Shown here piece after piece: positions 1-64,000 of a DNA stretch of 64,000 nucleotides; within the stretch, counting starts at the first letter, position 1, and the number at the start of each line of letters is the position of its first letter. The stretch is taken from sequence record OP778609; one strand, written 5' to 3'. The position numbers were made by a program, and so were the translations under genes. This DNA is from Escherichia phage A73. Under the pieces are notes generated by a model, which did not search any database, was not told the DNA's origin, and saw nothing but the letters and a program-made list of their open reading frames with translations.

Positions 1-891
1 GTTTCAGGGATAGGCAACATTGATCAAGTCATCACCGATGATATCCGTGCTGGTAAAGTGACTTCCGGTAACACTGTTATCACTCGCACTGTCGGGTCTA
101 ATGACCCTGCTCTTGAAGTTCGTGGACCAGGTGAGATTCAGGGCGACCTTAATGTAACCGGAACTGTAACTGGTAACATCGACCTTAGCTCTCAGGACGT
201 TAACGTTGCTTCTATGACCTCAACGGGAACAATAAATGCCCTTTCCATTGAGTCTCGTACATCGGTAATTGGATTATCTGGTACATTCGGTGAAGATTAT
301 GAAGGTGCACCTACATACGGGATAACTTCTCTTTCCGGCGCAAACATCAACAAGAACCTTCGAGTTGGTGGAAACCTGACTGTTGTTGGTAACATCTCTG
401 GCAATATCGACTTGTCTGGAAAGGCGATCGAGCCTGCATCTTTGTCTACCACGACAGCTACGTTAACGACGGCGAACATAACAGACCTGACTGTAACTGG
501 TCAGTTTAATATCCCGACTGTACCGTTAAATGTTCAATCCCTTAGTTCTGAAAACGCTATTTCCGCAAGCAAGTTCAGCACCACACCAAAAGAAGTAAGC
601 ACCACCTCTTCTTCTTATATCCCAGACGGCTCAACGAGCATATATAACGTAAACGTTATAAATGATGTTGAAGTGAAAGCGCCGATTGGCCTGTTGAGTT
701 CAGGAAAAGGTGAGTCAGTATTCCTTTTCTTTGAACAGGATGGTACTGGTGGACATGCGGTAACATTCGGATCGGAGTTTGTTGTGCACGGTACTGAAAC
801 CATCAACACAGATGCAAACACTGTATCGGTAGTTAACATGGTTTATCGTGGCAAAGGCCCATTGATTGACGTATTCATCACTCGTCGCTAA
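1..891 (+). CDS. tail fiber-like protein, 5' partial (open at window start)
   Basis: Frame 1 is open from nt 1 to the stop at 889-891; repeated 'GNIxG/TGxV' beta-repeat pattern and Ser/Thr-rich stretches typical of phage fibers. Confidence 0.6.
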   Translation, partial: VSGIGNIDQVITDDIRAGKVTSGNTVITRTVGSNDPALEVRGPGEIQGDLNVTGTVTGNIDLSSQDVNVASMTSTGTINALSIESRTSVIGLSGTFGEDYEGAPTYGITSLSGANINKNLRVGGNLTVVGNISGNIDLSGKAIEPASLSTTTATLTTANITDLTVTGQFNIPTVPLNVQSLSSENAISASKFSTTPKEVSTTSSSYIPDGSTSIYNVNVINDVEVKAPIGLLSSGKGESVFLFFEQDGTGGHAVTFGSEFVVHGTETINTDANTVSVVNMVYRGKGPLIDVFITRR

Positions 892-894
892 TAG

Positions 895-919
895 AGGCCC
901 TTCGGGGCCTTTTCTTTTT
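895..919 (+). terminator. rho-independent terminator
   Basis: Hairpin AGGCCCTTCGGGGCCT followed by a T-run, directly after the stop. Confidence 0.7.
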
Positions 920-930
920 AGGAGGACAAC

Positions 931-2166
931 ATGATCCCTTTTCCAATTATTAATTTCGGTGGCGGTGTTCCACTACCTGTAGGCGTTACAATCAAGTATG
1001 CAGTAAGTACCAGCACCGGAAATATTTTTATTCTGCTTACCAATGGGCATCTATATGTAACCGGATCTAATTATCTAAACGGGCTTGGTAAAACAGGGAC
1101 CACAAATAATGCAACTTCGGGATGGTCACTTACTAACACAGGTGTTGAAGAAGTTTATGAGGTAGGAACAGAAAGTACACTGTACGGCGGTGTGTGGGTT
1201 AAGAAAAATAATAACCACTATGAATATATCTCTGCCGTAGTCTTTCCCACTGTTGACACAACTCTCCAAAACAGTTGGAACGTCTTGCCTGAATCCGCAT
1301 ACATCGTTGATGGTGTAAATATCTTATCTTCAGCAATACAAATAGCCAGATCATACGCGATCCAACCCGACGGCACTGTTTACAGACTGCTTCCAGAGGG
1401 GCCGCAAGTAGCTTGGCCTGAAAAAACAAAATACCTGTATTTTGCAAACTATAATGCCATTCGTGTCGAGGTGGATGGGACTTTAAAATACCGAGGCGAC
1501 AATGGTGTAGATCAAGTGGCAGGCACTTCTGCCGGAACAACATTATCAACTTGGACAACCATCGGGGATTCTTCTGTAAGGTATATTAGGGCAAAATGTG
1601 CTCGTGGTCAAGTGGCTAACACGAGTGGCGGTTCAGGTGCTCAATCTATTGTACTTGTTGTTGCACAGAGGGAAGATGGGTCATGGGATGCAGTTGGATC
1701 GACAGCAAGAGCAGGGATAAACTCAACCAACGTCCTCGGTCCTAATTTAGCACCTATGACAAGCATACCTGCGGGGGTTGAAGTTTATGTCACTAACCAG
1801 GTCAGTTATACAAACGCAAGTGTGGGAACAAGGGGAGCATTGCAAGTGTTCATCTCCGATAGGGTTAATGGCATCTATCAATCAACGGGTGGACAAGGTG
1901 GATACACCTATTCTTTATTTAGGAATCTTTCTATAACCACTAATGCAACATCTTTCGATAATATATCTGAAGATATTATAAACGATGGTGGTATCCTTCA
2001 CATGACGGGTTCATTATCCGATACTTTCAAAGTGATTGTTAGTGGTAATGGTAATCTTTACTGGACAGGGAGAGGATATTCAGGGGCTATGTACCCTGCT
2101 GACTTTACGGCCTCTAATACGATAGCTCAGAAGTTTAACTTGGAAGGTATAGTTATTCCAGCATAA
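931..2166 (+). CDS. RCC1-like beta-propeller repeat protein (putative fiber/host-interaction protein)
   Basis: 411 aa; repeated 'G.LY.TG.N..G.LG' motifs; paralogous to the three tandem genes at 58228-61726. Confidence 0.6.
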   Translation: MIPFPIINFGGGVPLPVGVTIKYAVSTSTGNIFILLTNGHLYVTGSNYLNGLGKTGTTNNATSGWSLTNTGVEEVYEVGTESTLYGGVWVKKNNNHYEYISAVVFPTVDTTLQNSWNVLPESAYIVDGVNILSSAIQIARSYAIQPDGTVYRLLPEGPQVAWPEKTKYLYFANYNAIRVEVDGTLKYRGDNGVDQVAGTSAGTTLSTWTTIGDSSVRYIRAKCARGQVANTSGGSGAQSIVLVVAQREDGSWDAVGSTARAGINSTNVLGPNLAPMTSIPAGVEVYVTNQVSYTNASVGTRGALQVFISDRVNGIYQSTGGQGGYTYSLFRNLSITTNATSFDNISEDIINDGGILHMTGSLSDTFKVIVSGNGNLYWTGRGYSGAMYPADFTASNTIAQKFNLEGIVIPA

Positions 2167-2200
2167 AGAAAAGGCGCTCAAATGAGCGCCTTTATTTTTA
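2166..2200. terminator. bidirectional rho-independent terminator
   Basis: AAGGCGCTCAAATGAGCGCCTT hairpin flanked by an A-run and a T-run, between converging genes. Confidence 0.7.
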
Positions 2201-2214
2201 TCTAAATTTTACGA

Positions 2215-3390
2215 TCAAAACGGAATATCGTCGTCAAAATCCATATCATCTACAGACATATTTACATGTCCTTCAATATCAGGGGTAGGTGAATCTTCTG
2301 CTGACGGAGTTAACTGCGGTTCCGGCTCAGGTTTCTTTTCCTCTTGCTTAGGAGTTGAAGCACCGTTACGGATCTTATCTTCCAATTGACAGATGAATCG
2401 GAAATTCTCTTCAGTCTTAGCAATAAAGGTTTCGATATTGTCACGACCCCAACGGGCAGAAAGAATGCCACACTGGCCTAAACGAGCACCGAAAGAGTAA
2501 TCATCCATAGATTTAAACTCTTCACGCAGTTTTGCTTTGATCGAATCCATCGCTGCAAGAACTTGTTCTACGATCACACCCTGATTTGCAATAGTTTCAT
2601 CAGGGAACATTGCATCGGTAATAGATAGTGCATTACCTAAACGAATAGGTAGATCATCTTTACCTTTACCTGAACGTGATCCTGTTCCAGTACTTGCACC
2701 TTTTGGACCGTAAGCTTTAAAGCCTGTAACCGTACCATCATCTGAACGAACACCTGCAATACGACCACCTTCTGTAATCTGACCCGTCTGTTCATCAGTG
2801 AGGTTTACAGTAACTTCTGTGCCGTCTTCCAGCTTAACAACTACCTTATTGCCTTCGATAGATGTGATATCACCATAAATCTTCTTAGCTGCACCACCAG
2901 ACGGCTTTTGCTGCTGTTGGGAACCACTTGATTGCTGCTGTTGCTGACGAGGCTCACGAGCACCGGATGCGTCAGTAATCTTGATACGTGCTTTCTTACC
3001 TTCTGTAGAAGAACCTTGACTACCATCTTGTTTGGTATAGGTCTTGATAACAACAGGTAAACGAATTTTCATACCCTCTTTAAGATCGGTGTAACCACCT
3101 TCAGGATTTTTAATCTGGAACTGATTCTCATACTTCAGATTTTTAACTTCACCCTCACCAAAAGAAATCCATGCTTGATCTTCACCTTCTTTAAGAAGAA
3201 CCGCATAGCGGTGGGTATTGTTAATGCTTTTCTGCTGACCAGTATTCTTGTCTTTGAAGGTAGTCACTCGTGGGCTACCATCTTCATTAATACGTTTGAT
3301 CATGATACGTTCAATCGTACCTGCTGCAATGTTTACTGTGGTATCGGAAACAGCATCGTATACAGCATTGATAACTTTAACTTCAGACAT
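2215..3390 (-). CDS. ssDNA-binding (SSB-like) protein with E. coli SSB-type acidic C-terminal tail
   Basis: 391 aa; C-terminus MDFDDDIPF matches the E. coli SSB tip; Gln/Gly/Ser-rich linker; N-terminal domain not confidently recognised as a canonical OB fold. Confidence 0.65.
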   Translation of the reverse strand: MSEVKVINAVYDAVSDTTVNIAAGTIERIMIKRINEDGSPRVTTFKDKNTGQQKSINNTHRYAVLLKEGEDQAWISFGEGEVKNLKYENQFQIKNPEGGYTDLKEGMKIRLPVVIKTYTKQDGSQGSSTEGKKARIKITDASGAREPRQQQQQSSGSQQQQKPSGGAAKKIYGDITSIEGNKVVVKLEDGTEVTVNLTDEQTGQITEGGRIAGVRSDDGTVTGFKAYGPKGASTGTGSRSGKGKDDLPIRLGNALSITDAMFPDETIANQGVIVEQVLAAMDSIKAKLREEFKSMDDYSFGARLGQCGILSARWGRDNIETFIAKTEENFRFICQLEDKIRNGASTPKQEEKKPEPEPQLTPSAEDSPTPDIEGHVNMSVDDMDFDDDIPF

Positions 3391-3473
3391 TTAAATCTCC
3401 TTTAACTATTGAACACACCACTTAAGGCCGAGAAACTATATTACAACTAACTTATTTGAATTGCAAACAACTT

Positions 3474-3854
3474 TTAGAGATAAACTCGCTTAACTTTTTC
3501 ATGAACATTATCAAACAAAGTGTTGATCATCTGCAAGTCTTTAATAAGTTCTTCCGTAAATTGTTCTTCTTTGTGAGCAAACACACGAGAACGGTCAATG
3601 TTTACAGGATCTGAACTTTGGTCGCCTGACAGATCGAAAATGTCGATACCGATACGAGCACGGCCTTTTTCAATCTTGTTGTTTTCATCAATACCGAAGA
3701 CACTCATGATTTGCATTTCACGATCTTCTTCACTGTTTGTGTAAATGATCGTCGTATTCAAATTCTTAACACCATCGTAAATGTGAATGTTACGTGTCGC
3801 AGAGATAGGAATCCAATCAGCAACCAAATAATCTTTACCGTCGAAAATACTCAT
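3474..3854 (-). CDS. hypothetical protein
   Basis: 126-aa ORF, co-oriented in the leftward block. Confidence 0.5.
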   Translation of the reverse strand: MSIFDGKDYLVADWIPISATRNIHIYDGVKNLNTTIIYTNSEEDREMQIMSVFGIDENNKIEKGRARIGIDIFDLSGDQSSDPVNIDRSRVFAHKEEQFTEELIKDLQMINTLFDNVHEKVKRVYL

Positions 3855-3908
3855 CTTCTTTCCTCTTTTGTTTAAGTGGGGCCATTATGCCCCACACTTA
3901 ACTTTCTG

Positions 3909-4481
3909 TCAAGGACGTTTCGGTGGACTAACGACACCTTTTTTAGATAAAGGTAATTCGTCTGCATCTTTTCCACGGAGAGATTCTAACCACTCATCTA
4001 AAGATAGAGGTACTTTGCCAACACCCTTGGACCATACAGATAAGCAATACAGGTCGTATGCAGATGGGCCAGCATCACCCTTGTCACCATACGGCCCTTT
4101 TAAACTCGCCAACCAATCCTTTTCATTCAGTGGGATAGTGCCTGGATCTTCTTGTCGAAGAACTCTTAGGTATGTTTCATAAGCAGACTCTCCACGGGGA
4201 CCCATTGGACCAGGTAAACCTTGCGGTCCCTTTGCATAGTCTAAATATGCAGACTTTGAACCATCATTGACCACTGAAACTTTATACAATGACCAAGCCA
4301 ACAGAACTATCCAACAAGCAAACAATGCAAGCGGGTAAGGGATCATTGAAGTAAAGAATGACAGGGCTAAAATTACAACCTTGTTCTTGTGATCACGACG
4401 GAAAGCGATGATCACAGGGGCTAACCAGATAGCAAAGATAACCCACGCAGATAAGATAAACAACCAACTAATGTATTCCAT
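3909..4481 (-). CDS. membrane protein with collagen-like Gly-X-Y repeats
   Basis: 190 aa; two N-terminal hydrophobic helices; GPQGLPGPMGPRGES and GPYGDKGDAGPS triplet repeats. Confidence 0.55.
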   Translation of the reverse strand: MEYISWLFILSAWVIFAIWLAPVIIAFRRDHKNKVVILALSFFTSMIPYPLALFACWIVLLAWSLYKVSVVNDGSKSAYLDYAKGPQGLPGPMGPRGESAYETYLRVLRQEDPGTIPLNEKDWLASLKGPYGDKGDAGPSAYDLYCLSVWSKGVGKVPLSLDEWLESLRGKDADELPLSKKGVVSPPKRP

Positions 4482-4669
4482 TAAGCCTCCTCAGTATCGT
4501 CTTTAAAGTAATCTAACATCCAACTCTCTACAGGTTTCGCATAGTAACCCGTTCGCCCTTTCTTTTGGAACTCCATAACAATTTCATTTGCAATACCTTT
4601 TGTGATTGCGATCCCGATCAGTGCACCACCAGGCCCCATTACTGCATGTGAACTAAGATCATTACTCAT
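4481..4669 (-). CDS. hypothetical small protein
   Basis: 62-aa ORF; Gly-zipper-like segment GPGGALIGIAITKG; start overlaps the upstream stop. Confidence 0.4.
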   Translation of the reverse strand: MSNDLSSHAVMGPGGALIGIAITKGIANEIVMEFQKKGRTGYYAKPVESWMLDYFKDDTEEA

Positions 4670-4961
4670 TTTTAACCCCCTTCATTTTATCTCTTAAACT
4701 TTGAGCATCCCACGTATAACCTGAGGAGATACCTTTTTCACGTTCACTATCTTTGAACTTGCAAATTACAGATTTTGCTTCACCATCAACAACAACCGCA
4801 TAACTGTTGTAGTAATTGTGTTGCTTCTTGCAAAATTCGTGTAACTCCTTGACCTCTATTGGCATCAGAGAAGGTAGATTTTTGTATCGCTTTGTCTGAT
4901 CATCTTCACCCTCTCCGCAACCAACAAGAAGAAGTATACATAAAATGATTAACCTTTTCAA
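4662..4961 (-). CDS. putative lipoprotein
   Basis: 99 aa; signal peptide with lipobox LLVGC; probable TTG start preceded by GGGGG. Confidence 0.55.
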   Translation of the reverse strand: MKRLIILCILLLVGCGEGEDDQTKRYKNLPSLMPIEVKELHEFCKKQHNYYNSYAVVVDGEAKSVICKFKDSEREKGISSGYTWDAQSLRDKMKGVKNE

Positions 4962-5109
4962 TAGCTACCCCCAAAATATTTTGTAGTCTCTACTGCAAAT
5001 ATTGTCCCAAGTATGAACCATGTCGCACTTAGCACGTTGAAAGGTAAAAACCTCGATCCTGCAAGAGAAACCATAATAAAAAACGTTACAAAAATCTCTG
5101 GAGGAATCA

Positions 5110-5511
5110 TCATTGTTTGATAGTCCCTTTGGCGATCATCTCGTCAAGTTCATCTTCCGCACGACACATGATTTGGTAGATAGTTTCTGGATTGTTTAAG
5201 AATTCTGTGTACTTCTTGATACGACAAACTAAACGTGCACGAACTTTACGCTCACGGGCCACATGATTAAAGTAATGTCCCTTTTGTCTGTAGACCCAAG
5301 CATAATATACAGTTTTTGCTCTCTGGCGATCAGAACCTAAACGTTCAGCTAATTCTGTGTACGGGTCATTGTTGGTTGGACCAAACAAAAATATTTCTGC
5401 AAAACTTTCCTTCATGATACGAGCTTCTTCATCCGTAACTCGCGGACATTCTTCAGAACCGTAACGTGGGGTTTTAGTGGCATTTGGCTTCTTAGGGTAT
5501 ACTTTACGCAT
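5110..5511 (-). CDS. hypothetical protein
   Basis: 133-aa basic ORF. Confidence 0.5.
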   Translation of the reverse strand: MRKVYPKKPNATKTPRYGSEECPRVTDEEARIMKESFAEIFLFGPTNNDPYTELAERLGSDRQRAKTVYYAWVYRQKGHYFNHVARERKVRARLVCRIKKYTEFLNNPETIYQIMCRAEDELDEMIAKGTIKQ

Positions 5512-5578
5512 TTCATCACTCCTCTAATTAAAACTCTTACTCCCGATGTGAGGAGCCTTTCGGCCCCTCCCTTAAATA

Positions 5579-6187
5579 TCAATCACAACTGCTTGAAGAA
5601 CTGCTACTGCTACTATCCGAAGAATAACTATCGTAAGATGATGAGCTATCATACGAACTTGATCGACTTGGAGAACAGTAAGAACTTGAACTACTTGTAC
5701 GATCTTCACTGGATGACATTACGGCAGCATACGTTGCCACACCACCTAAAGCTGCCACCTGAGGATCAACCTGGCTAGTCCCGTACCCGTTTGGGGAGTC
5801 GCTCATCTTACGTGGTGCTGCCCGACGTGCCTGATCAATATACTGTCGCTTTGCCTTCGGCGGTAATTTCTTACCTTGAGCATAGGACGGTAATTCAACG
5901 CCCTTCAGTTGTTCATCCAAGGACTTAGGCGGTGTAGCCTGAGCTTTTGGGCGTTCAATTGAGATATCTACAACCTTCATTGTTTTATCTTTAAGGTTTA
6001 CCCCTACCAACGCTTCATTTTCCTTTAGTGGTTCTTCTAAAGATCGTGTTTCAACTGGACTGAATTTAACGCTTGCAGTTTCTTGACGTTGTTCAGCTTG
6101 CTTTGCGATATACTTATCGATCGCCGCAGTTTCTACTTCCAGAGGAATAAATAATGATTTTACCCAAGCAACAAACTTCTTGATCAT
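5579..6187 (-). CDS. hypothetical protein with Ser-rich low-complexity C-terminal tail
   Basis: 202 aa; N-terminal hydrophobic segment; C-terminal poly-Ser/Tyr/Asp tract. Confidence 0.5.
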   Translation of the reverse strand: MIKKFVAWVKSLFIPLEVETAAIDKYIAKQAEQRQETASVKFSPVETRSLEEPLKENEALVGVNLKDKTMKVVDISIERPKAQATPPKSLDEQLKGVELPSYAQGKKLPPKAKRQYIDQARRAAPRKMSDSPNGYGTSQVDPQVAALGGVATYAAVMSSSEDRTSSSSSYCSPSRSSSYDSSSSYDSYSSDSSSSSSSSSCD

Positions 6188-6408
6188 ACTCTTTCTCCTT
6201 TTTCATCAATAACGATTAATGGCTCAATAACTAAAAGGCGCTGCTTCATAAGACTTTTTATAGTCTCATCGATATCAGATAGAAGAATATCTTTTTGACT
6301 TTCTATCCAATTACGTGCTGCCTTTTCTGAAACAAATGCAATACCTTCTTGACCAATATCCCATTCACAGAATACTTTATACACCATCATCTTCTCCCTT
6401 GTCAACAT
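6184..6408 (-). CDS. hypothetical protein
   Basis: 74-aa ORF; ATGA-type overlap with neighbour. Confidence 0.4.
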   Translation of the reverse strand: MLTREKMMVYKVFCEWDIGQEGIAFVSEKAARNWIESQKDILLSDIDETIKSLMKQRLLVIEPLIVIDEKGERV

Positions 6409-6694
6409 TTTTCGGATTAAGTTTCTTTTCTGCGGCCTTCAAAATAATATCCAGCTTTTCAATTTCCTTATGTAAAGGCTCAGATAATAACTTCTCACCA
6501 AAAAGCCAGAATTTCTTCATGCCTTTCTTAACGCACTTTCCCATAAAGCCCGCGAGGTCTTCTAGTCGCCAAGCAATAAAACTAAATATTGCAGCTAAAA
6601 GGTGAATCAAGGCCAGTAGTAAACGATGCGGGTTTAGTACAGCAAGGCACAGGATCATAAAGATTATTTTAGTAAAACCCCAAATAATTTTCAT
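6377..6694 (-). CDS. small membrane protein
   Basis: 105 aa; two predicted TM helices. Confidence 0.45.
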   Translation of the reverse strand: MKIIWGFTKIIFMILCLAVLNPHRLLLALIHLLAAIFSFIAWRLEDLAGFMGKCVKKGMKKFWLFGEKLLSEPLHKEIEKLDIILKAAEKKLNPKNVDKGEDDGV

Positions 6695-7077
6695 TCGTAA
6701 TTGATCTCCACTTTAACAATTTTACCAGTTTTATCATTGAATACTTCAATGTCATAGTATTCAACAACGCCTTCATCATCAAAAGAACTTTTTTGTTTGC
6801 AAGGTGATACCCAAAAACCGTGGATTACTGCCTCCTCCAGTCCGTCGGTATGTGATACAACACTCAATGTTGGGTAAGGGACCATAATAGGTTTTACCTC
6901 ACCACAACCACACGTACAGCAAAATACTTCATCTTCTTCCAGTTGGTACAGTCGCTTTTCTGGAACAAAGGTCAGATGCGCCAAAGGATATTTAGAGACG
7001 ATGGCATTAATATAAGGTTTTCCTGCCAAGCTGTCAATAAATTCATTAAACTCTTTTCTATTTTTTGATAAGCTCAT
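6691..7077 (-). CDS. hypothetical Cys-rich protein
   Basis: 128 aa; CCTCGCGE cluster. Confidence 0.5.
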   Translation of the reverse strand: MSLSKNRKEFNEFIDSLAGKPYINAIVSKYPLAHLTFVPEKRLYQLEEDEVFCCTCGCGEVKPIMVPYPTLSVVSHTDGLEEAVIHGFWVSPCKQKSSFDDEGVVEYYDIEVFNDKTGKIVKVEINYE

Positions 7078-7310
7078 CGAGTACCTCCAAAAATATTTAA
7101 AGCTTTAGAATAATCAATGTGACCTGGAACAGTGTGGGCCTCTTGTACAAGGCATTGCCGACAAATACGTGACACAACTGTTGTCTTGATCTCTTCTGTA
7201 TCGTAGAAGCGAGACATTACCTTTGTAACTTGATTGCATTGAGTAATAACAAAATCGTGTTTACAACTTGGTTTGTTTTCTTCAGTTTCTTTCTTTTTAA
7301 AAGGCCACAT
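7074..7310 (-). CDS. putative zinc-ribbon protein
   Basis: 78 aa; four Cys arranged C..C....C..C. Confidence 0.45.
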   Translation of the reverse strand: MWPFKKKETEENKPSCKHDFVITQCNQVTKVMSRFYDTEEIKTTVVSRICRQCLVQEAHTVPGHIDYSKALNIFGGTR

Positions 7311-7318
7311 GGTGACTC

Positions 7319-7501
7319 CTATTCTTCAACTATTTCGTATTCATCTTTCAAGAGCATAAATTGATAGCCCTTGCCCTTATTCGCAATAATAGTACCAGAC
7401 GCGCTCTCTTTTGTCACGAAAAGAATTGAATCTTTTTGGACACCGTAATACTTAAGTTGCTCAAGCAGTTTGGTCTTTGATTCTAAGATTTTGACTTTCA
7501 T
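7319..7501 (-). CDS. hypothetical protein
   Basis: 60-aa ORF. Confidence 0.35.
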   Translation of the reverse strand: MKVKILESKTKLLEQLKYYGVQKDSILFVTKESASGTIIANKGKGYQFMLLKDEYEIVEE

Positions 7502-7596
7502 TAGATATCAATTACTACGATTTCAAGCATTGAGTTTTCAACAGCTTCCTTATGTTTTGCTGAGTAAAATTTCATTTAATTATCCTCTCTGCCAGT

Positions 7597-7863
7597 TTAT
7601 AATTTTTCTTTGCCTAAAGTAAGACTAATTTCGAAAGTTTTTGTGATAACTTTATCGTCTTTGTCGAAGAAATCAAATTGGACATAACTCTCGGTCGAAC
7701 TGACAACCAGACCTACAGAGACAGTCCCTTCTGGTACGAGAGCCTTATATTCTTCTTTTAGCACAACGTCGTAAAAATACAACGCTCCACAATAAACTTC
7801 ATCCCAACCATCAAAAGATTCGATGAAAGCTTTTTCAATACCAACTAAAGTATTTTCTGACAT
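7597..7863 (-). CDS. hypothetical protein
   Basis: 88-aa ORF. Confidence 0.4.
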   Translation of the reverse strand: MSENTLVGIEKAFIESFDGWDEVYCGALYFYDVVLKEEYKALVPEGTVSVGLVVSSTESYVQFDFFDKDDKVITKTFEISLTLGKEKL

Positions 7864-7886
7864 TATATTATCCTCTTCGTTTCAAG

Positions 7887-8153
7887 TTAGATATAGTCTA
7901 CACCAGCTTGTTCCAACAAGTCAAGCCTTAATTTAAGTTCTTTTTCACGATAGTCGGAAACAAGTTTATCCTTTTTCTTTTCTTCTTCGTCGAACTGTTC
8001 GAGTGGAAGAATACGAATAATGTGCTCTGCCTTCATGTAGGACGTTGATCCGATAAGCTGAACATTACCATTTGGTAACAATCGACCCTTGATCACCCGA
8101 TAACGAGGGAACAAGTCATATTTAACAATCGCGGTAACTGCTAGATTACTCAT
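7887..8153 (-). CDS. hypothetical protein
   Basis: 88-aa ORF. Confidence 0.4.
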   Translation of the reverse strand: MSNLAVTAIVKYDLFPRYRVIKGRLLPNGNVQLIGSTSYMKAEHIIRILPLEQFDEEEKKKDKLVSDYREKELKLRLDLLEQAGVDYI

Positions 8154-8523
8154 GTGTATTCTCCATATCGCGAATTCGATCTTCTACCCAACCACGACGA
8201 TAAATGTTGAGGTAAGATTTACCTTTTGAACCATGATGGGCATATTCGTCAAAATCAAAATCAAAAGGCGTCTCGGTGTTAAGACCCGCATCAAAGAATT
8301 GATTCTTCATTTCGAATTGCACTTTCATGTCTGGATCATTTTTACCTAAAAATGAAGACAAATTAAAACAAAGGCCAGCACCTCGGTAAAAAGCCCCATC
8401 TTTTGGTGCACCGATATCTAACCATTTTTTATATTCTCGGTAGAAATTCAGAAGTTGCGGACTGCTTTTCATTTTGTTCTCCTCATTTGTTTTGATAGGA
8501 CTACTATAACATAGTCCTATCAA
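8146..8523 (-). CDS. hypothetical protein (paralog of 17858-18154)
   Basis: 125 aa; shares W-L-D-GAP, GLC, F(F/T)DAGL and FPFD motifs with the 98-aa protein at 17858-18154. Confidence 0.5.
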   Translation of the reverse strand: MIGLCYSSPIKTNEENKMKSSPQLLNFYREYKKWLDIGAPKDGAFYRGAGLCFNLSSFLGKNDPDMKVQFEMKNQFFDAGLNTETPFDFDFDEYAHHGSKGKSYLNIYRRGWVEDRIRDMENTHE

Positions 8524-8605
8524 CTTGTATACTATTTAATTAAAGATTTTATGAATGCTTGGTAGGACCCTTCTTTAAATACTCATCTGGATAATAAAAA
8601 TCATC

Positions 8606-8983
8606 CTATACTCCAAATGTGGATTTGATTTCAGCAATAACCTCATGCACATTGTTTTCGTTTACTTCAAATGTGTAGGACGTTGGTTTAAGGAACGTCT
8701 GAGGTGAAACATTAACAAAGAATTCAAATTCATCATTAAAAATTTCAAAGTATTTTCCAGGTGTTGATTCTTGGCTTTTGAAAACAGTACCATCTTCCAT
8801 AGTAACAGAAGAAACAGATTTTTCACCAAGGGTGTATGTTTTTAGCTCGTCAACAACGAAACTGGGGCCGTGGCGACGGAGTATTTCAACCATAGTTCGG
8901 TTAGCTCCACAAATACCAGTACGATTAATAAATAACTCTTCACACCGAGGATTGAGAATATAAGTTTTTCCTACTTGCATCAT
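8606..8983 (-). CDS. hypothetical protein, tandem paralog family member 1
   Basis: 125 aa; starts M(M)QVGKTYILNP; RBS AAGGAG; similar to the next two genes. Confidence 0.55.
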   Translation of the reverse strand: MMQVGKTYILNPRCEELFINRTGICGANRTMVEILRRHGPSFVVDELKTYTLGEKSVSSVTMEDGTVFKSQESTPGKYFEIFNDEFEFFVNVSPQTFLKPTSYTFEVNENNVHEVIAEIKSTFGV

Positions 8984-8993
8984 TACAATCTCC

Positions 8994-9353
8994 TTATGCT
9001 AAGTTAAATGTGGATTTGATCAGGTCAATAACCTCTTGTGCGTTGCTCTCCGACACAGATACCTGAATAATTTTAAGGTCGCTGACCTCTTCAAAGTATT
9101 CGAACTCAGATTCACGAAGTTCAAAGTACATTGCCCCACAGCCCACACTGAATGAATCACACCCTACAGCACCATCTTCTGTTGTGATGTTATTAACATA
9201 CTCATCACCTTCGATCATGCTCATGTTGTTAACAATAAATCGTGGCCCGTGCTCATCCAGAAAAGAAACAATCTCGTGATTGTAACTTGGGTCAGCCTGA
9301 ATAAATTCTTCTACGAGTTTTGGATTAAGTTTATAAGTTTTTCCGACTTCCAT
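8994..9353 (-). CDS. hypothetical protein, tandem paralog family member 2
   Basis: 119 aa; MEVGKTYKLNP ... HGPRFIVNN ... SNAQEVIDLIKSTFNLA. Confidence 0.55.
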   Translation of the reverse strand: MEVGKTYKLNPKLVEEFIQADPSYNHEIVSFLDEHGPRFIVNNMSMIEGDEYVNNITTEDGAVGCDSFSVGCGAMYFELRESEFEYFEEVSDLKIIQVSVSESNAQEVIDLIKSTFNLA

Positions 9354-9364
9354 CTTTGTTCTCC

Positions 9365-9739
9365 TTACGCCAGGTTAAAGGTAGCTTTAATCAAATCTAA
9401 AGTTTCTTGTGCATTACTACGAGAGACGGCAACCTGAATAATAACAGGGTCTTCATCTTCCCCGACTTCTTTGAAGAAGGGAAATTCACTCTCTGCAAGT
9501 TCAAAGTATACACACTTGTTACCTTCGCAGTCGTGAAAAACGTCACTACCTAAAGTACCATCTTCAAATATGACATTGTTAACATATGCAACATTATCAT
9601 AGAAGTGGGTGGTGTTGACAACAAATTTAGGACCGTGCTTATAAATAAGGTCAACCAATTCTTGATTGTAGCTAGGGTCCATATTGATAAAAGCTTTTTC
9701 TAAGTCTTTATTAAGAATGTAAGTTTTTCCGATTTCCAT
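9365..9739 (-). CDS. hypothetical protein, tandem paralog family member 3
   Basis: Start moved to the internal Met (MEIGKTYILN) with RBS GAGGAG by paralog alignment; track ORF extends to 9826. Confidence 0.5.
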   Translation of the reverse strand: MEIGKTYILNKDLEKAFINMDPSYNQELVDLIYKHGPKFVVNTTHFYDNVAYVNNVIFEDGTLGSDVFHDCEGNKCVYFELAESEFPFFKEVGEDEDPVIIQVAVSRSNAQETLDLIKATFNLA

Positions 9740-9816
9740 CTTTGCTCTCCTCTTCAGTTGATGGATACATCTTAGTTGATATAGACATGTCTTGTCAATA
9801 ACTTTTTGCACATAAA

Positions 9817-9840
9817 AGAAAACCACCCTTCGGGGTGGTT
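9817..9840 (-). terminator. rho-independent terminator
   Basis: ACCACCCTTCGGGGTGGT hairpin with a T-run on the minus strand, after the polymerase 3' segment. Confidence 0.6.
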
Positions 9841-9847
9841 TAAATTA

Positions 9848-9994
9848 CTAGTGGCACGCCCCCCAGTTCATCCCTGTGAGGTATTCACCTGTTATGTGGA
9901 CAGGAGATTTCATCATTCGTGCTGCTTGCTCTACACAACGAACAACCATCTCTCCAACTGGACAATACATGATCGTGTAGATTCCATTCTCATC
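9848..9994 (-). CDS. DNA polymerase A, C-terminal segment (motif C Asp-Glu to C-terminal His)
   Basis: The last 48 aa of track ORF 9848-10198 (DENGIYTIMYCPVGEMVV...GMNWGACH) match the remembered T7 gp5/Pol I C-terminus including the terminal His; continues exon 1, which ends ...YYH. Confidence 0.6.
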   Translation of the reverse strand, partial: DENGIYTIMYCPVGEMVVRCVEQAARMMKSPVHITGEYLTGMNWGACH

Positions 9995-10919
9995 AGGATC
10001 ACACTTAAACTTCCCTTCTTTCACACAATGACCATCCAAGATCATTTTCTTAGCCAAGCAAGCTTCTACAAATTTCTTCGCGTCAGCTTCGTTGTCAAAG
10101 GTCCAGGTCTTCTTGAACTTGTGCGGTACTTCAAGCTGGTATTCATCCAAAAGTTTAACGAGGTCGTTACTCTCGCCCACATCATTACATGTTGCCATAC
10201 GTTTTCACATATGGATCGGACTATATCACCATCCTTTTCAGGATGCTCCCCATTTCGACGGCACTTGCTCGCCTACGCCTCTCGGCTAGTCTCTGAACGT
10301 TAGGACCATGTGTAGTCACAAGAGATGTGTGTCCAGTTTTTACGGATTTTTATGGACCTTACCACGTTGTAAGGATAACCCATATCCCGAATCTGTGCAC
10401 TTCCATAACCTTGCCCCAGGAAGTTGCAAATCTCTCTAACCTCTTCTTCGGTAACTATACTTCTGGCGTTATCAACCCCTGTTGCTGAACGACATTTATC
10501 AGCAAAGGTTTTCTTGATATTTCCACCACGAGTTGTCCATTGGAGGTTTGAATAGTGGTTATTCCTTTTGTCAGGCCACTTATGATCAACCTCCGGCAAA
10601 CCTTCAGGGTTTGGTACAAAACACTCTGCCACCAAAACGTGAACAGCCTTTGTAGTCGTCCTTTTGTTGAGATACAGACTTACAATAAGATACCCACGTC
10701 CATTATCAACTGCCGCCATTGGTTTCCCTCGACGACCTATAATGGTCCCGTCTTCATAAACCTTGTAACCGAAATAATCTTTATATTCCACATGATCCTC
10801 TTCGCTGCTGATTAACATAGTCTCATACTAACTCACACTTGAATTAATATCAACCTTAGTCTTCCAGCAATTAAAGGAGTTTTCGATGTGAGTTACCTCA
10901 CAAAGCCACAATGTTACTT
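9995..10919 (-). mobile_element. intervening sequence splitting the polymerase gene (intron-like or free-standing homing endonuclease cassette)
   Basis: About 925 nt inserted between the His and Asp codons of polymerase motif C; contains an HNH endonuclease ORF. Confidence 0.55.
10300..10818 (-). CDS. HNH homing endonuclease
   Basis: 172 aa; NUMOD4-like N-terminus (YKVYEDGTIIG) and HNH motif (VDHKWPDKRNNHYSNLQW). Confidence 0.8.
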   Translation of the reverse strand: MLISSEEDHVEYKDYFGYKVYEDGTIIGRRGKPMAAVDNGRGYLIVSLYLNKRTTTKAVHVLVAECFVPNPEGLPEVDHKWPDKRNNHYSNLQWTTRGGNIKKTFADKCRSATGVDNARSIVTEEEVREICNFLGQGYGSAQIRDMGYPYNVVRSIKIRKNWTHISCDYTWS

Positions 10920-13250
10920 ATGGTAATAGATAATACGTCTAACGCCTTCATCATACCAACCTTTCTTGACCAACTGCCAGTGCAGGAGGATACCCACCAA
11001 GTCAAACAGTGCAGCACCACCATTCTGCTGATAAGCATTAAGCAATGAGTGTTTGGAACGAGTGTAGATCTTACGTCCATCAAGACCGTAGATGAATCGC
11101 TTACCGTTAGCTTCCCAAAACTTCTCTAATGCTTCTTTACGACCTTTCAAGCCGATGTTGCTATCCCAGAATGCGTCGATTACTGCCTGGGCCTTCTCAA
11201 GAGTGATCCCCAGCATTGATGCAATCTTCGCTGCCTGTGCCCCGTACATAATTCCGTATGTCACACCTTTACCTTCACCACGAGAAACCTTCTTCCCTGC
11301 CGCTTTGGTATACGCTTCTGCGTTTCGGGAGTGAGCATCTCCAGATTCCATGATACGAAGATAAGCACCGCCATCGAAATCATAAGCGCCCCATGCTGCG
11401 ATCATACCTTCTAGGTTTGAACCGTCGATACCTACCTGATATTTACCCTCAGAGGCTCTGAATAGTTCACGCATCTCTTTACCGAGAAGAACTTTCTCAT
11501 CCGGCTTAGGTACGTTTGCTACGATCGTATGCTTACGACGACCTGTGTTAGTTATTCCACTATAACGGGCCGGAAGTTTACCGTCAACTCGTAGACGTGG
11601 ATGGTTAAGCCATCCGGTATCAACCTTCTCTTCTTTCAGCGGGTCAAGAACAGATCGTCGGTTACGTAAAGACAGCCATTTAACAATCTGTTTAGCCATT
11701 TCACCATCTACTCGCTCAAGGTTAGGGCAAAGACCCTGTTGATCCTTAAGTTGTGGAGATGTAGGTAATGCACGAGCTTTCTTACGGAAAAACTTGAACA
11801 TCTTTTCTTTATCTGACCACTGCTTAGGTGTGATCGCCAAGCTTTTCAGAATCAGATCACGATACTCCGTCTGATCCAAATCTTCAATGTATTGACGAAC
11901 AATCAGATCAACTTCACTATCGGGACGTTGTTTCTTGAACTGATCTTTAGTTGCATCCTTTGTACGCCAAATTGTTGGGACCCATCCTGCATCACGGATC
12001 AGGAACTTCTTAACGTCGTCCTGGTTACCAATACGCATCGGAATCATAATGTCCGGCATCTTTTGTTCTTTGATATCCATCAAAGCACGAGCCATATCTT
12101 CCGGCGGCAAAGGAACAAGCCCTTGCTGCTTAACGTTTTGTGCACGGATAAAATCACCCATTTTGGATTCGTCCTCTACACCGTGTTCAACACAATACTT
12201 GATCGCGGCAGCAGTAAGAGATCCGTCAGCCTTAAACGGCTTACTTGGTGCACCTTTAAATTCCAAGGCTTCCCAATTGATATTATAACCTAACTTCTCT
12301 AACCATTTCCAACCTGTACCGGAAAGAGATCCATCACCCTTGAAAGGTTTGGATGGGAATGTCGGTTGTGCTGATTTCGACATCTCTTTCTTCGGCAACT
12401 TAGGTTCAACCTCTAACTCAATGTCAGTCATCATCTTATCGATACGATCACGAAGCTTGAGTGCTTTTTCTTCATCAAATGAAACACCCTGAATTTCTTG
12501 CTCAATCATCAGGTAGTCAGTCAACATACCTCGACGCAGGGCATTCTTCCAGTTGATCATTTTATACTTCTTCTGATCTTTGTCTGTTTCATCCTTAAAC
12601 ATGAAGCGTTTATCATCCGGCATGGATTCACAGGAGATCTCTTTCATCAGAGCATCCCACACCATTTCGTTGATAATTACGTCTTCAATAATACGATCGC
12701 AATACTTCCAAAGTGGAAGGCCACGCCAATCTTCAATCGCCACTTTCTGGTTAGCTACTCGCATACCCCAAGCTTCAAGCCCGTGTGGCCCTACAGGCTT
12801 CATTTTACCTGTGACGGGGTTCTTTACCATCTCAGGACAACCGCGAGGCAGAGGGCGATCTGGATACAATGTACGGGACATTGAAAGTGTATCGAAGATG
12901 GTTACTTGTTTACCATTGATCGTCCCCATGCAACCAGGGTCTGCAAACATATCGTAAGTTGTTCCTAGCATCTTCTTAAACAACTGGAGGTCATAGCCGA
13001 AGATGTTGTGGATAGCAACTGCTTTAGGCTCGGTAACGAACCATTCGTTTAATTCTTCAAGGGTGCGGATCTTGAAGTTTTTACCTTTAGATTGGATAAA
13101 TTTAACAGCTTGATCGTAACCTTCTCGCTGTGGATCAAGAAAGATGTTCCAGTTATCTTTTTTGTACTCTTTAAACAAGATGCAGTGGATTAGATCAACT
13201 TCTGTCAACAGACCATTAGCTTCCGCATCTCCAATAAATAAGCCTTTCAT
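10920..13250 (-). CDS. DNA polymerase A (T7 gp5-like), N-terminal exo domain plus polymerase domain through the His of motif C
   Basis: 3'-5' exo motif GDAEANGL; motif A GIDGSNLEGM; motif B KGVTYGIMYGA; tail GLDGRKIYTRS...NAYQQNGGAALFDL; the ORF stops two codons after the motif C His. Confidence 0.85.
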
Positions 13251-13416
13251 TTTTTCTCCTTCTTTTAAACTCCAACTAGACTAAAACAAAGCCTAGCCGG
13301 AGGTATGACCCTTCGGCTAGGTTATCAAAAGTGTCGGTATCCTTCATCAACAAAATAAAGTATTACCAAGATGGCAAACACGACACCCAAGAATATTAAT
13401 CCTAGTGAAGTTGGCA

Positions 13417-13650
13417 TCAGTCTTCTATTACCTCAAATTCATCATTAAAAGCTACGATAGTTTCACCGTAGCCCATGTTTAATCGGGCAGTTGTAGGTTT
13501 GCCATTCCTAGATAGATAGTACACCCTCGCTTCGTAAATGTCACCAACTTTTACACCGTAAGCCTGTAGGTCTTTGTTATTGATATCTTTATTTTCAGCA
13601 TTGATTATTCGAACACTGCTGATCTCTGAGTATACAGAATTATCTTTCAT
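13417..13650 (-). CDS. hypothetical protein
   Basis: Start set at the internal Met with RBS GAGGA; track ORF 13417-13692. Confidence 0.4.
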   Translation of the reverse strand: MKDNSVYSEISSVRIINAENKDINNKDLQAYGVKVGDIYEARVYYLSRNGKPTTARLNMGYGETIVAFNDEFEVIED

Positions 13651-13940
13651 CAGTATTTTTCCTCTGGACGGAAAACTCCACGGCAAGCCCACATACTTGC
13701 TTCTTTGAGGCGATCTTTAGCCTTAGATAAGCAATCAGATGCAAAAAGCACGGAATCTAGATCCCCTTCGGGAATCGAAGAGTCATTAGCCAGTCGATTA
13801 TATTCCTCAATAATCTCGTCTTCTAATGCTTTTAAAATAAGACCTAAACGAATTTCAGCATCTTTAATGGCATTCACCTTACCGATTTTTTCATCGGTGT
13901 GTGGTTTGTAGCCCTTAATGTCATCAATAGCCATTACCAA
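13650..13940 (-). CDS. hypothetical protein
   Basis: 96-aa ORF. Confidence 0.45.
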   Translation of the reverse strand: MVMAIDDIKGYKPHTDEKIGKVNAIKDAEIRLGLILKALEDEIIEEYNRLANDSSIPEGDLDSVLFASDCLSKAKDRLKEASMWACRGVFRPEEKY

Positions 13941-14422
13941 TCCTCTTCTGTTTGTTCATACTCGGAAGGGGTGATGAAGTAATTCTGCCCCCGCTTGCAC
14001 TGGTTGAAAGTCCCAACATACCAAGTACCGATATCCATGTTGATGAAAGTTTCTTCTTGAACAAAGATCAGATCAGTAAGATTATTGTCTGATCGTTGGG
14101 TCGCTAACAAAATATGCTCAAAATCTGCTAATGTTATGTTGTAACAGAAACCATCTTCGTCCTCCATAACTGCAACAACAGAGCTACGCCCTTGGGTGAA
14201 TTGACGAAACTGTAAACGTAAATGACGATGTTCATGTTCATTCGTCTTCACCTTTTTCCGATTTTCGAAATATTCTTCGGAATAATTTGGATGCTTTAAT
14301 TTCAGCTTTTCGATCTCTTCGGTAGAAAGAGCATCCTTATCCCAACCAGTAAACCATTTACCGTTATCATTAAATACCGCAGGGTATTTACGCTTACTCA
14401 AATCTTTAAACATTTGAATCAT
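13934..14422 (-). CDS. hypothetical protein
   Basis: 162-aa ORF. Confidence 0.5.
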   Translation of the reverse strand: MIQMFKDLSKRKYPAVFNDNGKWFTGWDKDALSTEEIEKLKLKHPNYSEEYFENRKKVKTNEHEHRHLRLQFRQFTQGRSSVVAVMEDEDGFCYNITLADFEHILLATQRSDNNLTDLIFVQEETFINMDIGTWYVGTFNQCKRGQNYFITPSEYEQTEEDW

Positions 14423-14732
14423 CTCCTTCAGCTAGGCTACGAATATACTTGAAAATTTCTTCATGATCATTACCAAATGCAACATATCCCTTTTCAGCAT
14501 CAAGTCCATAATTATGCTCTATTTTCTCTAAAAAGCAATTTCCGTAAGTAATTTTTTCAACCAGGGGATCGGATTCTGAAAAACCCAACCCAAAAGCTTT
14601 CCAGTGCTCACGTTTAAGCTCCACGTATTCCCACGGTTTATCTCCATCGTGGAATAACACAAGGGTGTCTTGATCTTTCTTTTCTACATTGACATGACCA
14701 TAAAATCCACTGGGCGATTTGTTAAATTTCAT
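14406..14732 (-). CDS. hypothetical protein
   Basis: Start set at the internal Met with RBS GGAG; track ORF 14406-14792. Confidence 0.45.
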   Translation of the reverse strand: MKFNKSPSGFYGHVNVEKKDQDTLVLFHDGDKPWEYVELKREHWKAFGLGFSESDPLVEKITYGNCFLEKIEHNYGLDAEKGYVAFGNDHEEIFKYIRSLAEGDDSNV

Positions 14733-15054
14733 AATCTTCTCCGTAAATATCTTTAATTTTTGAACTGAGGTATCCAGGATCGCAGCCATCATACCACACT
14801 TCTACGAAAACCTTTTGGGAATCTTTGATGATCTTTGCCCCGACTCTTTCAATCCCCTTGAAGAAAGATTGTAAGATGTAATCATCTAACACGTTTACTC
14901 CATAAGCATCGTGGAGGGATTTTTCATCGTGAACATACACAACCATCTTACCATCATACGTAACTTGAATGCAAGGGTCATCTTCCCAAGTAATAGCCGG
15001 AGAATCCGGCTCAAGCTTTGCAATAACACCAATAGTCAATCGGTTGTCACTCAC
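14722..15054 (-). CDS. hypothetical protein
   Basis: 110-aa ORF. Confidence 0.45.
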   Translation of the reverse strand: MSDNRLTIGVIAKLEPDSPAITWEDDPCIQVTYDGKMVVYVHDEKSLHDAYGVNVLDDYILQSFFKGIERVGAKIIKDSQKVFVEVWYDGCDPGYLSSKIKDIYGEDYEI

Positions 15055-16268
15055 TCTTTACCCCCTGCGATGCGTAACATTTGGATAGTTTTCTCCAGTT
15101 CTTTACGAGGTTTGGCAACTAAACGACGTTCGTGTCGCTTCAGGAAGCCTTCTAAGAACTCTAACGGTTTAAAGGATAACACTTCCTGTACTGATTCGTC
15201 AACAGCATACTCTTTCTGGACCATACGATAAACCGGATTTTTTACAGTTACAGGAGTATAACCCTTACTGATCGCCATTTGGGTAACAACACGCTTCTTG
15301 CCATCGGTCCATGAGTCATCGATCGGGAAAGAATCTTTACCGTATTTTTCAGAGAATAACTTAACTGCTGTTTTTGTCAAGTCATCCTGATCTTCTTGTG
15401 TTCGACTTTGACCCCAATAATAACCACCAGAGGTCTTAGCACGACGTTCCGAGAACAAAGCAAGGTCATCGTACTGCTCAAGAGCTAAACGCGCCAGAAG
15501 CTCGATATCGTCGCTTTCTGACAGCAGTCGGTTTGCTTCGTACTTAACTTCAAAAGTATTTGCACTATCACGATCACGGTCAAGGGTGAAAGCTTCTGGC
15601 TTGAAGTCGTAATCGAATTTAAAATTACCTGGAACACGAGTAACGAACAGTCCATTTACAAACAGGTTGCAGTCACCGCCTGTGATAGATCCATCCTCTT
15701 CTTCATTTTGGTATTCATCAGCCGCATTGTACAGCTTAGTATAAGCTTTGCCTCGATCATTCTGAATAACGACTGTACGTTCAGTTGTTGGTGCATAGTT
15801 ATCCATAATTTCTGACATAGCGTACTGAGGGATGTTTTCAATGATCACAGTTACAGTATTTGAATCACGGCCCGACAAAGCATTTTCATGGATATCTACA
15901 GCCAAAATGTTCTGTTCGTATGTGGTATCGTAAACCATATTTGGAATCCAAAGATCATTACCATTTTCGATAACGATATCTGCACCTTCACGAACAAGCA
16001 CTAAAAGACCTACTTTCAGACCTTCGCCAAACTTACCGATCTTACTGTCATCATCACGTTTGGTTGAAACACCCATCAAAAGGCCGGAGACAGGAACAAC
16101 GCCACCACGAGAGATGATTGTGATCTTGCCTTGATTACTGTCATCATTGCCAAAATAAATATTGAAATCTTCCGTATCGATAGCGTTTTGCATGAGTTCA
16201 CGAGCACCTTGCCACCATGACCAGTGGCTGACGTAATTTTCAGTGATGCTCAATTTAATCTGTTTCAT
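15051..16268 (-). CDS. GHKL-superfamily ATPase (MutL/MORC/Hsp90-type ATP-binding fold)
   Basis: 405 aa; N-box ELMQNAID and Gly-rich G2-like box GKFGEGLKVG. Confidence 0.6.
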   Translation of the reverse strand: MKQIKLSITENYVSHWSWWQGARELMQNAIDTEDFNIYFGNDDSNQGKITIISRGGVVPVSGLLMGVSTKRDDDSKIGKFGEGLKVGLLVLVREGADIVIENGNDLWIPNMVYDTTYEQNILAVDIHENALSGRDSNTVTVIIENIPQYAMSEIMDNYAPTTERTVVIQNDRGKAYTKLYNAADEYQNEEEDGSITGGDCNLFVNGLFVTRVPGNFKFDYDFKPEAFTLDRDRDSANTFEVKYEANRLLSESDDIELLARLALEQYDDLALFSERRAKTSGGYYWGQSRTQEDQDDLTKTAVKLFSEKYGKDSFPIDDSWTDGKKRVVTQMAISKGYTPVTVKNPVYRMVQKEYAVDESVQEVLSFKPLEFLEGFLKRHERRLVAKPRKELEKTIQMLRIAGGKE

Positions 16269-16280
16269 TTATTTACCCTC

Positions 16281-16997
16281 TTATTTGTTGTATTGATAAA
16301 TTGCTTCAGCTAAACCCCGTGGAGTTAGTGACCGGATCATCTTAGTTCTTGCTGACTTACCTCCCAACTTATTCTGCTGATCTGACCAACCAGGTGCAAC
16401 AGGAACCGGAGAGGTTTTTGGAATTATAAACCCATTTCCTGTCCAAAGTCCAGTCTTTTTCGGATAAGCATCCCGTGGTTTAATGTATTGAGGAAAATAA
16501 GGGTTAACATCATTTACCGGAAGGTAACCACCATATTCCCAAGGGTTAAAATATACAGTAGGTTTTCGCCATTGTCCAGCTAAAACACTTACTGGGTTTT
16601 CAATCATATACGGACAATCGAAAACAAATTCAGCAAGCCAGGCTGCAATCTTCGCAGTTCTTACCGCCTTGATCTGGAAGAAAGGATCTTTTGCTTTCTT
16701 CGATGCAAAGTGACGAGAACCACTAACAGCCATATCGGTACATGGAGGGTAGGCAAGGATCAGGTCCGGCGCAGGCAATCCTAAGTTCTCTACATTCTCC
16801 ATCCATTCAATATCGATAAAGGCGTTAACGTAAGTGATGTTGGGATGAATTTCCTTTACGCCTTCATAATCCCCGTGATCAGCATCATCATAGTTGAAGC
16901 AGTAGCATTTGTGCCCTGCCTTCGCCCAGGGAAGAACATCAATCCCTGAGCCAGAAAAGAGACTCCAGATAATCTTTTTATTCATCGTAGCATCCAT
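16281..16997 (-). CDS. DNA (cytosine-5)-methyltransferase-like protein, minimal
   Basis: 238 aa; motif I LFSGSG, motif IV PPCTDMAVSG (catalytic Pro-Cys), motif VI ENP, motif IX-like RSLTPRG; very short target-recognition region. Confidence 0.65.
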   Translation of the reverse strand: MDATMNKKIIWSLFSGSGIDVLPWAKAGHKCYCFNYDDADHGDYEGVKEIHPNITYVNAFIDIEWMENVENLGLPAPDLILAYPPCTDMAVSGSRHFASKKAKDPFFQIKAVRTAKIAAWLAEFVFDCPYMIENPVSVLAGQWRKPTVYFNPWEYGGYLPVNDVNPYFPQYIKPRDAYPKKTGLWTGNGFIIPKTSPVPVAPGWSDQQNKLGGKSARTKMIRSLTPRGLAEAIYQYNK

Positions 16998-17290
16998 ATA
17001 GTGGTTAATTTACAAATACACCAGAAAATCCCGATCAGTGTAGCAAGAGCAATAACACAAGTCAATGCCATAGGTAAGAATATTGTCATAATCACTGCAA
17101 ATACTGAAATACCTACGCTTGCAATAAGATCCGGTACGAAATAGTGAAATGGTTCTCTGGCCTTTTTAACGTTGTCCCATGTTATCACTACGGAGGTAAT
17201 AGCGAGCCAGAATAAAAAGTACAAAGTGCAAGAAAATAAAGTCATATTTGACTTAATCATATCAAACCACATGTTGTAGAATTCAATCAT
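16982..17290 (-). CDS. small multi-pass membrane protein
   Basis: 102 aa; about three hydrophobic helices. Confidence 0.45.
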   Translation of the reverse strand: MIEFYNMWFDMIKSNMTLFSCTLYFLFWLAITSVVITWDNVKKAREPFHYFVPDLIASVGISVFAVIMTIFLPMALTCVIALATLIGIFWCICKLTTIWMLR

Positions 17291-17610
17291 TCAGTTTTCC
17301 TCGGTACAGATGCAATAACAGCCTTTTCGACGAGACATACAATAAATCTCCCAATCCCTGCCAAAAGGAGAGCAAAGACTGTAAAAGGCAACCCATAAAT
17401 AAGAACTAGGGCCATCAATCCAAAACCAATGGCAAACAGGGTTTCTGTGCCTAGCCACATCTTAGAGTAATTGATATAATTATACCGCAATTTTAAAAAC
17501 AGTCCAGCAATAGAGCCTACAGAAAATATACCAATCAACCAAGGTGCGGTTACAAATGAACGACTGAACCCTTCCCAAAAAACAAAAACATTAATGATTG
17601 CTTCGATCAT
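17287..17610 (-). CDS. small multi-pass membrane protein
   Basis: 107 aa; three to four hydrophobic helices. Confidence 0.45.
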   Translation of the reverse strand: MIEAIINVFVFWEGFSRSFVTAPWLIGIFSVGSIAGLFLKLRYNYINYSKMWLGTETLFAIGFGLMALVLIYGLPFTVFALLLAGIGRFIVCLVEKAVIASVPRKTE

Positions 17611-17861
17611 AAACCATACCTCGCTTCATATAAGAATTCATCAAGATCTTTACTGTCGTCTGAACCTTCTACTGTCAGTGGCATTAGATGTTCTTTAAAA
17701 TAATAGCAAAGATTGCCGGAACTTGTTTCTACTAAACATGTTGTTTTGCAAACCATTTTAACCCTTACCGATAGTCCGGCATCTTCATGGCTGTGGACCA
17801 TTGCAAGGCAACCATCGTAAAGCTTATCCTCATAAGGTAAGCAAGGATCTGGATTTTTCAT
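17607..17861 (-). CDS. hypothetical protein
   Basis: 84-aa ORF. Confidence 0.4.
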   Translation of the reverse strand: MKNPDPCLPYEDKLYDGCLAMVHSHEDAGLSVRVKMVCKTTCLVETSSGNLCYYFKEHLMPLTVEGSDDSKDLDEFLYEARYGL

Positions 17862-18154
17862 TGGGAACTTTCCTCCTCTGCATGTTTACGTACCCAAGCT
17901 ACACGGGCCGGATTGAGGTGTTTCTTAGTGTCTTTATGATATGTATACCGGCCTTTATCAAAAGGGAACTCACAGCACAGTCCAGCGTCGGTAAACTGTT
18001 GTTGCATCTCTTCAGACAAATCAAAATTATAGTCCGGCCAATGGTCCAGTGAGTAACATAACCCCTTACGACGATTAAACGGATCGCGGTCAGGTGCGCC
18101 ATCGTCAAGCCACGCGGCATAGGCTTTATAGAATGCTTTAAGTTGCTCGCTCAT
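17858..18154 (-). CDS. hypothetical protein (paralog of 8146-8523)
   Basis: 98 aa; shared motifs with the 8146-8523 protein. Confidence 0.5.
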   Translation of the reverse strand: MSEQLKAFYKAYAAWLDDGAPDRDPFNRRKGLCYSLDHWPDYNFDLSEEMQQQFTDAGLCCEFPFDKGRYTYHKDTKKHLNPARVAWVRKHAEEESSQ

Positions 18155-18550
18155 TTATTCCTCCTCTGCATATGCAATCTTAGTCATGTAGTCAATACAA
18201 TCATATTGAACATTGTGGCTATTAAAAACAGCCTTGCCTTTGTAAATAACTTCCCAATAATTAATACTTTCAATTTCGGAAAGGTAGGCAACACACTCCC
18301 CCTTCGGATTAATAAGTTCAACCTGCTCAGTTTCTCGTAATTTCCAACCAGTAGGCAACTGAACAACTTGTTCCTTAAAAATCATAATATTGTCACGGTA
18401 ACCCGTTGCCCTTTTAAATGCTCGGAGTAATTCTTTGTATTCACGATATTTCACATAAAGGCCGTCCTCTGATTTTTCCATACGGGCTTCATTGATATTG
18501 CAATTACCATCCATATCTCCAACCAGGTCGTAACGATATACAGGTTTCAT
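18155..18550 (-). CDS. hypothetical protein
   Basis: 131-aa ORF. Confidence 0.5.
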   Translation of the reverse strand: MKPVYRYDLVGDMDGNCNINEARMEKSEDGLYVKYREYKELLRAFKRATGYRDNIMIFKEQVVQLPTGWKLRETEQVELINPKGECVAYLSEIESINYWEVIYKGKAVFNSHNVQYDCIDYMTKIAYAEEE

Positions 18551-18759
18551 TTTTTAACTTTCTCCTTTTTCTCAGGTTTTACATCGCAAACTTTTTGTTG
18601 ATAACTGATCGGTGTTACATAGCGCCACGTCTTTTTAAGGTTCTCAACGAGGATTCGCATTTGTTCCTCATCAGCACCCCAGCCTGCGGTATGTGCTATT
18701 TCATCAACACTCATCTGGCATTTAACGTACCATCTTGTAATTGTCTTCGATTGTATCAT
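18547..18759 (-). CDS. hypothetical protein
   Basis: 70-aa ORF. Confidence 0.4.
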   Translation of the reverse strand: MIQSKTITRWYVKCQMSVDEIAHTAGWGADEEQMRILVENLKKTWRYVTPISYQQKVCDVKPEKKEKVKK

Positions 18760-18786
18760 TATCGTTTCCTTGAGGTCAAGAGATTT

Positions 18787-19083
18787 TTATTTAATACCTA
18801 ATTCTTTTGCACTGTAAATATCATTACCTTCATAGCCTTTGTAGTAGATCAGGATATCTTTGACAATCTCTCCCGTCGGTCCGCTCCGGCGAGTACGTGG
18901 TCGCTGTGCATTGACCAAATAAACTTCACCACGAGTATTTATTTTTGTTGTACGATGGCCTTCGACAAAGGTCAAAGTTGTATATGCAGGAACCTTAACA
19001 AGAACTTCTACCTGGTCACCAGCAGTATTCTGTTGTTCATTTGCCATATCATCTTTAACAACAGTAGTCATAAGTTTGGTCAT
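18787..19083 (-). CDS. hypothetical protein
   Basis: 98-aa ORF. Confidence 0.45.
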   Translation of the reverse strand: MTKLMTTVVKDDMANEQQNTAGDQVEVLVKVPAYTTLTFVEGHRTTKINTRGEVYLVNAQRPRTRRSGPTGEIVKDILIYYKGYEGNDIYSAKELGIK

Positions 19084-19085
19084 TT

Positions 19086-19409
19086 TTATTCTCCTTTGTT
19101 CAGTGTGGATACGAATTCGATATAAGATTCTGCATTTCGTTTATGATAAATCTTAGGGTAACTTTCGGTTACTTTGCTGTATTTGATGTATCGCTCAAAC
19201 ATACCGACGACACCACCAATGGAATGCACAACAACGCCCTCTTCACCAACAAAGGTAACAACCTCTACGAATGGAGTATTATCGTAAGAGCGATTTACAA
19301 TCAGGTCGCCAACTTCAAATTCGATTTTATCATTTTGTGAGTAGTACATTTGTTTTCTCCTTTCTGTTTGGTATGGGAGAAGTATAGGGGAGTTTGATGA
19401 GGGTGTCAA
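19086..19409 (-). CDS. hypothetical protein
   Basis: 107-aa ORF. Confidence 0.45.
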   Translation of the reverse strand: MTPSSNSPILLPYQTERRKQMYYSQNDKIEFEVGDLIVNRSYDNTPFVEVVTFVGEEGVVVHSIGGVVGMFERYIKYSKVTESYPKIYHKRNAESYIEFVSTLNKGE

Positions 19410-19411
19410 TA

Positions 19412-19440
19412 GAAAAAACCGCCCGAAGGCGGTTTATTTT
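19412..19440 (-). terminator. rho-independent terminator (bidirectional-capable)
   Basis: AACCGCCCGAAGGCGGTT hairpin flanked by an A-run and a T-run, just downstream of the primase-helicase stop. Confidence 0.7.
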
Positions 19441-19445
19441 TAGGA

Positions 19446-21491
19446 TCAGAAAGGTGCGTCGTCGTCCCAATCATCCGGCTCTGTGTCCGGCACATCAGGA
19501 ATATCACCTGTGGATTCAACGATACTTTGTTGTTCCCACGTAGGTTCTTCTGAAGGTTGTTCCATTTCTTCCATAACCTTCTTGATCTCTTCCTCTTGCT
19601 CACGCAGGAAGTTATCATCCGGCTCAGGAATATCTTCCTCTTTAATATCTGAACGAGTGAGATCACTGTTTTGTTCAGACAGAGGTTGAATCTCTGCTGC
19701 TTTAGGCTTAAAGTCTGGAGAACGATGATCATCTTCTGGATGAGCGGCATACCACTCACGAAGAGTTTCATAAGGACTCTCTAAGAAGCCCTCTGGCGGT
19801 TCCAGATAATCACCCGTGTCAATGTCATAGAACACAGGGAATTTACCAGCACGACCGTGTTTACGGTCATCCAGAATAACAAAGTAAGAAGTGTTACGTT
19901 GTTTCATCGGGAGTTCTGGATCTTTGTTACGTTCAATACCCCACATGTAATAAGTGTTACGCATCATTGCACGGCTACCAGCAAACTGCGCTGACTGGAC
20001 TTGACCACCAAATTCATGAGGCTTACCAGATTCAGGCTTGTTAAGGTGACAGAAGCAATAATAGGTAAAGCCAAGCTCTTTTGCCAGTTTGGAGATCTCA
20101 TCAGAGAATCGTTCCAGTTCCTGGTTAGCTTCGGAAGCACTCATACCTTGCACAAGACGAGTGATTGGGTCAATAAAGATATCTTCACAACCTTCTACGA
20201 TCACTGCGTGACGGATAGCACCTTTCAGTTCATCCCATACTGCACGACCATAGTTGTTATAATAGATAACACTATCACCAACTTCATCAGTAGCCTTGAT
20301 CAGTTCTTCTTGCTTAAAGTAGCCACGTTGACCTTCAAATACTTCATTACCCCAAATGTCACGGAAAGTTCCATCTTCTTGAGGAATCATTACCTTTTCT
20401 GCGTTAACAAAGTCTTTATGATAACGCTTACCTGCGATCTTTTTACAGGTAATTTCGTTCTCTTCTTCAAACTTAAACACCGCAGCCTTTGACTTCTCAA
20501 TGCCTGTAATGTGTTCTACCATCTGGTTAAGAAGTTCACTCTTACCCATCTTGACCCCAGCCCCGATAAAGTAACCTTCACCTGGGCGACGGCCTAAAGT
20601 AAGCTTGGTCATGGTAGGCCAAGGGAATTTCTTACCAAGTTTAGGGATCTCATGGGCTTTTTCACGGAACTGTGAATAAGTCGAGAAACCATCCGGCACA
20701 TATTCCTTTGGCTTCATTGCAGCCCAAAACAACTGATCAGAAAGTCCTTTGTTATACATGTCGCAAGGGTCCATATCTTCTGGAATGTCCACGACTTTCA
20801 TTTGTGGAATTACAGAGTATACCGCTGCAACTGCATCTTTACCTTTCATGATCCCTTTGGCCTTCTCTGCCTCTGTTGCACGGTCAGCGTCGAAAGCTAC
20901 GATAATCTCTTCAAACTTACTCAGAAGCTTATAGTTATTCTTCTGTGATAAGTTTTGCACGGCATTGGATGTACCGTTAGAGATTGATACTACGGTGAAG
21001 TTAGGTTTACGGGTGGAACCATCCTTCGGTTTGTACTTCTCTGTCAATACCTGCCACAAGATTGCAGCATCATATTCACCTTCAGTGATAAAGATCATAC
21101 GTTTGGAAGACTTATTTGCACCTTCCAGCCCAAACATATCACAAGCCACAGATTGGAAACCAATAGTTGTAAAGTGACCTTTCTGTTGCTTAGGGATCGT
21201 AAGATCACGCTTCTTAAAACCTACAACCTTACCTTCCAATGTGTACGGAAAATAATGTGCTTCTGGAGTCATACCGTCTTTAGCTGACAACTTGGTACGA
21301 ATACCAAATCGTTTAGCTGTCTTTTCGTCGATACCACGCTCAGGGATACTTTTACACGGATAAGTCAATACGTCTTCAACTGTTTCTTCCACACGAGACA
21401 CACCACCACCATAATTACGTGCTACTGAAGCTTTAGGATTTTTATGTCCAAACTTATAACCGCCAAACAGACTTTCGCCAATAGTGCTCAT
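19446..21491 (-). CDS. T7 gp4-like primase-helicase (TOPRIM plus DnaB-like helicase) with acidic C-terminal tail
   Basis: 681 aa; TOPRIM ITEGEYDAAIL and FDADRAT; Walker A GAGVKMGKSE; CHLNKPESGKPHE; long acidic tail ending DDWDDDAPF; no N-terminal Cys4 zinc-binding domain. Confidence 0.85.
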   Translation of the reverse strand: MSTIGESLFGGYKFGHKNPKASVARNYGGGVSRVEETVEDVLTYPCKSIPERGIDEKTAKRFGIRTKLSAKDGMTPEAHYFPYTLEGKVVGFKKRDLTIPKQQKGHFTTIGFQSVACDMFGLEGANKSSKRMIFITEGEYDAAILWQVLTEKYKPKDGSTRKPNFTVVSISNGTSNAVQNLSQKNNYKLLSKFEEIIVAFDADRATEAEKAKGIMKGKDAVAAVYSVIPQMKVVDIPEDMDPCDMYNKGLSDQLFWAAMKPKEYVPDGFSTYSQFREKAHEIPKLGKKFPWPTMTKLTLGRRPGEGYFIGAGVKMGKSELLNQMVEHITGIEKSKAAVFKFEEENEITCKKIAGKRYHKDFVNAEKVMIPQEDGTFRDIWGNEVFEGQRGYFKQEELIKATDEVGDSVIYYNNYGRAVWDELKGAIRHAVIVEGCEDIFIDPITRLVQGMSASEANQELERFSDEISKLAKELGFTYYCFCHLNKPESGKPHEFGGQVQSAQFAGSRAMMRNTYYMWGIERNKDPELPMKQRNTSYFVILDDRKHGRAGKFPVFYDIDTGDYLEPPEGFLESPYETLREWYAAHPEDDHRSPDFKPKAAEIQPLSEQNSDLTRSDIKEEDIPEPDDNFLREQEEEIKKVMEEMEQPSEEPTWEQQSIVESTGDIPDVPDTEPDDWDDDAPF

Positions 21492-21649
21492 TACTGCTCC
21501 TTGATCATTGTCGCCAAATAAATAGTGTTACCGTTTGAATTAATGCCTGCTGTTACAGGACCCATCAATTTATAACCATAATCGTAATGCTTCAGTATAT
21601 ATTTTTGAAGAGACAACAAATTTGTATACGATAGGATCTTAATGTCCAT
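21491..21649 (-). CDS. hypothetical small protein
   Basis: 52-aa ORF absent from the track (<60 aa); RBS GGAGG; start and stop overlap the flanking genes. Confidence 0.35.
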   Translation of the reverse strand: MDIKILSYTNLLSLQKYILKHYDYGYKLMGPVTAGINSNGNTIYLATMIKEQ

Positions 21650-21957
21650 CAAAAACCTCCAGTTTCTTCATCAAATGCCTGACTTACTTGTGCATCACGG
21701 ACACGTTCTTCAATACAACGATACACTACTTCATACGGGATATCAAGAGCAATTTCTTCACCATCTTCATAAACAGTGATTGAAAAAATATCTAAGTAAT
21801 CTTCGGCATCCCAATCCGACTCCGCATCTGGAATACCTTTGTACATAACAACCTCTGCTTCAACAACTACCTCTTTACCGATCGCTTTATGAAAATGTGT
21901 GAATTCGAAGTTTACTGTACGCATTTTATTTTCTCCTGATAATTTATATTTATTCAA
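21649..21957 (-). CDS. hypothetical protein
   Basis: 102-aa acidic ORF. Confidence 0.45.
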   Translation of the reverse strand: MNKYKLSGENKMRTVNFEFTHFHKAIGKEVVVEAEVVMYKGIPDAESDWDAEDYLDIFSITVYEDGEEIALDIPYEVVYRCIEERVRDAQVSQAFDEETGGF

Positions 21958-21960
21958 TTC

Positions 21961-22152
21961 TTACTTTTTGGAAATGATATGCTCTTCACGAACCTGAAGC
22001 TTAGTGCCATCTGTCATCTCGACAAGGTAGGCATTGCAAAGAATGTATTCTTGCAGCATCAAGATCTTACCATCACCTTTCTTACCATACTTTTCGCCAA
22101 CCTGATCGAAGCTTACATCATCATTGATTGCGTATTTGAACACATTATTCAT
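21961..22152 (-). CDS. hypothetical protein
   Basis: 63-aa ORF. Confidence 0.4.
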   Translation of the reverse strand: MNNVFKYAINDDVSFDQVGEKYGKKGDGKILMLQEYILCNAYLVEMTDGTKLQVREEHIISKK

Positions 22153-22352
22153 GCGTATTCAACCTCACTAATCATTTCAAAACCATCATTTTGGATCAGT
22201 GTTTTAACAAAGCCGATATTACCCTCTTCTATGTTTCTATGCAACCACATATACCCTTCAGCACAGTAAAGATTAACACCGTAACCTAGTTTAGCTGCTC
22301 GTTCAAAATCACCACTTTCTTTCTTAACCAAACAACGAACCGTCTTTTTCAT
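22149..22352 (-). CDS. hypothetical protein
   Basis: 67-aa ORF. Confidence 0.4.
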   Translation of the reverse strand: MKKTVRCLVKKESGDFERAAKLGYGVNLYCAEGYMWLHRNIEEGNIGFVKTLIQNDGFEMISEVEYA

Positions 22353-22516
22353 CAGTCTTTCCCCTTATGATCAGGAACAACGTGTTTATTGATTACCTTA
22401 ACAAGACGTTCCCGTAATTGTTGTGTATGACCATACTTTGAAACAGTTTCCATAATCTCACCAATGTACTTATTGAACAGATGAGGTGGAATTTTTAACT
22501 TTTCAAGTTGGTCCAT
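22352..22516 (-). CDS. hypothetical protein
   Basis: Start set at the internal Met with RBS GAGGA; track ORF 22352-22582. Confidence 0.35.
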   Translation of the reverse strand: MDQLEKLKIPPHLFNKYIGEIMETVSKYGHTQQLRERLVKVINKHVVPDHKGKD

Positions 22517-22517
22517 A

Positions 22518-22742
22518 TCAATCCTCAATAATTTCAAGCTTACCGTTAATAGTATACAGAGTTGTCGCCTTCTCTTCAACAACTTTTAACGCGTTAATGA
22601 CAGAATCATAAAACTCTTCAGATTCCTTAACTTCTTGTTTGCACTTCTTGATATGGTCGGCACTAATATCACGAAGACTCAACAGTTGTGCACGATTAAG
22701 TACAGACAAGTCTACAGAAAAATCATCAACTTTAAAACTCAT
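22518..22742 (-). CDS. hypothetical protein
   Basis: 74-aa ORF. Confidence 0.4.
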   Translation of the reverse strand: MSFKVDDFSVDLSVLNRAQLLSLRDISADHIKKCKQEVKESEEFYDSVINALKVVEEKATTLYTINGKLEIIED

Positions 22743-22824
22743 ATTTAATCTCCTTGTTTGTGTTCAGTTACTTTATCACTTTGAGAGAAAGATGCAACAA
22801 GATTATCGCATCTTTTTTAATTAT

Positions 22825-24183
22825 TTACTGGTTATTGAAAATACTCGGGAACTTCTCGTGATAGAAGTCTACAACATCCTGATCAACGATGATATCTTTT
22901 ACTCGCAGACGCTTCATCAGGCGAAGACCTTCTACGGATGTGGCACGAGATAGCATGACGTAGGCTTGCCCAGGTGTAAAAGTACCAAAACCAAGATCAA
23001 TATTTACTTTACCCAAGGTAAGACCCTGCGCTTTATGACCCGTGATTGCATAACCTAACTTAAATGGGTACTGGATATACTCACCGATAGATTTATCAAC
23101 AAGAACAGTTTTTTCAACCATCTTCTTGATCGTCTTTTTGGTTCCGTCCGGCATATCCACCTCTTCCTCTTCAAGCATCATCTTTTTCTCAGGTACTTGA
23201 GCAACGTTGTTCCATGTTGCAGGGCCTATTGGGACCATCTTGCCATCGATATCTACAACAACAAAGGTTTTTGCGATACGACGAACAATGCCGACTGTAC
23301 CGTTGACATAATCAGGCACTTTCTTCTTCTGATCATTGTCGTTAACAACAATCATTACTTTAAGACCTTCCTTGAGAAAGAGTTTTTCATTAACTGGACG
23401 TTCAACAAACTCACCAGTAATACGGGCATTAAATTCATGCTGTTCAGCATTAATCTTTGCGTACTCTTTGTTGTTAATCTCTTCTGCCAGCTTGTTTGTG
23501 GTAGTTAAAGTTACTGCCCCGTCAAGTGGACGACCAAAGCAACGCTGGTTAAAGAAGTTAACGGCATCAGGGATGTTTTTCCCGATACGAATATTGTTCA
23601 GGTGTTCTGCAAACACTGGATCACTTTGACGATGAACTTTAGGAAGATAAGCATAGGTCAGATTCAAAGATTCCCAAGTTTCACACCCAAAAGGAATTTC
23701 TTTCCCGTGCAGTTCACGGAACAAAGGAACTTCTTCTTTCTTAAGTACAGGCTTGATCTGGAAGCCGTCACCAAACATGATGATCTGGAGTCCACCAAAA
23801 GGCTTATCGGATTTACGATGGTGGCGAAGTTTCATATCGATTTCTTTCAGTTTGTCACTTCTAGTCATACCGATCTCATCGAACACGATACCATCGAGTG
23901 CATCAGATGCCATAAGCATAGCTGCCTTTTTAGATTTTGCTTTATAATCCTCGGAAGTTGTGACACCAAAGGTTAAACCAAACGCTTTATGGGTAGTAAC
24001 ACCACGGATGTTTAATGATGCCACGCCTGTTGGACCAACAAACAGAAAACTATCAGCAAAGAAGTCACGCAGTGCTGCGATCATCATACTTTTACCACTA
24101 CCACCAGGTCCGGTGATAAAAACGTTTTCCCCATTCATGATTGCTTGCATTGCCGCTTCGTTACCGATCACTGTCTTAGTCAT
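22825..24183 (-). CDS. Dda/Pif1/RecD-like SF1B DNA helicase
   Basis: 452 aa; Walker A GPGGSGKS, motif II VFDEIGM, GDGFQ, HKAQGLT, YVMLSRAT. Confidence 0.8.
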   Translation of the reverse strand: MTKTVIGNEAAMQAIMNGENVFITGPGGSGKSMMIAALRDFFADSFLFVGPTGVASLNIRGVTTHKAFGLTFGVTTSEDYKAKSKKAAMLMASDALDGIVFDEIGMTRSDKLKEIDMKLRHHRKSDKPFGGLQIIMFGDGFQIKPVLKKEEVPLFRELHGKEIPFGCETWESLNLTYAYLPKVHRQSDPVFAEHLNNIRIGKNIPDAVNFFNQRCFGRPLDGAVTLTTTNKLAEEINNKEYAKINAEQHEFNARITGEFVERPVNEKLFLKEGLKVMIVVNDNDQKKKVPDYVNGTVGIVRRIAKTFVVVDIDGKMVPIGPATWNNVAQVPEKKMMLEEEEVDMPDGTKKTIKKMVEKTVLVDKSIGEYIQYPFKLGYAITGHKAQGLTLGKVNIDLGFGTFTPGQAYVMLSRATSVEGLRLMKRLRVKDIIVDQDVVDFYHEKFPSIFNNQ

Positions 24184-24373
24184 TATTTAGTTCCTCATAT
24201 TCGTATGGGTAGATTTGATACTCTTTGTTGTCTTTTAGTGCGACGGCTGTAACACTTTCAACGTAAAAATCATCATCATAGTGTATTTCCTCAATTACGA
24301 GAATATCACCTTTCTTTGGATGATCATCACGATCACTGAAATCATTTAATAGCTTTATTTTTACGTTTTTCAT
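24176..24373 (-). CDS. hypothetical protein
   Basis: 65-aa acidic ORF. Confidence 0.4.
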   Translation of the reverse strand: MKNVKIKLLNDFSDRDDHPKKGDILVIEEIHYDDDFYVESVTAVALKDNKEYQIYPYEYEELNND

Positions 24374-24554
24374 ACAACATCTCCGCTGCTACAAGTGATA
24401 AGATCATTGCCATATACATCACAATAGAGGTCACACTGATTTGAATGAATAGTTCATCAGTAACATGATTGAAGTAAACATTCTTTACATATCGAACCCC
24501 TATAAGCCAAAATGCCATCACCACAGCAAATGTTAGTATCATACGTTTTATCAT
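24342..24554 (-). CDS. holin-like small membrane protein
   Basis: 70 aa; two TM helices and a charged C-terminus EKRKNKAIK; ATGA overlap with the hydrolase gene. Confidence 0.45.
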   Translation of the reverse strand: MIKRMILTFAVVMAFWLIGVRYVKNVYFNHVTDELFIQISVTSIVMYMAMILSLVAAEMLYEKRKNKAIK

Positions 24555-25066
24555 TTCTTCTTCTCCTCTTTGTCTTTATAAAAGATGTGATTTTCTATGG
24601 TTACTGTTCTTTTTAGAAGTTTACGCCAAACGGGTTTAACCTTCTTCGTATGATAATACAGAGATCCATATGTCGGGTCAAACCTTTTGTACAAAATCTC
24701 GTTATTTTTTAGCTTATGTACGAATTTTGATATACTAAGAGCACCCTCCCAAGAATCTTTATCTGTTATATTATAGGAAGATTTGGTTAGTGTCCACGAG
24801 AACTGAGAGGCTTGATACACAACACCCTTCATAGTGGTTGGGAACTTATCATGCTTCATACGATTCATGGTTACAAATGCAACAGCCATCTGACCATTAA
24901 CAGTCTCACCTCTTGCTTCCATATAGACATTACAGGCTAAGGCATTTACAGAATTATCCTTTTTCGTACATTTATGAATAACCTTCTGTGCTCTCTCTTT
25001 GGCATAAGTGACACCTGGTGCCAGAGACAGAGTACAAATCAAACCACATAAAACTAATTTTTTCAT
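24551..25066 (-). CDS. secreted cell-wall hydrolase, SleB/CwlJ family (candidate endolysin)
   Basis: 171 aa; N-terminal signal peptide; YMEARGETVNGQMAVAFVTMNRMKHDKFP and GSLYYH match the SleB catalytic-domain signature. Confidence 0.7.
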   Translation of the reverse strand: MKKLVLCGLICTLSLAPGVTYAKERAQKVIHKCTKKDNSVNALACNVYMEARGETVNGQMAVAFVTMNRMKHDKFPTTMKGVVYQASQFSWTLTKSSYNITDKDSWEGALSISKFVHKLKNNEILYKRFDPTYGSLYYHTKKVKPVWRKLLKRTVTIENHIFYKDKEEKKK

Positions 25067-25112
25067 TTTTCCTCCAATTGAGGACCCAGCTTATCACTGG
25101 GTCACCCTCTTG

Positions 25113-25499
25113 TCAACTACCTTCGATATGCTTCTGAATTTGATCAGCAATGCCTTTCCATAAACCATTAAGGAAAGGGTTACTTGTGATGATTTCGCCC
25201 AACCAAGGGCCATACAGGCGGTATACGTAGTCATCTGTGATCGCATAGATACTTCCATCACGTACAGCAAGACCACGTACAAGGGAGGTTGTTACACGAC
25301 GACCTGCAAACCCCGTCTTTTGGTATTCCAGTTCAGAATGTTCAATATAACCTACCAGATTTACCAGATTTTGAGTTCCATCAATTGCAAACCCACATTT
25401 CTTTTCAAGGTCTTCTGAAATCTTACTGACCCCCTCTAATGCGAAGTTACCTCCAAATTTTAGGCCGTACTTAGCTGCAAGTTTATCGTGCGCTGTCAT
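25113..25499 (-). CDS. hypothetical protein
   Basis: 128-aa ORF. Confidence 0.5.
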   Translation of the reverse strand: MTAHDKLAAKYGLKFGGNFALEGVSKISEDLEKKCGFAIDGTQNLVNLVGYIEHSELEYQKTGFAGRRVTTSLVRGLAVRDGSIYAITDDYVYRLYGPWLGEIITSNPFLNGLWKGIADQIQKHIEGS

Positions 25500-25690
25500 T
25501 TTACACTTTCCTTGATCAGTTGTTCAAAAGTTTCAACATCCTGAGTGATATGTGCTGTACTTCCATCACGGAAGACAACAACGGTAGTTTCTTCACCAAA
25601 ATGATTACCTTCACGAAAGAGAAGAATCTCTTCTACACGTAGAGCAACTTTAAGACCACCCTCACCTGTCAAATTTGCTTTTACGAACAT
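25496..25690 (-). CDS. hypothetical protein
   Basis: 64-aa ORF. Confidence 0.4.
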   Translation of the reverse strand: MFVKANLTGEGGLKVALRVEEILLFREGNHFGEETTVVVFRDGSTAHITQDVETFEQLIKESVK

Positions 25691-25881
25691 TATAAACCTC
25701 CCATGCTACGAAGAATAACATCTTTCATACGAATAAGAATTTCATTCTTATCCACCTCAGGAAAAATTTCAACCAGTTTAATAAGTAAACTTCTTCCACT
25801 TTTATACTCACCCGATCTTGCAAGGTGTAGAACAGTTCTTGCAAACTCTAACTCGTCTAAAGGTACTTTTCCTTCAACCAT
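25690..25881 (-). CDS. hypothetical protein
   Basis: 63-aa ORF. Confidence 0.4.
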   Translation of the reverse strand: MVEGKVPLDELEFARTVLHLARSGEYKSGRSLLIKLVEIFPEVDKNEILIRMKDVILRSMGGL

Positions 25882-26093
25882 TCCGCAGCCTCCTTCAAGT
25901 TGTCAAACACTTTATAAGCAACACCTGTATATTCTGAATCCCAATCGTCACTTGGGTCATAATCCTCGTTAATCTCTTCTACATCAACATGATACTTATT
26001 TTCGTAGTCCTTTTCAACAAGAATACGAAGATCATGATAAACAGATGCTTCAACTTGGTCTGCTATTTTATCAAAGTAATCTCGATCTGTCAT
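25857..26093 (-). CDS. hypothetical protein
   Basis: Start set at the internal Met; track ORF 25857-26135. Confidence 0.4.
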   Translation of the reverse strand: MTDRDYFDKIADQVEASVYHDLRILVEKDYENKYHVDVEEINEDYDPSDDWDSEYTGVAYKVFDNLKEAAEWLKEKYL

Positions 26094-26095
26094 CT

Positions 26096-26347
26096 TTATA
26101 CCCCACAACGTTGGAGAAAAGCTTCGCAAATGCACAAAAAATCTTCTTTTTCTACATTCTTGATATCCATACCGATCTCTTTAAAAAGTTTAGGAAGATC
26201 AAGAGCCTTCGCGTCCTTTTCTAACTTGAAATAGCCGTTCTTATCATACGGAATTTTTTGGAGGAATAGAACATCTGGATTATCAGAGCCTTTTGTTTTT
26301 GTTGCTAGATAATCATAAATATCTTCACGAGGTACTGGCTTCTTCAT
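26096..26347 (-). CDS. hypothetical protein
   Basis: 83-aa ORF. Confidence 0.4.
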   Translation of the reverse strand: MKKPVPREDIYDYLATKTKGSDNPDVLFLQKIPYDKNGYFKLEKDAKALDLPKLFKEIGMDIKNVEKEDFLCICEAFLQRCGV

Positions 26348-26348
26348 A

Positions 26349-26792
26349 TTATTCTCCTGTCAAATTTAATTTGTCACCTTTTCGCATCTCAAGGAAGGCT
26401 TTGAGATCTCCAAACTTAGTTTCCGTAAACGCAGAACCTGCCGGAGCTTTGTTATAATCCCATGTTTCCTTTGCTTCGTCAATATCTCCCACACGAGATT
26501 CAATTTTCTTTCTGAATTCGTAAACGGAATACTTTGAACGAATAACTTTCGGCGGTACGTAACGCATAATGCCTGCGTCGCTTGATCTCTTTGATAATGA
26601 AACCTTTTGTTGATGCATTTTAACACATCTTAAAACGTACTCCTCGAATTCCTTTTTAAAAGCCAGGTGAATCAAGGATTCTGGTGCAGAGAAGTGAACC
26701 TTACGATAAGACCCATCATCATCCATAAGGTAACACACTTCTGGTTTTCCTGCAAAAACTTCAACATCAAAACTTTCAATCTGGAACTTCAT
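26349..26792 (-). CDS. hypothetical protein
   Basis: 147-aa ORF. Confidence 0.5.
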   Translation of the reverse strand: MKFQIESFDVEVFAGKPEVCYLMDDDGSYRKVHFSAPESLIHLAFKKEFEEYVLRCVKMHQQKVSLSKRSSDAGIMRYVPPKVIRSKYSVYEFRKKIESRVGDIDEAKETWDYNKAPAGSAFTETKFGDLKAFLEMRKGDKLNLTGE

Positions 26793-26836
26793 AAAGTAAA
26801 ACCCCCATCGGTTAGGATAGGGGTATATTACATTGG

Positions 26837-27031
26837 TTACTCTACAGAGTCAACCGTTTCAACAAAGATAATATCACCATATTTCAGCTTACGGCGGTTG
26901 TCACCTTTGTGGGTGTGGTCCACAGGGTTAAATGATCCAATATCATTGGAATGTTTCCAGCCAGATTTAACAGAAAACTGCTTAACAACAGCAGCAAAAT
27001 CTTCCGGCTTTAACTCAATCATATGCTCCAT
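26837..27031 (-). CDS. hypothetical protein
   Basis: 64-aa ORF. Confidence 0.4.
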   Translation of the reverse strand: MEHMIELKPEDFAAVVKQFSVKSGWKHSNDIGSFNPVDHTHKGDNRRKLKYGDIIFVETVDSVE

Positions 27032-27119
27032 TACATACTCCTTTCATAAGAAATTTCTCTATAGGGGCTTCATAGAGTAAAAACCCCTATTGATTAAGAT
27101 AGAACCTATTATCAGTTAT

Positions 27120-27509
27120 TTACTCGTCAACAACTTTCCAACTCCAAAGATAACCATCTTTAGGCATAGTGGAACCTTTAACAAATATCATTTCGTCATA
27201 AAGATCATTTTCGTTAGGCAAATCTTCTAGGAGTTTAAACTCAACATTGTTATACTCATTATAGATGATTTGTGCACGGAGTTTCTTGCCTACCTTAATG
27301 GAGTTAGTTTCTGATCGAACACATTCAATAATGTATCCCTTTTCATAAGAAATTTCTTCACGAGATACCTTATAGACCTTGACCAACGCAGGAAATTCCT
27401 TTTGTATTTTCAAAGCTGTATGCTGCGCTTCTTGTTCACTATCATAACCCTTGAAGAATTTAAAAACTTCACCTTCCCACTTGATCCAGACTTCATATTC
27501 TTTTTCCAT
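27120..27509 (-). CDS. hypothetical protein
   Basis: Start set at the internal Met (MEKEYEVW); track ORF 27120-27617 overlaps the upstream gene. Confidence 0.45.
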   Translation of the reverse strand: MEKEYEVWIKWEGEVFKFFKGYDSEQEAQHTALKIQKEFPALVKVYKVSREEISYEKGYIIECVRSETNSIKVGKKLRAQIIYNEYNNVEFKLLEDLPNENDLYDEMIFVKGSTMPKDGYLWSWKVVDE

Positions 27510-27519
27510 GTATCGCCTC

Positions 27520-27837
27520 TTAAGAAATAAGTTGGATTTTTGGACCTTTTTCTTTTTCTGCTTGACGCAGGCGTTCACGAACGTACAGTTCGATATCAGT
27601 TGGTCGCCACAATTCAACTATAACCACATCGAAACGGTTTTCGTGAGCACCAGGTTGTTTATTCATGTAGCTTGCCATCAGGTCTGCACTTTCTTGATCA
27701 GCAAATACAGCTTTTGCTACGATTGGCTTACCATCTTCAGTTTGTCCCATACTCATGCTCGGAATGTTGTGACCTGCATCATTATCACGAATAGCAAACA
27801 CAAGAGTAGTTTCAGCATTTTTCAGAAAGTCAGTCAT
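27520..27837 (-). CDS. hypothetical protein
   Basis: 105-aa ORF. Confidence 0.45.
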   Translation of the reverse strand: MTDFLKNAETTLVFAIRDNDAGHNIPSMSMGQTEDGKPIVAKAVFADQESADLMASYMNKQPGAHENRFDVVIVELWRPTDIELYVRERLRQAEKEKGPKIQLIS

Positions 27838-28063
27838 TAATAATCTCCACGTCAGAATTGATATCAGTTTTATAAAACAGTCCCAGAGTTTCTGCGACCC
27901 CTATCTCTATGAAAACAGCATCCTCATACACAACTGCATCAGAGGTTGCGTATACTTTATTATAAATTGGCTGGCCTGTAAAGTCACAATCAACAATATA
28001 TTTAAACTTTTGGCCTTTCTTTACATCACGGGCCTTGATCAGCTTAACATTAATCATCGGCAC
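27830..28063 (-). CDS. hypothetical protein
   Basis: 77-aa ORF. Confidence 0.4.
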   Translation of the reverse strand: MPMINVKLIKARDVKKGQKFKYIVDCDFTGQPIYNKVYATSDAVVYEDAVFIEIGVAETLGLFYKTDINSDVEIIND

Positions 28064-28745
28064 TCCCTATTTGTAATGGTACAATACCTAAAGCTTCCAA
28101 ACCTGCCTCCACGACCTTACGATTTACAGAAGCCTCAAACTCTGCTTGTGCTTTCGCCTTAACAACCTCGGAGTTTTCCTTAAACACGTTAATCGCATGT
28201 TGAGTGATATCCGGCAGCTTTGAATGAACACGAGTGATCTTATTCTTAAGTTCAGTCAATTCTTTCTTTGTTGCCTTACCTTTCTCAATAAGTTGCTGGA
28301 CTTCAATTACGGCTTCCAGATGGTCCTTTAAAAGATCTTTTAAGTCTTTATCCACGTTCAAGCCGATCATGTCAGAACTGTTTTGTTGTCCCTCAATGCC
28401 AGGAACATATCCATCGCCCTTGATATATCTTAATGTGATTGGTACGCCTTGTCCACTATGGGATGCCACTAACTCTGCCCATTGGTAAGATGTTAATTCA
28501 ATCTCAATGACACGAGAGTTTCGTGACGTATAATAAGACGGCAAACCATAAGAAATCTCCTGGTATGCGGTATCAATACGTAAACAAACACGTTGATTAT
28601 GGGTCGTGTCTGATCCGAACATTTCCACATTCCCACCAGTTGGGTGAGTGATTGATGCCAACCCATAAGCGGGGTGTGTCTGGATTACACGCTCAAATAC
28701 GCCAGCTTCAGACAATTTTACTTCGGGCTTCATTACGTTTCTCAT
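28050..28745 (-). CDS. hypothetical protein
   Basis: 231 aa; C-terminal coiled-coil-like region. Confidence 0.55.
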   Translation of the reverse strand: MRNVMKPEVKLSEAGVFERVIQTHPAYGLASITHPTGGNVEMFGSDTTHNQRVCLRIDTAYQEISYGLPSYYTSRNSRVIEIELTSYQWAELVASHSGQGVPITLRYIKGDGYVPGIEGQQNSSDMIGLNVDKDLKDLLKDHLEAVIEVQQLIEKGKATKKELTELKNKITRVHSKLPDITQHAINVFKENSEVVKAKAQAEFEASVNRKVVEAGLEALGIVPLQIGSADD

Positions 28746-28753
28746 AAAATCCC

Positions 28754-28954
28754 CTATTTTATTTTTACAATGTATTTAGAAGTTCTTCGGATTCTTTGGG
28801 TCCTTGTCCAAGTTGGGTCAACATACTCTATTTCTGCCAGACCCTTACTCGGGATGATTCTGGTGATAATCCCCTTAAATATAGTTTTACGATCGTCATA
28901 AGTAAAATCTACTTTGTCACCAACTTTCATCTCTATACCCATTAAATCTTTCAA
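28754..28954 (-). CDS. hypothetical protein
   Basis: 66-aa ORF. Confidence 0.4.
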   Translation of the reverse strand: MKDLMGIEMKVGDKVDFTYDDRKTIFKGIITRIIPSKGLAEIEYVDPTWTRTQRIRRTSKYIVKIK

Positions 28955-28958
28955 ATCA

Positions 28959-29183
28959 TCAACCCCGTCTTTCTTTCAGTTCCTGTAAGAATAACTCATC
29001 CGCAAGATTATTTAAACTATTTGCCAGATTTCGGGCTTGTTCACGAGTAACACGAATACCAACAGAATCACAACCTTCGCGATCGCAGTAGTCAATACCA
29101 ATCAGAATTTTACCTTTTTCAGTTGAAGGGGTGATGTTAATTTCTGCCTGATAATCTACACCAATATCTTGAAATGCCATCAT
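28959..29183 (-). CDS. hypothetical protein
   Basis: 74-aa ORF. Confidence 0.4.
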   Translation of the reverse strand: MMAFQDIGVDYQAEINITPSTEKGKILIGIDYCDREGCDSVGIRVTREQARNLANSLNNLADELFLQELKERRG

Positions 29184-29337
29184 TTTGTATATACCTCTTG
29201 TATTTCTGCGATTAATGTTTCAGAGGAACTGGCAATTTCTGCTCGGACTTCCTCTGCTTTTTCTTTATCTTCAAACAGGGTCGGATGAATTTGAGCATCC
29301 TCACCACAATGAAGACACAGTATAGCATAATACTTCA

Positions 29338-29700
29338 TCACTTATTACCTTTTTCTTCTTCATGCGGCTTAACAATAATCTCTTCAATAATCTCAGGATC
29401 AATGTTTTTAGTATACATAAAAGTATAAAGCGCCGTTTTCAAAGCGGCACGTTTACCATAGTAATGATCTGCGATGCCATTCTGTTTTGATAGTTTATGA
29501 ATCTCCACTATTTTGCTTTCAACTTCTTCGTTGGAGATCTCTATGTACTCGACTGCTGACATACGTTCAATAAATATTGCATTAAGACCGTATAACTTGG
29601 CATCTCGCTCCACGTATTCTTTGAATCGCTGCCACTCTACCTCATCTTTGATAAGGTCTGCAATTTTAAAGATTACTGGGTGCTTACGTGATTTGGTCAT
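29338..29700 (-). CDS. hypothetical protein
   Basis: 120-aa ORF. Confidence 0.5.
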   Translation of the reverse strand: MTKSRKHPVIFKIADLIKDEVEWQRFKEYVERDAKLYGLNAIFIERMSAVEYIEISNEEVESKIVEIHKLSKQNGIADHYYGKRAALKTALYTFMYTKNIDPEIIEEIIVKPHEEEKGNK

Positions 29701-29756
29701 TTATTCTCTCCTCGTTTGTTTTGATAGGGTCATATTACACAACCCTTGATATGGTG

Positions 29757-30014
29757 TCAACTAAAAATTAAAGAAACAACGTGGTAAATTACTTGGGGAA
29801 AGATAACTACGAAGTACAGATCAACAAATCCAGAGATAAAGTGATAAGCCTTCAGTTTTGTACGTTTACCTTTGTAAAAATCAGAGATGATTTTGAAATA
29901 TTTATAAAGATTCCTTAAAAGTGCAAAACCGATCAACCCCAACCCACTAAGAACCACAACAAAAAGTGAAAACTGGACGTCCGCACTAAAAACACCAATA
30001 ATAAGATCTAACAT
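29757..30014 (-). CDS. small membrane protein
   Basis: 85 aa; two or three hydrophobic helices. Confidence 0.45.
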   Translation of the reverse strand: MLDLIIGVFSADVQFSLFVVVLSGLGLIGFALLRNLYKYFKIISDFYKGKRTKLKAYHFISGFVDLYFVVIFPQVIYHVVSLIFS

Positions 30015-30289
30015 TAAATTTCCTCCAATTCAGACTCTACGATGTAAAAACCTTGTAATATTTCATAAACCCACGTATTAAAATGGTCAGAATATACTAT
30101 ACCCTTTACACTATAAGTTTTATTTTCAAACTTAACTGTTGGGTTATTGACCCTCACCACAGTATCACTTGCAAACTTGGGCATACCGTGCTTTGAAATT
30201 GCTTCACGATCAACTTTATAAACATTCCTCCCAAAGAACTTTTCCAGTGGGCAAAGATTATTCTCAAAATCAGTACCCATAGTCAACAT
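30014..30289 (-). CDS. hypothetical protein
   Basis: 91-aa ORF. Confidence 0.45.
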   Translation of the reverse strand: MLTMGTDFENNLCPLEKFFGRNVYKVDREAISKHGMPKFASDTVVRVNNPTVKFENKTYSVKGIVYSDHFNTWVYEILQGFYIVESELEEI

Positions 30290-30536
30290 CCCCTGTAATT
30301 ACTGAAGTGCTTTTCTTTGTCTTACCATTTGAAGTCTTGATATGAGTATCTGCATGAGGACAATACACCACATTCAGACTCATATCTCCTGGGTTAGCTT
30401 TGAGACGATAAATCTTACAACCTGCCTCTTTCATTTCTTGCGGTAAAATGTAATTAGTAGTCTTATCGACAACGCCCTTTTGATCACAACCGGAAATGAA
30501 ACATACCATAAAAATCGCAGCAATAATCTTTTTCAT
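30270..30536 (-). CDS. putative lipoprotein
   Basis: 88 aa; signal peptide with lipobox FISGC. Confidence 0.55.
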   Translation of the reverse strand: MKKIIAAIFMVCFISGCDQKGVVDKTTNYILPQEMKEAGCKIYRLKANPGDMSLNVVYCPHADTHIKTSNGKTKKSTSVITGDVDYGY

Positions 30537-30883
30537 TTTACCTCCATCATAAATACTTTAACTTTTCGTACCTCTAATCTTACTTTATTAGAGCCTTGAA
30601 GTCTATTTCTTTTTTCAATTGCGTCATTAATGTCGCCATAGAAGTAGTGATCCTTACCTATTGTTGGTATTCCATTGCCGCCTTGCATAGCCAGTGTATA
30701 CATTTCTTTTCCACCTTGCAACCCTTTTGATACTTTTTCTTCAAAATATTTATTGAATTGGGTTGGTGAAGTGTCAATTTCTACATCATCTTCCCATCCC
30801 ATAACTTTATCCCAAAAACGGTCAATCTTGTCAAGAACTTTGTTACTAATCTTTTTAATCTTCTTCAACATAATCTTCCCCAT
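30533..30883 (-). CDS. hypothetical protein
   Basis: 116-aa ORF. Confidence 0.45.
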   Translation of the reverse strand: MGKIMLKKIKKISNKVLDKIDRFWDKVMGWEDDVEIDTSPTQFNKYFEEKVSKGLQGGKEMYTLAMQGGNGIPTIGKDHYFYGDINDAIEKRNRLQGSNKVRLEVRKVKVFMMEVK

Positions 30884-31343
30884 TATTTATTTGGATACCG
30901 AAACGATTTTCATTAGTGGAAAAGAAACCATTTTCCATGCGGCGAATCTCTTCTTTCATCACTTCCTGCATCGTTAATTTAAGGATTTCTTTGTTTAATT
31001 TTGGCTTAACTTCACGGAGCTTGTCAAGAAGTTTTTCCATTTCTTCTTTTACTTTTTCTTCCTCATTTTCTACCTCTAATTGGTCCATTGCATCTTTACA
31101 AACACAGCAATGGCCCACAACTCTTAAAATATGATTTTGTATAGGTAATGCTTTTCTTCCACAATACCCACAAACAATAGACCCACCGGAGGACCGGGCA
31201 TCTATCGTCAATGTAGGCTTGGCCCCTTCTGCTTGAGAATGCCAAGTCTTTTTACCCTGGTAATCATACATAAAGAATTCGTAGGATCTTTCATCAACGT
31301 GGTCTTCGAGCATATGTAAAGTTCGTGTATTGAAATGTTTCAT
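30855..31343 (-). CDS. hypothetical zinc-finger protein
   Basis: 162 aa; CGYCGRK ... HCCVCK Cys cluster; Glu/Lys-rich coiled-coil-like C-terminus; first gene of the leftward block. Confidence 0.5.
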   Translation of the reverse strand: MKHFNTRTLHMLEDHVDERSYEFFMYDYQGKKTWHSQAEGAKPTLTIDARSSGGSIVCGYCGRKALPIQNHILRVVGHCCVCKDAMDQLEVENEEEKVKEEMEKLLDKLREVKPKLNKEILKLTMQEVMKEEIRRMENGFFSTNENRFGIQINNGEDYVEED

Positions 31344-31380
31344 TTTTAACTCCTCGTCGTTTGTATGTGCTAACTATACG

Positions 31381-31394
31381 AGAACTTGAGGGGA
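31381..31394. promoter_or_regulatory. GAGAACTTGAGGGG motif in divergent promoter region
   Basis: Same motif as the direct repeats at 40066-40240; lies between divergent gene starts at 31343 and 31464. Confidence 0.4.
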
Positions 31395-31404
31395 AGATCA
31401 ATAC

Positions 31405-31432
31405 TTGATTTGCATTTTATTTTCATTATACT
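31405..31432 (+). promoter_or_regulatory. sigma70-like promoter for the rightward block
   Basis: TTGATT-N16-TATACT upstream of the gene at 31464. Confidence 0.5.
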
Positions 31433-31463
31433 GTGCACATCTAAAACGAGAAGGAGATGACAA

Positions 31464-32027
31464 ATGAGTCAAGATAAAGAGTTAGCCATTGCGATATCCG
31501 TAGCTGCTTCTGCCCATGTTGACCAAGTAGATAAAGGGGGGAATATCTATATTCTTCATCCTTTGCAGGTGATGCAAACATTGCAGCAAAAGGGAAGGGA
31601 AGATTTAATGGCAGCAGGAGTTTTGCATGATGTGATTGAAGATACTGAAATCACTATGGAACACCTCTTTAAAAAGGGGATTTCAGAAAGAACCTTAGTG
31701 ATTGTCGATGCAGTGACAAAGAAACGTAAGCAATCTTCATCTGATTACCTAGAGGGGATTTTAGAGAGTGAGGGTGCTTGTCATGTTAAGCTTGCGGATC
31801 TTAAACACAACTTAGATATTCTGCGAACTTGTAGCACCACAGAAAAAGACTTGCAACGGGTCAGGAAGTATGTAACAATGCACTTGTTGATTACGGAGAT
31901 GGTTGATTGGTATGAAAGTATCGGAAGGTATCTCGATTATTGTGATTCTTTTGCCTATTCTAGCTATCTCGACGAACGTAAAGAATTTGTTCAGAAACTT
32001 ATTAAAAAATGGAAGGAGTTTAAATGA
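31464..32027 (+). CDS. small alarmone hydrolase (RelA/SpoT-type HD-domain (p)ppGpp hydrolase-like)
   Basis: 187 aa; HD-domain signature NIYILHPLQV ... AAGVLHDVIEDT ... IVDAVTKK ... HVKLADLKHN. Confidence 0.75.
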   Translation: MSQDKELAIAISVAASAHVDQVDKGGNIYILHPLQVMQTLQQKGREDLMAAGVLHDVIEDTEITMEHLFKKGISERTLVIVDAVTKKRKQSSSDYLEGILESEGACHVKLADLKHNLDILRTCSTTEKDLQRVRKYVTMHLLITEMVDWYESIGRYLDYCDSFAYSSYLDERKEFVQKLIKKWKEFK

Positions 32028-32557
32028 AAAAGGTATTGAGTATTGAGCCGTTCACAACAACATACTTTGACGATTTGGAACGTCATGGTGATTATGGGGT
32101 ACAAGACGCTGATGGTTGGAAAGAATTCCCTGAAGAAACAAAAGGTGACATTACAAAGCTCGGTTGTAAGATCAATGGATCTGAACCAAAAGGTGTTTAC
32201 ACCATGTTTTCTTTCCTTGAAGCTATGAACCCAACGTACAAGGGAGATCGGCAATTTGGTTTTTCTTTTGCATCATTCCTTACTTGTAGCTGTGGTCATG
32301 GGGGTTGTGCAGGCTATCATGATAATGTGGTTATTCGACGTAAAAAGAATACCGTGATGGTCATGGGTAAAAAGGAAGATGGTTATGACGAAGGTGTTGT
32401 ATTGACAGGTGAATCTGTTGTATACTTCGATAAAAAGCAGTGGGACGGTGTTCTAGAACACTACCTTAAACTCTTCAAAGAAAATCCTGATGGTGTTTTT
32501 GAAGATGCGGGTTTTATGTTTACTGGTCGTTGGGGGACTAAAAATTTTTCAAAATAA
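32024..32557 (+). CDS. hypothetical protein
   Basis: 177 aa; Cys/His cluster CSCGHGGCAGYHD; ATGA overlap with the upstream gene. Confidence 0.5.
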   Translation: MKKVLSIEPFTTTYFDDLERHGDYGVQDADGWKEFPEETKGDITKLGCKINGSEPKGVYTMFSFLEAMNPTYKGDRQFGFSFASFLTCSCGHGGCAGYHDNVVIRRKKNTVMVMGKKEDGYDEGVVLTGESVVYFDKKQWDGVLEHYLKLFKENPDGVFEDAGFMFTGRWGTKNFSK

Positions 32558-32627
32558 TTTAAAAACTTGTTGACTTAAGAAATAGAAAAGATATACTTAT
32601 CACATCAAAAACAAGAGGAGATATAAA

Positions 32628-33857
32628 ATGCAAGCAACTTATCAACGTATGGACCAAACCATGTTCAAAAAACGTATCAGTATCCGTGATATGGAACCAC
32701 TGATCCGTCTGGGCGCTTCCATCGGTAAGACCGTGTTCTTTTTTGGTGGTGCAGGTCTTGGTAAGTCTGAAAAAGTAAAACAGATCGCGGACTCTATGTT
32801 CCCACATCGTGTAGGAAATAACCTGTGTGATGTTCGTCTGTCCGATAAAGAGCCGCAAGATATTGCAGGTATTCCGATTCCGATCTCTTATCCAGATCCA
32901 AAGACTGGTGAAGAAGTTACCCGTACTGTATATGCTGTTCCAAACTTCTGGCCTACCGATCCTGATTGGGAAGGTATCGTGTTCCTGGATGAACTGCCGA
33001 ACGCACCATTGGGTACTCAGCACTCTGCATATCAGGTTATTCTTGATCACGTTGCAGGTGAACATAAGTTCCCGAAAGGTACTGTGTTTGTAGGTGCAGG
33101 TAACCGTGATACTGATGGCGCTGGGACAACATCTATGCCTGGTCCACTGGTTAACCGTATGATCATTGCAGAGGTCGATTATAATCTGGATGTGTGGATC
33201 GAAGATTATGCGATTCCGTTCCGTCTGCATCCGAACATTATTGGTTTCTTGAAGCAGTTTCCAGAGCATTTCTATACTGGTGACGTAGAAAACCGAAGCA
33301 CTCCGGTTTATTCATCTCCTCGCCAATGGAAAACCGCGTCTGACATTCTGTATAAGTACGATGCTGGCGAGATTAATGAATTTATCGCAGAGGTTGCCCT
33401 GGCAGGTACAGTTGGTGAAGGCTTGGAAGTGCAGATCCTTGCTTACCATTTACGTGCTAAAGAACTTCCTCCGATTGAAGATATCTTTAGTGGTGCAGTT
33501 AAAGAGCATAAACTTGATCGCAGCAAGAACGACCTTGTTTACGTACTGGCACAAACTGGTCTGCGTCGTATGGAAGATGAAGTTATGGATAACGATATGA
33601 CTGATGATAAGTTCCTTGAACGTGCAGGTAACTTCCTTACGTTCATGTACAATAACTATTATGCAAACAACAAGGATACGATGATTGCTTTGATCTTGGG
33701 CGTGTTCCGTGGTCCAAACGATAAGCCATCTATCCTGACTGTTAACCCGAAACGTCAGAAAATGATTCCGCTCATGCGTAAAAGTTGCCCGACTGTTTCT
33801 GCCGCAGTTATGGAATACATGACTCGCTATGGTCAACTGATTAAAGAATTCGAATAA
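32628..33857 (+). CDS. MoxR/CbbQ-like AAA+ ATPase (AAA_5 type)
   Basis: 409 aa; Walker A GGAGLGKSE, Walker B VFLDELPNAP; strong E. coli-like optimal codon usage (CGT, CTG, CCG, GGT). Confidence 0.75.
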   Translation: MQATYQRMDQTMFKKRISIRDMEPLIRLGASIGKTVFFFGGAGLGKSEKVKQIADSMFPHRVGNNLCDVRLSDKEPQDIAGIPIPISYPDPKTGEEVTRTVYAVPNFWPTDPDWEGIVFLDELPNAPLGTQHSAYQVILDHVAGEHKFPKGTVFVGAGNRDTDGAGTTSMPGPLVNRMIIAEVDYNLDVWIEDYAIPFRLHPNIIGFLKQFPEHFYTGDVENRSTPVYSSPRQWKTASDILYKYDAGEINEFIAEVALAGTVGEGLEVQILAYHLRAKELPPIEDIFSGAVKEHKLDRSKNDLVYVLAQTGLRRMEDEVMDNDMTDDKFLERAGNFLTFMYNNYYANNKDTMIALILGVFRGPNDKPSILTVNPKRQKMIPLMRKSCPTVSAAVMEYMTRYGQLIKEFE

Positions 33858-33937
33858 TCTCTTGACAACGAAAAACAGTTAACTTAATATAAGGGCATCT
33901 CGAAAGAGGTGTCCTTTTTTAATTTGGAGAAAATGAA

Positions 33938-35476
33938 ATGGCAAAACTTACGATTGAAGAAAGCAATATGATTGAAATGCAAGTCTCTGAAGCAGAGCGT
34001 ATCATCGAGGCTGCTAGTCTACAACTGATGCGGTTTAAGCCCTTCTACGGGGTAATGCTTTCGTCTATGCCTGTTAAAAAGGCGACGGAGTGGTGTAGTA
34101 CAATGGCGACTGATGGACGTAACCTGTATTACCATCCAGAGTTCGTTGCAGGTATGACAGAAGAACGTAAAAAATTGGTACTTGATCGACTTTCCAAAAC
34201 TGAGAAAGATCCTAAAAAGCTGAAAGAGTCCACTGAGTTTATTAATGTCTTCTATCGTCGCAAGACTGCCCGTGAGCTTGCTCTTATTCTTGAGCACGAA
34301 TGCGATCATGTGATCTCTGATCATGCCTCTCGCGGTAAAGGATTTAATCATGAACTTTACAACATTGCAGCGGATCATCGTATCAATACAACGGCGGTTC
34401 TTATTCACCAAAAGGGGGATGAGTTAGGTAAGGCATGGTTCCCTGCCGGAGAAAGAACAGTATTCGATAAGAATGCAGAATTTGGATTTATGGCCTGGTC
34501 TTACTGTGATTTCCGATTCAAAGATATGTATACTGAGCAGATCTATGAAATCCTGAATAAAGAGCAAGATGATAAAGAAAAATCCAAAGGGAAAGGTTCT
34601 GGTTCTGGAAGTGAAGAGGGTGATGGTGAAGAAGGTGGTCAAGGTCGTAAAGGTGTTGATCAGCACATGGATCAGAATGGTGATCCAGAAGATTCAGAAG
34701 GTGATGGTATCGAAGATGCACTAGGAATCGACCGTAAAGCGAAGCCTAAGCAAACAGCAGAGGAACGCCAGTATAACGATGGGGTTATGCGTCGAGCCAT
34801 TGAGAATGCCGTACAGGCAGCAGGAAGCGGTGCACCGGAAGATGCTCGTCGTTTTGTAGAAGCGGCGGGTAAACCAAAGATTAATTATCTTCGTTTGTTG
34901 CGTAAAACTATTGAACGTCTGTTCAAAGATGATGTATCATATCGTCGTTTGTCACGCCGTAGTCACTCGTTAACTCGGACTCTTCGTGGCTCGGGTTACT
35001 TATCTGGACGACAGACGATTGGTTTACCCTCAAAGAATAAACAGAAGACTATTCGTGCAGGTGTCTTCTTCGACGTATCGGGATCATTTAACGATGATCT
35101 ATTGCGTCCAACAATGCGTGAGATTCGTGGATTATGTAATCTTTACGACGAATTTGAGGTCACGATGGCTTGCTGGTCAACAAAGGTTGGTAACATCGAG
35201 ACGTATACGAAAAGAAACGTTGGTGAGATTGCTGACTATAAGATCAAAACGACATTTGGTACGGATGTTTCTTGTGTGTTTGAAGCATTAGATGAAATGA
35301 AAGACCCTATGGATCAGATCATCATCTATACTGACGGTTACTTTGCTGATGTATCCCAAAAGAAAGATTGGGCCAAAAAGTATGGTAAGAATGTTCTTTG
35401 GATCATCCTGGGTCGTGGGTCTTCGTTCACCCCACCTTTCGGTAAGGCAATTGATTTTGACAAGTATCTTAAATAA
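33938..35476 (+). CDS. vWA-domain protein with N-terminal HExxH putative metallopeptidase domain
   Basis: 512 aa; HECDH motif; acidic/Gly-rich linker; C-terminal vWA with MIDAS-like DVSGSF. Confidence 0.7.
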   Translation: MAKLTIEESNMIEMQVSEAERIIEAASLQLMRFKPFYGVMLSSMPVKKATEWCSTMATDGRNLYYHPEFVAGMTEERKKLVLDRLSKTEKDPKKLKESTEFINVFYRRKTARELALILEHECDHVISDHASRGKGFNHELYNIAADHRINTTAVLIHQKGDELGKAWFPAGERTVFDKNAEFGFMAWSYCDFRFKDMYTEQIYEILNKEQDDKEKSKGKGSGSGSEEGDGEEGGQGRKGVDQHMDQNGDPEDSEGDGIEDALGIDRKAKPKQTAEERQYNDGVMRRAIENAVQAAGSGAPEDARRFVEAAGKPKINYLRLLRKTIERLFKDDVSYRRLSRRSHSLTRTLRGSGYLSGRQTIGLPSKNKQKTIRAGVFFDVSGSFNDDLLRPTMREIRGLCNLYDEFEVTMACWSTKVGNIETYTKRNVGEIADYKIKTTFGTDVSCVFEALDEMKDPMDQIIIYTDGYFADVSQKKDWAKKYGKNVLWIILGRGSSFTPPFGKAIDFDKYLK

Positions 35477-35485
35477 GGAGGGTCT

Positions 35486-35857
35486 TTGAGCGAGTATACT
35501 TACAAGTTGTCAGTTGGTAGGCGTGGTGTGGTTATGACTATCAACATGATTAATGAGAGTGCGGAGGCTGTGAAGTGGTGGGCCTCCACCTTCAACGGGA
35601 AAGGTTTTACTTTATCGCGTCATAAGATTGAATCAGGAAAGCCGATAGATCTTGTCAAGGAGGACACTTTCTTGTATCCTGATCGTATCAGTGATGAAGA
35701 TATTGATTTCCTGTCCGCTACGGTTGGTAGTCTGTTAGATGAGGAGCCAGATATTGTAAGGTTGCTCTCTTTGCTTTCCGCAATGTGGTCAGCAGGTCAT
35801 GATGAGGAAAGTATGCATACGATGGTAAGGAATACGTTGAGACGTTGGTCTAAGTAA
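35486..35857 (+). CDS. hypothetical protein (TTG start)
   Basis: 123 aa; AGGAGG Shine-Dalgarno 5 nt upstream of TTG. Confidence 0.45.
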   Translation: MSEYTYKLSVGRRGVVMTINMINESAEAVKWWASTFNGKGFTLSRHKIESGKPIDLVKEDTFLYPDRISDEDIDFLSATVGSLLDEEPDIVRLLSLLSAMWSAGHDEESMHTMVRNTLRRWSK

Positions 35858-36177
35858 CAACATTTCCTTTATGCCCATTTAGGCATACAATACTATATTA
35901 GATGATAAACCCCTCAACCTGCTCGGTTGCTTCGACGGGGTTTATATATCTATTAAAAAATTAACCACACTCACATTCGTTCGGTACTTAATTTTTTAAG
36001 TCACCACAAAATTGTGTTGACACCACAATGAAACAGATGTAGAGTTAACAAGAGAAGGAAAGTCAATTGGATAAGTTTTACATATACTGTCTAACATTGG
36101 GATTGATCTTCATGATTGTTGGATCAGTGGGTAAAGTTTTACTCAATAGTTTTGGAATTTATTAAGAGGAGATCGTA

Positions 36178-36420
36178 ATGAGAGTACGTCAACATCGTGG
36201 TACATTGATCGAAAGTTTGAAAACTGTTAAACAGATTGAAAGTACAAAACAAGCTCTTGTGGATCATATCAACAAAGAGTTAGGTAAACCGTTTAACTTC
36301 TCTGTTGATTCGATCAGTATTGTGGAAAAAGGAGTTGATGAGCGTATCAACTGGAACAATCATCTCATCCTGATTGATGGATTTGGTGTATTTGGTTATT
36401 GTGATCAACATCCTGTTTAA
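36178..36420 (+). CDS. hypothetical protein
   Basis: 80 aa; RBS GAGGAG. Confidence 0.5.
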   Translation: MRVRQHRGTLIESLKTVKQIESTKQALVDHINKELGKPFNFSVDSISIVEKGVDERINWNNHLILIDGFGVFGYCDQHPV

Positions 36421-36540
36421 GAGGTGGTTATGGGTATTAAATGGTGGTTGTTTGTAGTTCCTGCAAATGATAATGCAGGTGGTGATGATAAACGTGCAGT
36501 CGCACAAACCTATGTCTATGGTCGTCGTTAAGGGGTTATT

Positions 36541-36948
36541 ATGGATGCTTTTTTGAGTATAGTCTTTGCACTAACAGTGGTTGATTGGGTATTTATCGGT
36601 ATCTATTTACTGTGTATTCCTTTTGTGATCTGGTTTTACATTGACCTTTTGGCAGGTACTGGCAAAGTAAGTGGGATGGACTACTTCATGTTTATTGTTG
36701 TGATCCTGATGGGACCTTTAGCTTTGTTGTCTTTCCTTATTGCAAACATTGTGGTAAGAGGGGGCGCTATCAAACAAGCCATTCTTTTAAAGGTGAGTGG
36801 AACTGATATCGGTAAGAAGATCATTGTCTGGAACATTACACGTAAGCTTAAGAAGACTGATACCAAATGGGTTAATCCTTTAGAGCGAGCCGTTCAGAAA
36901 CGTCACAAAGTCTTAATAGGGAGAAAACATGGGAAATACAATCCGTAA
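36541..36948 (+). CDS. membrane protein
   Basis: 135 aa; three hydrophobic helices. Confidence 0.5.
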   Translation: MDAFLSIVFALTVVDWVFIGIYLLCIPFVIWFYIDLLAGTGKVSGMDYFMFIVVILMGPLALLSFLIANIVVRGGAIKQAILLKVSGTDIGKKIIVWNITRKLKKTDTKWVNPLERAVQKRHKVLIGRKHGKYNP

Positions 36949-37089
36949 AATCAAGTGGAAGTTTTGGGAATACGCGTTGGTTGTTGCTGGATATCTTTTC
37001 GGATACGGTCATGAAGTGTACTATGGTGTGAAGCATAATCGAAACATGGCGTACTTCGCGTGGAAGTTTCCAGAGCGTAAGGAAAAGAA

Positions 37090-37611
37090 ATGAAAGTCAC
37101 AGAAAGCTTAGTTAAAAAGGTTCGAATAGAAGAACTCCAGGAAGAAAGGCTCGATCCTATCGAGGTTATCATTGAGAACTACGAGAATGGAAGAGGTAAG
37201 CTTATAGTCACCTCAAGTGGCAAGTCTTGGGTAGGCCAATGGAATGCAATGGGAGGTAGTGTAGAGTCCTTCATCCAACGTGTAGATAATGACTACCTTA
37301 TCGGATGTATGGGGCGAGCGCCTAAATTTATTGAAGATAAGGATGAAGATCCTGTTTTCATTAAGAAGATGATCTTGAAGCAACGCCGGACCGATTCAAT
37401 AACTAAAGGGCAGGCGAAATGGGCTTGGGATTATACGGAGACGTTTGCCCCTGACCGTGATCATATCTTTCATGGGGTTCCTTTTGCGCTTCAACCCTTG
37501 AGGGAGTTAGAAGAGCCTTGGCATCTTGACTGGCCTACAAAAATCAATACTGAATATACGCATCAAAGTGAGATTTTGGATGTTGTTCGTAAAGTTATAA
37601 AGCCAAATTAA
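37090..37611 (+). CDS. hypothetical protein
   Basis: 173-aa ORF. Confidence 0.5.
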   Translation: MKVTESLVKKVRIEELQEERLDPIEVIIENYENGRGKLIVTSSGKSWVGQWNAMGGSVESFIQRVDNDYLIGCMGRAPKFIEDKDEDPVFIKKMILKQRRTDSITKGQAKWAWDYTETFAPDRDHIFHGVPFALQPLRELEEPWHLDWPTKINTEYTHQSEILDVVRKVIKPN

Positions 37612-37681
37612 TCACAAAAGGGGTTGACGAGAGTCACCCCCTGAGCTAAACTTCAGTTATCAAAACAAAGAGGAGAAAGAA

Positions 37682-38302
37682 ATGGCTATATATGCAAAAC
37701 TGAAAGAAAGTAAGAAAAGTTATTTTATTTCAATGGACCCATCTAACCGACGTATGATTGAAAATCATGGTGATCGATTCATTGTTCGACCTTCTGAGAA
37801 TAACGATTCTTACTTACGTCCGGTGGGTCCACGTATTGAGGGTCAGTTCTTAACATCCAGAGATATCGAAGAGTATTTCACATTCTTCCCTCAATGGTCA
37901 GCGGAGTCGGCAGAATACATCGTTAACCTAGCGATCCCAAGGGGTGAAGTGGCTATTGATGATCAGTATCTGCTGGGGGATAAATGGGGTGACTACAAGA
38001 TCAAAACAAGTCATCCAAATATGTGGCGACTGTATAACTCCGATAATCCTGACGATTATGTTATGCTTAAGCAAAGTAATTTGGAAAAATACTTCACCTT
38101 GCAGGAAGATAGCTTAAAAAAAGCATTGGCTAAGTTTGATAATTACACTCCTGCACCTGTAGAAAAAGAACAGGAAGTTGTAGATACGGATGTTTTTGAA
38201 GTGAACATTAAGCGCACAGTCAGAGTTAAGGATGCGGAAGTCACAGAGGACAATCTGGATCAATTCATTGCACAGCTTACTAAACTGGTTAAAGGAGAAT
38301 AA
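37682..38302 (+). CDS. hypothetical protein
   Basis: 206 aa; RBS GAGGAG. Confidence 0.55.
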   Translation: MAIYAKLKESKKSYFISMDPSNRRMIENHGDRFIVRPSENNDSYLRPVGPRIEGQFLTSRDIEEYFTFFPQWSAESAEYIVNLAIPRGEVAIDDQYLLGDKWGDYKIKTSHPNMWRLYNSDNPDDYVMLKQSNLEKYFTLQEDSLKKALAKFDNYTPAPVEKEQEVVDTDVFEVNIKRTVRVKDAEVTEDNLDQFIAQLTKLVKGE

Positions 38303-38305
38303 AAG

Positions 38306-38620
38306 ATGATTATTGATGAAAGAACACAAGCAGTTATTGACAAGACTTTCAGTGTACGTAAAAGTATTGTTGCAGACATTAGTCTTGAGCGTATAACCGA
38401 AGAGGGTATCGATACTTCTGTAAACTACCCATTGGTGGAAGAAGACTTCTTACGTAAAATTATGAAGCAAAGTTTTACCGATCATGTGCAGGTAGAAACT
38501 AACGAAGAGATGTGGTTAGTCTTTAAACTATCTGCCGATACTGATCACGAACAAGAATTCAATGCGGCATTGGCATGGATTCTTAAATACTGTAATGACA
38601 ATGATCTGGAGGTGATGTAA
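38306..38620 (+). CDS. hypothetical protein
   Basis: 104-aa ORF. Confidence 0.5.
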   Translation: MIIDERTQAVIDKTFSVRKSIVADISLERITEEGIDTSVNYPLVEEDFLRKIMKQSFTDHVQVETNEEMWLVFKLSADTDHEQEFNAALAWILKYCNDNDLEVM

Positions 38621-38847
38621 TGCACAAGCTTCCAAAGAACTTTCGATTCTATCGTGATCTGAAATTAAAGTCTGTACTGTTTGTCGAGAATTTAGAGTTA
38701 GAGGAGTTTTATGGTTTTGAATGGTACAAAGGGGATATGGGAGAGATGAACTTAGAGAATGTTCTCAAATTTTGGGGCAATGATGATGGGGAAGGATACA
38801 GCCCCACACCAAAACACGAGCTTTCCCTTGTTGAGATTAGACAGTAA
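38620..38847 (+). CDS. hypothetical protein
   Basis: 75-aa ORF; ATGA overlap. Confidence 0.45.
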   Translation: MHKLPKNFRFYRDLKLKSVLFVENLELEEFYGFEWYKGDMGEMNLENVLKFWGNDDGEGYSPTPKHELSLVEIRQ

Positions 38848-38952
38848 CAAAAGAAGGGGCCTAAACAGGCCCCTATAAGCATAAACAAGCACAAGACGAT
38901 AAATGACCTTACCAAAGATAAAAGGTCCTCACAAACGCATACAGGAGCTTAC

Positions 38953-39771
38953 ATGGCCTATCGTAAATTTGACCCACTAATCATTTATGAAGTTGTCCCA
39001 ATGAGTGTCTCCAATCCTCATGGTTTGCAATCACCTACTCCACTTGACCATAAGACAATGATCAGGAATGCAGAGTACACCTTAAGAGATCTTGAGAACG
39101 AAGAGATTGAAAGTGCTGTGCATGGATTGAAAGACCTGATCCGTGAACTTGATACGGATGATTCTGTTCAAGAATATATTGAAAAGTCAGAGGCGCTAAT
39201 CACGAAGTTTCATGAGTACCGCACTAAGGTATCGCGTATTCTTGATGAAGCTTTTGATCCTTCATCAAAAGACCCGATAAATGATGACAAGGCAATAGCC
39301 TTACTCAGCCAAATAGCTGACGCTACTGACAGCATGGACCCTGGTTTTGTAAGGGCTGATCATACCTGTGTAGATCAGTTTCCTTTAGCCTATCTTAAAT
39401 CCAAAAAAGCATTTGGTAGTCTGGCTTTTGTCTGGGAGTATGAGAAAGATTCCCTTACTCGTTACATCAATCGGGTAGGTAAGAAAGATACTTCAGTTAC
39501 GTTAAATATCTTTTGTGATGGTTCCTTGATGGTCCATAACAACTGGACAAAAGAGAGCATCCTCTTTGGTAAAGAAAGAGATCAGAAATTTAAACTGGTA
39601 AACTATATCCGTTTCGCAACAGAGGATAGTAAAATGGGTAAGTCATTTAAAGAGGAGGACTTTAAAACTTTCTTTGAGGATTGGCTTTCCCCAACAGAAG
39701 AAGAGATCCAACTCTTCAAGGCTGTAAATGGGGATGTTTCATTTGACCTGTACACACTCTTTAACGAGTGA
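38953..39771 (+). CDS. hypothetical protein
   Basis: 272 aa; RBS CAGGAG. Confidence 0.55.
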   Translation: MAYRKFDPLIIYEVVPMSVSNPHGLQSPTPLDHKTMIRNAEYTLRDLENEEIESAVHGLKDLIRELDTDDSVQEYIEKSEALITKFHEYRTKVSRILDEAFDPSSKDPINDDKAIALLSQIADATDSMDPGFVRADHTCVDQFPLAYLKSKKAFGSLAFVWEYEKDSLTRYINRVGKKDTSVTLNIFCDGSLMVHNNWTKESILFGKERDQKFKLVNYIRFATEDSKMGKSFKEEDFKTFFEDWLSPTEEEIQLFKAVNGDVSFDLYTLFNE

Positions 39772-39800
39772 TATTTGTTTGCTAAAACAAATTCAGATTT

Positions 39801-39890
39801 CAGATTCAAAATCTATTTGAGATATTTCCCTGTGATATTTGTTTCATGGGGAATTTTCAGATTTCAATTTGAAATTCTATTTGAGATAAA
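39801..39890. repeat. two copies of a roughly 33-bp AT-rich element containing palindromes
   Basis: TTCAGATTTCAGATTCAAAATCTATTTGAGATA and TTCAGATTTCAATTTGAAATTCTATTTGAGATA; the second contains the perfect palindrome ATTTCAATTTGAAAT. Confidence 0.6.
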
Positions 39891-40065
39891 TTTAAGACTC
39901 TTGCCACCGTGTTACATCCATACTGTTTCATTCCTACATACCCCGCACCACTAGAACAACTAAGCTGATGCCTCGCTTACAGACACATCCTCCAGATTCA
40001 ATACGTTACTGTTCCAGTGTACATACGACACAAAGCAAACATACGACACCAGTGACCAAAATAAT

Positions 40066-40240
40066 TTGAGAACTTGAGGGGTTTTTCATTTTTTAGATCG
40101 TAACCTGAAAGTTGTGAACGAGAACTTGAGAGGTTTTTCGATAGAGAAATTAGGAACTTGAGAGGTTTTTCATTTTTAAGTTTGCATTTGAAATTGAGAA
40201 CTTGAGCTACAGGCCAGATACTTGAGGGGTTTTTCAAATT
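40066..40240 (+). repeat. iteron-like direct repeats (four to five copies of AACTTGAGRGGTTTTTC)
   Basis: Copies near 40068, 40120, 40153 and 40221, partial copy near 40196; one further copy near 31381. Confidence 0.65.
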
Positions 40241-40599
40241 TCAGTTTCATTTCAAAATTTAAAAATTTTTTATATGCACAAAAATATAGGGGTTGTCAAG
40301 GTCTTTGATAAGAAATTTTTCAGGGGGTGAGAATTATTCTCATTTTCAGAATAGCAGGCAGGGGTGGTGATTGCTTCGTGAAACCGTCCTCATCACCATG
40401 AATACATAATATCACCATTCTTGATCCGAAAGCAAGAACATTTTAAAAATATTTTTCGGTAAATTTTGGGCGAGCTACCGGCGATCCACCTTACAACCTG
40501 GCGGCGATGCCTGGTATGTTAGCCCCGCCTTTACGCCGTGGGGATGGCGATTGTTTTCCTATGCAGGTAGTATGGCCCCTGGCGGGGCCGTTGTCAACA

Positions 40600-40884
40600 T
40601 TATTTTTTATTTTCTTGCCAGGAAAGAACGCCTAACCAAAAATGCACGTTGCCCCGAGCGTCCTGCGGTATCTTGCTTTCTTTACCGCCACCACACGCCC
40701 AAAGATAACCATCGGTAAACGTATCAAGGTAGTCCATATCTTCCACCTTTCGATCCGCCAGGTTAAGGATAGTATTAACGTCTAAGCCTGTTGCGCTTGC
40801 TAACTGGTAGACCGTGCCGCCTTGCCAGCCTAACGAGTGCATAAGATGCAAAGTAGTAGTAGTAGCAGTAGTGATGGTAGTCAT
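40600..40884 (-). CDS. hypothetical protein (isolated antisense ORF in a locally GC-rich segment)
   Basis: 94-aa ORF; RBS AAGGG; surrounding 500 bp visibly more GC-rich than flanking sequence. Confidence 0.35.
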   Translation of the reverse strand: MTTITTATTTTLHLMHSLGWQGGTVYQLASATGLDVNTILNLADRKVEDMDYLDTFTDGYLWACGGGKESKIPQDARGNVHFWLGVLSWQENKK

Positions 40885-40998
40885 GGTGTCGCCCTTTCTT
40901 CTGTTGTTGTGCGCCCTGGTTGGCGCGGTAAAAAGACTATAAATGATCTTCCTTTATATGGCAAGGAAAAAGAAAATTAAAAAAGATTGAAAATAATG

Positions 40999-41027
40999 TT
41001 GACGTGGTGAATCTGGTAGCGTAGTAT
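40999..41027 (+). promoter_or_regulatory. sigma70-like promoter (first of the early cluster)
   Basis: TTGACG-N17-TAGTAT followed by a CATCTCATCG leader. Confidence 0.55.
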
Positions 41028-41084
41028 TCATCTCATCGAACGGCGACATGCCAACAAGTAAACAAATAAAAGGGCAACAACAAA

Positions 41085-41270
41085 ATGAATAAAAGAATTA
41101 CAAACGTAAATCCTGGCGAACGTTTCCAACATGAGGGGCATTTGCACACTGTAGTAAGCAACAAAGAGCATACTGTAAGAGTAAATAGAAATATCTTGCA
41201 ACTTCGCGATCGTTTTGGTATCGTACAGACTTACACTTTCGAAGCAAATAAAACAGTTAAAACTTTCTGA
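41085..41270 (+). CDS. hypothetical early protein
   Basis: 61-aa ORF downstream of a promoter. Confidence 0.45.
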   Translation: MNKRITNVNPGERFQHEGHLHTVVSNKEHTVRVNRNILQLRDRFGIVQTYTFEANKTVKTF

Positions 41271-41281
41271 GGATTTTTAAA

Positions 41282-41617
41282 ATGGCACTAGTCACTAAGT
41301 ATTTCATTGAAGGCCAGCAAGCGGCGCAACAAGGTTACAGCCGTGTTACTCGTTATAAGAAAGAAGAAAACAAGATTGAATTTTTCAAGGGTTACGATAG
41401 TGTAAACCGTGATGCAATGGTCCTACGCTTCGAATCCGATCCAGTGGGCAAGCCTGTTACCTCTTACCAGGCATCACCGCAGATTGTTTATGTTGGTACT
41501 GTTAAAGAATGTAACGACAAGTTAATCACTTTGAAGCAGGCCGATCGTGCGGGTTACTTTGTTGTTTACACTGCTGACGGTAAGCCTTACCAGTACGAAA
41601 GCAAATATTTTAAATAA
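41282..41617 (+). CDS. hypothetical early protein
   Basis: 111 aa; RBS GAGGA. Confidence 0.5.
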   Translation: MALVTKYFIEGQQAAQQGYSRVTRYKKEENKIEFFKGYDSVNRDAMVLRFESDPVGKPVTSYQASPQIVYVGTVKECNDKLITLKQADRAGYFVVYTADGKPYQYESKYFK

Positions 41618-41707
41618 AAAGTATTGACAGAAAGAAAGAAGTAAATTAAATTATACCACGTAACGCCGCAATCGTGCGGCAATAAAAACTGATAGGAATT
41701 GAACAAA

Positions 41708-41920
41708 ATGGCTAAAATCATCATTAAAAAATCCCGTGTATCTTCTGTTGCTCGCGTCGAAATGGTAAACACTATGCCAGGTTACCGGACTCGCGAGGAA
41801 GCCCGAAGCGTTGCAAAACAGATTAAAGCCCGTGGCTTAACTGTAAGTGCACCGACCAAAACACAAGAAGGATGGAAGGTATCTATTAAATCCGGTACAC
41901 TGTCAATCAATAAACACTAA
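41708..41920 (+). CDS. hypothetical early protein
   Basis: 70 aa from the ATG (track start is an upstream TTG at 41699); RBS AGGAA; basic protein. Confidence 0.45.
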   Translation: MAKIIIKKSRVSSVARVEMVNTMPGYRTREEARSVAKQIKARGLTVSAPTKTQEGWKVSIKSGTLSINKH

Positions 41921-41983
41921 TAGCCAAAACATTAACGGGGCAACTTTGCCCCTCATTAAATAACATTATCCAGGAGTATTAAC

Positions 41984-42142
41984 ATGACTAGCCAAAACAC
42001 TAACATTGAAAAAATCAACATTACTAAAGAGCGTAAAGCATGGAATGAAACATTAAATCTCAAAGGTAAGAAGCTAAATAAAACTAAACGCGATCGCAGT
42101 ACAAAGCGGGCCTTTTGTGAATTTACAGCGGATCAAGAATGA
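41984..42142 (+). CDS. hypothetical small basic protein
   Basis: 52-aa ORF absent from the track; preceded by GGGGCAACTTTGCCCC hairpin and RBS CAGGAG. Confidence 0.4.
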   Translation: MTSQNTNIEKINITKERKAWNETLNLKGKKLNKTKRDRSTKRAFCEFTADQE

Positions 42143-42438
42143 TGATTAAAGTTATTGCACTTACTACTTTATTGTGTATACCATTTTTGGCGCACGGTAC
42201 TAAGTTTTACGGTGCTAACTTGATAGATTGTAAAGCTCATATGCTGGACCATGAAACAGGCAACAAATTTGTTAAGCCTTTCCAGATCAATCCAGCGGCA
42301 TTTAGTGACGGTGTTTTGTATCAGGAAGGTAAAGCCAGTACGCTGATAATCCATTACGATCCAGCGACAAAGAAAGGTAGCTTATCAATCCAGATTGAAG
42401 GCGCGGAAGAGTTTTCAGGTAAAATAATCTGCAATTAA
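42139..42438 (+). CDS. secreted small protein
   Basis: 99 aa; N-terminal signal peptide (ALTTLLCIPFLAHG). Confidence 0.5.
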   Translation: MMIKVIALTTLLCIPFLAHGTKFYGANLIDCKAHMLDHETGNKFVKPFQINPAAFSDGVLYQEGKASTLIIHYDPATKKGSLSIQIEGAEEFSGKIICN

Positions 42439-42444
42439 TATGTT

Positions 42445-42476
42445 AAGGCCCGCCATTGTGCGGGCCTTTCTTTTAT
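42445..42476 (+). terminator. rho-independent terminator
   Basis: GGCCCGCCATTGTGCGGGCC hairpin plus TTTCTTTTAT. Confidence 0.7.
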
Positions 42477-42498
42477 GAAAATAATTTTGAAAATGTTG

Positions 42499-42526
42499 TT
42501 GACAGCACCGATTAAAAGCGTATAAT
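42499..42526 (+). promoter_or_regulatory. sigma70-like promoter with leader hairpin and no downstream ORF
   Basis: TTGACA-N16-TATAAT; leader hairpin CGGGGAACCAAACAAGTAACTCCCCG near 42541-42566; no ORF before the next promoter. Confidence 0.55.
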
Positions 42527-42616
42527 GTATTACATCAGGACGGGGAACCAAACAAGTAACTCCCCGTTAAGTAGTCCAGGAGTAAGACATACGAAAACCT
42601 CCCCTGATAAAATAGT

Positions 42617-42644
42617 TTGACAATAGTTTTTAGTACTGTATAAT
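42617..42644 (+). promoter_or_regulatory. sigma70-like promoter plus leader hairpin
   Basis: TTGACA-N16-TATAAT; hairpin GGGGAGAATAGTTCTCCCC near 42657-42675. Confidence 0.6.
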
Positions 42645-42695
42645 ACATTACATCAAGGGGAGAATAGTTCTCCCCACATCAAAGGAATCAAAACA

Positions 42696-42923
42696 ATGGC
42701 TATCGTAATCACTCGCGTATCTGGTACAGTTGGCAATGCGGCAGTAGTAGCGGTTATCACTAACAAGAAAGGTGCGGAACTACATTTTGCAATGTATAAC
42801 TGGTCAGTTGATGAGTTTGGTCAGTACGCTAGTGTAGAATACATTGAAACCTATCAAGTGCCGTCGATTAGTTTAACTGATTTGGGCGTTGAGCGTATCC
42901 TTTGCCTGGATGAATTAAATTAA
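42696..42923 (+). CDS. hypothetical early protein
   Basis: 75-aa ORF with promoter, hairpin and RBS. Confidence 0.5.
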   Translation: MAIVITRVSGTVGNAAVVAVITNKKGAELHFAMYNWSVDEFGQYASVEYIETYQVPSISLTDLGVERILCLDELN

Positions 42924-42931
42924 AAAAGTAC

Positions 42932-42959
42932 TTGCAAAGTAAGTCGGATAAAGTATAAT
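42932..42959 (+). promoter_or_regulatory. sigma70-like promoter plus leader hairpin
   Basis: TTGCAA-N16-TATAAT; hairpin GGGGAGAAATGATTCTCCCC. Confidence 0.55.
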
Positions 42960-43008
42960 ACATTACATCAAGGGGAGAAATGATTCTCCCCACTAAAAGG
43001 AAACTAAA

Positions 43009-43152
43009 ATGAAAACTTGTCAGTGTGGTAAAAAGTCTATTACTGGTCTGCGTCGCGGTGTTGCTTTATGCCAGTATCATTACAATAGTCAAGTATGGGG
43101 TAAAACGTGGGCTGACCAGGTTGAAGCAGCAAATAAAGCAAAAAGTAATTGA
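43009..43152 (+). CDS. small zinc-ribbon-like protein
   Basis: 47-aa ORF absent from the track; CQCG ... CQYH; own promoter, hairpin and RBS. Confidence 0.45.
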   Translation: MKTCQCGKKSITGLRRGVALCQYHYNSQVWGKTWADQVEAANKAKSN

Positions 43153-43176
43153 CAGTAAGAAGAAAAAGAGTAAACT
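43149..43176 (+). promoter_or_regulatory. sigma70-like promoter plus leader hairpin
   Basis: TTGACA-N16-TAAACT; hairpin GCGGCAATAGCGCCGC. Confidence 0.55.
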
Positions 43177-43227
43177 GTATTACGTAGAGCGGCAATAGCG
43201 CCGCCACATCAAAGAGAGAGAATCAAA

Positions 43228-43440
43228 ATGGCTAATATCCGCACTGCACTGAAAAATGCAAAACAAGTTTTATTCTCTGACGAGGAAGTATTTAATAAAG
43301 ATATTACAGGCGTTCGAAATCTTAAAGATATCTATGACATTTTCAGTATACGCATGAATATGAAACGTGTTGGAACGTTCGGGAATAAAGTACTGTATCA
43401 GAACGGTGATTATAATTTTACACTGACTATTATTAGTTGA
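43228..43440 (+). CDS. hypothetical early protein
   Basis: 70-aa ORF. Confidence 0.5.
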   Translation: MANIRTALKNAKQVLFSDEEVFNKDITGVRNLKDIYDIFSIRMNMKRVGTFGNKVLYQNGDYNFTLTIIS

Positions 43441-43533
43441 AAGTTTTAGTCTAGCGCTATTGACTTAAACCGATAGTGCTGGCATAATAACTTTTATCAA
43501 GTAGTACAAATCAAACAAAGAGAGAATACAATC

Positions 43534-43773
43534 ATGGCTAATAACAAAACTTTCAACGGTCACAAAAACAAAACTCATTGGAATGTTTCCTTGTGGATTA
43601 ATAACGATGCATCACTGTATCGACTGGCTAATGATTTCATCGCCGCTAACACTAATCGTAACGATGCGGCCCGTCATATGATGTTATTTTTAGAACAAAC
43701 CGGACAACATAAAACACCGGACGGATTCAAGTATAGTACTACTGCAATCCGTGCCGCGATGGTTGGAATGTAA
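43534..43773 (+). CDS. hypothetical early protein
   Basis: 79-aa ORF; promoter-like TTGACT ... CATAAT upstream. Confidence 0.5.
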   Translation: MANNKTFNGHKNKTHWNVSLWINNDASLYRLANDFIAANTNRNDAARHMMLFLEQTGQHKTPDGFKYSTTAIRAAMVGM

Positions 43774-43787
43774 AAAGAAAAAAGTAG

Positions 43788-43816
43788 TTGACACAAACAA
43801 GCAAAACAAGTAAATT
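43788..43816 (+). promoter_or_regulatory. sigma70-like promoter plus leader hairpin
   Basis: TTGACA-N17-TAAATT; hairpin GCGGGGAATGGCCCCGC. Confidence 0.55.
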
Positions 43817-43866
43817 AATCACATCAGGCGGGGAATGGCCCCGCTAAAAGAGAAGAGAGAAATCAA

Positions 43867-44196
43867 ATGGGCTTTTTATCTATCGTACAGACTAACTTCG
43901 AAAATGATTTTATTGCTCAAGCTATCAACATTGACAAAGGTATCCCAAATATCAATTTTGGTTTCAATAGTGGTGGTTATGAGAGATACCAGTATTTTGT
44001 AACTGACGATGGAAGTGTTTTAGGTATCAATACGGTGATGGCTAATATCCAAAACATTAATTTCAATGATCCCGATGAGCGCTCATTCTATATCGTCGGT
44101 GTCCAGGTGAACTACAATGATGACTCTTTAATCGATGATTACACTGGCGAGACGTTAGAAAGTGCTTACAGTGATGAATCAGAAGAAGAAAACTAA
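43867..44196 (+). CDS. hypothetical early acidic protein
   Basis: 109 aa; strongly acidic C-terminus. Confidence 0.5.
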   Translation: MGFLSIVQTNFENDFIAQAINIDKGIPNINFGFNSGGYERYQYFVTDDGSVLGINTVMANIQNINFNDPDERSFYIVGVQVNYNDDSLIDDYTGETLESAYSDESEEEN

Positions 44197-44210
44197 TATT
44201 AAAAAAGTAG

Positions 44211-44239
44211 TTGACTGAAAGAGTATAAAGAAGTAAGAT
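44211..44239 (+). promoter_or_regulatory. sigma70-like promoter plus leader hairpin
   Basis: TTGACT-N17-TAAGAT; hairpin GGGGGAACATTTCCCCC. Confidence 0.55.
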
Positions 44240-44294
44240 AATTAACGAATAGGGGGAACATTTCCCCCGTAAACAAAAGAAAGAGAGATTAAAA

Positions 44295-44477
44295 ATGACA
44301 GAACTGATTGCAACTACAAAGATCGAAGGCGTTAACGATGTTACTTTGTCCTATGATCCTTCTACTCTGGTTTATGTTGTGAAATATGGCAGAATGATCG
44401 CAGAACTTGATTGCATTGATGAGGCTTTCGAAAAATATTTCGAACTTATCAATATTGCTTATGATGACTACCGTTAA
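44295..44477 (+). CDS. hypothetical early protein
   Basis: 60-aa ORF. Confidence 0.45.
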   Translation: MTELIATTKIEGVNDVTLSYDPSTLVYVVKYGRMIAELDCIDEAFEKYFELINIAYDDYR

Positions 44478-44507
44478 TATACAACGCAAAAATAGGAAGG
44501 TGATAAA

Positions 44508-44717
44508 ATGATCAATGAAAAAACAATCAATGACGTTCGAGAGGAAGTTTTAGCCGTTGCCGTAGAATCTGGCGCACGTCAGGCATTTTGGAAAGCTACT
44601 GATCTTTACCCTGAGCAAGCCGAAAATATTCTCAATCAGGTCAGCGTTAAACTTGAACAAATGGGAAAACTGAAAACAAGTGAGCGCCTCGACCAAATCA
44701 TTAAAGAAAGTTTTTGA
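44508..44717 (+). CDS. hypothetical early protein
   Basis: 69 aa; RBS AGGAAGG. Confidence 0.5.
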   Translation: MINEKTINDVREEVLAVAVESGARQAFWKATDLYPEQAENILNQVSVKLEQMGKLKTSERLDQIIKESF

Positions 44718-44781
44718 TTGACTTTTAACATTGCCCCTATTAGTATTCAGGGGCAAGATTAAAAGAAACAAGGACACAAAG

Positions 44782-45093
44782 ATGAACGATATTGTTAGCA
44801 TCATAGGTTTACTGGGCATAGGTTACATCGCCACATCAATTACAATGAGTTACTTCAATAAAAGGCGTGATAAAATGTTTTGTTACTTTGAGTATCGTTA
44901 CCGTGGTAAGGTTGGATCATCCCGTGACTATGGTCCGATGTTAGAGATTGATGCGGTTGGCGCTATGCAGTATCGCCAGTCACTAGGGGCTGAAATAATT
45001 TTTGAAGTGTACCGCAGTACAGAAGAAGAGATCCACGACATTATTGACGAGCGTCAATATTACCACGAACAACAAACTAAACGCAGGGCTTAA
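44782..45093 (+). CDS. small membrane protein
   Basis: Start set at the ATG with RBS AAGGA; N-terminal TM helix (IVSIIGLLGIGYIATSI); track ORF begins at 44731. Confidence 0.5.
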   Translation: MNDIVSIIGLLGIGYIATSITMSYFNKRRDKMFCYFEYRYRGKVGSSRDYGPMLEIDAVGAMQYRQSLGAEIIFEVYRSTEEEIHDIIDERQYYHEQQTKRRA

Positions 45094-45096
45094 CAT

Positions 45097-45237
45097 ATGA
45101 CTAATACAAACCGACAAAAAATCATCAAAACTAAAAAACTTGATTTCGATACTTATCAAGAATGTAAGAAGAAGAAAGTAAAAGATAAGCGAGAGAACAA
45201 GCGGCACGAATGGATCACTAATACAATCGATCTTTAA
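45097..45237 (+). CDS. hypothetical small basic protein
   Basis: 46-aa Lys-rich ORF absent from the track; weak RBS. Confidence 0.3.
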   Translation: MTNTNRQKIIKTKKLDFDTYQECKKKKVKDKRENKRHEWITNTIDL

Positions 45238-45284
45238 CAATCAAGGCCCGCTATAATGTGGGCCTTTCTTTATGGAGAACAGAC

Positions 45285-45512
45285 ATGATTAATATTCTTT
45301 CACTTACAGAAGTGATCCGCTTCCTCAAAAACAACGCCCTGGGAACGTCTATAACGTATCTAATCCCTCAAGGTAAGGATTATGCCAGTGTTACACGTTC
45401 AATCACTGCTACGGCCTCCAGAGAAGAAATAAAGGTCAGTGTAAGCCAATTGCTCATCGTTGATCCTTCCTCCTGTGAAACAATCCAGGCTGTAAAGATA
45501 ATTAGAAAATAA
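45285..45512 (+). CDS. hypothetical early protein
   Basis: Start set at the ATG with RBS GGAGA; the track GTG start at 45258 lies inside the terminator hairpin. Confidence 0.45.
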   Translation: MINILSLTEVIRFLKNNALGTSITYLIPQGKDYASVTRSITATASREEIKVSVSQLLIVDPSSCETIQAVKIIRK

Positions 45513-45597
45513 TTTAAAAAACTTATTGCATCCATTATCGAGAAGATGTACATTAGTTTCATCAAGACGAGATGAAGATAACCCAAAGGTGATTGCT

Positions 45598-45891
45598 ATG
45601 TTATACGAAGTTTTTGCAGGTTTCTGTTTTTATGGTGCTGCCGCCGTTCGCCAGTGTGATGACTATGTAGTTGAGTCATTCGATGATCCTTTGGCGTGTG
45701 AGATTGTTACTACAGCTTATGAGCAAGATCGCCGTTGGATTAATCCAGCCTGTATCGCATCGCCTGAGGTTGAACCTATGCCGGAAGGTGAGGAATTAAC
45801 AGAGGAAGACTTGCAAGAAGTAAAAGAAGTTATGAGCTACATGATTGATAATCTGGACGCTGAAAACTTACAACGTGCATTGCAAAAATAA
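45598..45891 (+). CDS. hypothetical early acidic protein
   Basis: 97 aa from the internal ATG with RBS AAAGGTGA; the track start at 45526 lies inside the promoter. Confidence 0.45.
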   Translation: MLYEVFAGFCFYGAAAVRQCDDYVVESFDDPLACEIVTTAYEQDRRWINPACIASPEVEPMPEGEELTEEDLQEVKEVMSYMIDNLDAENLQRALQK

Positions 45892-45905
45892 TTTTAAAAA
45901 AGTAG

Positions 45906-45934
45906 TTGACTCGAAGAAACAAAACAATTAAATT
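45906..45934 (+). promoter_or_regulatory. sigma70-like promoter plus leader hairpin
   Basis: TTGACT-N17-TAAATT; hairpin GCGGGGAATGGCCCCGC, near-identical to the module at 43788. Confidence 0.55.
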
Positions 45935-45984
45935 AATCACATGAGGCGGGGAATGGCCCCGCTGAACAAAAAGAGATTATGAAA

Positions 45985-46359
45985 ATGGCTAAAAATACTA
46001 ACGTTTGTGATTACGCTGATCTGGTTACTCTGAATGCAGATTCTAAAATCAACCTGTCAAACGTGGAAGCGGTGCACGTCCTGGCCCGCCGCTGGTTCCA
46101 AAAGTTATATGGTAATACTTATTTCTCTTTAAGTGTAGATGTGGAGATCGCTGGTAAATTGGTAGAAGTAGTTAACGTCCCGTTTAAATATGGTTATGGT
46201 GATCATTTCGATACCGTGGCACTGGAAGAATTTAGCAAGGTTATCAACATGGAAGGAAAAGAGTTTTCAGAGTATAGTTACCTTTCCCGTTTTTGCCGTG
46301 ACAATAACATCCCTGTTTATTCGAACGCTGTTGATGTTAAACGCAAAAAAGATATGTAA
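45985..46359 (+). CDS. hypothetical early protein
   Basis: Start taken at the second ATG (MAKNTNV); track start 45979. Confidence 0.5.
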   Translation: MAKNTNVCDYADLVTLNADSKINLSNVEAVHVLARRWFQKLYGNTYFSLSVDVEIAGKLVEVVNVPFKYGYGDHFDTVALEEFSKVINMEGKEFSEYSYLSRFCRDNNIPVYSNAVDVKRKKDM

Positions 46360-46365
46360 TTATTA

Positions 46366-46393
46366 TTGACAGTACATAGAAAACAAGTAAACT
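46366..46393 (+). promoter_or_regulatory. sigma70-like promoter plus leader hairpin
   Basis: TTGACA-N16-TAAACT; hairpin AGCGGGAACACTTCCCGCT. Confidence 0.55.
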
Positions 46394-46446
46394 GTATTAC
46401 ATAGAAAGCGGGAACACTTCCCGCTTATATTCCAGGAGTAAGAGAA

Positions 46447-46698
46447 ATGATCGAACAAATCAAAACTACGACGGCTAATGTAACGGGTACAGTATCGCAC
46501 TTCATTAGTGATGAATCACGGGGCGTTCCTTATTGTGCAGTACATATAAACAAAAATGGCGACTACTGGTTAACGGCGTATGGATCTTATTCTTTCGGAC
46601 GTAGTGCACACCAAAAGATCCTAGATAAAGTACAGCCAACGGGTAAAAATATTACCGCTGAGATGTTTAATAAATCACTTGCAAAGTTAAAAGCGTAA
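46447..46698 (+). CDS. hypothetical early protein
   Basis: 83 aa; RBS CAGGAG. Confidence 0.5.
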   Translation: MIEQIKTTTANVTGTVSHFISDESRGVPYCAVHINKNGDYWLTAYGSYSFGRSAHQKILDKVQPTGKNITAEMFNKSLAKLKA

Positions 46699-46759
46699 AG
46701 TATAATACATCACATCAGGCGGGGAGTGTTTCCCCGCCACAAAACGAAAGGCCAACAAA

Positions 46760-46930
46760 ATGAAAGCAAGCATGATGGTAGCGACTGTAAACATTATCAT
46801 TGGTAACGGAACTGGACACCACGAAATCATAAAAAACAAGGCTTACTCTATTAGCTCCCTCAAAAACGACATGCGTTTATCTTTGGGCCAAATCCGCGCT
46901 TACTTTCGTGAAGGCTATCAGAAAAAGTAG
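46760..46930 (+). CDS. hypothetical small protein
   Basis: 56-aa ORF absent from the track; preceded by a TATAAT element and GCGGGGAGTGTTTCCCCGCC hairpin. Confidence 0.4.
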   Translation: MKASMMVATVNIIIGNGTGHHEIIKNKAYSISSLKNDMRLSLGQIRAYFREGYQKK

Positions 46931-46998
46931 CAAATTAATAGTTGACGCAAAGGTCATTTTAATTTAATCTATAACAAATCGACAAATGAGGCATAATC

Positions 46999-47301
46999 AT
47001 GTTTACCAAAGCAAATGAGTATTTCTTTTTAGATTTACTTGATGAAAGTATCTTTGTAGCTATGGGCAAAAAGTCAATGGTCTTTAAACGCAAAAAAGAT
47101 AATGGTGAATTTGAAGATAGCGAAGCCGTGCTAACAGTCAAGGAAGGTAAAGAACCTGCAACGTCTGTTTTAATCTACACCTTGACCAACGGCGGTGAAG
47201 TTATCGCATCAGGTAGTAGCCATCCGATCCCAAAATCGGAAGTGAACACTGTAATTATTGGTTTTGTTGCAGCTTGTTTCTACGAGGAAAAAAGCAAATG
47301 A
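46999..47301 (+). CDS. hypothetical early protein
   Basis: 100 aa; RBS GAGG. Confidence 0.5.
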   Translation: MFTKANEYFFLDLLDESIFVAMGKKSMVFKRKKDNGEFEDSEAVLTVKEGKEPATSVLIYTLTNGGEVIASGSSHPIPKSEVNTVIIGFVAACFYEEKSK

Positions 47302-47462
47302 ATCCGCAAAATTTATCTTATGTAAACTGGCCCAATAAGGCTGAGAAGAAAGAAAACTTGAAACGTCTGGTTAACTTTTATCGTGAAGCTGGTCATAGTA
47401 AAGTAACAGCGGTTAAAATGGCAAAGCGCCACCTTAACAAGCCAAGTACTAAACTAATTTAA
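47298..47462 (+). CDS. hypothetical small basic protein
   Basis: Start at the ATG overlapping the upstream stop (ATGA); track ORF 47274. Confidence 0.4.
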   Translation: MNPQNLSYVNWPNKAEKKENLKRLVNFYREAGHSKVTAVKMAKRHLNKPSTKLI

Positions 47463-47534
47463 AAAACTTGTTGACGTTGGCTTGTGCCGTACCTATAATG
47501 GACGGCATAGGCAAACGAAATAGGATTTATAGAA

Positions 47535-47741
47535 ATGAAAAAGAAAATTGTATATAATATTATTAGCTTTATCGCAACTATCCTCCTGGCTATTGCTGGT
47601 CTATCTTTGATTGTTGCAGTAGGATCTCTGTTTCCTGGGGCAATAAGTATTAGCATAGCTTTCGCCGCATTGTCTGTTTTTACAGGGTATGCAGGGATTA
47701 AAGTTACTTACTGGTCAGAAGATTACAAATATTCAAACTAA
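47535..47741 (+). CDS. small membrane protein (two TM helices)
   Basis: 68 aa, hydrophobic; promoter TTGACG-N17-TATAAT upstream. Confidence 0.5.
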   Translation: MKKKIVYNIISFIATILLAIAGLSLIVAVGSLFPGAISISIAFAALSVFTGYAGIKVTYWSEDYKYSN

Positions 47742-47754
47742 ATTGAGGTGTAAG

Positions 47755-47904
47755 ATGTACAAGCTATTAACCTGGGAAACAGAATCATCGTCACCGATCA
47801 GCCGGACCTTTTTTGATTTGTGCACGGCTTACAGGCTGGCAAAGGGAGGATATCATAAGGCCCAAATCATTGATGAATTTAATGTTATCCTTTATGAATT
47901 TTAA
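47755..47904 (+). CDS. hypothetical small protein
   Basis: 49 aa from the ATG with RBS GAGGTG; the track ORF starts inside the previous gene. Confidence 0.4.
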   Translation: MYKLLTWETESSSPISRTFFDLCTAYRLAKGGYHKAQIIDEFNVILYEF

Positions 47905-48033
47905 TCAATTCATACACTTAAAAGAAAGTTAGAAAAAGTTTTAAAAAGTGGTTGCAACAGGTATTGGATAGTAGTATAGTACTTTCAACGGGGCGAGATG
48001 GCCCAAAACGAAAAAACTTGAAAGGTGATTATC

Positions 48034-48129
48034 ATGATGGCAATTTTCTTAGTTTCTCTTCTGGTTGCTGTATGTTCTGCCACTGCTGCCGCTGTACTTT
48101 ATGACACTCGCTACAATGAGGAATAATAA
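48034..48129 (+). CDS. small hydrophobic peptide
   Basis: 31-aa ORF absent from the track; promoter TTGCAA-N17-TATAGT and RBS AAGGTGA. Confidence 0.35.
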
Positions 48130-48131
48130 AA

Positions 48132-48350
48132 ATGAATATTGTCAACATTACAGGTAAGACCGAGATCCTTAAGAATCTTGCACCAGGTGAGTCCACCGTA
48201 TGGATCTGCAAAGATGGAGAAGTAGAAAAACAAATGAGATTGTTTACCGCTATTTGTTGTCGGTTAAACATGAAAGTTACACAAATCCGGTCGATGATTG
48301 TTAGTGTGGGAAACATTCCGACTGAATGCATAATTCTTACAAAGATTTAA
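48132..48350 (+). CDS. hypothetical early protein
   Basis: 72 aa; RBS GAGGAA. Confidence 0.5.
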   Translation: MNIVNITGKTEILKNLAPGESTVWICKDGEVEKQMRLFTAICCRLNMKVTQIRSMIVSVGNIPTECIILTKI

Positions 48351-48426
48351 AAATAGCTTTACAACAACGATAAAATCAGTACAATACAAATCAGGCAATA
48401 AAGCCGACTAAAGAAAGGTAAAGACC

Positions 48427-48666
48427 ATGCAAACTATTATCACTAAATTTCTTCCTCCTACTAATACCCGTGGCGCTCGCATCAAAGCAAAATGTTGGTT
48501 GACAGATATCACTATCGCCTATCCGGTAGCCGAGATCAACGAAGCCCATAAACTGGCGGCAGAAGTGTTAATTACAAAATTGAAGATGACAACAGATATT
48601 GATTGGAATATCGTTGCAAGCGGTGAAACACCGGACGGCAGCGGCTACGCTTTCATTATCAAATAA
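48427..48666 (+). CDS. hypothetical early protein
   Basis: 79 aa; RBS AAAGG. Confidence 0.5.
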   Translation: MQTIITKFLPPTNTRGARIKAKCWLTDITIAYPVAEINEAHKLAAEVLITKLKMTTDIDWNIVASGETPDGSGYAFIIK

Positions 48667-48720
48667 TCATAAAGCGGCGGGAATAGTTCCCGCCTTATTA
48701 AAGAGAAAAGAGAAGATATC

Positions 48721-48999
48721 ATGACTATTACTAAATTATCCACCGAAGAGATCACCAACATTCTGACTACTAATCTTGAAGATTGGAAGCGTGAAGCTGA
48801 TTTGCAAGCAACCTGTAAGCTGAATACAGAGCTAACATCAGACGATATTGAAACGATCGTCCATGCTGATTTCTATGATGCTTTGCATGATGATTCTATC
48901 ATCCTTGAAACGATGCTAGATAATGCCTGGATTAATCCCGATTTGGCGGCGTATGGTCGTAGCACCTTTATCACTATCCACAATATTTATAACCGTTAA
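48721..48999 (+). CDS. hypothetical early protein (paralog of 49671-49949)
   Basis: 92 aa; MTI(T/A)KLSTEEI ... TTNLE(D/Q)WKREAD ... FITIH(N/D)IYN shared with the other copy. Confidence 0.55.
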   Translation: MTITKLSTEEITNILTTNLEDWKREADLQATCKLNTELTSDDIETIVHADFYDALHDDSIILETMLDNAWINPDLAAYGRSTFITIHNIYNR

Positions 49000-49126
49000 G
49001 AGGCGATAAATGGTCCTGTAACAGCCTAAAACGGCGAAAGTATGCAATCACCTTACTTGACGATATTCTACGCACTGGCTTACACTGGGGCTTTTAAAAG
49101 GGCACAAAATAATTCGAAAAAAGTAG

Positions 49127-49154
49127 TTGACGGCAATTAATAATCTGGTAAAGT
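49127..49154 (+). promoter_or_regulatory. sigma70-like promoter plus leader hairpin
   Basis: TTGACG-N16-TAAAGT; hairpin GGCGGCAATAGCGCCGCC. Confidence 0.55.
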
Positions 49155-49201
49155 GTACCACGTAAGGCGGCAATAGCGCCGCCATTAAAGAGATAAACGA
49201 A

Positions 49202-49588
49202 ATGAAACAAGAAATCATCAATGAAATTATTAGCGGTTACAAAGAAGCCTTTATTTTCGCTGAATCAGCAACAGATCAGCACGGGGAGTATATCGATAAC
49301 CTTGATCCTTATGACTTCTCCCAGGATGCAAACGACCGGATCGCCCAGGATGTGACAGCCTTTATCAATGCTAATGTTGCCGCTATCTCTGAAGCGATGA
49401 GCGACGGCGCTACAGCCAACCAGATCGGGAATGATTTACATTTTACCCGTAACGGTCACGGTGTAGGCTTTTGGGATCGCCCTGAAATATACACCACTAA
49501 CACGGCTAACCGTTTGAGCAATGCCGCTAAATTAATGCCTAACGTGTCAGCTTACATTGGGAAAGATAATCTGATTTATATTGAATAA
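49202..49588 (+). CDS. hypothetical early protein
   Basis: 128-aa ORF. Confidence 0.5.
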   Translation: MKQEIINEIISGYKEAFIFAESATDQHGEYIDNLDPYDFSQDANDRIAQDVTAFINANVAAISEAMSDGATANQIGNDLHFTRNGHGVGFWDRPEIYTTNTANRLSNAAKLMPNVSAYIGKDNLIYIE

Positions 49589-49594
49589 AAAGTA

Positions 49595-49622
49595 TTGACA
49601 AGCTGAATCAACCTGATAAGAT
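49595..49622 (+). promoter_or_regulatory. sigma70-like promoter plus leader hairpin
   Basis: TTGACA-N16-TAAGAT; hairpin GGGGCGACAAGCGCCCC. Confidence 0.55.
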
Positions 49623-49670
49623 GTATCACATAGGGGCGACAAGCGCCCCGCCTAACAGAGAGATAGAATC

Positions 49671-49949
49671 ATGACCATCGCCAAATTATCCACCGAAGAA
49701 ATCGAACAAGTGTTAACTACTAACCTGGAACAATGGAAACGTGAGGCAGATATACAATCAGCAAAATGGCTTAACGAGAAGTTAACACCGGATGATCTGA
49801 GTAAGATTATAGATCCTCAATTCTATGAAGATATTCACGACACGGCGTTATCCGTTGAGGATGTACTCGATAAGCATTACATTGCTACTGATTTGCAGGT
49901 TTACGGGCGTAAAAACTTTATTACTATTCACGACATTTACAATAACTAA
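49671..49949 (+). CDS. hypothetical early protein (paralog of 48721-48999)
   Basis: 92 aa; see 48721-48999. Confidence 0.55.
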   Translation: MTIAKLSTEEIEQVLTTNLEQWKREADIQSAKWLNEKLTPDDLSKIIDPQFYEDIHDTALSVEDVLDKHYIATDLQVYGRKNFITIHDIYNN

Positions 49950-49984
49950 GGGCGGCAACGCCCTACAACTAAAAGGGTAATATT

Positions 49985-50179
49985 ATGACGTTAGCAACAT
50001 GCACCGGATCAAAAATTGCTTGCTTTGAGTTTATGGAAGACTATGAAACGACAGCTATCACCGATCAATATATCACCGTGATCACGCGTGACGGTATCGC
50101 CTGGCATGTTCCGGTTTATGATGGGGATACCTATGAAGTCACCGACAGCGGCGGCAATACAGCTATCTTTGTTGTCTAA
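49985..50179 (+). CDS. hypothetical early protein
   Basis: 64-aa ORF. Confidence 0.45.
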   Translation: MTLATCTGSKIACFEFMEDYETTAITDQYITVITRDGIAWHVPVYDGDTYEVTDSGGNTAIFVV

Positions 50180-50192
50180 GGGGGGAAACACT

Positions 50193-50420
50193 ATGCACAA
50201 TAACATCATTACCGATCGTGCCGCTACTATGCGCCCTGGCGATCGGGCACGTTTACAGATCGGCGCTTATCCGTTCCCTACCTATGACTTTTGCAAAGTA
50301 ACCGCTATCGAAAACAATCCCTTTGATCCTGATACCGTGATCATCTGGTACGAAGGAAAGGGAAATAAATTTGAAGACATTTTGGGGCGGGATGAGCATA
50401 TCAATATTATTCGTTACTAA
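50193..50420 (+). CDS. hypothetical early protein
   Basis: 75 aa from the ATG with RBS AAGGGGGG; the track ORF 50088 starts inside the previous gene. Confidence 0.45.
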   Translation: MHNNIITDRAATMRPGDRARLQIGAYPFPTYDFCKVTAIENNPFDPDTVIIWYEGKGNKFEDILGRDEHINIIRY

Positions 50421-50538
50421 TCGCCACCTAACAGCCTAAATAGTAGGAGGCAATGCAATCCCCTACTCAATGAGAATGGAGCGCCCTGGCTTATGCTGGG
50501 GCGTTCTACGTTACAGCAAAATAATTTTAAAAATACAC

Positions 50539-50567
50539 TTGACGTTCGCCAGGTGAGCGGGTATATT
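50539..50567 (+). promoter_or_regulatory. sigma70-like promoter plus leader hairpin
   Basis: TTGACG-N17-TATATT; hairpin GGGCGGCAATAGTGCCGCTC. Confidence 0.55.
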
Positions 50568-50616
50568 TTATCACGTAGGGCGGCAATAGTGCCGCTCACT
50601 GACTGGAGCTATCATT

Positions 50617-51018
50617 ATGGCCTTTACAATCACCTCTTACACTGACGTTGCCAACATTGCTAAAACTTTCGGCCCTGAAGCCCTTAAGTATGCGGTATCC
50701 AATGGTAAACTAACGAAAGAGCAATGTTACCTGATTGGAAGCTGTAAACGTTGGGCGGCATCTCGTAACATCGAGATTGAAAACGTAAATGATGGTAACA
50801 TCGAGTATAGCGTTGATGCAGTATTCAAGGCCGTGTATTTGGGCGGTATCTACAATACCAATCTTAATGATGTTCGTATCGTTCGCACTGGTTTTGGGGC
50901 TTATGATGTTCCAGTCCGCGAAGCTATGGAAAAAGGTTATATTAATCCAGCTATTTTAAGTATGATCATGACTGAGGCCAAAGAACGTAACGAAGTACGG
51001 GCCATCCTGGGCCTGTAA
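50617..51018 (+). CDS. hypothetical early protein
   Basis: 133-aa ORF. Confidence 0.5.
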   Translation: MAFTITSYTDVANIAKTFGPEALKYAVSNGKLTKEQCYLIGSCKRWAASRNIEIENVNDGNIEYSVDAVFKAVYLGGIYNTNLNDVRIVRTGFGAYDVPVREAMEKGYINPAILSMIMTEAKERNEVRAILGL

Positions 51019-51039
51019 TGAAATATTAATCGAAAACTA

Positions 51040-51067
51040 TTGACACGGATCGTCAATATGCTAATAT
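51040..51067 (+). promoter_or_regulatory. sigma70-like promoter plus leader hairpin
   Basis: TTGACA-N16-TAATAT; hairpin GGGCGGCAATATCGCCGC. Confidence 0.55.
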
Positions 51068-51122
51068 TTATCACGTAGGGCGGCAATATCGCCGCTCACC
51101 CCTTAAAAGAGCGAGATCTAAA

Positions 51123-51338
51123 ATGGCGTTAACAAAACAAGAAATCATCGACCGCATCAAAGAGTCAACTGGCGAGAATATTGGTAATGGTTTAATTGTT
51201 AAAGTTCTTGATTATTCAAATAATCCCCTGGCACCGGAACCAGTGGCTTACAAATTATCCTGGATATCCGTATTTAGTGGTAAGCGTACAAGATGCGTAT
51301 ACTATCCGAACACCGTGGGGCGTCAGTACTGTAAATAA
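51123..51338 (+). CDS. hypothetical early protein
   Basis: 71-aa ORF. Confidence 0.45.
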   Translation: MALTKQEIIDRIKESTGENIGNGLIVKVLDYSNNPLAPEPVAYKLSWISVFSGKRTRCVYYPNTVGRQYCK

Positions 51339-51398
51339 AGGGCACTTTAATATTAATAAGGGGCGGCAACGCCCCAGGTCAACCAAAGGGAAACAACA

Positions 51399-51605
51399 AT
51401 GAGTATTGCAATGATTAGCTCATCCGACATTAAAAAGGCTTTATCTGTATTGCGCTATCACCATAGAAGGAAGGTAATCAATGACGAGAGCTATCTAGAT
51501 TCATCGTTAGAAAGCGATACGTTGGAAGCCATTTCAAAATTATCTGATTTGCATAAACGCATGACCGAAAGCAACCGATCCGACTTCATAGGGGGCGAAA
51601 TATGA
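51399..51605 (+). CDS. hypothetical early protein
   Basis: 68-aa ORF. Confidence 0.45.
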   Translation: MSIAMISSSDIKKALSVLRYHHRRKVINDESYLDSSLESDTLEAISKLSDLHKRMTESNRSDFIGGEI

Positions 51606-51862
51606 GTATTGCAATGTTAATCAATACCGTAGAAGAGGCGAAAGCATTAAAGTTACGTGTTGAACTGATTGATCAACCAGGTGGAGATCTCCTTGTACAA
51701 ATCTATCCCCCAAAGGATGATTCTGGCGCTTATGATTGGTGCTACTCTGACACGTTCGAACAAGTAGACATTAAAGCAATAACATCATTTATCAACAGGG
51801 CTATACTTGAGCAAACGATAGAACTTAACGGGATGTTAAAAACACCCTGGCACATTTACTGA
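51602..51862 (+). CDS. hypothetical early protein
   Basis: 86 aa; ATGA overlap; starts MSIAM like the upstream gene. Confidence 0.45.
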   Translation: MSIAMLINTVEEAKALKLRVELIDQPGGDLLVQIYPPKDDSGAYDWCYSDTFEQVDIKAITSFINRAILEQTIELNGMLKTPWHIY

Positions 51863-51871
51863 GTTCGACAA

Positions 51872-51900
51872 AAGGGCTTGACTTGTTCAGCCCTTTTTTG
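51872..51900 (+). terminator. rho-independent terminator
   Basis: AAGGGCT ... AGCCCTT stem followed by TTTTTT. Confidence 0.7.
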
Positions 51901-52038
51901 CTATTCTTATCAAACGGGCGGCACCTGGGAACAGGGGGAGGTAATCACTGGACGACTCCGCTATACAGTGATAGTAAATAGCTATCAATAATCTCCAAAA
52001 ATAAAATAAAACCTATCGAGTCTTTACAATTCTTTCTG

Positions 52039-52067
52039 TTGACACAACAACCGCATTACAGTATTAT
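52039..52067 (+). promoter_or_regulatory. sigma70-like promoter with conserved leader and no downstream ORF for about 300 nt
   Basis: TTGACA-N17-TATTAT and TTATCTCGTAGGG leader; stop codons dense in all three forward frames until the next promoter. Confidence 0.55.
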
Positions 52068-52341
52068 TTATCTCGTAGGGCAGCGAAGCAGTGATGTAAA
52101 GTAGTTACTCTATGATGTAAGTTCTGAGAAGTCGAATCCGATAAAGTATCAGAAAGTTTCTAAGTTTTCGAATCGTCCAGATGAAAAAGGCTGGCAAGTG
52201 TTGAGAAAGGGCACGTTGAGTAAGTCCTGAACAGGGGCGCTCCTAGACACCTTCTACTGAGATTGCGATCGAAGTGTTAAACTGTGAGAAACAAAAGAGC
52301 GCTAGGAAAGAAAGAAACAAGAAAAGAAGTTAAAAAGATTG

Positions 52342-52371
52342 TTGACACAAAAGTAAGTTGTATACTATTAT
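52342..52371 (+). promoter_or_regulatory. sigma70-like promoter
   Basis: TTGACA-N18-TATTAT with TCTCGTAGGG leader. Confidence 0.55.
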
Positions 52372-52415
52372 ATCTCTCGTAGGGCAAACATTCAAAACAT
52401 CAAAAAGGGTACAAA

Positions 52416-52691
52416 ATGTTACAACTTAACGCTAAATTAGACAAAGAAATCACTGAATTTTGGGATATGGTAGTAGCTACTGATGTGGACGGTGTAGCAA
52501 GTCCTTACCTCAATAACATCGAGTATCACAATGTTGCCGCTATCAATGCAGAACACAAAGAGAAAGGCGGTGCTGATAAATTTGCTAAAAGCAATGGCTT
52601 CACTGATGCTAATCACATGATGCAATCAGTATTGTGGCAAGCTCAAGAAGATTTCGAAGAAAAAACTCTTGAATTTGCCAGACGCTCATAA
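52416..52691 (+). CDS. hypothetical early protein
   Basis: 91-aa ORF; followed by GGGCCGAAAGGCCC hairpin. Confidence 0.5.
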   Translation: MLQLNAKLDKEITEFWDMVVATDVDGVASPYLNNIEYHNVAAINAEHKEKGGADKFAKSNGFTDANHMMQSVLWQAQEDFEEKTLEFARRS

Positions 52692-52746
52692 TAGAATAAT
52701 CAAACGGGCCGAAAGGCCCACTAACTGACCTAACAGGATTAACATC

Positions 52747-53016
52747 ATGAATCGCATCGACCAGCTTAAAGTAGTTCAGCATATGGCTTACCGTATCCTT
52801 GAAGTTCAGAAAGGGAGCAAAAAAGAAGTATGTGAGAAGGCTTATAAGGTATTCAGCCACAAAGCTGATGATTGGAAGTTGCAGAAAGTCAAAAAGGCCG
52901 ATATCCTGGGCTACCTTGAGGATGAGATCCGCCTTGCGGAGCAAAAACAGATTCGTCGTGATGAGGCAGAACATAACCAGGCCTGGCAGGAGTGGTTTAA
53001 AGGGTATACTAAGTAA
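52747..53016 (+). CDS. hypothetical early protein
   Basis: 89-aa Lys/Glu-rich ORF. Confidence 0.5.
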   Translation: MNRIDQLKVVQHMAYRILEVQKGSKKEVCEKAYKVFSHKADDWKLQKVKKADILGYLEDEIRLAEQKQIRRDEAEHNQAWQEWFKGYTK

Positions 53017-53026
53017 TATCGAAAAC

Positions 53027-53052
53027 GGGGGGTTATATGCCCCCTTTGTAAA
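53027..53052 (+). terminator. rho-independent terminator
   Basis: GGGGGGTTATATGCCCCC hairpin followed by a T-rich tract. Confidence 0.6.
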
Positions 53053-53079
53053 TATTCCATTAATTTACAATTCCCTCTA

Positions 53080-53109
53080 TTGACAAGAAAGTCAATTTTG
53101 CAGTATAGT
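53080..53109 (+). promoter_or_regulatory. sigma70-like promoter
   Basis: TTGACA-N18-TATAGT. Confidence 0.55.
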
Positions 53110-53149
53110 TATATCTCTAGCAGCAAACAACAAAACAAAGGACAACGAC

Positions 53150-53569
53150 ATGAACATCAAATCAACTAATCCGGCTTACTCTTTCGATAACGCTTTTTGT
53201 CACGGTAGTGCCGCCAAAGGTTTTGAAATTGATGGTAAACTGGTTATCGTCAATGTTGATGGGGAAGAGGTTGCAGTTTATCCAGTGGCAGACGTTAAAA
53301 GCCGTTTACAATGCCGCATGGATGTTAACGAATACCGCCTTGATCCGGTTCGTGTCGTTGCCCTGGTACTGGAAGAAGAAATTAAAGCAATGCAGCACAG
53401 CAACAAATTTATCGGCGATGCACAGGACAACATGAAAGTAAGCCGCCACAAAGTTAATGAAGCACTGAAAGATTTTGGCTTTAAAGATCTAGTTATCAAA
53501 CGTGATGAAAAATTTCGCTTTCGTAATGATCTGGCAAATCGCTACTATGAAATCTATGAAGCACTTTAA
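53150..53569 (+). CDS. hypothetical early protein
   Basis: 139-aa ORF. Confidence 0.5.
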   Translation: MNIKSTNPAYSFDNAFCHGSAAKGFEIDGKLVIVNVDGEEVAVYPVADVKSRLQCRMDVNEYRLDPVRVVALVLEEEIKAMQHSNKFIGDAQDNMKVSRHKVNEALKDFGFKDLVIKRDEKFRFRNDLANRYYEIYEAL

Positions 53570-53584
53570 GAGGTAAGACAACAA

Positions 53585-53608
53585 GGGGCCGCAATAGCGG
53601 CCTTTTCT
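53585..53608 (+). terminator. rho-independent terminator
   Basis: GGCCGCAATAGCGGCC hairpin plus TTTT, immediately before the next promoter. Confidence 0.65.
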
Positions 53609-53609
53609 A

Positions 53610-53638
53610 TTGACACCTGCTAATCATTCCTTTAATAT
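53610..53638 (+). promoter_or_regulatory. sigma70-like promoter
   Basis: TTGACA-N17-TAATAT. Confidence 0.55.
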
Positions 53639-53689
53639 GTACCTTGTAGGGCAAGCAATAACGCAAGCCCATAAATAGGACAAACTATC

Positions 53690-53887
53690 ATGACCATCGC
53701 TAATGAACTGATCGCTGTATTGAATGAAGCCAAATCTAATCAGATCGATGTACAGATCAAAGAATTGCCCAATGGCCTGATCGGTTGCACTTGCACCTGC
53801 TTCGGAAGTGACTACACAGAGGTAAGCTCTCTAGAATCTCTCATTCGTCACTTGAAATCAATAGTTGAAGATTGGAGAATCATCTAA
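53690..53887 (+). CDS. hypothetical early protein (last gene of the early cluster)
   Basis: 65 aa; followed by GGGCCGCAATAGTGGCCC hairpin. Confidence 0.5.
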   Translation: MTIANELIAVLNEAKSNQIDVQIKELPNGLIGCTCTCFGSDYTEVSSLESLIRHLKSIVEDWRII

Positions 53888-54379
53888 TCAACCAGGGGCC
53901 GCAATAGTGGCCCTTGTCATATCCATCGGCGTGACTCTCCCAACTCTATTAATCCCTTCCCCATTTGGATCATCATAACTTACCTCATCTAATCATTAAT
54001 CTAATCCCCTTTGGAATCTCTCCCCCACAAATCTAAACTAATCTGATAGCTTACCATAACATAATCCACAAAGAAAGAACTATTTTGCCCACAATGAAAG
54101 GCAGTTTTAAAGAGATACCATTGCCAGAGTATGGAGGTGGCGCGACCGTAGGGAGCGACACTATAAAACGAGTATACCCCTCCTACCGCTATGCGGTCAT
54201 CGGTGATAACCGATATCGTTACACGCTATCTGTTCTCTTCGTTTCCTCGTTTTATAGTGTCTATATGTAGTAATCTTTTATTCTTTGTCAATACATTATC
54301 GAAGATAATATTGAATTATTTAATGCTTTGTTATTCATATAAAGTGAATAGCTAGTCAATAGGAAGGCCGTTAGTGTGA

Positions 54380-54440
54380 CCACACAAAGAGGCTATGCAC
54401 CACAAAGAGAGGCCGTACTTGCCCACAAAAGGAGCAAACA
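54380..54440. repeat. three spaced copies of CCACAAAGAGG-like motif
   Basis: GACCACACAAAGAGG, CACCACAAAGAGAGG, GCCCACAAAAGGAGC at roughly 20-bp spacing. Confidence 0.55.
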
Positions 54441-54503
54441 AGCAAGGCGGTACGCCAGTTTGCTAATGAGCGTAGCTCTTTTGCTAGACAAAACTCTCTT
54501 CTC

Positions 54504-54661
54504 TCTTCTTTCCCAAAATAAATTTTTTCTTGCTTTTATTGCCAGAGTATGGCGGGGGGAATGTTGAAAAAATAGATCTTGACTGGTCAACATACGATAC
54601 ATCCTATCTTCTTTCCCAAAATAAATTTTTTCTTGCTTTTATTGCCAGAGTATGGCGGGGG
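54504..54661. repeat. perfect 55-bp direct repeat, two copies (about 54504-54558 and 54607-54661)
   Basis: TCTTCTTTCCCAAAATAAATTTTTTCTTGCTTTTATTGCCAGAGTATGGCGGGGG present twice; partial third copy TTGCCAGAGTATGGAGGTGGCG near 54121. Confidence 0.75.
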
Positions 54662-55344
54662 CGCTCAGGCTATTGATGGCCCTGATGGAGTCGCTCCTGT
54701 ACAGTTGGAATAGTTCACAGTTGGATAGTAACAAGTTGGTATTATTCTTCCCACAAGTTGGAGCAGGCCAGAACTGGCGGGGCTTAGAGTCGCCTCACTT
54801 GTTGGACTGGAAGGAGGGCGCTTGCGGTGCGTATAAGTTGTATTATGTTAAATGCAGATCGAAATCGGTATTCTAAACCAGATTCAGAAGTCAATAGAAA
54901 TCTTTAACTTTATTGTTGGGGCAGCACAACATTTTTCTTGACAAGTCGAATCAAAGATGTATTGTGGATTGAAAATAAATGAAGATAATGCTTGACTTCT
55001 TGGATATTTTGAAAACATCGGACCCCCTCCCCCTCCCCCACGGTCGCCGTGCCTGGCAGCAGTGCCAACGCACTAGACAAAAAAGATGCTTTCTTGCTGA
55101 CGAAGAACAAGGTCAACAGACAACAGACAAGGCTGGTTAGACTGGTTAGCCTCTTCAGGCCAGTACCCTTTGGATATATTTGGGCAGGTACAGAAAAGGA
55201 CCCACCCCGTCATTAGTGACTCAAAATTTTGGCGGGAGGGTAAAATAACTAAAAAGTGGTCGTTTAAAATTCAGGCTGGAGGTCCACTCAGAGTAGACGT
55301 ATACTGGAAATTATAAACTACAAGACGAGTGGATGTATGGACGT

Positions 55345-55690
55345 GACTCCGTGGCATGAATGCCACTCTGTGGACAATAGGCATTACTCTGTGGCAAGAG
55401 AGGAGCCTCTGTGGACAATCGGAGTGCCTCGATAGGCAGAATGGACTTGACTCTGTGGGCAAAGTAGTGTGTCTCAGTAGGCCAACAGTGGTTACTCTTT
55501 AGGCAAACTACCTAATTTTGGGATGAACTGATATTTGTGGGAATCATTGTACGATATTTGGGCATTATTGTAGGTGGAGTACAACAGTTTGGAAGGACGA
55601 TATAGTTTGGTGGGCACAACATTTTGGGATGAGCAGATGAGTTTGGTTGCAATCCAGATGCAAAAAGCACCCACTTTTGGGGTGCTCTCT
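55345..55690. repeat. array of about 16 degenerate 18-23-bp tandem repeats
   Basis: Cores (C)TCTGTGG(A/G)CAA in about six units, then TTTGGG/TTTGGNGG in about ten units, phased at roughly 21 bp. Confidence 0.7.
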
Positions 55691-55701
55691 GTAGTTCAGG
55701 A

Positions 55702-64000: not shown

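Follow-up and report, generated by a model that had tools for sequence, protein, structure and literature searches.

The window analysed here, a 64-kb stretch of Escherichia phage A73, belongs to a Vequintavirinae coliphage genome of ~143 kb with 94% identity to phages UPEC06 and A5-4. On its + strand, the segment from 41.6 to 51.1 kb carries 14 promoter-to-hairpin modules, 13 of which stand before one of ~38 small rightward ORFs, the exception being the module at 42499. Each runs from a sigma70-type promoter, preceded by an A/T-rich stretch, through a short box, a GC hairpin and an unstructured A-rich leader to an ATG, and promoters of two flavours are present in the window. A preliminary description had placed promoter, GC-rich leader hairpin and ribosome-binding site (RBS) before ‘at least 15’ genes at this locus; the architecture and its recurrence are borne out, given 14 couples on the + strand of 40.9-53.7 kb versus 0.03 (maximum 1) in 100 dinucleotide shuffles of that interval, yet the count is 14, 13 with an ORF. 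Promoter-like sites (33 vs 10.6+-2.8 in shuffles) and GC hairpins (24 vs 3.4+-1.9) also exceed expectation on this strand, and the - strand holds 1 couple. All 14 couples of the whole window are located inside the array region, and the other 85 kb of A5-4 contain at most 1-2, a ceiling that also holds for the ~130 kb outside the array in this genome type. The cassette is real, repeated and limited to one hyperplastic region, with no complete module found in the interval beyond 51.1 kb (to 53.7 kb). Some ten promoters of the interval possess no leader hairpin (40999, 43460, 45527, 46942, 47952, 48358, 52039, 52342, 53080, 53610), and other strong phage promoters (e.g. 32570, 37624, and 29760 and 19409 on the - strand) have the same kind of leader with the hairpin absent; the hairpin is therefore an optional add-on.

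The modules, all on the + strand and with coordinates beginning at the -35 element, are as follows. M1 (41624..41710; dG -10.8, z -1.75) has TTGACA-17-TAAATT, box ataccacgtaac, a hairpin at 41665-41680 (GCCGCAatcgTGCGGC) and ATG 41708. M2 (42499..42610), an orphan in tandem with M3, combines TTGACA-16-TATAAT and box gtattacatcagg with a hairpin at 42540-42567 (7-bp stem, 14-nt loop), after which only a decayed RBS and start (aggagtaagacATA) and no ORF follow. M3 (42617..42698; dG -13.3, z -3.19) shares the promoter TTGACA-16-TATAAT, with box acattacatcaa, hairpin 42657-42675 (GGGGAGAAtagTTCTCCCC) and ATG 42696. M4 (42932..43011; TTGCAA-16-TATAAT, hairpin 42972-42991, ATG 43009) has a promoter of the jumbo-phage type, and module and ORF are common to phage 121Q at ~83% nucleotide identity. 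M5 (43149..43230) comprises TTGACA-16-TAAACT, box gtattacgtag, hairpin 43189-43204 (GCGGCaatagcGCCGC) and ATG 43228, its gene being preceded by 5 other hairpins in other phages. M6 (43788..43869) comprises TTGACA-17-TAAATT, box aatcacatca, hairpin 43827-43845 (GGCGGGGaatggCCCCGCT) and ATG 43867; its outer pair is G.T, A-T or G-C in orthologues. In M7 (44211..44297; TTGACT-17-TAAGAT, hairpin 44252-44268 (GGGGGAAcatTTCCCCC), ATG 44295) the UPEC06 counterpart has a paired A/T deletion that preserves the stem. M8 (45906..45987; TTGACT-17-TAAATT, hairpin 45945-45963) has its ATG at 45979 or 45985. M9 (46366..46449; TTGACA-16-TAAACT, hairpin 46406-46426 (AAGCGGGAAcacTTCCCGCTT), ATG 46447) shows a compensatory A-T to G-C change in LTH01. 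The promoter of M10 (46679..46762; TTGCAA-16-TATAAT, hairpin 46718-46738, ATG 46760) overlaps the 3' end of the preceding ORF, and this module forms the left junction of the 6.7 kb deleted in phage W70. Breaks in synteny occur at 49166-49188 in M11 (49127..49204; TTGACG-16-TAAAGT, hairpin 49166-49183 (GGCGGCaatagcGCCGCC), ATG 49202), at 49642-49662 in M12 (49595..49673; TTGACA-16-TAAGAT, hairpin 49633-49649 (GGGGCGacaagCGCCCC), ATG 49671) and at 51086-51087 in M14 (51040..51125; TTGACA-16-TAATAT, hairpin 51078-51097, ATG 51123). By alignment, M13 (50539..50619; TTGACG-17-TATATT, hairpin 50578-50597 (GGGCGGCAatagTGCCGCTC), ATG 50617) is chimeric, derived from two A5-4 modules that are joined by a crossover within the hairpin.

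The near-consensus promoters first reported hold for the -35 element (TTGACA, TTGCAA, TTGACT or TTGACG), whereas many -10 elements match no more than TAnnnT (TAAACT, TAAATT, TAAGAT), with TATAAT in 4/14 modules. Similarly, loops measure 3-6 nt as described, except for the 14-nt loop of the 42499 module, whereas stems span 5-9 bp and not 6-8. The hairpins (dG -10 to -18) start 9-14 nt past the -10 and are separated from the ATG by 17-28 unpaired nt. In 13/13 leaders the minimum free energy fold equals the centroid (z -1.6 to -3.7). Promoter geometry predicts a +1 (Y-1/R+1) 7-8 nt after the -10, inside the initial transcribed box, followed by 0-5 unpaired nt before the hairpin. Across the pooled loci, 68/85 unique contexts (80%) have 10-12 nt from the -10 to the stem, which would correspond to hairpin positions of about +1 to +8 in the predicted transcript; in the Vequintavirus Mangalyan, with an unrelated sequence in place of the box, this offset stays at 9-11 nt. 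The G-rich arm comes first relative to transcription in 21/22 array hairpins, and an 8-nt tail with at least 5 T follows 0/85 hairpins (mean 1.45 T).

Hairpins of the same class also occur without a promoter, on the + strand: at 41937..41952 (G-rich arm first, no T-tail, 31 nt before ATG 41984), at 48676..48694 (GGCGGGAAtagTTCCCGCC; 9 nt past a stop codon, 26 nt before ATG 48721, breakpoint 48667), at 49949..49964 (AGGGCGgcaaCGCCCT; abutting a stop codon, breakpoint 49957), at 51360..51375 (GGGGCGgcaaCGCCCC; breakpoints 51346-51361), whose A5-4 counterpart is fused to the M14 promoter, and at 52703..52722 (GGGCCgaaaGGCCC core, before ATG 52747). Farther right, a terminator-like hairpin (GGCCGCaataGCGGCC, then TTTTCTA) at 53587..53609 (+), immediately 5' of promoter 53610, and the hairpin CAGGGGCCGCaataGTGGCCCTTG at 53893..53916 (+) are repeat partners; the latter is the right junction of an indel of gene 53690-53887, which lies between them and is absent in UPEC06 and LTH01. 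Hairpins with T-runs had been proposed to act as terminators of upstream genes. Such structures do exist, as canonical intrinsic terminators at 42445..42478 (+; AAGGCCCGCcattgtGCGGGCCTT + TCTTTTAT, C-rich 5' arm) and 45243..45275 (+; AAGGCCCGCtataatGTGGGCCTT + TCTTTAT) and, as read from the sequence, terminator-like at the end of the gene block at 51870..51898 (+; AAAGGGCT-10 nt-AGCCCTTT + TTT), besides that at 53587. They are not, however, ‘similar’ to the leader hairpins, having an A-tract or C-rich 5' arm: the canonical terminators of this genome (A-tract, C-first 5' arm, T-tail) are a separate class.

Sequence comparison indicates that the cassette is common to at least three coliphage lineages, since the loci sampled yielded 115 copies in Vequintavirus, Phapecoctavirus and jumbo Asteriusvirus phages, and A73 has cassettes in common, in scrambled order, with phages 121Q, WPEC3 and AV126. 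Stems of these pooled loci sort into 32 distinct families and their loops, 3-7 nt long, into 21 types. A single gene may be preceded by up to 6 different hairpins among phages, and a hairpin is nevertheless retained at 77/82 orthologous gene starts (94%) across lineages 70-85% identical, in keeping with the initial proposal that stem sequence varies as structure and position are kept. Covariation, suggested as a check, is seen as compensatory double changes and one paired deletion: besides the M7 and M9 cases above there is a compensatory G-C to A-T change in WPEC3, and G.T/A-T/G-C alternation in the stems of M6, M8 and M10. Among close relatives, loops evolve faster than stems. Pairing and position are conserved even as stems turn over. 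Wobbles on the sense strand number 19 G.T versus 5 A.C before related hairpins are collapsed, but 4 versus 5 once they are grouped into families; this loss of the excess counts against regarding action at the RNA level as demonstrated.

Synteny breaks against five relatives fall within modules, and the junctions of gene gains, losses and swaps lie in the cassette. Counted within intergenic DNA alone, 11/18 junction clusters lie <=12 nt from a hairpin, against 26% of intergenic nucleotides (P=0.002), an enrichment of moderate size only; the difference between hairpin elements and hairpin-less promoters at junctions is not significant (Fisher P=0.14). Promoter-less hairpins are at junctions in 5/8 cases.

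The best explanation, to which we attach about even confidence, is that the array is built from repeats of one portable early-expression cassette, with a hairpin that caps mRNAs at their 5' end and a repetition that drives gene shuffling. Host RNA polymerase would, from promoter geometry, initiate just upstream of the hairpin, so that each cassette mRNA would open with a stable stem-loop. We infer for this stem-loop a role as 5' stabiliser or insulator: it may protect the 5' end of the transcript against end-dependent decay (by RppH and RNase E) and keep upstream sequence from interfering with the ribosome site, which together would make the cassette functional in any genomic context. It is known that a single-stranded accessible 5' end speeds RNase E decay, and that 5' stem-loops stabilise the ompA and papA mRNAs (review PMC3997798, refs 92-95). 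The small ORF of each cassette, unassigned in function, would be expressed as an early gene, and the 60-90 bp of near-identical cassette sequence, chiefly box and hairpin, would be a favoured crossover site at which homologous recombination shuffles small genes, as proposed for the PeSLs of T4-type phages. Against capping, the predicted 3-5 unpaired 5' nucleotides may still be open to RppH or RNase E, and the promoter-less hairpins just past stop codons (41937, 48676, 49949, 51360, 52703) mean that a 5'-terminal position is not obligatory. The fixed spacing could also reflect common descent of the copies instead of constraint.

Several alternative hypotheses may explain the hairpins. Under the original PeSL reading they are attenuators or terminators of read-through, stopping or damping upstream transcription and so leaving each gene mostly dependent on its own promoter. 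The stem-loop of an RB49 PeSL, placed between promoter and lacZ, cut expression as much as rrnB T1 (PMC2839356), in most intergenic regions with a module no other terminator separates the preceding stop codon from the hairpin, and promoter-less hairpins directly follow stop codons. We nonetheless consider this fairly unlikely, given the absent U-tract and the different class of the genome's genuine terminators; a terminator behind its own promoter would also stop that promoter's transcripts, and promoter occlusion by read-through is not averted by a downstream hairpin. An intercistronic barrier, comparable to REP and other intergenic stem-loops, would act in polycistronic read-through transcripts: once an endonuclease has cut the A-rich leader, the hairpin would keep 3'-to-5' exonucleases out of the upstream message. 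Such a role would suit hairpins that, with or without a promoter, are always intergenic and 5' of an A-rich single-stranded stretch, with comparable ones in RB49 occupying varied positions relative to promoters, but tight spacing from the -10 is needless for a 3' barrier and many array genes have no hairpin downstream, making it rather improbable.

At the DNA level, a hairpin extruded in single-stranded DNA could be a structure-specific site of cassette excision and insertion, a functional analogue of integron attC sites or of the site-specific mechanism suggested for PeSL mini-circles. The excess of junctions at hairpins, promoter-less ones included, the M13 crossover, structure kept over variable sequence and the trading of whole cassettes between unrelated phage families would all fit. 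Ordinary homologous recombination, however, accounts for the junctions, since no identical stretch shared by modules is longer than box plus hairpin; the array has no associated recombinase, the right end of the large W70 deletion (53449) is inside an ORF, and the strict G-first orientation points to a transcription-linked role, so that we judge such a signal very unlikely. The same orientation, with the lack of sequence conservation, renders the symmetric cruciform or operator raised in the preliminary description unlikely. Its suggestion of a single protein or antiterminator target is likewise unsupported, as the loops and stems vary too much. A specific protein site in general (nut-like boxA/boxB antitermination, a translational operator, or a palindromic DNA operator for early shut-off) would draw on the semi-conserved box, on the [G/C]AAT[A/G]G common to many apical regions and on a location just past the start site suited to a roadblock or nascent-RNA binding; set against the diversity of stems and loops, the box replacement in Mangalyan, the lack of any Rfam family match to the hairpins and the few terminators that an antiterminator would have to overcome in the array, it seems highly improbable. 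Finally, the hairpin might serve no function itself and have been carried along as a passenger when the promoter region was duplicated, the modules being clearly paralogous and their likeness open to maintenance by gene conversion. Stems that diverged into 32 families yet still pair, the compensatory changes and paired deletion, loop change outpacing stem change and the 94% retention leave this reading, too, with very little probability.

The nearest known system to the portable early-expression cassette is the PeSL cassette of T4-type phages. The PeSL hairpin lies inside or upstream of the promoter, whereas that of the A73 array is in the transcribed leader. Comparable G-first hairpins of RB49 are in the promoter spacer or across the -10 in 12/13 cases. 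The neighbouring promoter does not transcribe this DNA, which speaks for a function linked to the intergenic location or to DNA. Two A73 promoters share this RB49-type geometry, with the -10 straddled by stem arms: TTGACT-17-TAGTAT at 44718..44754 (+; arms GCCCC, 44733-37, and GGGGC, 44750-54) and TTGACG-17-TATAAT at 47471..47508 (+; arms GTGCCGT, 47484-90, and ACGGCAT, 47502-08). The A73 unit is a PeSL-like mobile cassette, a point absent from the preliminary description, and its copies mark sites of gene swapping within and between phage families.

The 40.9-53.7 kb interval of the phage A73 window carries, on its + strand, 14 couples in which a sigma70-type promoter is followed by a GC hairpin shortly downstream of its -10 element, against 0.03 expected (maximum 1) from 100 dinucleotide-preserving shuffles. 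Promoter-like sites (33 versus 10.6±2.8 in shuffles) and GC hairpins (24 versus 3.4±1.9) are also enriched there. The - strand yielded one couple, all couples of the 64-kb window fall within 40.9-53.7 kb, and the other 85 kb of A5-4, the closest complete genome, contain ~146 promoter-like matches and at most 1-2 couples. The cassette finding is genuine and statistically solid. A preliminary description of 40999-53640, made from the sequence alone, had counted at least 15 such modules; their architecture holds, yet this count is slightly high, and ~10 promoters of the interval are without a leader hairpin.

The flagged interval is 94% identical to Escherichia phages UPEC06, A5-4, A7_1, LTH01 and W70, myoviruses of ~137-145 kb classified as Vequintavirinae, and pieces of it have 82-87% matches in genomes of Phapecoctavirus and Justusliebigvirus and in the jumbo phage 121Q. 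Some 38 small rightward ORFs occupy the array at 41-53.9 kb; those tested matched only PHROGs without known function, and no Pfam families were found among them. Against Rfam (E<=1), a scan of 38-58 kb turned up nothing beyond two sub-threshold matches attributed to chance, and ARAGORN detected no tRNAs. Because a consensus module is absent from 5,426 complete E. coli genomes (zero matches), it is not a host REP-like repeat. Within the array, 51863-52415 comprises ~550 nt without a convincing ORF, in which a terminator-like hairpin (51870-51898), a promoter at 52039 (TTGACA-17-TATTAT), ~260 noncoding nt and a promoter at 52342 succeed one another, and where annotations of relatives place small minus-strand ORFs; a possible ncRNA behind promoter 52039 (52075-52335) was rejected, as it folds no better than shuffled sequence (z +0.85). 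Directly 3' of the array, 53890-54900 is noncoding, pyrimidine-rich and full of repeats, including a 58-nt direct repeat present twice (54501/54604, 98% identical), three copies of ATTGCCAGAGTATGG(A/C)GG, and several shorter repeats and inverted repeats. The records of several relatives are linearised close to this segment, a candidate for an origin, packaging region or terminal region.

Sequence reading and the scan agree on 14 units of the same plan, M1-M14, all located at 41.6-51.1 kb next to small ORFans. Each combines a -35 element (TTGACA, TTGCAA, TTGACT or TTGACG), a spacer of 16-17 nt, a TAnnnT -10 element, a box of 9-14 nt (e.g. ACATTACATCAA, GTATTACGTAG, AATCACATCA, TTATCACGTA), a GC hairpin, an A-rich leader and an ATG. 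The -10 elements are less consensus-like than the near-consensus form first proposed, while the remainder of the initial account of cassette architecture was confirmed. Across 99 unique modules an A-rich stretch (aaAAaa) lies -10 to -5 upstream of the -35 element. Hairpins have the form G(n)-loop-C(n), with stems of 5-9 bp that begin 9-14 nt downstream of the -10 in all 14 modules, and a Shine-Dalgarno sequence (AGAGA/GGAG) and an ATG 17-28 nt past the stem are present in 13 of the 14. The exception is M2 (42499-42616), an orphan without an ORF that stands in tandem ~118 nt upstream of M3 and is also found as an orphan in UPEC06; it couples a perfect-consensus TTGACA-16-TATAAT promoter to a large-loop hairpin, and a decayed start, aggagtaagacATA, replaces its ATG. 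Two 92-aa paralogues (48721-48999 and 49671-49949; 56% identical) are separated by one cassette, the former being preceded by a promoter-less hairpin and the latter by the full module M12.

Transcription is predicted to start at a pyrimidine/purine step (Y-1R+1) 7-8 nt after the -10, and it is exactly here that the box has its conserved CA or CG. The resulting transcripts would have 0-5 unpaired nt at the 5' end and then a hairpin with a folding energy of -10 to -18 kcal/mol, with the 17-28 nt between stem and ATG predicted to be unpaired; in 13 leaders the minimum free energy structure equals the centroid, with z-scores of -1.6 to -3.7. Other strong promoters of this phage, which serve larger genes, share the leader style (…CATCAAAACAAAGAGGAGA…ATG) and have no hairpin, so the leader hairpin is an added part found specifically in the array of small genes. 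Standard hairpin-less leaders also follow two divergent, back-to-back sigma70-like promoters at 31401 (-) and 31405 (+), which form the switch point from a leftward to a rightward transcription unit; the sign of the GC skew flips nearby, at ~32 kb.

Pooling all collected loci gave 115 modules with 85 unique hairpin contexts, in which 32 Watson-Crick stem families and 21 loop types (loops of 3-7 nt) occur, and in 68 of the 85 contexts the stem starts 10-12 nt after the -10. To avoid circularity, only the initial 90 nt of the ORF that follows served to define orthologues, and a GC hairpin was found within 62 nt upstream at 77 of 82 orthologous gene starts (15 loci), three of the five hairpin-less starts belonging to genes that are operon-internal in the phage concerned. 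Up to six different hairpins precede one and the same gene. These counts bear out the earlier statement that stem sequence varies while structure and position are kept; the cassette element is repeated, position-constrained and structure-conserving, and is coupled to host-type promoters. Many of the varied hairpins share an apical [G/C]AAT[A/G]G (e.g. 42664-42669, 43193-43198, 49171-49176 and 50584-50589), whose near-invariant AA on the 5' side of the loop is paired in some copies and unpaired in others; this feature may reflect common descent, gene conversion at a crossover site, or a recognition motif.

Covariance of the stems had been suggested as a check; among close relatives, several changes leave the structure intact: M9 shows a compensatory A-T to G-C change in LTH01, the 384-kb phage WPEC3 a G-C to A-T change (AGGGAGAA/TTCTCCCT), and M7 the paired loss of one A and one T in UPEC06. 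In M6, M8 and M10 a single pair alternates between G.T, A-T and G-C, and among close relatives loops vary more often than stems. Damaged copies also exist, namely M5 in the window (outer pair), M6 in W70 (inner pair) and two copies from metagenomes that carry one mismatch. When viral metagenome contigs were searched with the promoter and box pattern only, a hairpin lay behind 7 of 8 sites. The yield from IMG/VR was low (five stretches with the promoter-plus-box pattern and one locus with a protein query), INPHARED phage records being a much richer source. When 48 modules were aligned with MAFFT (A1), the result was structurally inconsistent owing to differing stem and loop lengths, and one family predominates in the subset with 4-nt loops; consequently, pairs were counted with a loop-anchored script instead of a covariance model, a count that served for diversity only, since it would be circular as a means of detection. 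The sense-strand excess of G.T over A.C pairs in the raw counts (18 versus 2, then 19 versus 5 at internal positions) stems from a single abundant family and did not survive when stem families were counted once (4 versus 5; P=0.28 in a comparison of energies). The structure may act at the RNA or at the DNA level.

The hairpins resemble intrinsic terminators in being short, GC-rich and intergenic. However, none of the 85 pooled hairpins has as many as 5 T in its 8-nt tail, the 8 nt past each stem in the window contain 0-3 T, and 21 of the 22 non-terminator array hairpins have their G-rich arm on the side that transcription reaches first. Genuine terminators of this genome form a separate class with a C-rich 5' arm and flanking A and T tracts (42445, 45243, and A-tract/T-tract hairpins elsewhere in the window); the T-run hairpins that had been regarded as similar structures terminating the upstream gene thus belong to a distinct, C-first class. 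The sequence argues against canonical intrinsic termination by the cassette hairpins.

Breakpoints, identified as losses of collinearity between the window and A5-4, UPEC06, A7_1, LTH01 and W70, fall at 42545-42638 (M2/M3), 43457-43501 (promoter 43460), 43773-43778 (directly upstream of M6), 46694 (M10), 49166-49188 (M11), 49642-49662 (M12), 50575-50608 (M13) and 51086-51087 (M14), at lone hairpins without a promoter at 48667, 49957 and 51346-51361, and at two copies of the GGCCGCAATAG hairpin (53605 and 53889). Only two lie at other places, 49008-49017 and 53449, the latter being the right end of a deletion in W70. Eleven of 18 junction clusters are within 12 nt of a hairpin, as against 26% of intergenic positions (P=0.002), yet the comparison of junctions at hairpin elements with those at hairpin-less promoters was not significant (P=0.14). 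M13 is a clear chimera (alignment A2). In A5-4 two modules lie on either side of an extra gene; the promoter, box and loop of M13 match the left one, its gene and 3' flank match the right one, and the hairpin shared by both is the crossover zone. W70 is without 46694-53449, a 6.7-kb half of the array, which is consequently dispensable for a viable phage; the left junction of this deletion lies in M10 and the right one within ORF 53150-53569, so that a fused or lengthened reading frame results.

Beyond close relatives, cassettes are shared with 121Q, WPEC3 and the Phapecoctavirus AV126 at 70-87% nucleotide identity and in scrambled order, and the ends of shared blocks often lie on hairpins, as at 46410-46738, which runs from the M9 hairpin to the end of the M10 hairpin. 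Two promoter flavours occur in the window, a uniform jumbo-phage type (TTGCAA-16-TATAAT) and a Phapecoctavirus type (TTGACA-16-TAAACT or TAAGAT), suggesting that an incoming cassette brings its own promoter along. Furthermore, the genuine Vequintavirus Mangalyan has ~9 modules with unrelated boxes and the same hairpin offset of 9-11 nt. Comparison between genomes supports an evolutionary role of the element in cassette shuffling.

The element is confined to the accessory array, differs from a canonical terminator, and is tied to junctions and to exchange between lineages; as to its molecular role, we hypothesise that it is a 5' leader hairpin. A hairpin would form at the predicted 5' end of every cassette mRNA and, by analogy with known stabilisers, might protect or insulate the message, while the repeated cassette sequence would supply homology for shuffling. 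Leaders with 0-5 unpaired 5' nt, as predicted here, are at the upper edge of the protective range, and the cases with a predicted 3-5 unpaired nt may leave enzymes access, which would count against a 5' cap. Hairpins without a promoter, and the related hairpins of T4-type phages placed otherwise relative to the promoter, likewise speak against it. An Srd-like stimulator of RNase E has been reported in rV5 (gp11); none was found among the larger ORFs at 30.8-39.8 kb. The likeness to the 5' stem-loops that stabilise ompA and papA mRNAs and to engineered 5' hairpins (Emory, Bouvet and Belasco 1992; Arnold et al. 1998; both cited in PMC3997798) is a stable hairpin within a few nt of the (here predicted) 5' end, an unstructured translation initiation region after it, and an importance of structure and position but not of sequence. 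RNase E attack is faster on an accessible single-stranded 5' end (PMC3997798). The cassette hairpin, whose function we infer only, differs from these stabilisers in being repeated, mobile and fused to a promoter.

Rivals to the leader-hairpin reading include read-through attenuation, a barrier to 3' exonucleases and a specific protein target. The last, which the preliminary description had raised together with antitermination, draws on a likeness to lambdoid nut sites, where a short box also precedes a small hairpin early in the transcript. Nevertheless, a conserved box and loop are missing from the cassettes: stems and loops are heterogeneous, the box is replaced in Mangalyan, neither a boxA-like consensus nor an Rfam match was found, there is no evidence of an N-like protein, and sites occur at every small gene instead of once per operon. 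Operator readings and the DNA cruciform that had been offered as an option were rejected on account of heterogeneous sequences and strict orientation. It is also conceivable, if quite improbable, that the hairpins are an active, structure-recognised recombination signal, attC-like and promoter-linked, and that the arrays are a cassette-exchange system and not a by-product of homology. As in integrons, small single-gene cassettes are bounded by an imperfect inverted repeat conserved in structure and not in sequence, and their order is scrambled between genomes; unlike integrons, there is no integrase, each cassette has its own promoter, stems are short and perfect with no extrahelical bases, and homology explains the junctions. 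If true, such a signal would move ready-to-express small genes among unrelated coliphages (Vequintavirinae, Stephanstirmvirinae and the jumbo Asteriusvirus).

The genes move as self-sufficient units of promoter, leader hairpin and ribosome-binding site, and do so in three or more large-coliphage lineages. The arrays carry dozens of small early genes without known function, the class in which host-takeover and anti-defence functions usually occur, and the module offers a simple sequence signature for finding accessory-gene regions and their recombination junctions. The cassettes may also serve as compact, context-independent strong expression parts. A hairpin placed in the transcript in some phages, and in or before the promoter in others, amounts to a natural experiment on hairpin function, with a 5' stabiliser or insulator, an attenuator and a recombination site as candidate roles.

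The closest known system is PeSL, a composite of early promoter, stem-loop and Shine-Dalgarno sequence that flanks ORFans in hyperplastic regions of T4-type phages (RB49/phi1, PST/T4 and nt-1/KVP40), where it mediates indels and mini-circles, the latter being encapsidated (Arbiol et al. 2010, PMC2839356; Comeau et al. 2014, PMC4122927). Searchable literature yielded no earlier description of the present module in rV5-like phages, Phapecoctavirus, Justusliebigvirus or Asteriusvirus, although one may exist, and no start-site or transcriptome data for rV5-like, Phapecoctavirus or Justusliebigvirus phages; the rV5 paper lists only promoters and terminators. The window shares with PeSL the repeated composite of AT-rich stretch, sigma70-like early promoter (TTGACA-like -35, TAnnnT -10), G(n)-loop-C(n) structure, Shine-Dalgarno sequence and ATG, its clustering in a hyperplastic region of small ORFans, and degraded "half" elements. 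Indel and replacement junctions between close relatives also lie in the motif, and crossovers can fall in the stem-loop, as seen in the breaks against five relatives, the M13 chimera and the clusters near hairpins.

Nevertheless, the carriers here are Vequintavirinae, Stephanstirmvirinae and Asteriusvirus instead of T4-type phages, cassettes are common to unrelated phage families, and the geometry differs. The PeSL stem-loop occupies the -35/-10 spacer, spans the -10 or, as in PST and nt-1, immediately precedes the promoter (PMC2839356; PMC4122927), whereas in 14 of the 16 stem-loop-bearing promoters of the window the hairpin follows the -10 and lies in its own transcript. Only at 44718 (44718-44754) and 47471 (47471-47508) do complementary GC arms bracket the -10, in the RB49 geometry. 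Our scan of the RB49 hyperplastic region found 12 of 13 stem-loops overlapping the promoter (in the -35/-10 spacer or straddling the -10) and one upstream, with leaders otherwise free of hairpins apart from one genuine downstream case. At least one RB49 promoter, at 22321 on the minus strand, has its hairpin 9 nt past the -10 (TGGGAGGGgtaataCTCTCCCA) and thus the window-type architecture, so that the two geometries are not strictly lineage-specific. In lacZ fusions the RB49 stem-loop acts as an efficient terminator/attenuator (PMC2839356), a role that sits poorly with the downstream position and absent U-tract of the present hairpins. The cassette is best regarded as a PeSL variant with a new architecture, occurring in phage groups from which PeSLs had not previously been reported, and extends the idea of a "mobile regulatory cassette" past T4-type phages.

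What the first reader, a model, noticed from the sequence alone, without database searches (positions are those of the whole stretch)
41085..53887. Dense cluster of about 40 individually promoted small early genes: candidate host-takeover and anti-defence pool
Genes of 30-140 aa with their own strong promoters and terminators include acidic proteins (43867-44196, 45598-45891), a zinc-ribbon mini-protein (43009-43152), secreted and membrane peptides (42139-42438, 44782-45093, 47535-47741) and a paralog pair. None has a recognisable motif, so this is where novel host-interfering functions would most likely lie.
Basis: inference. Interest (0 to 1): 0.45.

Follow-up and report, generated by a model that had tools for sequence, protein, structure and literature searches.

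The report
Accessory early-gene cassette array, coliphage
This 12.8-kb stretch of an rV5-like E. coli phage is a real array of 39 small, dispensable genes of unknown function, mostly built from one repeated unit (host-type promoter, short RNA hairpin, ribosome site, gene) whose repeats mark where related phages have gained, lost or swapped genes. It is an ordinary kind of region with an undescribed regulatory layout.

Summary
The cluster is real. I count 39 plus-strand ORFs of 30-139 aa with ribosome sites, under purifying selection (pooled dN/dS 0.09-0.14). There are 23 sigma70-like promoters (19 at >=10/12 on the + strand against 1 on the - strand; shuffles give 3.1).

Eighteen GC-rich hairpins without T-tracts sit 15-31 nt upstream of start codons, and 13 of them lie 10-13 nt downstream of a -10 box, so they fall in the transcribed leader. 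Only 3-6 canonical terminators exist.

The same promoter-hairpin-RBS cassette recurs in rV5, Bas54 and a Phapecoctavirus. Between close relatives, 19 of 26 indel or replacement breakpoints fall in cassette elements. This is a PeSL-like modular array with a different hairpin position.

The genes are accessory. Phage W70 lacks 6.75 kb of the array. Published transposon data for Bas54 call the homologous cluster non-essential on K-12, with homologues of 4 window genes depleted on a clinical isolate.

No protein matches a known anti-defence or defence family. "No recognisable motif" is wrong:
- Three genes hit Pfam families (T7 gp1.1, DUF7249, DUF7170).
- 49202-49588 belongs to a family of more than 5,000 clusters with an invariant FTRNGHGVGFWDRPE motif and a confident model with no PDB neighbour.

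Early timing and anti-defence roles remain inferences.

The parts
40999..41027 (+). sigma70-like promoter ahead of the first gene (TTGACG-17-TAGTAT, 9/12)
41085..41270 (+). gene, 61 aa, basic (pI 10.5)
41282..41617 (+). gene, 111 aa; phrog_12835; weak DUF6897 hit below the Pfam cutoff
41624..41680 (+). cassette: promoter (10/12) plus leader hairpin 41665-41680
41708..41920 (+). gene, 70 aa, very basic
41937..41952 (+). promoter-less GC hairpin, 31 nt upstream of the next ATG
41984..42142 (+). gene, 52 aa; Pfam Phage_1_1 (T7 gene 1.1 family), E = 8e-9, 36.3 bits against a cutoff of 21
42139..42438 (+). gene, 99 aa; signal-peptide-like N-terminus; its start overlaps the stop of the previous gene (ATGA)
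42445..42468 (+). canonical intrinsic terminator (9-bp stem, 6 T in the next 9 nt)
42499..42616 (+). orphan consensus promoter (12/12) with a leader but no gene; in A5-4 and UPEC06 this promoter is followed by extra genes
42617..42675 (+). cassette: promoter (12/12) plus leader hairpin 42657-42675
42696..42923 (+). gene, 75 aa, acidic
42932..42991 (+). cassette: promoter (10/12) plus leader hairpin 42972-42991
43009..43152 (+). ORF, 47 aa, with C4, C6, C21, H24; coding status least certain
43149..43204 (+). cassette: promoter (10/12) plus leader hairpin 43189-43204
43228..43440 (+). gene, 70 aa
43451..43488 (+). promoter (10/12) with a 12-bp hairpin overlapping the -35 box and spacer (RB49-PeSL-like geometry); an indel breakpoint lies here
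43534..43773 (+). gene, 79 aa; Pfam DUF7249 (E = 8.6e-13), phrog_871; A5-4 carries a second copy
43788..43845 (+). cassette: promoter (10/12) plus leader hairpin 43827-43845
43867..44196 (+). gene, 109 aa, acidic (pI 4.1); phrog_18238
44211..44268 (+). cassette: promoter (9/12) plus leader hairpin 44252-44268
44295..44477 (+). gene, 60 aa; homologue of bas54_0123 (47% identity), which is depleted in a clinical isolate
44508..44717 (+). gene, 69 aa
44782..45093 (+). gene, 103 aa, N-terminal TM segment; phrog_7903
45097..45237 (+). gene, 46 aa, very basic
45243..45266 (+). canonical intrinsic terminator; TATAAT lies in its loop
45285..45512 (+). gene, 75 aa; A5-4 annotates the opposite strand here, but substitutions fit the + frame (22 synonymous against 3 non-synonymous)
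45598..45891 (+). gene, 97 aa, acidic; phrog_8255
45906..45963 (+). cassette: promoter (9/12) plus leader hairpin 45945-45963
45979..46359 (+). gene, 126 aa; phrog_6246
46366..46426 (+). cassette: promoter (10/12) plus leader hairpin 46406-46426; compensatory A-T to G-C change in LTH01
46447..46698 (+). gene, 83 aa; homologue of bas54_0122; fused to the C-terminus of the 53150 gene in W70
46679..46738 (+). cassette: promoter (10/12) plus leader hairpin 46718-46738
46760..46930 (+). gene, 56 aa
46999..47301 (+). gene, 100 aa
47298..47462 (+). gene, 54 aa, basic; start overlaps the previous stop
47471..47499 (+). promoter (11/12); a hairpin overlaps the -10 box
47535..47741 (+). gene, 68 aa, two hydrophobic segments
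47755..47904 (+). gene, 49 aa; Pfam DUF7170 (E = 3e-14)
47952..47980 (+). promoter (9/12)
48034..48126 (+). 30-aa hydrophobic peptide, not annotated in A5-4 or LTH01 (UPEC06 annotates a longer ORF over it); 5 synonymous against 0-1 non-synonymous changes
48132..48350 (+). gene, 72 aa; homologue of bas54_0126 (36%), which is depleted in a clinical isolate
48358..48385 (+). promoter (10/12)
48427..48666 (+). gene, 79 aa
48676..48694 (+). promoter-less GC hairpin, 26 nt upstream of the ATG; replacement breakpoint against A5-4
48721..48999 (+). gene, 92 aa, paralogue A (phrog_14947)
49127..49183 (+). cassette: promoter (9/12) plus leader hairpin 49166-49183; breakpoint
49202..49588 (+). gene, 128 aa, acidic; phrog_1915; invariant FTRNGHGVGFWDRPE motif; family of more than 5,000 clusters; AF2 pLDDT 96.8 with no PDB neighbour
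49595..49649 (+). cassette: promoter (10/12) plus leader hairpin 49633-49649; deletion endpoint in A5-4 and LTH01
49671..49949 (+). gene, 92 aa, paralogue B; absent from A5-4
49949..49964 (+). promoter-less GC hairpin, about 20 nt upstream of the ATG; deletion endpoint
49985..50179 (+). gene, 64 aa, acidic
50193..50420 (+). gene, 75 aa
50539..50597 (+). cassette: promoter (10/12) plus leader hairpin 50578-50597; insertion junctions with 27-33-nt overlaps in A5-4 and UPEC06
50617..51018 (+). gene, 133 aa; phrog_10173
51040..51097 (+). cassette: promoter (10/12) plus leader hairpin 51078-51097; breakpoint
51123..51338 (+). gene, 71 aa, unique to this phage among those compared; UPEC06 and LTH01 hold non-homologous DNA between the same two hairpins, in UPEC06 carrying a different annotated gene
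51360..51375 (+). promoter-less GC hairpin, 23 nt upstream of the ATG; breakpoint
51399..51605 (+). gene, 68 aa; homologue of bas54_0129
51602..51862 (+). gene, 86 aa; start overlaps the previous stop
51873..51894 (+). terminator (6 T in the next 9 nt)
52039..52067 (+). promoter (11/12) followed by about 300 nt with no ORF
52342..52371 (+). promoter (11/12)
52416..52691 (+). gene, 91 aa; homologue of bas54_0131
52706..52719 (+). promoter-less GC hairpin, 27 nt upstream of the ATG
52747..53016 (+). gene, 89 aa; homologue of bas54_0133 (69%; log2FC -5.18 in a clinical isolate)
53027..53045 (+). weaker terminator-like hairpin upstream of the next promoter
53080..53109 (+). promoter (11/12)
53150..53569 (+). 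gene, 139 aa; the only member conserved (85-90% aa) across Vequintavirus and Phapecoctavirus; homologue of bas54_0134 ('Intermediate' on K-12, log2FC -2.88 in a clinical isolate); family confined to these phages
53583..53606 (+). terminator-like hairpin; direct repeat of 53893-53916; deletion endpoint in UPEC06 and LTH01
53610..53638 (+). promoter (10/12)
53690..53887 (+). gene, 65 aa; absent from UPEC06 and LTH01
53893..53916 (+). terminal hairpin that closes the array

Best explanation
The region is the accessory ('hyperplastic') small-gene array of an rV5-like E. coli myophage, probably phage A73. It is built from about 23 self-contained expression cassettes.

A typical cassette has five parts:
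- an A-rich tract (AAAAAGTAG);
- a near-consensus sigma70 promoter;
- a conserved start-of-transcript sequence (ATYACRTMR);
- a GC-rich hairpin (dG -9 to -16 kcal/mol) beginning about 4-7 nt into the predicted transcript;
- an unstructured A/G-rich ribosome site about 20 nt further on, followed by one to three small ORFs.

Shown here:
- the anatomy of the cassette and its statistical excess over chance;
- its conservation in two phage subfamilies;
- purifying selection on the ORFs;
- dispensability of about half the array, and placement of gene gain, loss and replacement breakpoints in the repeated elements.

Inferred:
- Unmodified host RNA polymerase reads these promoters right after DNA entry, so the genes are early.
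- The hairpin acts at the RNA level. It would protect the 5' end of its own short mRNA, cap the 3' end of read-through transcripts from upstream, and keep the ribosome site free of upstream sequence. It is not a classical terminator.
- The repeated cassettes serve as homology for recombination that shuffles genes as units, as proposed for T4-type PeSLs.
- The proteins are host-specific accessory factors (takeover, counter-defence, membrane or exclusion functions), each of unknown biochemistry.
For: Anatomy:
- Eighteen hairpins lie 15-31 nt upstream of start codons. Thirteen of them start 10-13 nt after a -10 box.
- Predicted leaders leave the SD and AUG unpaired in most cassettes.

Excess over chance:
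- There are 20 GC-rich hairpins in 41-54 kb against 0.58 +/- 0.77 in shuffles, and 8-10 in the rest of the window.
- There are 19 strong + strand promoter-like sites against 3.1 +/- 1.7 in shuffles, and 1 on the - strand.

Not terminators:
- Leader hairpins have 0-4 T in the next 9 nt.
- Hairpins with T-rich tails exist in the same region but lie upstream of the next promoter.

Conservation:
- The same cassette occurs in rV5, in Phapecoctavirus tuntematon (18 of 35 genes, 14 with a promoter 8-14 nt upstream) and in Bas54.
- Substitutions in orthologous hairpins fall mostly in loops or preserve pairing. They include one A-T to G-C double change.

Modularity:
- Nineteen of 26 breakpoints against A5-4, UPEC06, LTH01 and W70 lie within 5 nt of a cassette element that covers 13% of the region. 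Random placement gives 4.2, with a maximum of 12 in 10,000 trials.
- Non-homologous DNA (in UPEC06 carrying a different gene) sits between the same two hairpins at 51087-51346.
- Junctions overlap by 26-33 nt inside the repeated hairpins.

Genes:
- Pooled dN/dS is 0.09-0.14.
- W70 lacks window 46694-53449.
- Bas54 transposon data call the homologous cluster non-essential on K-12 and show six genes depleted in a clinical isolate.
- The window shares only 7-8 of its 39 genes with Vequintavirus and 14 with Phapecoctavirus.
Against: - There are no transcript-end or timing data, so the start sites, and therefore the 4-7 nt single-stranded 5' overhang, are only predicted. From my own knowledge of the work of Emory, Bouvet and Belasco, 5' protection weakens when more than a few nucleotides are unpaired.
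- A test for sense-strand G.U pairs against A.C pairs was inconclusive (23 against 21). An RNA-level role is therefore not proven over a DNA-level role.
- The RB49 PeSL stem-loop cut reporter expression as strongly as rrnB T1, so attenuation by the hairpins here cannot be excluded.
- Selection also favours intergenic breakpoints because they keep genes intact. Breakpoint clustering alone does not prove recombination at the cassettes.
- The largest deletion (W70) has one endpoint inside a gene.
- The depletion of bas54_0123-0129 by a uniform log2FC of about -2 may reflect polar effects of insertions rather than separate functions.
Confidence: 0.72

Rival explanations
1. Each gene has its own promoter and its own intrinsic terminator. 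On this reading the hairpins stop transcription from the upstream unit.
For: - The hairpins are GC-rich, stable and intergenic.
- The simple scan lists several of them as terminator-like, mostly on the - strand.
- The stem-loop of RB49 PeSL211/210 lowered lacZ expression about as much as rrnB T1.
Against: - Thirteen hairpins lie downstream of the -10 box of the very promoter they would have to precede, so they would also act on that promoter's own transcript.
- They have 0-4 T in the 9 nt after the stem, against 5-6 T for the three clear terminators in the same region.
- Their distance to the next ATG is constrained at 15-31 nt, including for the five hairpins that have no promoter (21-31 nt).
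Confidence: 0.15
2. The palindromes are DNA operators. A phage repressor would bind them at about +5 to +25 of each early promoter to shut the array off at the early-to-middle switch.
For: - Inverted repeats just downstream of the start site are a classical operator position.
- A few hairpin sequence types recur within a genome and between subfamilies, for example GCGGCAAT(A/G)G(C/T)GCCGC.
- The sense-strand wobble test did not favour RNA.
Against: - At least six unrelated stem sequences occur (GGGGAGAA, GGCGGGG, GCGGC, GGGGGAA, AAGCGGGAA, GGGGCG).
- Five copies have no promoter yet keep their distance to the ATG.
- Changes in orthologues preserve pairing, including G-C to G.U changes, rather than preserving sequence.
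- No candidate DNA-binding regulator was identified in the array: Pfam gave no hit at or above a family cutoff to any DNA-binding family.
Confidence: 0.08
3. The array is mostly evolutionary debris: small ORFs that are carried along and are not translated or not functional.
For: - Thirty-five of the 39 ORFs lack any assigned family with a known function.
- Half the array is missing in W70, which still plates on K-12.
- Bas54 homologues are non-essential on K-12.
Against: - Pooled dN/dS is 0.09-0.14 against four relatives.
- Every ORF has an SD sequence at the right spacing.
- Six genes of the homologous Bas54 cluster are conditionally required.
- One member belongs to a family of more than 5,000 clusters with an invariant motif.
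Confidence: 0.05

Closest known systems
PeSL (promoter-early stem-loop) cassettes of T4-type phages RB49/phi1, PST/T4 and nt-1/KVP40 (Arbiol et al. 2010, PMC2839356; Comeau et al. 2014, PMC4122927)
   Same: - A repeated composite element: AT-rich tract, sigma70-like promoter, GC-rich stem-loop, SD and start codon.
- It is concentrated in hyperplastic regions full of small ORFans.
- Indels and replacements between close relatives are bounded by the elements.
   Different: - In RB49 the stem-loop mostly lies between the -35 and -10 boxes or overlaps the -10 box. Here, in 13 of 23 promoters it lies 10-13 nt downstream of the -10 box, in the transcribed leader. Only two units (43460 and 47471) have the RB49 geometry.
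- The host phages are unrelated myophage lineages (Vequintavirinae and Stephanstirmvirinae).
- Terminator activity and mini-circle formation are untested here.
Promoter-coupled terminators in bacteria (Fletcher et al., bioRxiv 10.64898/2026.08.19.745784)
   Same: Promoter and hairpin are packed into one short intergenic element between tandem genes.
   Different: In those elements the transcript 3' end lies about 10 bp upstream of the next start site, so the hairpin precedes the start. Here the hairpin follows the predicted start and has no T-tract.
5'-terminal stem-loops that stabilise E. coli and phage mRNAs (ompA, papA, T7 phi10 leader; cited from my own knowledge, with references listed in PMC3997798)
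   Same: A stable hairpin lies close to the 5' end and is followed by an unstructured ribosome site.
   Different: The predicted 4-7 unpaired 5' nucleotides are at or beyond the limit reported for protection. No half-life data exist for these transcripts.
Small-gene cluster of Vequintavirus Bas54 (bas54_0114-0134) mapped by HIDEN-SEQ (bioRxiv 10.1101/2025.11.20.689424)
   Same: - It is the homologous genomic module and ends at the same conserved 139-aa gene, next to the ORF-free region.
- It is non-essential on K-12.
- Some members are conditionally required in a clinical isolate.
   Different: Only 7 of the 39 window genes have homologues there. No member has yet been matched to a defence system.

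Membership tests
PeSL-type cassette array | Sigma70-like early promoter with an AT-rich tract upstream | tested here: met
   There are 23 sites. Nineteen score >=10/12 on the + strand against 3.1 in shuffles. An AAAAAGTAG tract precedes the -35 box.
PeSL-type cassette array | Adjacent GC-rich stem-loop within the same roughly 100-bp element | tested here: met
   Thirteen promoters have a hairpin 10-13 nt after the -10 box. Twenty hairpins occur against 0.58 in shuffles.
PeSL-type cassette array | Stem-loop placed between the -35 and -10 boxes or over the -10 box (the commonest RB49 arrangement) | tested here: not met
   Only the units at 43460 and 47471 have this arrangement. The rest carry the hairpin in the leader.
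PeSL-type cassette array | Enriched in a hyperplastic region of ORFans, with indel and replacement breakpoints in the elements | tested here: met
   Nineteen of 26 breakpoints lie within 5 nt of an element, against 4.2 expected. Non-homologous DNA sits between the same hairpins at 51087-51346.
PeSL-type cassette array | Stem-loop terminates or attenuates transcription; mini-circles form by recombination between elements | not testable with these tools
   This needs reporter assays, Term-seq and inverse PCR.
Intrinsic (Rho-independent) terminator | GC-rich hairpin followed directly by a U-tract, located after a stop codon and before the next promoter | tested here: not met
   The 18 leader hairpins have 0-4 T in the next 9 nt, and 13 of them lie after the promoter. 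The feature is met only by 42445, 45243 and 51873.
Phage anti-defence gene island | Sequence or fold similarity of members to known anti-defence proteins | tested here: not met
   - Pfam, NCBIfam and PADLOC searches gave nothing relevant.
- Eight single-protein searches of PDB sequences and one profile search gave nothing.
- Two structure models had no significant PDB neighbour.
Phage anti-defence gene island | Members dispensable in a permissive host but required in hosts that carry defences | tested here: inconclusive
   Published data on the relative Bas54: the cluster is non-essential on K-12, and 0123, 0126, 0127, 0132, 0133 and 0134 are depleted in a clinical isolate. None has been tied to a defence system, and the data are not from this phage.
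Phage anti-defence gene island | Expression at the start of infection | not testable with these tools
   Timing is inferred only from the host-type promoters. No transcriptome of an rV5-like phage was found.
Pfam Phage_1_1 (T7 gene 1.1 protein) | Score above the Pfam gathering threshold over the whole model | tested here: met
   41984-42142 scores 36.3 bits against a cutoff of 21 and covers model positions 1-38 of 40. The function of the family is unknown.
Zinc ribbon | Two CxxC (or CxxH) knuckles | tested here: not met
   43009-43152 has CxC...CxxH only (C4, C6, C21, H24) and no Pfam hit.

The most novel reading that the evidence does not exclude
The GC-rich hairpins are more than passive homology. 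On this reading they are the crossover sites of a dedicated cassette-exchange process, analogous to integron attC hairpins or to PeSL mini-circles. That process would move promoter-equipped small genes within and between Vequintavirinae and Stephanstirmvirinae. The same hairpin, once transcribed, would set the stability and translation of each mobile gene's mRNA. One cargo of this system is the 128-aa FTRNGHGVGFWDRPE protein, a member of an uncharacterised family of more than 5,000 clusters with no solved structural relative.
Probability: 0.15. Interest if true: 0.7.

Novelty: new variant of a known kind. Interest (0 to 1): 0.4.

Why it matters
- The comparisons give a concrete, testable rule for where accessory genes enter and leave rV5-like and phAPEC8-like phages. 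These phages are widely used in therapy cocktails.
- The unit itself is a compact natural expression part: promoter, leader hairpin and RBS.
- The work corrects gene calls in deposited relatives: one wrong-strand CDS and one 30-aa peptide missing from the A5-4 and LTH01 annotations.
- It narrows the search for host-specific factors to a few genes. These are the homologues of bas54_0123, 0126, 0133 and 0134, and the FTRNGHGVGFWDRPE protein. The last has a near-perfect predicted structure with no PDB neighbour and thousands of unnamed relatives.

Tried and rejected
- Rfam at gathering and at E <= 1, and tRNA scans, found nothing in the window or in 51.8-56 kb.
- The ORF-free 272 nt after promoter 52039 does not fold better than shuffles (z = +1.1), so it is not a structured ncRNA.
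- The 139-aa conserved gene was pursued in three ways. An exhaustive HMMER search found 6 representatives, all phage-restricted. The AF2 model is only moderate (pLDDT 72.7). Foldseek against the PDB gave nothing at E <= 0.001.
- A sense-strand G.U against A.C asymmetry test, meant to separate RNA-level from DNA-level hairpin function, gave 23 against 21 and is inconclusive.
- The late-promoter motif proposed for rV5 (TGGTAAAATA) is not enriched: 13 matches against 8.8 +/- 3.1 expected.
- A literature search for the motif string RNGHG returned only unrelated papers.
- I planned a covariance model of the cassette but dropped it. MAFFT could not place the 3' arms in register, and the direct hairpin scans already answered the question.
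- bas54_0140, a validated anti-defence gene, has no homologue in the window.

Full report
**Identity and context.** The region matches unclassified Vequintavirinae coliphages UPEC06, A5-4, A7_1, LTH01 and W70 at about 94% nucleotide identity. It matches Vequintavirus and Phapecoctavirus genomes only in patches. One encoded protein is 100% identical to A73_12 of Escherichia phage A73, so the window probably comes from that phage. In all relatives the genes are 'hypothetical protein', apart from a few names that look spurious. The array is the distal part of a + strand block that starts near 31.4 kb with an HD-domain protein and a DUF2201 metallopeptidase/VWA protein. It ends at 53.9 kb against a 1.6-kb ORF-poor region, beyond which genes run on the - strand. 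rV5 and Bas54 have the same layout: small genes, a conserved 139-aa gene, a 2.5-kb non-coding stretch, then a convergent unit.

- This includes 45285-45512, which A5-4 annotates on the wrong strand.
- It also includes a 30-aa hydrophobic peptide at 48034-48126 that A5-4 and LTH01 do not annotate.
- The exception is the proposed 'zinc ribbon' 43009-43152 (0-1 synonymous against 2-5 non-synonymous changes). It has only CxC...CxxH.
- The acidic proteins, the hydrophobic N-termini and the paralogue pair (56% identity) are as described.

**Promoters.** Sites matching TTGACA-N16-18-TATAAT at >=10/12 number 19 on the + strand and 1 on the - strand of 40981-53900. Dinucleotide shuffles give 3.1 +/- 1.7, with a maximum of 9. 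Adding five 9/12 sites with the same context gives 23 promoters for 39 genes. The other genes overlap or abut their upstream neighbour. 'Individually promoted' is therefore about 60% true.

**The hairpins are mostly not terminators.** A scan for perfect GC-rich hairpins finds 20 in 41-54 kb against 0.58 +/- 0.77 in shuffles, and 8-10 in the remaining 51 kb.
- Eighteen end 15-31 nt upstream of a start codon.
- Thirteen begin 10-13 nt after the -10 box of a promoter, at about +4 to +7 of the predicted transcript. A conserved ATYACRTMR sequence lies in between.
- They are followed by A-rich sequence, with 0-4 T in 9 nt, and the predicted leaders mostly leave the SD and AUG unpaired.
- Hairpins with T-rich tails do exist (42445, 45243 and 51873, with weaker ones at 53027, 53583 and 53893). 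They lie where terminators should: after a stop codon and before the next promoter.
- Five leader-type hairpins have no promoter but keep the same distance to the ATG. The constraint is therefore tied to the gene start, not to the promoter.

**Conservation of the cassette.** The same unit is visible in three other phages:
- the rV5 ORF164-208 cluster;
- Phapecoctavirus tuntematon of the Stephanstirmvirinae, in 18 of 35 genes, 14 of them with a promoter 8-14 nt upstream;
- Bas54, in 9 of 21 genes.

Among close relatives, hairpin substitutions fall mainly in loops or keep pairing. Examples are G.U to G-C changes and one A-T to G-C double change at 46406. Three changes only shorten a stem. A strand-asymmetry test meant to prove RNA-level selection was inconclusive.

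**Modularity.** Collinearity with A5-4, UPEC06, LTH01 and W70 breaks at 26 distinct points. Nineteen lie within 5 nt of a cassette element, although these elements cover 13% of the region. Random placement gives 4.2, with a maximum of 12 in 10,000 trials. Examples:
- Gene 51123-51338 is replaced in UPEC06 and LTH01 by non-homologous DNA, in UPEC06 carrying a different annotated gene, between the same two hairpins.
- Gene 49671-49949 is absent from A5-4, with endpoints at two hairpins.
- LTH01 lacks 49642-50578, from hairpin to hairpin.
- Gene 53690-53887 is missing from UPEC06 and LTH01 between two directly repeated hairpins.
- Insertions at hairpin 50578-50597 have 27-33-nt junction overlaps.
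- The 12/12 promoter at 42499 now drives no gene, but in A5-4 and UPEC06 it is followed by extra genes.

This is the behaviour described for PeSLs in T4-type phages. The difference is that RB49 stem-loops mostly lie within the promoter, whereas here they lie in the leader. A caveat is that selection also favours intergenic breakpoints.

**Are the genes accessory, early or anti-defence?** W70, isolated on MG1655, lacks window 46694-53449 through a deletion that fuses two genes. About 20 genes are therefore dispensable.

The HIDEN-SEQ preprint on Bas54 (MaxBurger) classifies bas54_0114-0133 almost entirely as non-essential on K-12 and 0134 as intermediate. In a comparison of K-12 with a clinical isolate, six genes are significantly depleted: 0123, 0126, 0127, 0132, 0133 and 0134. 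The sheet is labelled CFE303 but its command line names the CFE311 sample. The window homologues are:
- 44295-44477, matching bas54_0123;
- 48132-48350, matching bas54_0126;
- 52747-53016, matching bas54_0133;
- 53150-53569, matching bas54_0134.

This supports host-specific function, but polar effects are possible and no defence system has been matched. The two validated Bas54 anti-defence genes lie elsewhere. Vequintavirinae are reported as unusually sensitive to restriction-modification systems. I found no transcriptome for this phage group, so 'early' rests on promoter type alone. The late motif proposed for rV5 is not enriched.

**Protein content.**
- Pfam assigns 41984-42142 to the T7 gene 1.1 family, 43534-43773 to DUF7249 and 47755-47904 to DUF7170.
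- PHROGs places most members in families of unknown function.
- NCBIfam and PADLOC give nothing, and eight proteins have no relative among PDB sequences.
- The conserved 139-aa protein is confined to these phages, with 6 representatives among 1.84 billion proteins. It gave a moderate model with no fold match.
- Gene turnover is high. Close relatives share 35-37 of the 39 genes, Phapecoctavirus shares 14 and Vequintavirus shares 7-8.

**Verdict.** This is a genuine but ordinary class of region, the accessory small-gene array of a large lytic phage. The added value is the leader-hairpin cassette, a PeSL variant shared by two phage subfamilies and marking the gene-exchange breakpoints. Further value comes from corrected gene calls, a link to published conditional-essentiality data, and one protein family worth experimental follow-up.

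Noticed in passing
window 53917-55500: This is an ORF-poor region between the convergent units. All 5 window matches to TGTGGRCAA (one or two mismatches from the DnaA box TGTGGATAA) lie at 54085-55462: two on the - strand on the left and three on the + strand on the right. Chance expectation for the whole window is 1.2. The homologous intergenic region of about 2 kb in Bas54 tolerates no transposon insertions, so this is a candidate replication origin or other essential cis element.
   Followed up: partly
window 54501-54661: A 58-nt block is repeated at 98% identity with 103-bp spacing. Each copy ends in ATTGCCAGAGTATGGCGGGGG, and a third copy of that end sits at 54120.
   Followed up: no
window 52039-52341: An 11/12 promoter is followed by about 300 nt with no convincing ORF on either strand, then a second promoter at 52342. 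The RNA does not fold better than shuffles (z = +1.1) and has no Rfam match. Relatives annotate small - strand ORFs here. Bas54 lacks the segment.
   Followed up: partly
window 51883-51981: A 32-codon TTG ORF overlapping terminator 51873-51894 is 52% identical to the 29-aa bas54_0130, which is classed 'Intermediate' on K-12. The conservation may reflect the regulatory sequence rather than a protein.
   Followed up: no
L006 (phage W70) 14997-15350: W70_1 is a chimeric ORF made by the 6.75-kb deletion. It joins the N-terminus of the 46447 gene to the C-terminal third of the conserved 139-aa gene, so W70 lacks an intact copy of the one gene conserved across the whole phage group.
   Followed up: partly
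window 56351-56590 (- strand): This is a weak paralogue (25% identity over 84 aa, E = 3e-4) of the conditionally important 52747-53016 protein. It lies in the convergent unit on the other side of the non-coding region.
   Followed up: no
window 45258-45512 and 48132-48350: These may be distant paralogues (30% identity over 67 aa, E = 4e-4). The second is the homologue of bas54_0126.
   Followed up: no
window 58228-61726 (- strand): Three consecutive proteins of 380-414 aa carry RCC1-like repeat domains (Pfam WD40_RLD/RCC1, E = 1e-13 to 2e-25).
   Followed up: no
window 33862-33935: A promoter-like site (10/12) is followed at once by a hairpin with a T-tract (GGCATCTCGAAAGAGGTGTCCTTTTTT), just ahead of the metallopeptidase gene. 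This promoter-then-terminator arrangement is unlike the leader hairpins of the array.
   Followed up: no
L004 (UPEC06) 3532-3750 and 14140-14409; B9-1 hit H49: The product names 'phosphoribosylpyrophosphate synthetase' (72 aa) and 'DNA translocase FtsK' (89 aa, or 139 aa in B9-1) given to homologues of array genes are not supported by any Pfam, NCBIfam or PDB match. They look like annotation carry-over.
   Followed up: partly

Follow-up and report, generated by a model that had tools for sequence, protein, structure and literature searches.

A candidate structured RNA with its own early promoter in Escherichia phage A73 and in unrelated virulent coliphages

The DNA analyzed here, a 64,000-nt stretch of the genome of Escherichia phage A73 (OP778609; referred to as the window), represents the early region of an rV5-like myovirus (Vequintavirinae). 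Between two early promoters it carries a segment that very probably specifies a functional structured RNA on the + strand, and comparative analysis makes this element a well-supported candidate for a previously undescribed RNA family. Promoter and RNA together constitute a cassette which, judging from its occurrence, is exchanged horizontally among a subgroup of the Vequintavirinae, the genus Seuratvirus and Rtp-like Drexlerviridae, i.e. among unrelated virulent coliphages.

Promoters, leader and extent of the element

From approximately 40.8 kb onwards, the + strand of the window contains many small genes, several of which are preceded by their own near-consensus promoter. The window's largest gap without genes spans positions 51863–52415 (upstream intergenic region included). 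The segment of interest and its flanks are 90–96% identical to the corresponding DNA of Escherichia phages A5-4, A7_1, vB_EcoM-LTH01 and UPEC06. The following features delimit the locus:

52039–52067, + strand: promoter P1 of the RNA gene (TTGACA at 52039–44, 17-nt spacer, TATTAT at 52062–67; 11 of 12 consensus positions)
52068–52084, + strand: start-site region with the shared early leader TTATCTCGTAGGG, which is also found after the next promoter
52286–52329, + strand: polypurine spacer (86% purine) between the RNA and the next promoter, outside the conserved unit
52342–52384, + strand: next early promoter (TTGACA-N18-TATTAT) with leader, serving a 91-aa gene (52416–52691)

P1 is a near-consensus sigma-70 promoter and the best-scoring site within 50–55 kb. 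Only two sites in the 64-kb window (52039 and 52342) fit the composite pattern TTGACA-N15-19-TANNAT-N1-8-TCTCGTAGGG, and none would be expected from shuffled sequences. The two promoter/leader copies form direct repeats 303–304 nt apart, and the promoter at 52342 marks the downstream boundary of the cassette. Promoter geometry places the predicted transcription start near 52070–52075.

A preliminary description of this DNA had pointed to a consensus promoter with a conserved leader, to about 300 nt interrupted by stops in all forward frames up to a promoter near 52342, and to GTTGAG repeats and a polypurine tract within them. All of these features were recovered: the GTTGAG copies start at 52200 and 52215, and the three forward frames of 52068–52341 (~270 nt) contain 7, 5 and 8 stop codons, respectively (20 in total). 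On the + strand, two ORFs reach 20 aa: one of 21 aa with a TTG start located within the promoter, and a 32-aa GTG ORF that enters the next promoter; no such ORF lies wholly between the two promoters. The sole long minus-strand ORF comprises 33 aa.

The conserved unit extends over 219 nt (52074–52292), from the predicted start site to before the polypurine tract. Among four related Vequintavirinae (A73 compared with A5-4, LTH01 and UPEC06) it shows 97–100% identity, vs 88–99% for the flanking genes, so the comparison suggested in the preliminary description comes out in favor of the segment. The 35-nt promoter segment/spacer of P1 is 74–80% identical in LTH01 and UPEC06. Since the polypurine tail, whose length varies among close relatives, shows 73–96% identity, vs 97–100% for 52074–52292, the tract is considered a variable spacer outside the conserved RNA.

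A further non-coding block (51874–51960), present as a single copy in the window, is conserved just upstream of the RNA locus. It contains a terminator hairpin (GGGCT...AGCCC, then six T) overlapping a promoter-like site, TTGACT-N18-TATTCT, followed by AAACGGGCGGCACCTGGGAACAGGGGGAGG. The block is 79% identical to that of the rV5-like phage RudolfGeigy, in which the adjoining genes align at just 16–61%. Similarity between this upstream intergenic block and the Rtp leader 3′ of the RNA was not significant (13 of 300 shuffles reached an equal score).

Architecture and covariation of the RNA

Comparison of the homologous copies supports a predicted RNA of three parts: a 5′ module, an 88-nt core and a 3′ hairpin with a UNCG-type loop. 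The predicted elements are as follows:

52082–52106, + strand: unit M1, with a 3-bp outer helix (52082–84/52104–06), GAAG, a CA-GUGA-UG mini-hairpin and UAAAGUA
52122–52154, + strand: unit M2, with the outer helix UUCUGA/UCAGAA around GAAG, a UCG-AAUC-CGA hairpin and UAAAGUA
52168–52255, + strand: near-invariant 88-nt core common to three phage lineages (85–92% identity)
52177–52194, + strand: core hairpin P2 (CCAG, loop AUGAAAAAGG, CUGG), showing a double change
52198–52214, + strand: candidate core hairpin P3 (GUGUU, loop GAGAAAG, GGCAC), invariant and holding the first GTTGAG
52224–52238, + strand: core hairpin P4a, with a 5-bp stem (GUCCU/GGGGC) and a GAANA pentaloop whose 4th base is C, A or U
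52256–52275, + strand: 3′ hairpin P5 (ACU-GA-GAU, loop UGCG, AUC-GA-AGU), its version in the window fitted by eye

The 5′ module is composed of one or two units, each consisting of a helix, a GAA-AGUA loop and a mini-hairpin; Rtp-type copies have one. The outer helix of M1 covaries across lineages (AGC/GUU, GG/CC and GGU/ACC), and the GAAGCAG and AAAGUA strings are invariant in Vequintavirinae, Seuratvirus and Salmonella phage SE131. The 6-bp outer helix of M2 is 100% paired and is written in three ways, with three pair types at four of its six pairs. Its inner helix is likewise 100% paired and shows two compensatory pairs. The internal loop of M2, with GAA opposite AGUA, presumably resembles the loop-E motif.

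Within the core, at least two hairpins are proven by compensatory changes. In P2 an A-U pair is replaced by G-C through a double change in 4 of 10 sequences, and this must have arisen at least twice, because Rtp differs in this respect from its 95%-identical relative ZL19. P4a shows the compensatory changes C-G to U-A and G-C to C-G and also contains G-U pairs; in the metagenome contig L048 all five of its pairs are kept through further changes, while one change disrupts a proposed outer P4 pair. P3 and outer P4 are invariant, so covariation gives no information on them. For these helices, RNAalifold offers an alternative, in which AGA.AGG pairs with CCUUCU, and the proposed P3 loop takes a 1-nt insertion in SLUR75 and WildeMaa and an A-to-C change in L048. 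In other lineages P5 is composed of 4 bp, a 1-nt bulge and 3 bp below a UNCG-type loop; six variants from outside the Vequintavirinae are 100% paired, and all three variable pairs change on both sides.

Altogether, six helices stay paired through compensatory changes in 95–100% of cells, vs 3–50% in controls with slid partners. The values were 94.9% for the core together with M2 (nine pairs changed on both sides; 36–48% with slid partners), 96.9% for the 5′ module with the Salmonella phages included (23–39%) and 100% for the six variants of P5 (3–50%). These figures come from about 13 copies in three to four lineages (effective sequence number 1.07), which makes for thin covariation statistics. 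The G-U pairs within the covarying helices would be A-C mismatches on the opposite strand, and the + strand agrees with the orientation of the promoter. The predicted folding energy is no better than that of shuffled sequences (MFE z about +1 on both strands). The preliminary description had proposed a noncoding RNA, to be checked by structure prediction with covariation across homologous phages; this proposal is borne out by the six helices and the G-U strand bias, along with conservation above that of the flanks and recurrence behind a promoter across phage families.

An internal 17-nt direct repeat (52122–52138 and 52158–52174; TTCTGAGAAGTCGAATC and TTCTAAGTTTTCGAATC) is 76% identical; where the core begins, its sequence resembles a degenerate version of the beginning of M2. 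Rtp-type copies retain GA(A/G)GTCGAATCG immediately at the core. This pair is the sole internal direct repeat, and TRF detected no ToxI-like tandem array (~34–45 nt) within the RNA.

No known family was recognized. The whole window gave no match to Rfam 15 (4227 models) at the gathering threshold, and with E values up to 10 the best match to 51850–52450 was a Drosophila C/D snoRNA model (20.9 bits vs a threshold of 101). The homologous elements of Rtp, SA80RD, SLUR75, L048 and SE131 also remained without an Rfam match, and ARAGORN found no tRNA or tmRNA genes in the window. Interpreting the UGAUG...CUGA strings as a C/D box or k-turn was abandoned, as the Seuratvirus copies lack them. In the literature on these phages or on such an RNA, no relevant description was found.

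Distribution and transfer of the cassette

A sensitive blastn search of 50,697 phage records yielded 15 records, all from Vequintavirinae, Seuratvirus, Drexlerviridae or Moazamivirus. The 88-nt core is present at 85–92% identity in three Seuratvirus siphoviruses (SA80RD, SLUR75 and Bas23/WildeMaa) and is also found in four Rtp-like Drexlerviridae (Rtp, ZL19, PH1062 and BUCT-XGG-1). Covariance-model scores were 120 bits for the window, 120 bits for Rtp and 96 bits for the metagenome contig L048. The identity of the core across lineages could in part reflect recent transfer of the core piece alone. Every core carrier with a named host infects E. coli.

In every copy the element is intergenic, located 3′ of a promoter-like site and co-oriented with the following early genes, and in the lineages compared the GAAGCAG motif starts 10–17 nt past the −10 box. 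The promoter-like sites lie at an equal distance 5′ of the RNA in SA80RD (TAGACA-N17-TACTAT) and in Rtp (AAGACA-N17-TAATAT, read by eye in the alignment). A TAGACA-N17-TATAGT promoter also precedes the two hairpin units of the 5′ part, without the rest of the RNA, in Salmonella phages of the genus Moazamivirus. In Moazamivirus SE131 (L040, 1–2245) the left end comprises 2.2 kb without annotated genes, and the module, located within 1030–1150, has the same two-hairpin design as the RNA of the window but a different 3′ continuation. The 5′ module therefore looks like an independent domain that could be combined with other RNA parts. An SE131-like IMG/VR contig (L045, 5–91, minus strand) carries the 5′ module alone.

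Most relatives lack the RNA. About 240 rV5-like phages align to the flanks of the element and are without approximately 350 nt; in RudolfGeigy the RNA is absent and a single promoter directly precedes the homologue of the 52416 gene. Some 190 T1-like phages share 44 nt upstream of the Rtp element, which itself occurs in only four of them, and this upstream homology ends within the promoter spacer. We regard the transferred unit as a promoter-to-promoter cassette, since the upstream repeat of Rtp-type copies is found again after the RNA and relatives without the RNA have a single promoter. The repeat in question, AATAGCAC(T5 or GAAAT)G(C/T)TAAA, lies 5′ of the RNA promoter and recurs 3′ of the RNA in Rtp (L003, ~55–75 and ~320–340); the same repeat flanks the RNA in ZL19, PH1062, BUCT-XGG-1 and L048, giving the promoter-to-promoter layout of the window. 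The second promoter of Rtp looks weak, and the RNA there may be the 5′ end of an early-operon leader of ~400 nt.

This organization recalls the PeSL (promoter-early stem-loop) cassettes of T4-type phages, in which cargo flanked by repeated early promoters is shuffled within hyperplastic early regions. As in PeSL, the unit is flanked by promoter direct repeats (spaced by 303–304 nt) and relatives have one promoter instead; unlike in PeSL, the cargo is an RNA gene and not an ORF, and transfer crosses phage families.

Downstream proteins fall into different PHROG families in each lineage, and all-against-all blastp of the ORFs of Rtp, SA80RD and the window revealed no protein common to all three. 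Two annotated Rtp genes, for a polynucleotide kinase and for a T4 Stp-like "activator of PrrC anticodon nuclease" (L055, 1444–1983 and 2432–2524), lie ~2 kb from the RNA, across the divergent control region; any link between these genes and the RNA is pure speculation.

Searches of further collections gave few copies. Blastn of 5,426 E. coli genomes and 72,556 plasmids, with E values up to 0.1, produced no match, and the 26 matches from a pattern scan of genome contigs correspond approximately to the number estimated by chance, none being confirmed by blastn or the covariance model. One candidate (L015, 19 bits) was rejected, as it lies inside a 471-aa ORF. Within IMG/VR, Rtp was the sole record with the core and L045 had the 5′ module alone, the other pattern matches being unconfirmed. 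Of two metagenome scans, the first gave no match and the second one true copy (L048) plus five chance matches in coding regions.

Possible roles of the RNA

We tentatively favor, as the best explanation overall, a mobile structured-RNA gene with a host-directed accessory role. This reading is ranked first because the sporadic, horizontal and immediate-early pattern of the element, absent from most relatives, resembles that of anti-defence and host-takeover genes. The sigma-70 RNA polymerase of the host would transcribe an RNA of ~200–220 nt (52074–52292) from P1 upon entry of the phage DNA. In the compared copies the stems of the 5′ module and P5 appear rewritten between lineages, whereas the core, its unpaired stretches included, appears frozen. 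Since the core is frozen while surrounding stems of the same cassette are rewritten, it most likely binds a partner common to all carriers. As the carriers share almost no proteins and the named core carriers infect E. coli, this partner would most likely be a conserved E. coli component and not a phage protein. The RNA might then help in taking over the host or in countering its defences, be it as decoy, sponge or modulator. Action in trans on a host factor is a possibility we take seriously while stopping short of calling it probable.

Against a trans role, no lineage has a terminator, which is unusual for a trans-acting bacterial sRNA. In the window, Rtp and SA80RD, the interval from the RNA to the genes that follow contained no + strand intrinsic terminator, and P5 has no U-run on its 3′ side. 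A terminator-ended, Hfq-type trans-acting sRNA was consequently rejected, for want of a GC hairpin with a U-tract at the 3′ end. Without a terminator, early transcripts would carry the active RNA at their 5′ end, or processing would free it from them. Comparison with E. coli genomes and the rRNA operon did not point to a partner or target in the host. Against the rrnB operon, the best local alignments in sense and in antisense orientation stayed within the range of shuffled sequences; seed pairings shorter than ~16 nt lie beyond the reach of such mimicry and antisense searches. Resemblances noted by eye to the L11-binding region of 23S rRNA, 4.5S RNA and the anti-Shine-Dalgarno sequence were dropped as 7–8-mer coincidences.

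Among described phage RNAs, the decoys (pseudo-ToxI, RNA anti-CRISPRs) represent the functional class that we favor: they too are accessory, sporadic, early and protein-free. Unlike pseudo-ToxI decoys, the RNA has no ToxI-type tandem repeats, and E. coli chromosomes and plasmids offer no sequence for it to mimic. With 6S RNA it shares the ~200-nt size class, a presumed abundance, a structured character (predicted here) and a plausible target in the host machinery, but it has no Rfam match to 6S and its supported structure contains no long hairpin with a central bubble.

A cis-acting role of the RNA is possible and almost as likely as the host-directed one. As a leader the RNA would modify its own polymerase or transcript, acting as a put-like antiterminator or anti-pausing RNA, or as a 5′ stabilizer or processing element. 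The putL and putR RNAs of phage HK022 are protein-free, cis-acting antiterminators that bind the zinc-binding domain of the RNA polymerase beta-prime subunit. In every lineage the RNA starts ~10–17 nt from the start site of an early promoter, and it is always co-oriented with the downstream early genes, with no intervening terminator. The first early gene of Seuratvirus has the RNA as its 5′ UTR; there, and probably in Rtp, the RNA forms the 5′ leader of the early operon, an arrangement that fits a cis role equally well. The 5′ module (~75 nt, two covarying stem-loop units) also resembles the published description of putL, which comprises ~70 nt with two stem-loops and lies just downstream of PL (PMC9378689), although the conserved RNA as a whole has 219 nt and Rtp-type copies have one unit. 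Like put, the RNA is promoter-proximal, structured and situated at the start of early transcription, just 3′ of an early promoter and co-oriented with the operon. Reliance on the host RNA polymerase, a conserved target shared by all carriers, could moreover explain the invariant core; these phage groups are not known to encode an RNA polymerase of their own.

Several observations speak against such a leader. The RNA has no detectable sequence similarity to put, and no HK022-type or other lambdoid phage is among the 15 blastn records; it is about three times longer than put, with an additional 88-nt core and 3′ hairpin, and it occurs sporadically within each lineage, its carriers being virulent and not lambdoid. 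In each lineage the majority of relatives manage without the element, a strong second promoter separates the RNA from the genes in the window, and few canonical + strand terminators are found downstream there. A near-invariant core of 88 nt also exceeds the needs of a stabilizer.

The boxB hairpins of lambda carry a GNRA-like pentaloop (GAAAA or GAAGA) in the same layout as P4a. P4a (52224–52238) thus resembles a lambda-type nut boxB in its 5-bp stem and its GAANA pentaloop with a free 4th base, but this is a resemblance only: no boxA (CGCUCUUA-like; GCTCTT/GCUCUU) is present on the + strand of 52068–52341, where the only GCTCTT lies on the minus strand at ~52296–52301, the compared carriers (Rtp, SA80RD and the window) have no N-like protein in common, and P4a accounts for 15 nt of a conserved RNA of 220 nt.

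Phage genomes are annotated almost wholly as proteins, and few phage ncRNAs have assigned roles (put, oop, c4, pseudo-ToxI and RNA anti-CRISPRs). A covariation-supported RNA with its own early promoter is here common to myoviruses and two siphovirus groups that otherwise share almost nothing. It is conceivable, if doubtful, that this is the first RNA-only accessory module ("moron") traded among unrelated virulent phages, its frozen core engaging a conserved E. coli machine. Two versions of such a module are conceivable: one, unrelated to put, would modify RNA polymerase without the help of a protein, and the other would be a decoy that disarms a host factor of defence or RNA processing in the opening minutes of infection. 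Two carriers, Bas23 WildeMaa (BASEL collection) and Rtp, grow on E. coli K-12. Carriers of this kind would make it directly testable whether phages use transferable RNAs, besides proteins, on their host.

Compared with the host-directed and leader roles, a new ligand-binding (riboswitch-like) or self-cleaving (ribozyme) RNA, in which the core would form the ligand pocket or catalytic site on a scaffold of covarying helices, is improbable. Frozen unpaired nucleotides framed by covarying helices are typical of both classes, and self-cleavage would explain the missing terminator. Nevertheless, Rfam yielded no riboswitch or ribozyme match with E values up to 10, the promoter between the RNA and the next gene in the window means that the RNA is not that gene's only control, and the downstream genes differ between lineages and thus offer no common regulated function.

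Still less credible is an element acting as DNA, such as a recombination cassette, an array of protein-binding sites, or a replication or packaging signal. The promoter direct repeats that bound the cassette, and its location in Rtp and Seuratvirus, where it sits in divergent or control regions, would suit this reading. Against it, the hairpins are kept by compensatory changes, and several of the preserved + strand pairs are G-U, which would turn into A-C mismatches in a cruciform or in the opposite strand; the orientation relative to the promoter is always the same; and most relatives do without the element, which rules it out as a primary origin or pac site.

The preliminary description had also considered a decayed gene and named an intact protein-coding homologue as evidence for it. 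This reading, or that of a set of very small ORFs, is rejected as hardly tenable despite a 7-codon ORF found in all lineages (ATGAAAAAGGCTGGCAAGTGTTGA, 52181–52204) and minus-strand CDSs annotated here in some database records: a pseudogene would not keep 97–100% identity, cross-family exchange or paired compensatory changes, no homologue carries an intact ORF, and the segment is more conserved than the real neighboring genes. Coding is further excluded by the 20 forward-frame stops, by a 1-nt insertion in the core of SLUR75 and WildeMaa, which breaks the 33-aa minus-strand ORF, and by the pattern of substitutions, which are paired and show no 3-nt periodicity. The 7-codon ORF lies in the loop and stem of P2 and would encode MKKAGKC (MK[K/N]AG[K/E]C across lineages); two of its three variable sites are non-synonymous, and, given that it has no Shine-Dalgarno sequence, it is probably incidental.

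Minus-strand hypothetical proteins are annotated over the RNA in A5-4 (A54_101; L001, 3385–3528), UPEC06 (L042, 1550–1642 and 1688–1825) and PH1062 (L006, 1456–1799). In view of the covariation and indel evidence, these calls in several GenBank records are probably spurious.

Follow-up and report, generated by a model that had tools for sequence, protein, structure and literature searches.

The stretch of DNA analysed here, 64,000 nt from the record OP778609 of Escherichia phage A73 (in the following, the window), derives from an rV5-like E. coli phage of the Vequintavirinae. At the junction where its rightward and leftward gene blocks converge, the region 53888-55701 contains no conserved ORF but many short repeats, and its base composition is mirrored between the two ends, with a GC skew of -0.52 at 53900-54099 and of +0.33 at 55500-55699. 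Negative skew of the left flank is found in 8/8 lineages. The change of sign, together with inverted repeats (I2, I3 and I5) connecting both halves, bears out the flip of motif orientation between left and right half that had been noticed in the initial annotation. The description as an ORF-free junction held as well, as the longest ORFs within the region do not exceed 74 aa. The 74-aa ORF at 54652-54876 was rejected as a gene because it is broken by frameshifts in relatives and lacks a coding signature, its variable sites being spread 11/13/9 over the codon positions without codon-position bias, and its only likeness to an overlapping ORF of the Klebsiella phage DP results from a conserved DNA core. 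Small ORFs annotated here in relatives disagree among one another. Comparison of synteny, proposed initially as a check, revealed a sizeable gene-free region at the same convergent junction in several genera, including Certrevirus CB7, Seunavirus PVP-SE1 (2.3 kb, curated annotation) and Vequintavirus Bas54. Blastn searches with the whole region, even in distant mode, retrieved five close relatives only, and an adjacent 128-aa protein is confined to the same five phages, its exact sequence being on record only in W70. Remoter homologues were reached via a flanking 65-aa protein and a 55-nt query containing the conserved core. From left to right, the following features can be assigned, among them a predicted direct terminal repeat (DTR); a strand is given where one applies.

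53893..53916, + strand: hairpin directly downstream of the last rightward gene's stop codon, terminator-like, without a U-run; RNA fold -20 kcal/mol, z = -3.2
53925..54119: outer left flank, pyrimidine-rich, with CCACAA and AATC-type motifs; would be right-end unique DNA of the mature genome
54120..54143, + strand: lineage-specific box ATTGCCAGAGTATGGAGGTGGCGC, first copy, with others at 54538 and 54641 inside the DTR; repeat family D3
54136..54261, + strand: GC-rich lead-in GGTGGCGCGACCGTAGGGAGC followed by a long hairpin with perfect arms (54157-54172 and 54246-54261) and a 73-nt structured loop
54262..54486: inner left flank, AT-rich, then hypervariable, with CCACAAAG units and TTTGCTA occurring twice at a distance of 21 bp
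54482..54490, + strand: left DTR boundary site TGCTA|GACA; inferred end between 54486 and 54487, in the middle of the palindrome TTTTG-CTAGA-CAAAA
54487..55053: predicted DTR, 567 bp, or about 464 bp minus a strain-specific insertion; the single copy corresponds to the junction form
54559..54661, + strand: 103-bp strain-specific insertion, absent from 5/5 relatives, which have one repeat copy each
54703..54805, + strand: five (A/T)GTTGG(A/T) units inside the DTR
54827..54853, + strand: subfamily-wide core GTGCGTATAAGTTGTATTATGTTAAAT, 27 nt, mid-DTR, near-invariant in the DTR alignment
54938..54965, + strand: predicted sigma-70-like promoter TTGACA-16-TATTGT inside the DTR, directed at the right boundary; consensus match only
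55003..55009, + strand: GATATTT site, 51 bp inside the right boundary, with more + strand copies at 55173, 55530 and 55553
55023..55039, + strand: C-rich tract CCCCCTCCCCCTCCCCC near the right DTR end, found with Tandem Repeats Finder
55050..55058, - strand: right DTR boundary site, TGCC|TGGCA on the + strand and TGCCA|GGCA on the - strand; inferred end between 55053 and 55054
55054..55487: inner right flank, hypervariable, with a CTCTTCAGG unit, a TTTTGGCGGGAGGGTAAAA box at 55227-55245 and CTCTGTGGAC units; would be left-end unique DNA of the mature genome
55345..55660, + strand: loose phased array of about 21 bp, with CTC..RGGC units in the left half and (GATA)TTTGGG units in the right half
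55655..55691, - strand: intrinsic terminator of the leftward gene block, GC stem then UUUUU; RNA fold -24.2 kcal/mol, z = -4.55; kept in 6/6 relatives

The close relative UPEC06 possesses an exact 462-bp repeat at both ends of its record, the start of which aligns to position 54487 of the window and the end to 55053. The DNA left of 54487-55053 matches the end of the UPEC06 record and the DNA to the right its start, as in a junction form with one copy of the repeat. Exact terminal repeats are also present in Vequintavirus ECP2309 (459 bp, homologous boundaries) and in an IMG/VR genome (519 bp, with the record ending at the homologue of the right boundary), and for phage DP (Mydovirus, OP296941) a 514-bp repeat_region is annotated at both ends. 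Moreover, the records of Pr121LW and Aya start at the homologue of the left boundary and those of ECP2309 and bov22_2 at that of the right one, where the DP record ends. The placement of the left boundary is based on the UPEC06 record start at 54487 and on homologous record ends in Pr121LW, Aya, ECP2309 and DP. In sum, the records of four lineages have their start or end at homologous bases, in line with fixed ends defined by sequence, these record ends being products of assembly or annotation and not mapped termini. The end overlap in UPEC06 was also considered as an artefact of circular assembly, an explanation dropped because the ends coincide with the boundaries of other lineages. Among close relatives, the DTR is conserved, whereas the DNA directly outside both boundaries is hypervariable.

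Published support by coverage and PhageTerm exists for the DTR of KPP-1 only, a related Klebsiella phage of another genus, for which coverage raised about twofold, together with its classification as T7-type by PhageTerm, established a 514-bp DTR (PMC9862379). Contrary to this, a headful (pac) PhageTerm call was obtained for a Vequintavirus from a phage cocktail, with CheckV flagging a DTR on the same contig (PMC13211470). The exact, short and homologous repeats at the record ends argue against headful packaging. From these comparisons of sequence records, the region very probably represents the genome terminus, that is, the concatemer junction, of a Vequintavirinae phage packaging unit-length DNA with short DTRs. 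The termini of this particular phage, read across from its relatives, most likely lie at the homologous positions, and virion molecules would start with GACAAAACTC and finish with GTCGCCGTGCC, each end holding a copy of the repeat.

Directly observed are the location of the repeat in relatives, the conservation of its boundaries and the geometry of the associated motifs. Both boundaries are quasi-palindromic sites of the type TGYYA|RRCR in mutually inverted orientation. Across 16 boundary half-sites, T at -5 is invariant (16/16), and each of G at -4, A at -1 and C at +3 is found in 15/16, with the boundaries of CB7, PVP-SE1, Erwinia phage 55 and F5M1E located by pattern search and thus not providing independent support for the consensus. 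At a distance of -50/-51 from the right boundary, GATATWT is present in 8/8 lineages and in 15/15 IMG/VR loci, its strand bias being strict. Within the 64-kb window, 4 of the 13 + strand copies of GATATTT are concentrated in these 550 bp, where the - strand has none. The 55-nt query containing the core matched 242 phage records at E ≤ 5, and the matches listed belong mainly to Vequintavirinae (Vequintavirus, Mydovirus, Certrevirus, Seunavirus and Henunavirus), in which the core is mostly unannotated, besides some unrelated low-scoring ones. In addition, a degenerate pattern of the core is found at 21 IMG/VR loci. With conserved candidate cut sites and a positionally fixed putative binding motif in a terminal-repeat region, the initial suggestion of a packaging site or protein-binding array is sustained.

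Other repeat families within the DTR are less widely distributed. The C-rich tract noted initially was located at 55023-55039, and similar tracts are found in CB7 and F5M1E, though not throughout the lineages. Of the fivefold AGTTGGA proposed for this part, the five units at 54703-54805 could be confirmed, whereas only three are exact, the others being one AGTTGGT and one TGTTGGA. AGTTGG is present in 4 copies versus 0.44 expected, and the units are mostly kept in 6 relatives, while none were seen in other genera.

On the left side, relatives differ in the stem of the terminator-like hairpin at 53893..53916 by compensatory changes (GCAATAGTGG or GCTATTGCGG), and the CCACAA-type motifs reported initially are indeed enriched, with 6 copies versus 0.58 expected from the rest of the window. 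The long hairpin is situated 225 bp left of the DTR. This block is about 100% identical in 6 relatives, with compensatory changes in the inner stem, and in seven lineages measured the same hairpin with perfect arms of 16-22 bp, yet differing sequence (13 variants, fully covarying), lies 205-403 bp left of the DTR. Further IMG/VR loci have a hairpin at comparable distance upstream of the core. Folding as DNA results in -22.5 kcal/mol (z = -3.4), compared with a z of -2.2 when folded as RNA, and the perfect arms of the 13 variants are devoid of G-T or G-U pairs, an outcome favoured by the search method. In the loop of the hairpin, ATCTGTT was considered as a T7 class-II pause signal but, lacking conservation, was dismissed as coincidence. 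Across 54338-54487, only 18-39% of the columns are invariant among 6 relatives.

For the formation of ends, the following route is conceivable. Concatemers, like the permuted window, would carry the repeat once, between right-end unique DNA (53888-54486) and left-end unique DNA (55054-55701). A phage protein, most plausibly the terminase small subunit, would bind to the same-strand GATATTT sites, one of which is positioned 50-51 bp inside the right boundary and the others just outside, and the same protein may bind to the 27-nt core as well. The terminase nuclease would then nick both TGYYA|RRCR sites. As the boundary sites are inverted, the nicks would be made on opposite strands, about 460-570 bp apart, and strand-displacement synthesis starting from them would duplicate the repeat so that each packaged genome has a copy at both ends. 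This scheme of nicking and displacement corresponds to the one proposed for T7. The covarying long hairpin and the phased flanking arrays may serve as accessory cis elements of end formation, and the two flanking terminators would hold convergent transcription out of the region. In this scheme, we infer which protein is involved, on which strand and by what chemistry the DNA is cut and what the hairpin does. A more far-reaching version, put forward only tentatively, is that the set represents the complete cis apparatus of subfamily-wide end-making, comprising two inverted palindromic nick sites, a binding site placed 50 bp away from one nick site and recurring on the same strand beyond the repeat, the 27-nt core and a hairpin of 16-22 bp about 200-400 bp to the left, with duplication of the roughly 0.5-kb repeat by nicking and displacement and with the hairpin acting as DNA, for example as primer or pausing structure. 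If true, this would be why the region cannot be disrupted in Bas54.

The closest counterparts are the junctions of the Klebsiella Vequintavirinae KPP-1 and DP, which belong to the same subfamily and share the convergent gene-free junction and the 27-nt core in the repeat. Their boundaries are homologous (GTTA|AACAC left and GTCCGTC|TAGCAC right), GATATTT is located at -50 and the long hairpin 237 bp to the left. In contrast, they represent another genus, their DNA can be aligned only in short conserved blocks, and the repeat has 514 bp as opposed to 464/567 bp here. The KPP-1 publication reports the repeat alone and mentions neither boundary sites nor a fixed motif or hairpin (PMC9862379). The Klebsiella junctions additionally carry Fur-box-like palindromes, a motif enriched in other genera. 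As neither the window nor Bas54 has them, they were discarded as part of a shared mechanism.

Phages T7 and T3, with terminal repeats of 160 bp and 230 bp, respectively, likewise have unit-length genomes with a short DTR, present in one copy at the concatemer junction. In T7, too, the repeat must be duplicated in maturation, and the window encodes a T7-like replisome consisting of a family-A DNA polymerase and a gp4-like primase-helicase. Arrays of short repeats on both sides of the T7 repeat were reportedly described by Dunn and Studier in 1983. However, T7 is a 40-kb podovirus with one-directional transcription, whereas the phage studied here is a myovirus of about 140 kb with the genes on both sides transcribed towards the ends, and neither a conserved T7-type RNA polymerase signal nor sequence similarity to T7 is found in the region. 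Membership in the T7 mechanism is putative. For T7, a hairpin-containing intermediate has been reported (Chung & Hinkle 1990, as cited in PMC4281155). With lambda cos, the junction has in common a symmetric cut site and a same-orientation array of short protein-binding sites at fixed distance, both putative here. In lambda, the nick site cosN shows partial twofold symmetry and is adjacent to cosB, an array of sites for the terminase small subunit, and nicks 12 bp apart produce cohesive ends of 12 nt. The sites described here differ in that they are 460-570 bp apart and would yield a terminal repeat, and they have no sequence similarity to cos.

Functional data exist for the Vequintavirus Bas54, in which HIDEN-SEQ identified an intergenic region of about 2 kb between bas54_0134 and bas54_0135 without transposon insertions (bioRxiv 10.1101/2025.11.20.689424). 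The preprint ascribes only "an important functional role" to it, terminal repeats and packaging being unmentioned (bioRxiv 10.1101/2025.11.20.689424). This locus is homologous to the one studied here, as bas54_0134 is 86% identical to the window ORF 53150-53569 and the Bas54 region has the core, both boundary sites (DTR of 459 bp), the hairpin and GATATTT at -50, although Bas54 belongs to another genus and its DNA aligns in short blocks only. Genome ends together with cutting and packaging sites at this position would explain the lack of insertions. Alternatively, the gap could be due to the selection scheme, with the marker needing read-through transcription or a doubled insert in the repeat being too large. 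The terminus assignment thus provides a testable account of an essential gene-free region of about 2 kb left unexplained by the 2025 transposon-sequencing study. Besides, it would place the true genome ends of E. coli phages that are candidates for therapy and whose records in the databases mostly begin and end at arbitrary positions, and it bears on genome length, annotation and engineering, in that insertions should avoid 53.9-55.7 kb. A junction fragment should suffice to make a plasmid packageable, and the boundary consensus, GATATTT at -50 and the 27-nt core could serve as markers to find the termini in assemblies of any Vequintavirinae. A novel type of biology is not implied, since short terminal repeats with recognition arrays beside them are familiar from T7-like phages.

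Among the other explanations, a replication origin, alone or alongside the genome ends, survives best, albeit as an unlikely one. It would involve iterons or DnaA boxes, unwinding of AT-rich DNA and synthesis primed by a transcript or hairpin as at T7 or T4 origins. AT-rich stretches are indeed present (54262-54345 and 54514-54540), the repeat has a sigma-70-like promoter followed by AT-rich DNA, matching 10/12 consensus positions and identical in 6/6 relatives save one -10 base in UPEC06, the long conserved hairpin could work at the DNA level, a T7-like replisome is encoded in the window and the homologous Bas54 region is apparently indispensable. The DnaA box that had been postulated from TTGTCCACA is one mismatch from the box, as stated, and three such boxes are present in the region versus a background of 0.48 per kb. 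However, there is no exact box, and the three are confined to the hypervariable part and absent from 7 other lineages. An adjacent initiator gene is likewise lacking. In addition, cumulative GC skew over the window has its maximum at this region and its minimum at a divergent junction near 31.4 kb (31-32 kb), beside replication genes, which is a weak argument as skew also tracks gene orientation. With few, non-consensus and non-conserved boxes at a skew maximum rather than a minimum, the step from DnaA boxes to an origin is not supported, and the boundary sites with a further site 50 bp from one of them fit end formation, not initiation.

A cluster of small non-coding RNAs, the loss of which would be lethal, appears highly improbable. 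Its members would include a transcript started by the promoter at 54938 and, encoded at 54136-54285, a structured RNA about 130 nt long. Such a cluster would be compatible with the 100% conservation of the hairpin in close relatives and complete covariation of its arms between lineages, as well as with the conserved promoter-like site inside the repeat, downstream of which W70 and CB7 possess an HNH gene in the same orientation (in W70 in the inner right flank, equivalent to 55054..55487), arguing for rightward transcription there. On the other hand, a convincing sigma-70 promoter was not found upstream of the hairpin, a tRNA search gave no hit, and Rfam 15 covariance models had no match at gathering score in the whole 64-kb window and none at E ≤ 1 in 53800-55800. 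The RNA fold of the hairpin is also weaker than the DNA fold (z of -2.2 versus -3.4), its arms lack the G-U pairs mentioned above, subject to the same bias of the search method, and RNA genes would leave the record-end repeats and the geometry of the boundaries unexplained. An ordinary spacer between converging operons, made up of terminators and decayed sequence with chance or neutral repeats and with headful packaging from a pac site elsewhere, can hardly be upheld at all: terminator-like hairpins at both edges, the neutral strain-specific insertion of a 58-bp repeat, flanks hypervariable over large parts and the one headful PhageTerm call for a Vequintavirus (PMC13211470) would suit it, but not the maintenance of core, boundary sites, fixed-distance GATATTT and covarying hairpin across genera whose surrounding DNA no longer aligns, the terminal repeats with homologous boundaries in four lineages or the missing transposon insertions in the homologous Bas54 region.

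In the right flank, outside the predicted DTR, only 0-30% of the columns in 55054..55487 are invariant among 6 relatives. The G-rich TTTTGGCGGGAGGGTAAAA box is nevertheless also present in CB7, NHEP1 and W70, and in 6/7 lineages the right flank contains CTCNNNRGG, restricted to the + strand. Of the about 16 phased 21-bp units described initially for this flank, the periodicity of about 21 bp proved significant, with an autocorrelation z of 4.7 at lag 21 compared with 3.3 for the 95th percentile of the maximum z of shuffles. The units themselves, however, are degenerate (CTCTGTGGAC occurs in two copies only, plus one CTCTGTGGGC), and Tandem Repeats Finder, which returned four tiny repeats in total, detected no array in 55345-55690. 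In the five closest relatives, the left half (about 55340-55470) is hypervariable or missing, whereas the right half at 55488-55587 is 86-90% invariant; the 21-bp phasing is not conserved beyond the phage's own lineage.

The initial annotation missed the terminal repeat in the middle third of the region and recorded a perfect 55-bp repeat in two copies with a partial third. Repeat and partial copy do exist, but the direct repeat extends over 58 nt with 57/58 identical positions (54501-54558 and 54604-54661), and it belongs to a strain-specific insertion, not to a functional array. In this insertion, 54559-54612 is an exact, inverted 54-nt copy of the gene segment 58823-58876, followed by the second copy of the 58-bp segment, and the insertion junctions show microhomology. 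As judged from the comparison with relatives, the 58-bp duplication is a recent, strain-specific event. The 3' 24 nt of the repeat recur as a third copy at 54120, and CCAGAGTATGG has three occurrences in 64 kb, all of them in this region. Other lineages, when read directly, have a different duplicated box at the equivalent place.

The region from 53888 to 55701 is bounded by the stop codons of a rightward 65-aa ORF (53690-53887) and a leftward ORF (55702-56100), and the claim of the initial annotation that it holds no credible ORF is correct, the longest having at most 74 aa. In relatives, the reading frame of this 74-aa ORF (54652-54876) is broken, and variable sites in their alignment are split 11/13/9 by codon position. 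Neither tRNAs nor any Rfam match, even at E ≤ 1, were found in the region. At the DNA level, it matches only five phage records (W70, A5-4, A7_1, LTH01, and UPEC06), all from unclassified Vequintavirinae with genomes of 137-145 kb. A large gene-free region is likewise found at the equivalent convergent junction in other genera of the subfamily, as in CB7 (Certrevirus), PVP-SE1 (Seunavirus, 2.3 kb in the curated annotation) and Bas54/MaxBurger (2.5 kb). The bordering 65-aa ORF, which LTH01 and UPEC06 lack and which is therefore a mobile or dispensable small gene, shares 65-74% identity with homologues in the jumbo phages 121Q and PBECO4; further homologues occur in other Vequintavirinae and in phages of Phapecoctavirus size, and weak ones in T4-like phages.

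Judging from comparison with relatives, the region is most likely a T7-type short terminal-repeat junction, a kind previously described in Klebsiella phages belonging to the subfamily. Short-word blastn revealed two islands common to the region, the Vequintavirus NHEP1 and CB7, and a search with 55 nt around the first of them retrieved 242 phage records. Vequintavirus, Mydovirus, Certrevirus, Seunavirus, and Henunavirus are represented among these, and the match falls nearly always in unannotated DNA and often 170-300 bp or less from the record end. In Klebsiella phage DP (Mydovirus), a 514-bp repeat_region including the core is annotated at both ends, and for KPP-1 a 514-bp direct terminal repeat is documented by roughly doubled coverage together with a PhageTerm assignment to the T7 type (PMC9862379). 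Exact repeats are also present at both record ends of ECP2309 (459 bp) and the close relative UPEC06 (462 bp), and in a 148,842-bp IMG/VR genome 519 bp are repeated exactly at the termini, with boundaries alike in kind. The first base of the UPEC06 record aligns to window position 54487 and the last to 55053. Moreover, the left boundary corresponds to the first bases (GACAAGTTTTTCTCC) of the Pr121LW and Aya records, and the right one to the other-strand start (...CGTCCGCC) of bov22_2 and ECP2309. Based on these record-end repeats and boundaries, which are indirect evidence, the A73 repeat is placed by homology at 54487-55053; its single copy in the window is what a concatemer or a circularised assembly would show. 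The conserved elements of the window are as follows.

54157-54172 and 54246-54261: arms of a perfect hairpin left of the repeat
54487-55053: predicted direct terminal repeat
54827-54853: 27-nt core, nearly invariant across lineages
54938-54965: sigma-70-like promoter within the repeat, conserved and directed at the right boundary
55003, 55173, 55530, and 55553 (+ strand): GATATTT copies, 4 of the 13 on this strand in 64 kb

Both boundaries are centred on short quasi-palindromes. Across 16 half-sites from eight lineages, six taken from record ends and the remainder from a pattern search, the consensus TGYYA|RRCR is shared when read into the repeat, and the two boundary sites are therefore mutually inverted; T at -5 is invariant, while G at -4, A at -1 and C at +3 each occur in 15. 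Those from the pattern search fall at very constant distances from the core (left -219 to -293, right +182 to +227), the window's left half-site lying at -359 because of an insertion. In all eight lineages and all 15 IMG/VR loci, a GATATTT is located within the repeat exactly 50-51 bp from its right boundary, with extra copies just beyond this boundary on the same strand and almost none on the opposite one. In the seven lineages measured, a long perfect hairpin (arms 16-22 bp, loop 72-204 nt) is located 205-403 bp left of the repeat, preceded by the GC-rich lead-in GGnGGCGCG...CGTAG...GAGC, and further IMG/VR loci bear it at a similar distance upstream of the core. Its arms comprise 13 distinct sequences, every one fully complementary; among six close relatives the hairpin block is about 100% identical, with compensatory changes in the inner stem. 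In these relatives, repeat and hairpin block are conserved, and hypervariable DNA follows immediately outside both boundaries. CTCTTYAGG-type units are confined to the + strand of the right flank (6/7 lineages), and in 8/8 lineages the left flank is C-rich and the right one G-rich.

With the position of the repeat in relatives and the geometry and conservation of the sites established, a nick and strand-displacement plan as proposed for T7 can be envisaged. The GATATTT sites straddling the right boundary would be recognised by a protein, with the terminase small subunit as the most plausible candidate, a nuclease would nick each of the inverted boundary sites, one per strand, and strand displacement from the nicks would duplicate the repeat, leaving a copy at both ends of each genome. 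For T7, PMC4281155 summarises the description of a hairpin-containing intermediate. The window codes for a T7-like replisome comprising a family-A polymerase and a gp4-like primase-helicase. A Dda-like helicase also belongs to this replication set, which is encoded, along with a large HNH endonuclease of 512 aa, at 10914-13250, 19446-21491, 22825-24183, and 33938-35476.

While the initial annotation's packaging or protein-binding reading was right in kind, its DnaA lead to a replication origin is not supported, as only three one-mismatch boxes are present and these are not conserved. The region also lies at the cumulative GC-skew maximum, the minimum being at about 31-32 kb beside the replication genes, which argues against an origin only weakly because skew tracks gene orientation here; an origin co-located with the genome ends is possible. 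The skew minimum coincides with the divergent junction near 31.4 kb, hence a candidate origin place. A cluster of non-coding RNAs would account for the hairpin but leaves the record-end repeats unexplained. Ordinary spacer or headful packaging, the latter called by PhageTerm for one Vequintavirus sequenced from a cocktail (PMC13211470), is at odds with the conservation seen across genera and with the homology of the end repeats.

New here is the defined set of conserved cis elements. Furthermore, the terminal-repeat reading offers an explanation for a region of about 2 kb without transposon insertions between bas54_0134 and bas54_0135 of Bas54, for which the HIDEN-SEQ preprint solely concludes "an important functional role", without reference to terminal repeats or packaging (10.1101/2025.11.20.689424). 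Window ORF 53150-53569 and bas54_0134 share 86% identity.

The repeats first noticed in the region are largely real. CCACAA motifs are enriched (6 copies versus 0.58 expected), AGTTGGA x5 corresponds to five (A/T)GTTGG(A/T) units at 54703-54805, the C-rich tract spans 55023-55039, and the reported left/right flip is reflected in GC skew (-0.52 at the left end, +0.33 at the right end). For the proposed 21-bp units (55345-55690), Tandem Repeats Finder gave no array, but autocorrelation indicates a loose 21-bp phase (z = 4.7 versus 3.3 as 95th percentile of the maximum z among shuffles); in part, their "TTTGGG" cores correspond to the GATATTT motif's 3' half. The "perfect 55-bp repeat" does exist as a 58-nt direct repeat with a partial third copy, but it is a recent strain-specific rearrangement within the terminal repeat and not a functional array. 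The 58-bp segment is single-copy in 5/5 relatives, whereas the window carries a 103-bp insertion, in which 54559-54612, absent from the same five, exactly reproduces 54 nt of an RCC1-like gene's coding strand (58823-58876) in inverted orientation. This copy is joined through short microhomologies (G/TCTTCT), with the second copy of the 58-bp segment after it, and the insert resembles the outcome of template switching or of a filler-DNA event. Three tandem paralogues of about 380-400 aa at 58228-61726 (- strand), all starting with MLEM(M/L)NLG, match RCC1/WD40_RLD-type beta-propeller families (phrog_4219; PF25390 in Pfam for the W70 copy), and a fourth relative is encoded at 931-2166 (+).

Further observations concern the boundaries and flanks. 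In Vequintavirus (NHEP1 7590-7652), the left half-site TGTCA is preceded by six more TGTCA/TGACA at about 10-12 bp spacing; the window counterpart TTTGCTA has two copies only, 21 bp apart (54459, 54480). A degenerate copy of the repeat start (55068-55098 versus 54481-54537; CTAGACAAAA...TTTCTTGCT; repeat family D4) follows the right boundary at a distance of about 15-45 bp and may be a secondary cut site or the vestige of one; a similar TAGGACAAG occurs just beyond the right boundary in NHEP1. Fur-box-like palindromes are absent from the window and Bas54 junctions; Certrevirus, Mydovirus and Seunavirus phages have 3-5 per junction region (CB7 5540-6380, F5M1E, DP 3110-3200, and PVP-SE1; shuffles about 0.05 per region), one of which, GATAATGAGAATCATTATC, deviates from the Fur consensus of E. 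coli at a single position. The sigma-70-like promoter may drive an HNH endonuclease gene where present. Lacking in the window at the corresponding position (about 55150-55205), this gene is found at the equivalent place in two genera (W70 7170-7652, CB7 6729-7214; 160/161 aa, 58% identical), downstream of the promoter-like site between the right repeat boundary and a G-rich TTTTGGCGGG box, and the W70 gene, sitting in hypervariable flank DNA, is mobile.
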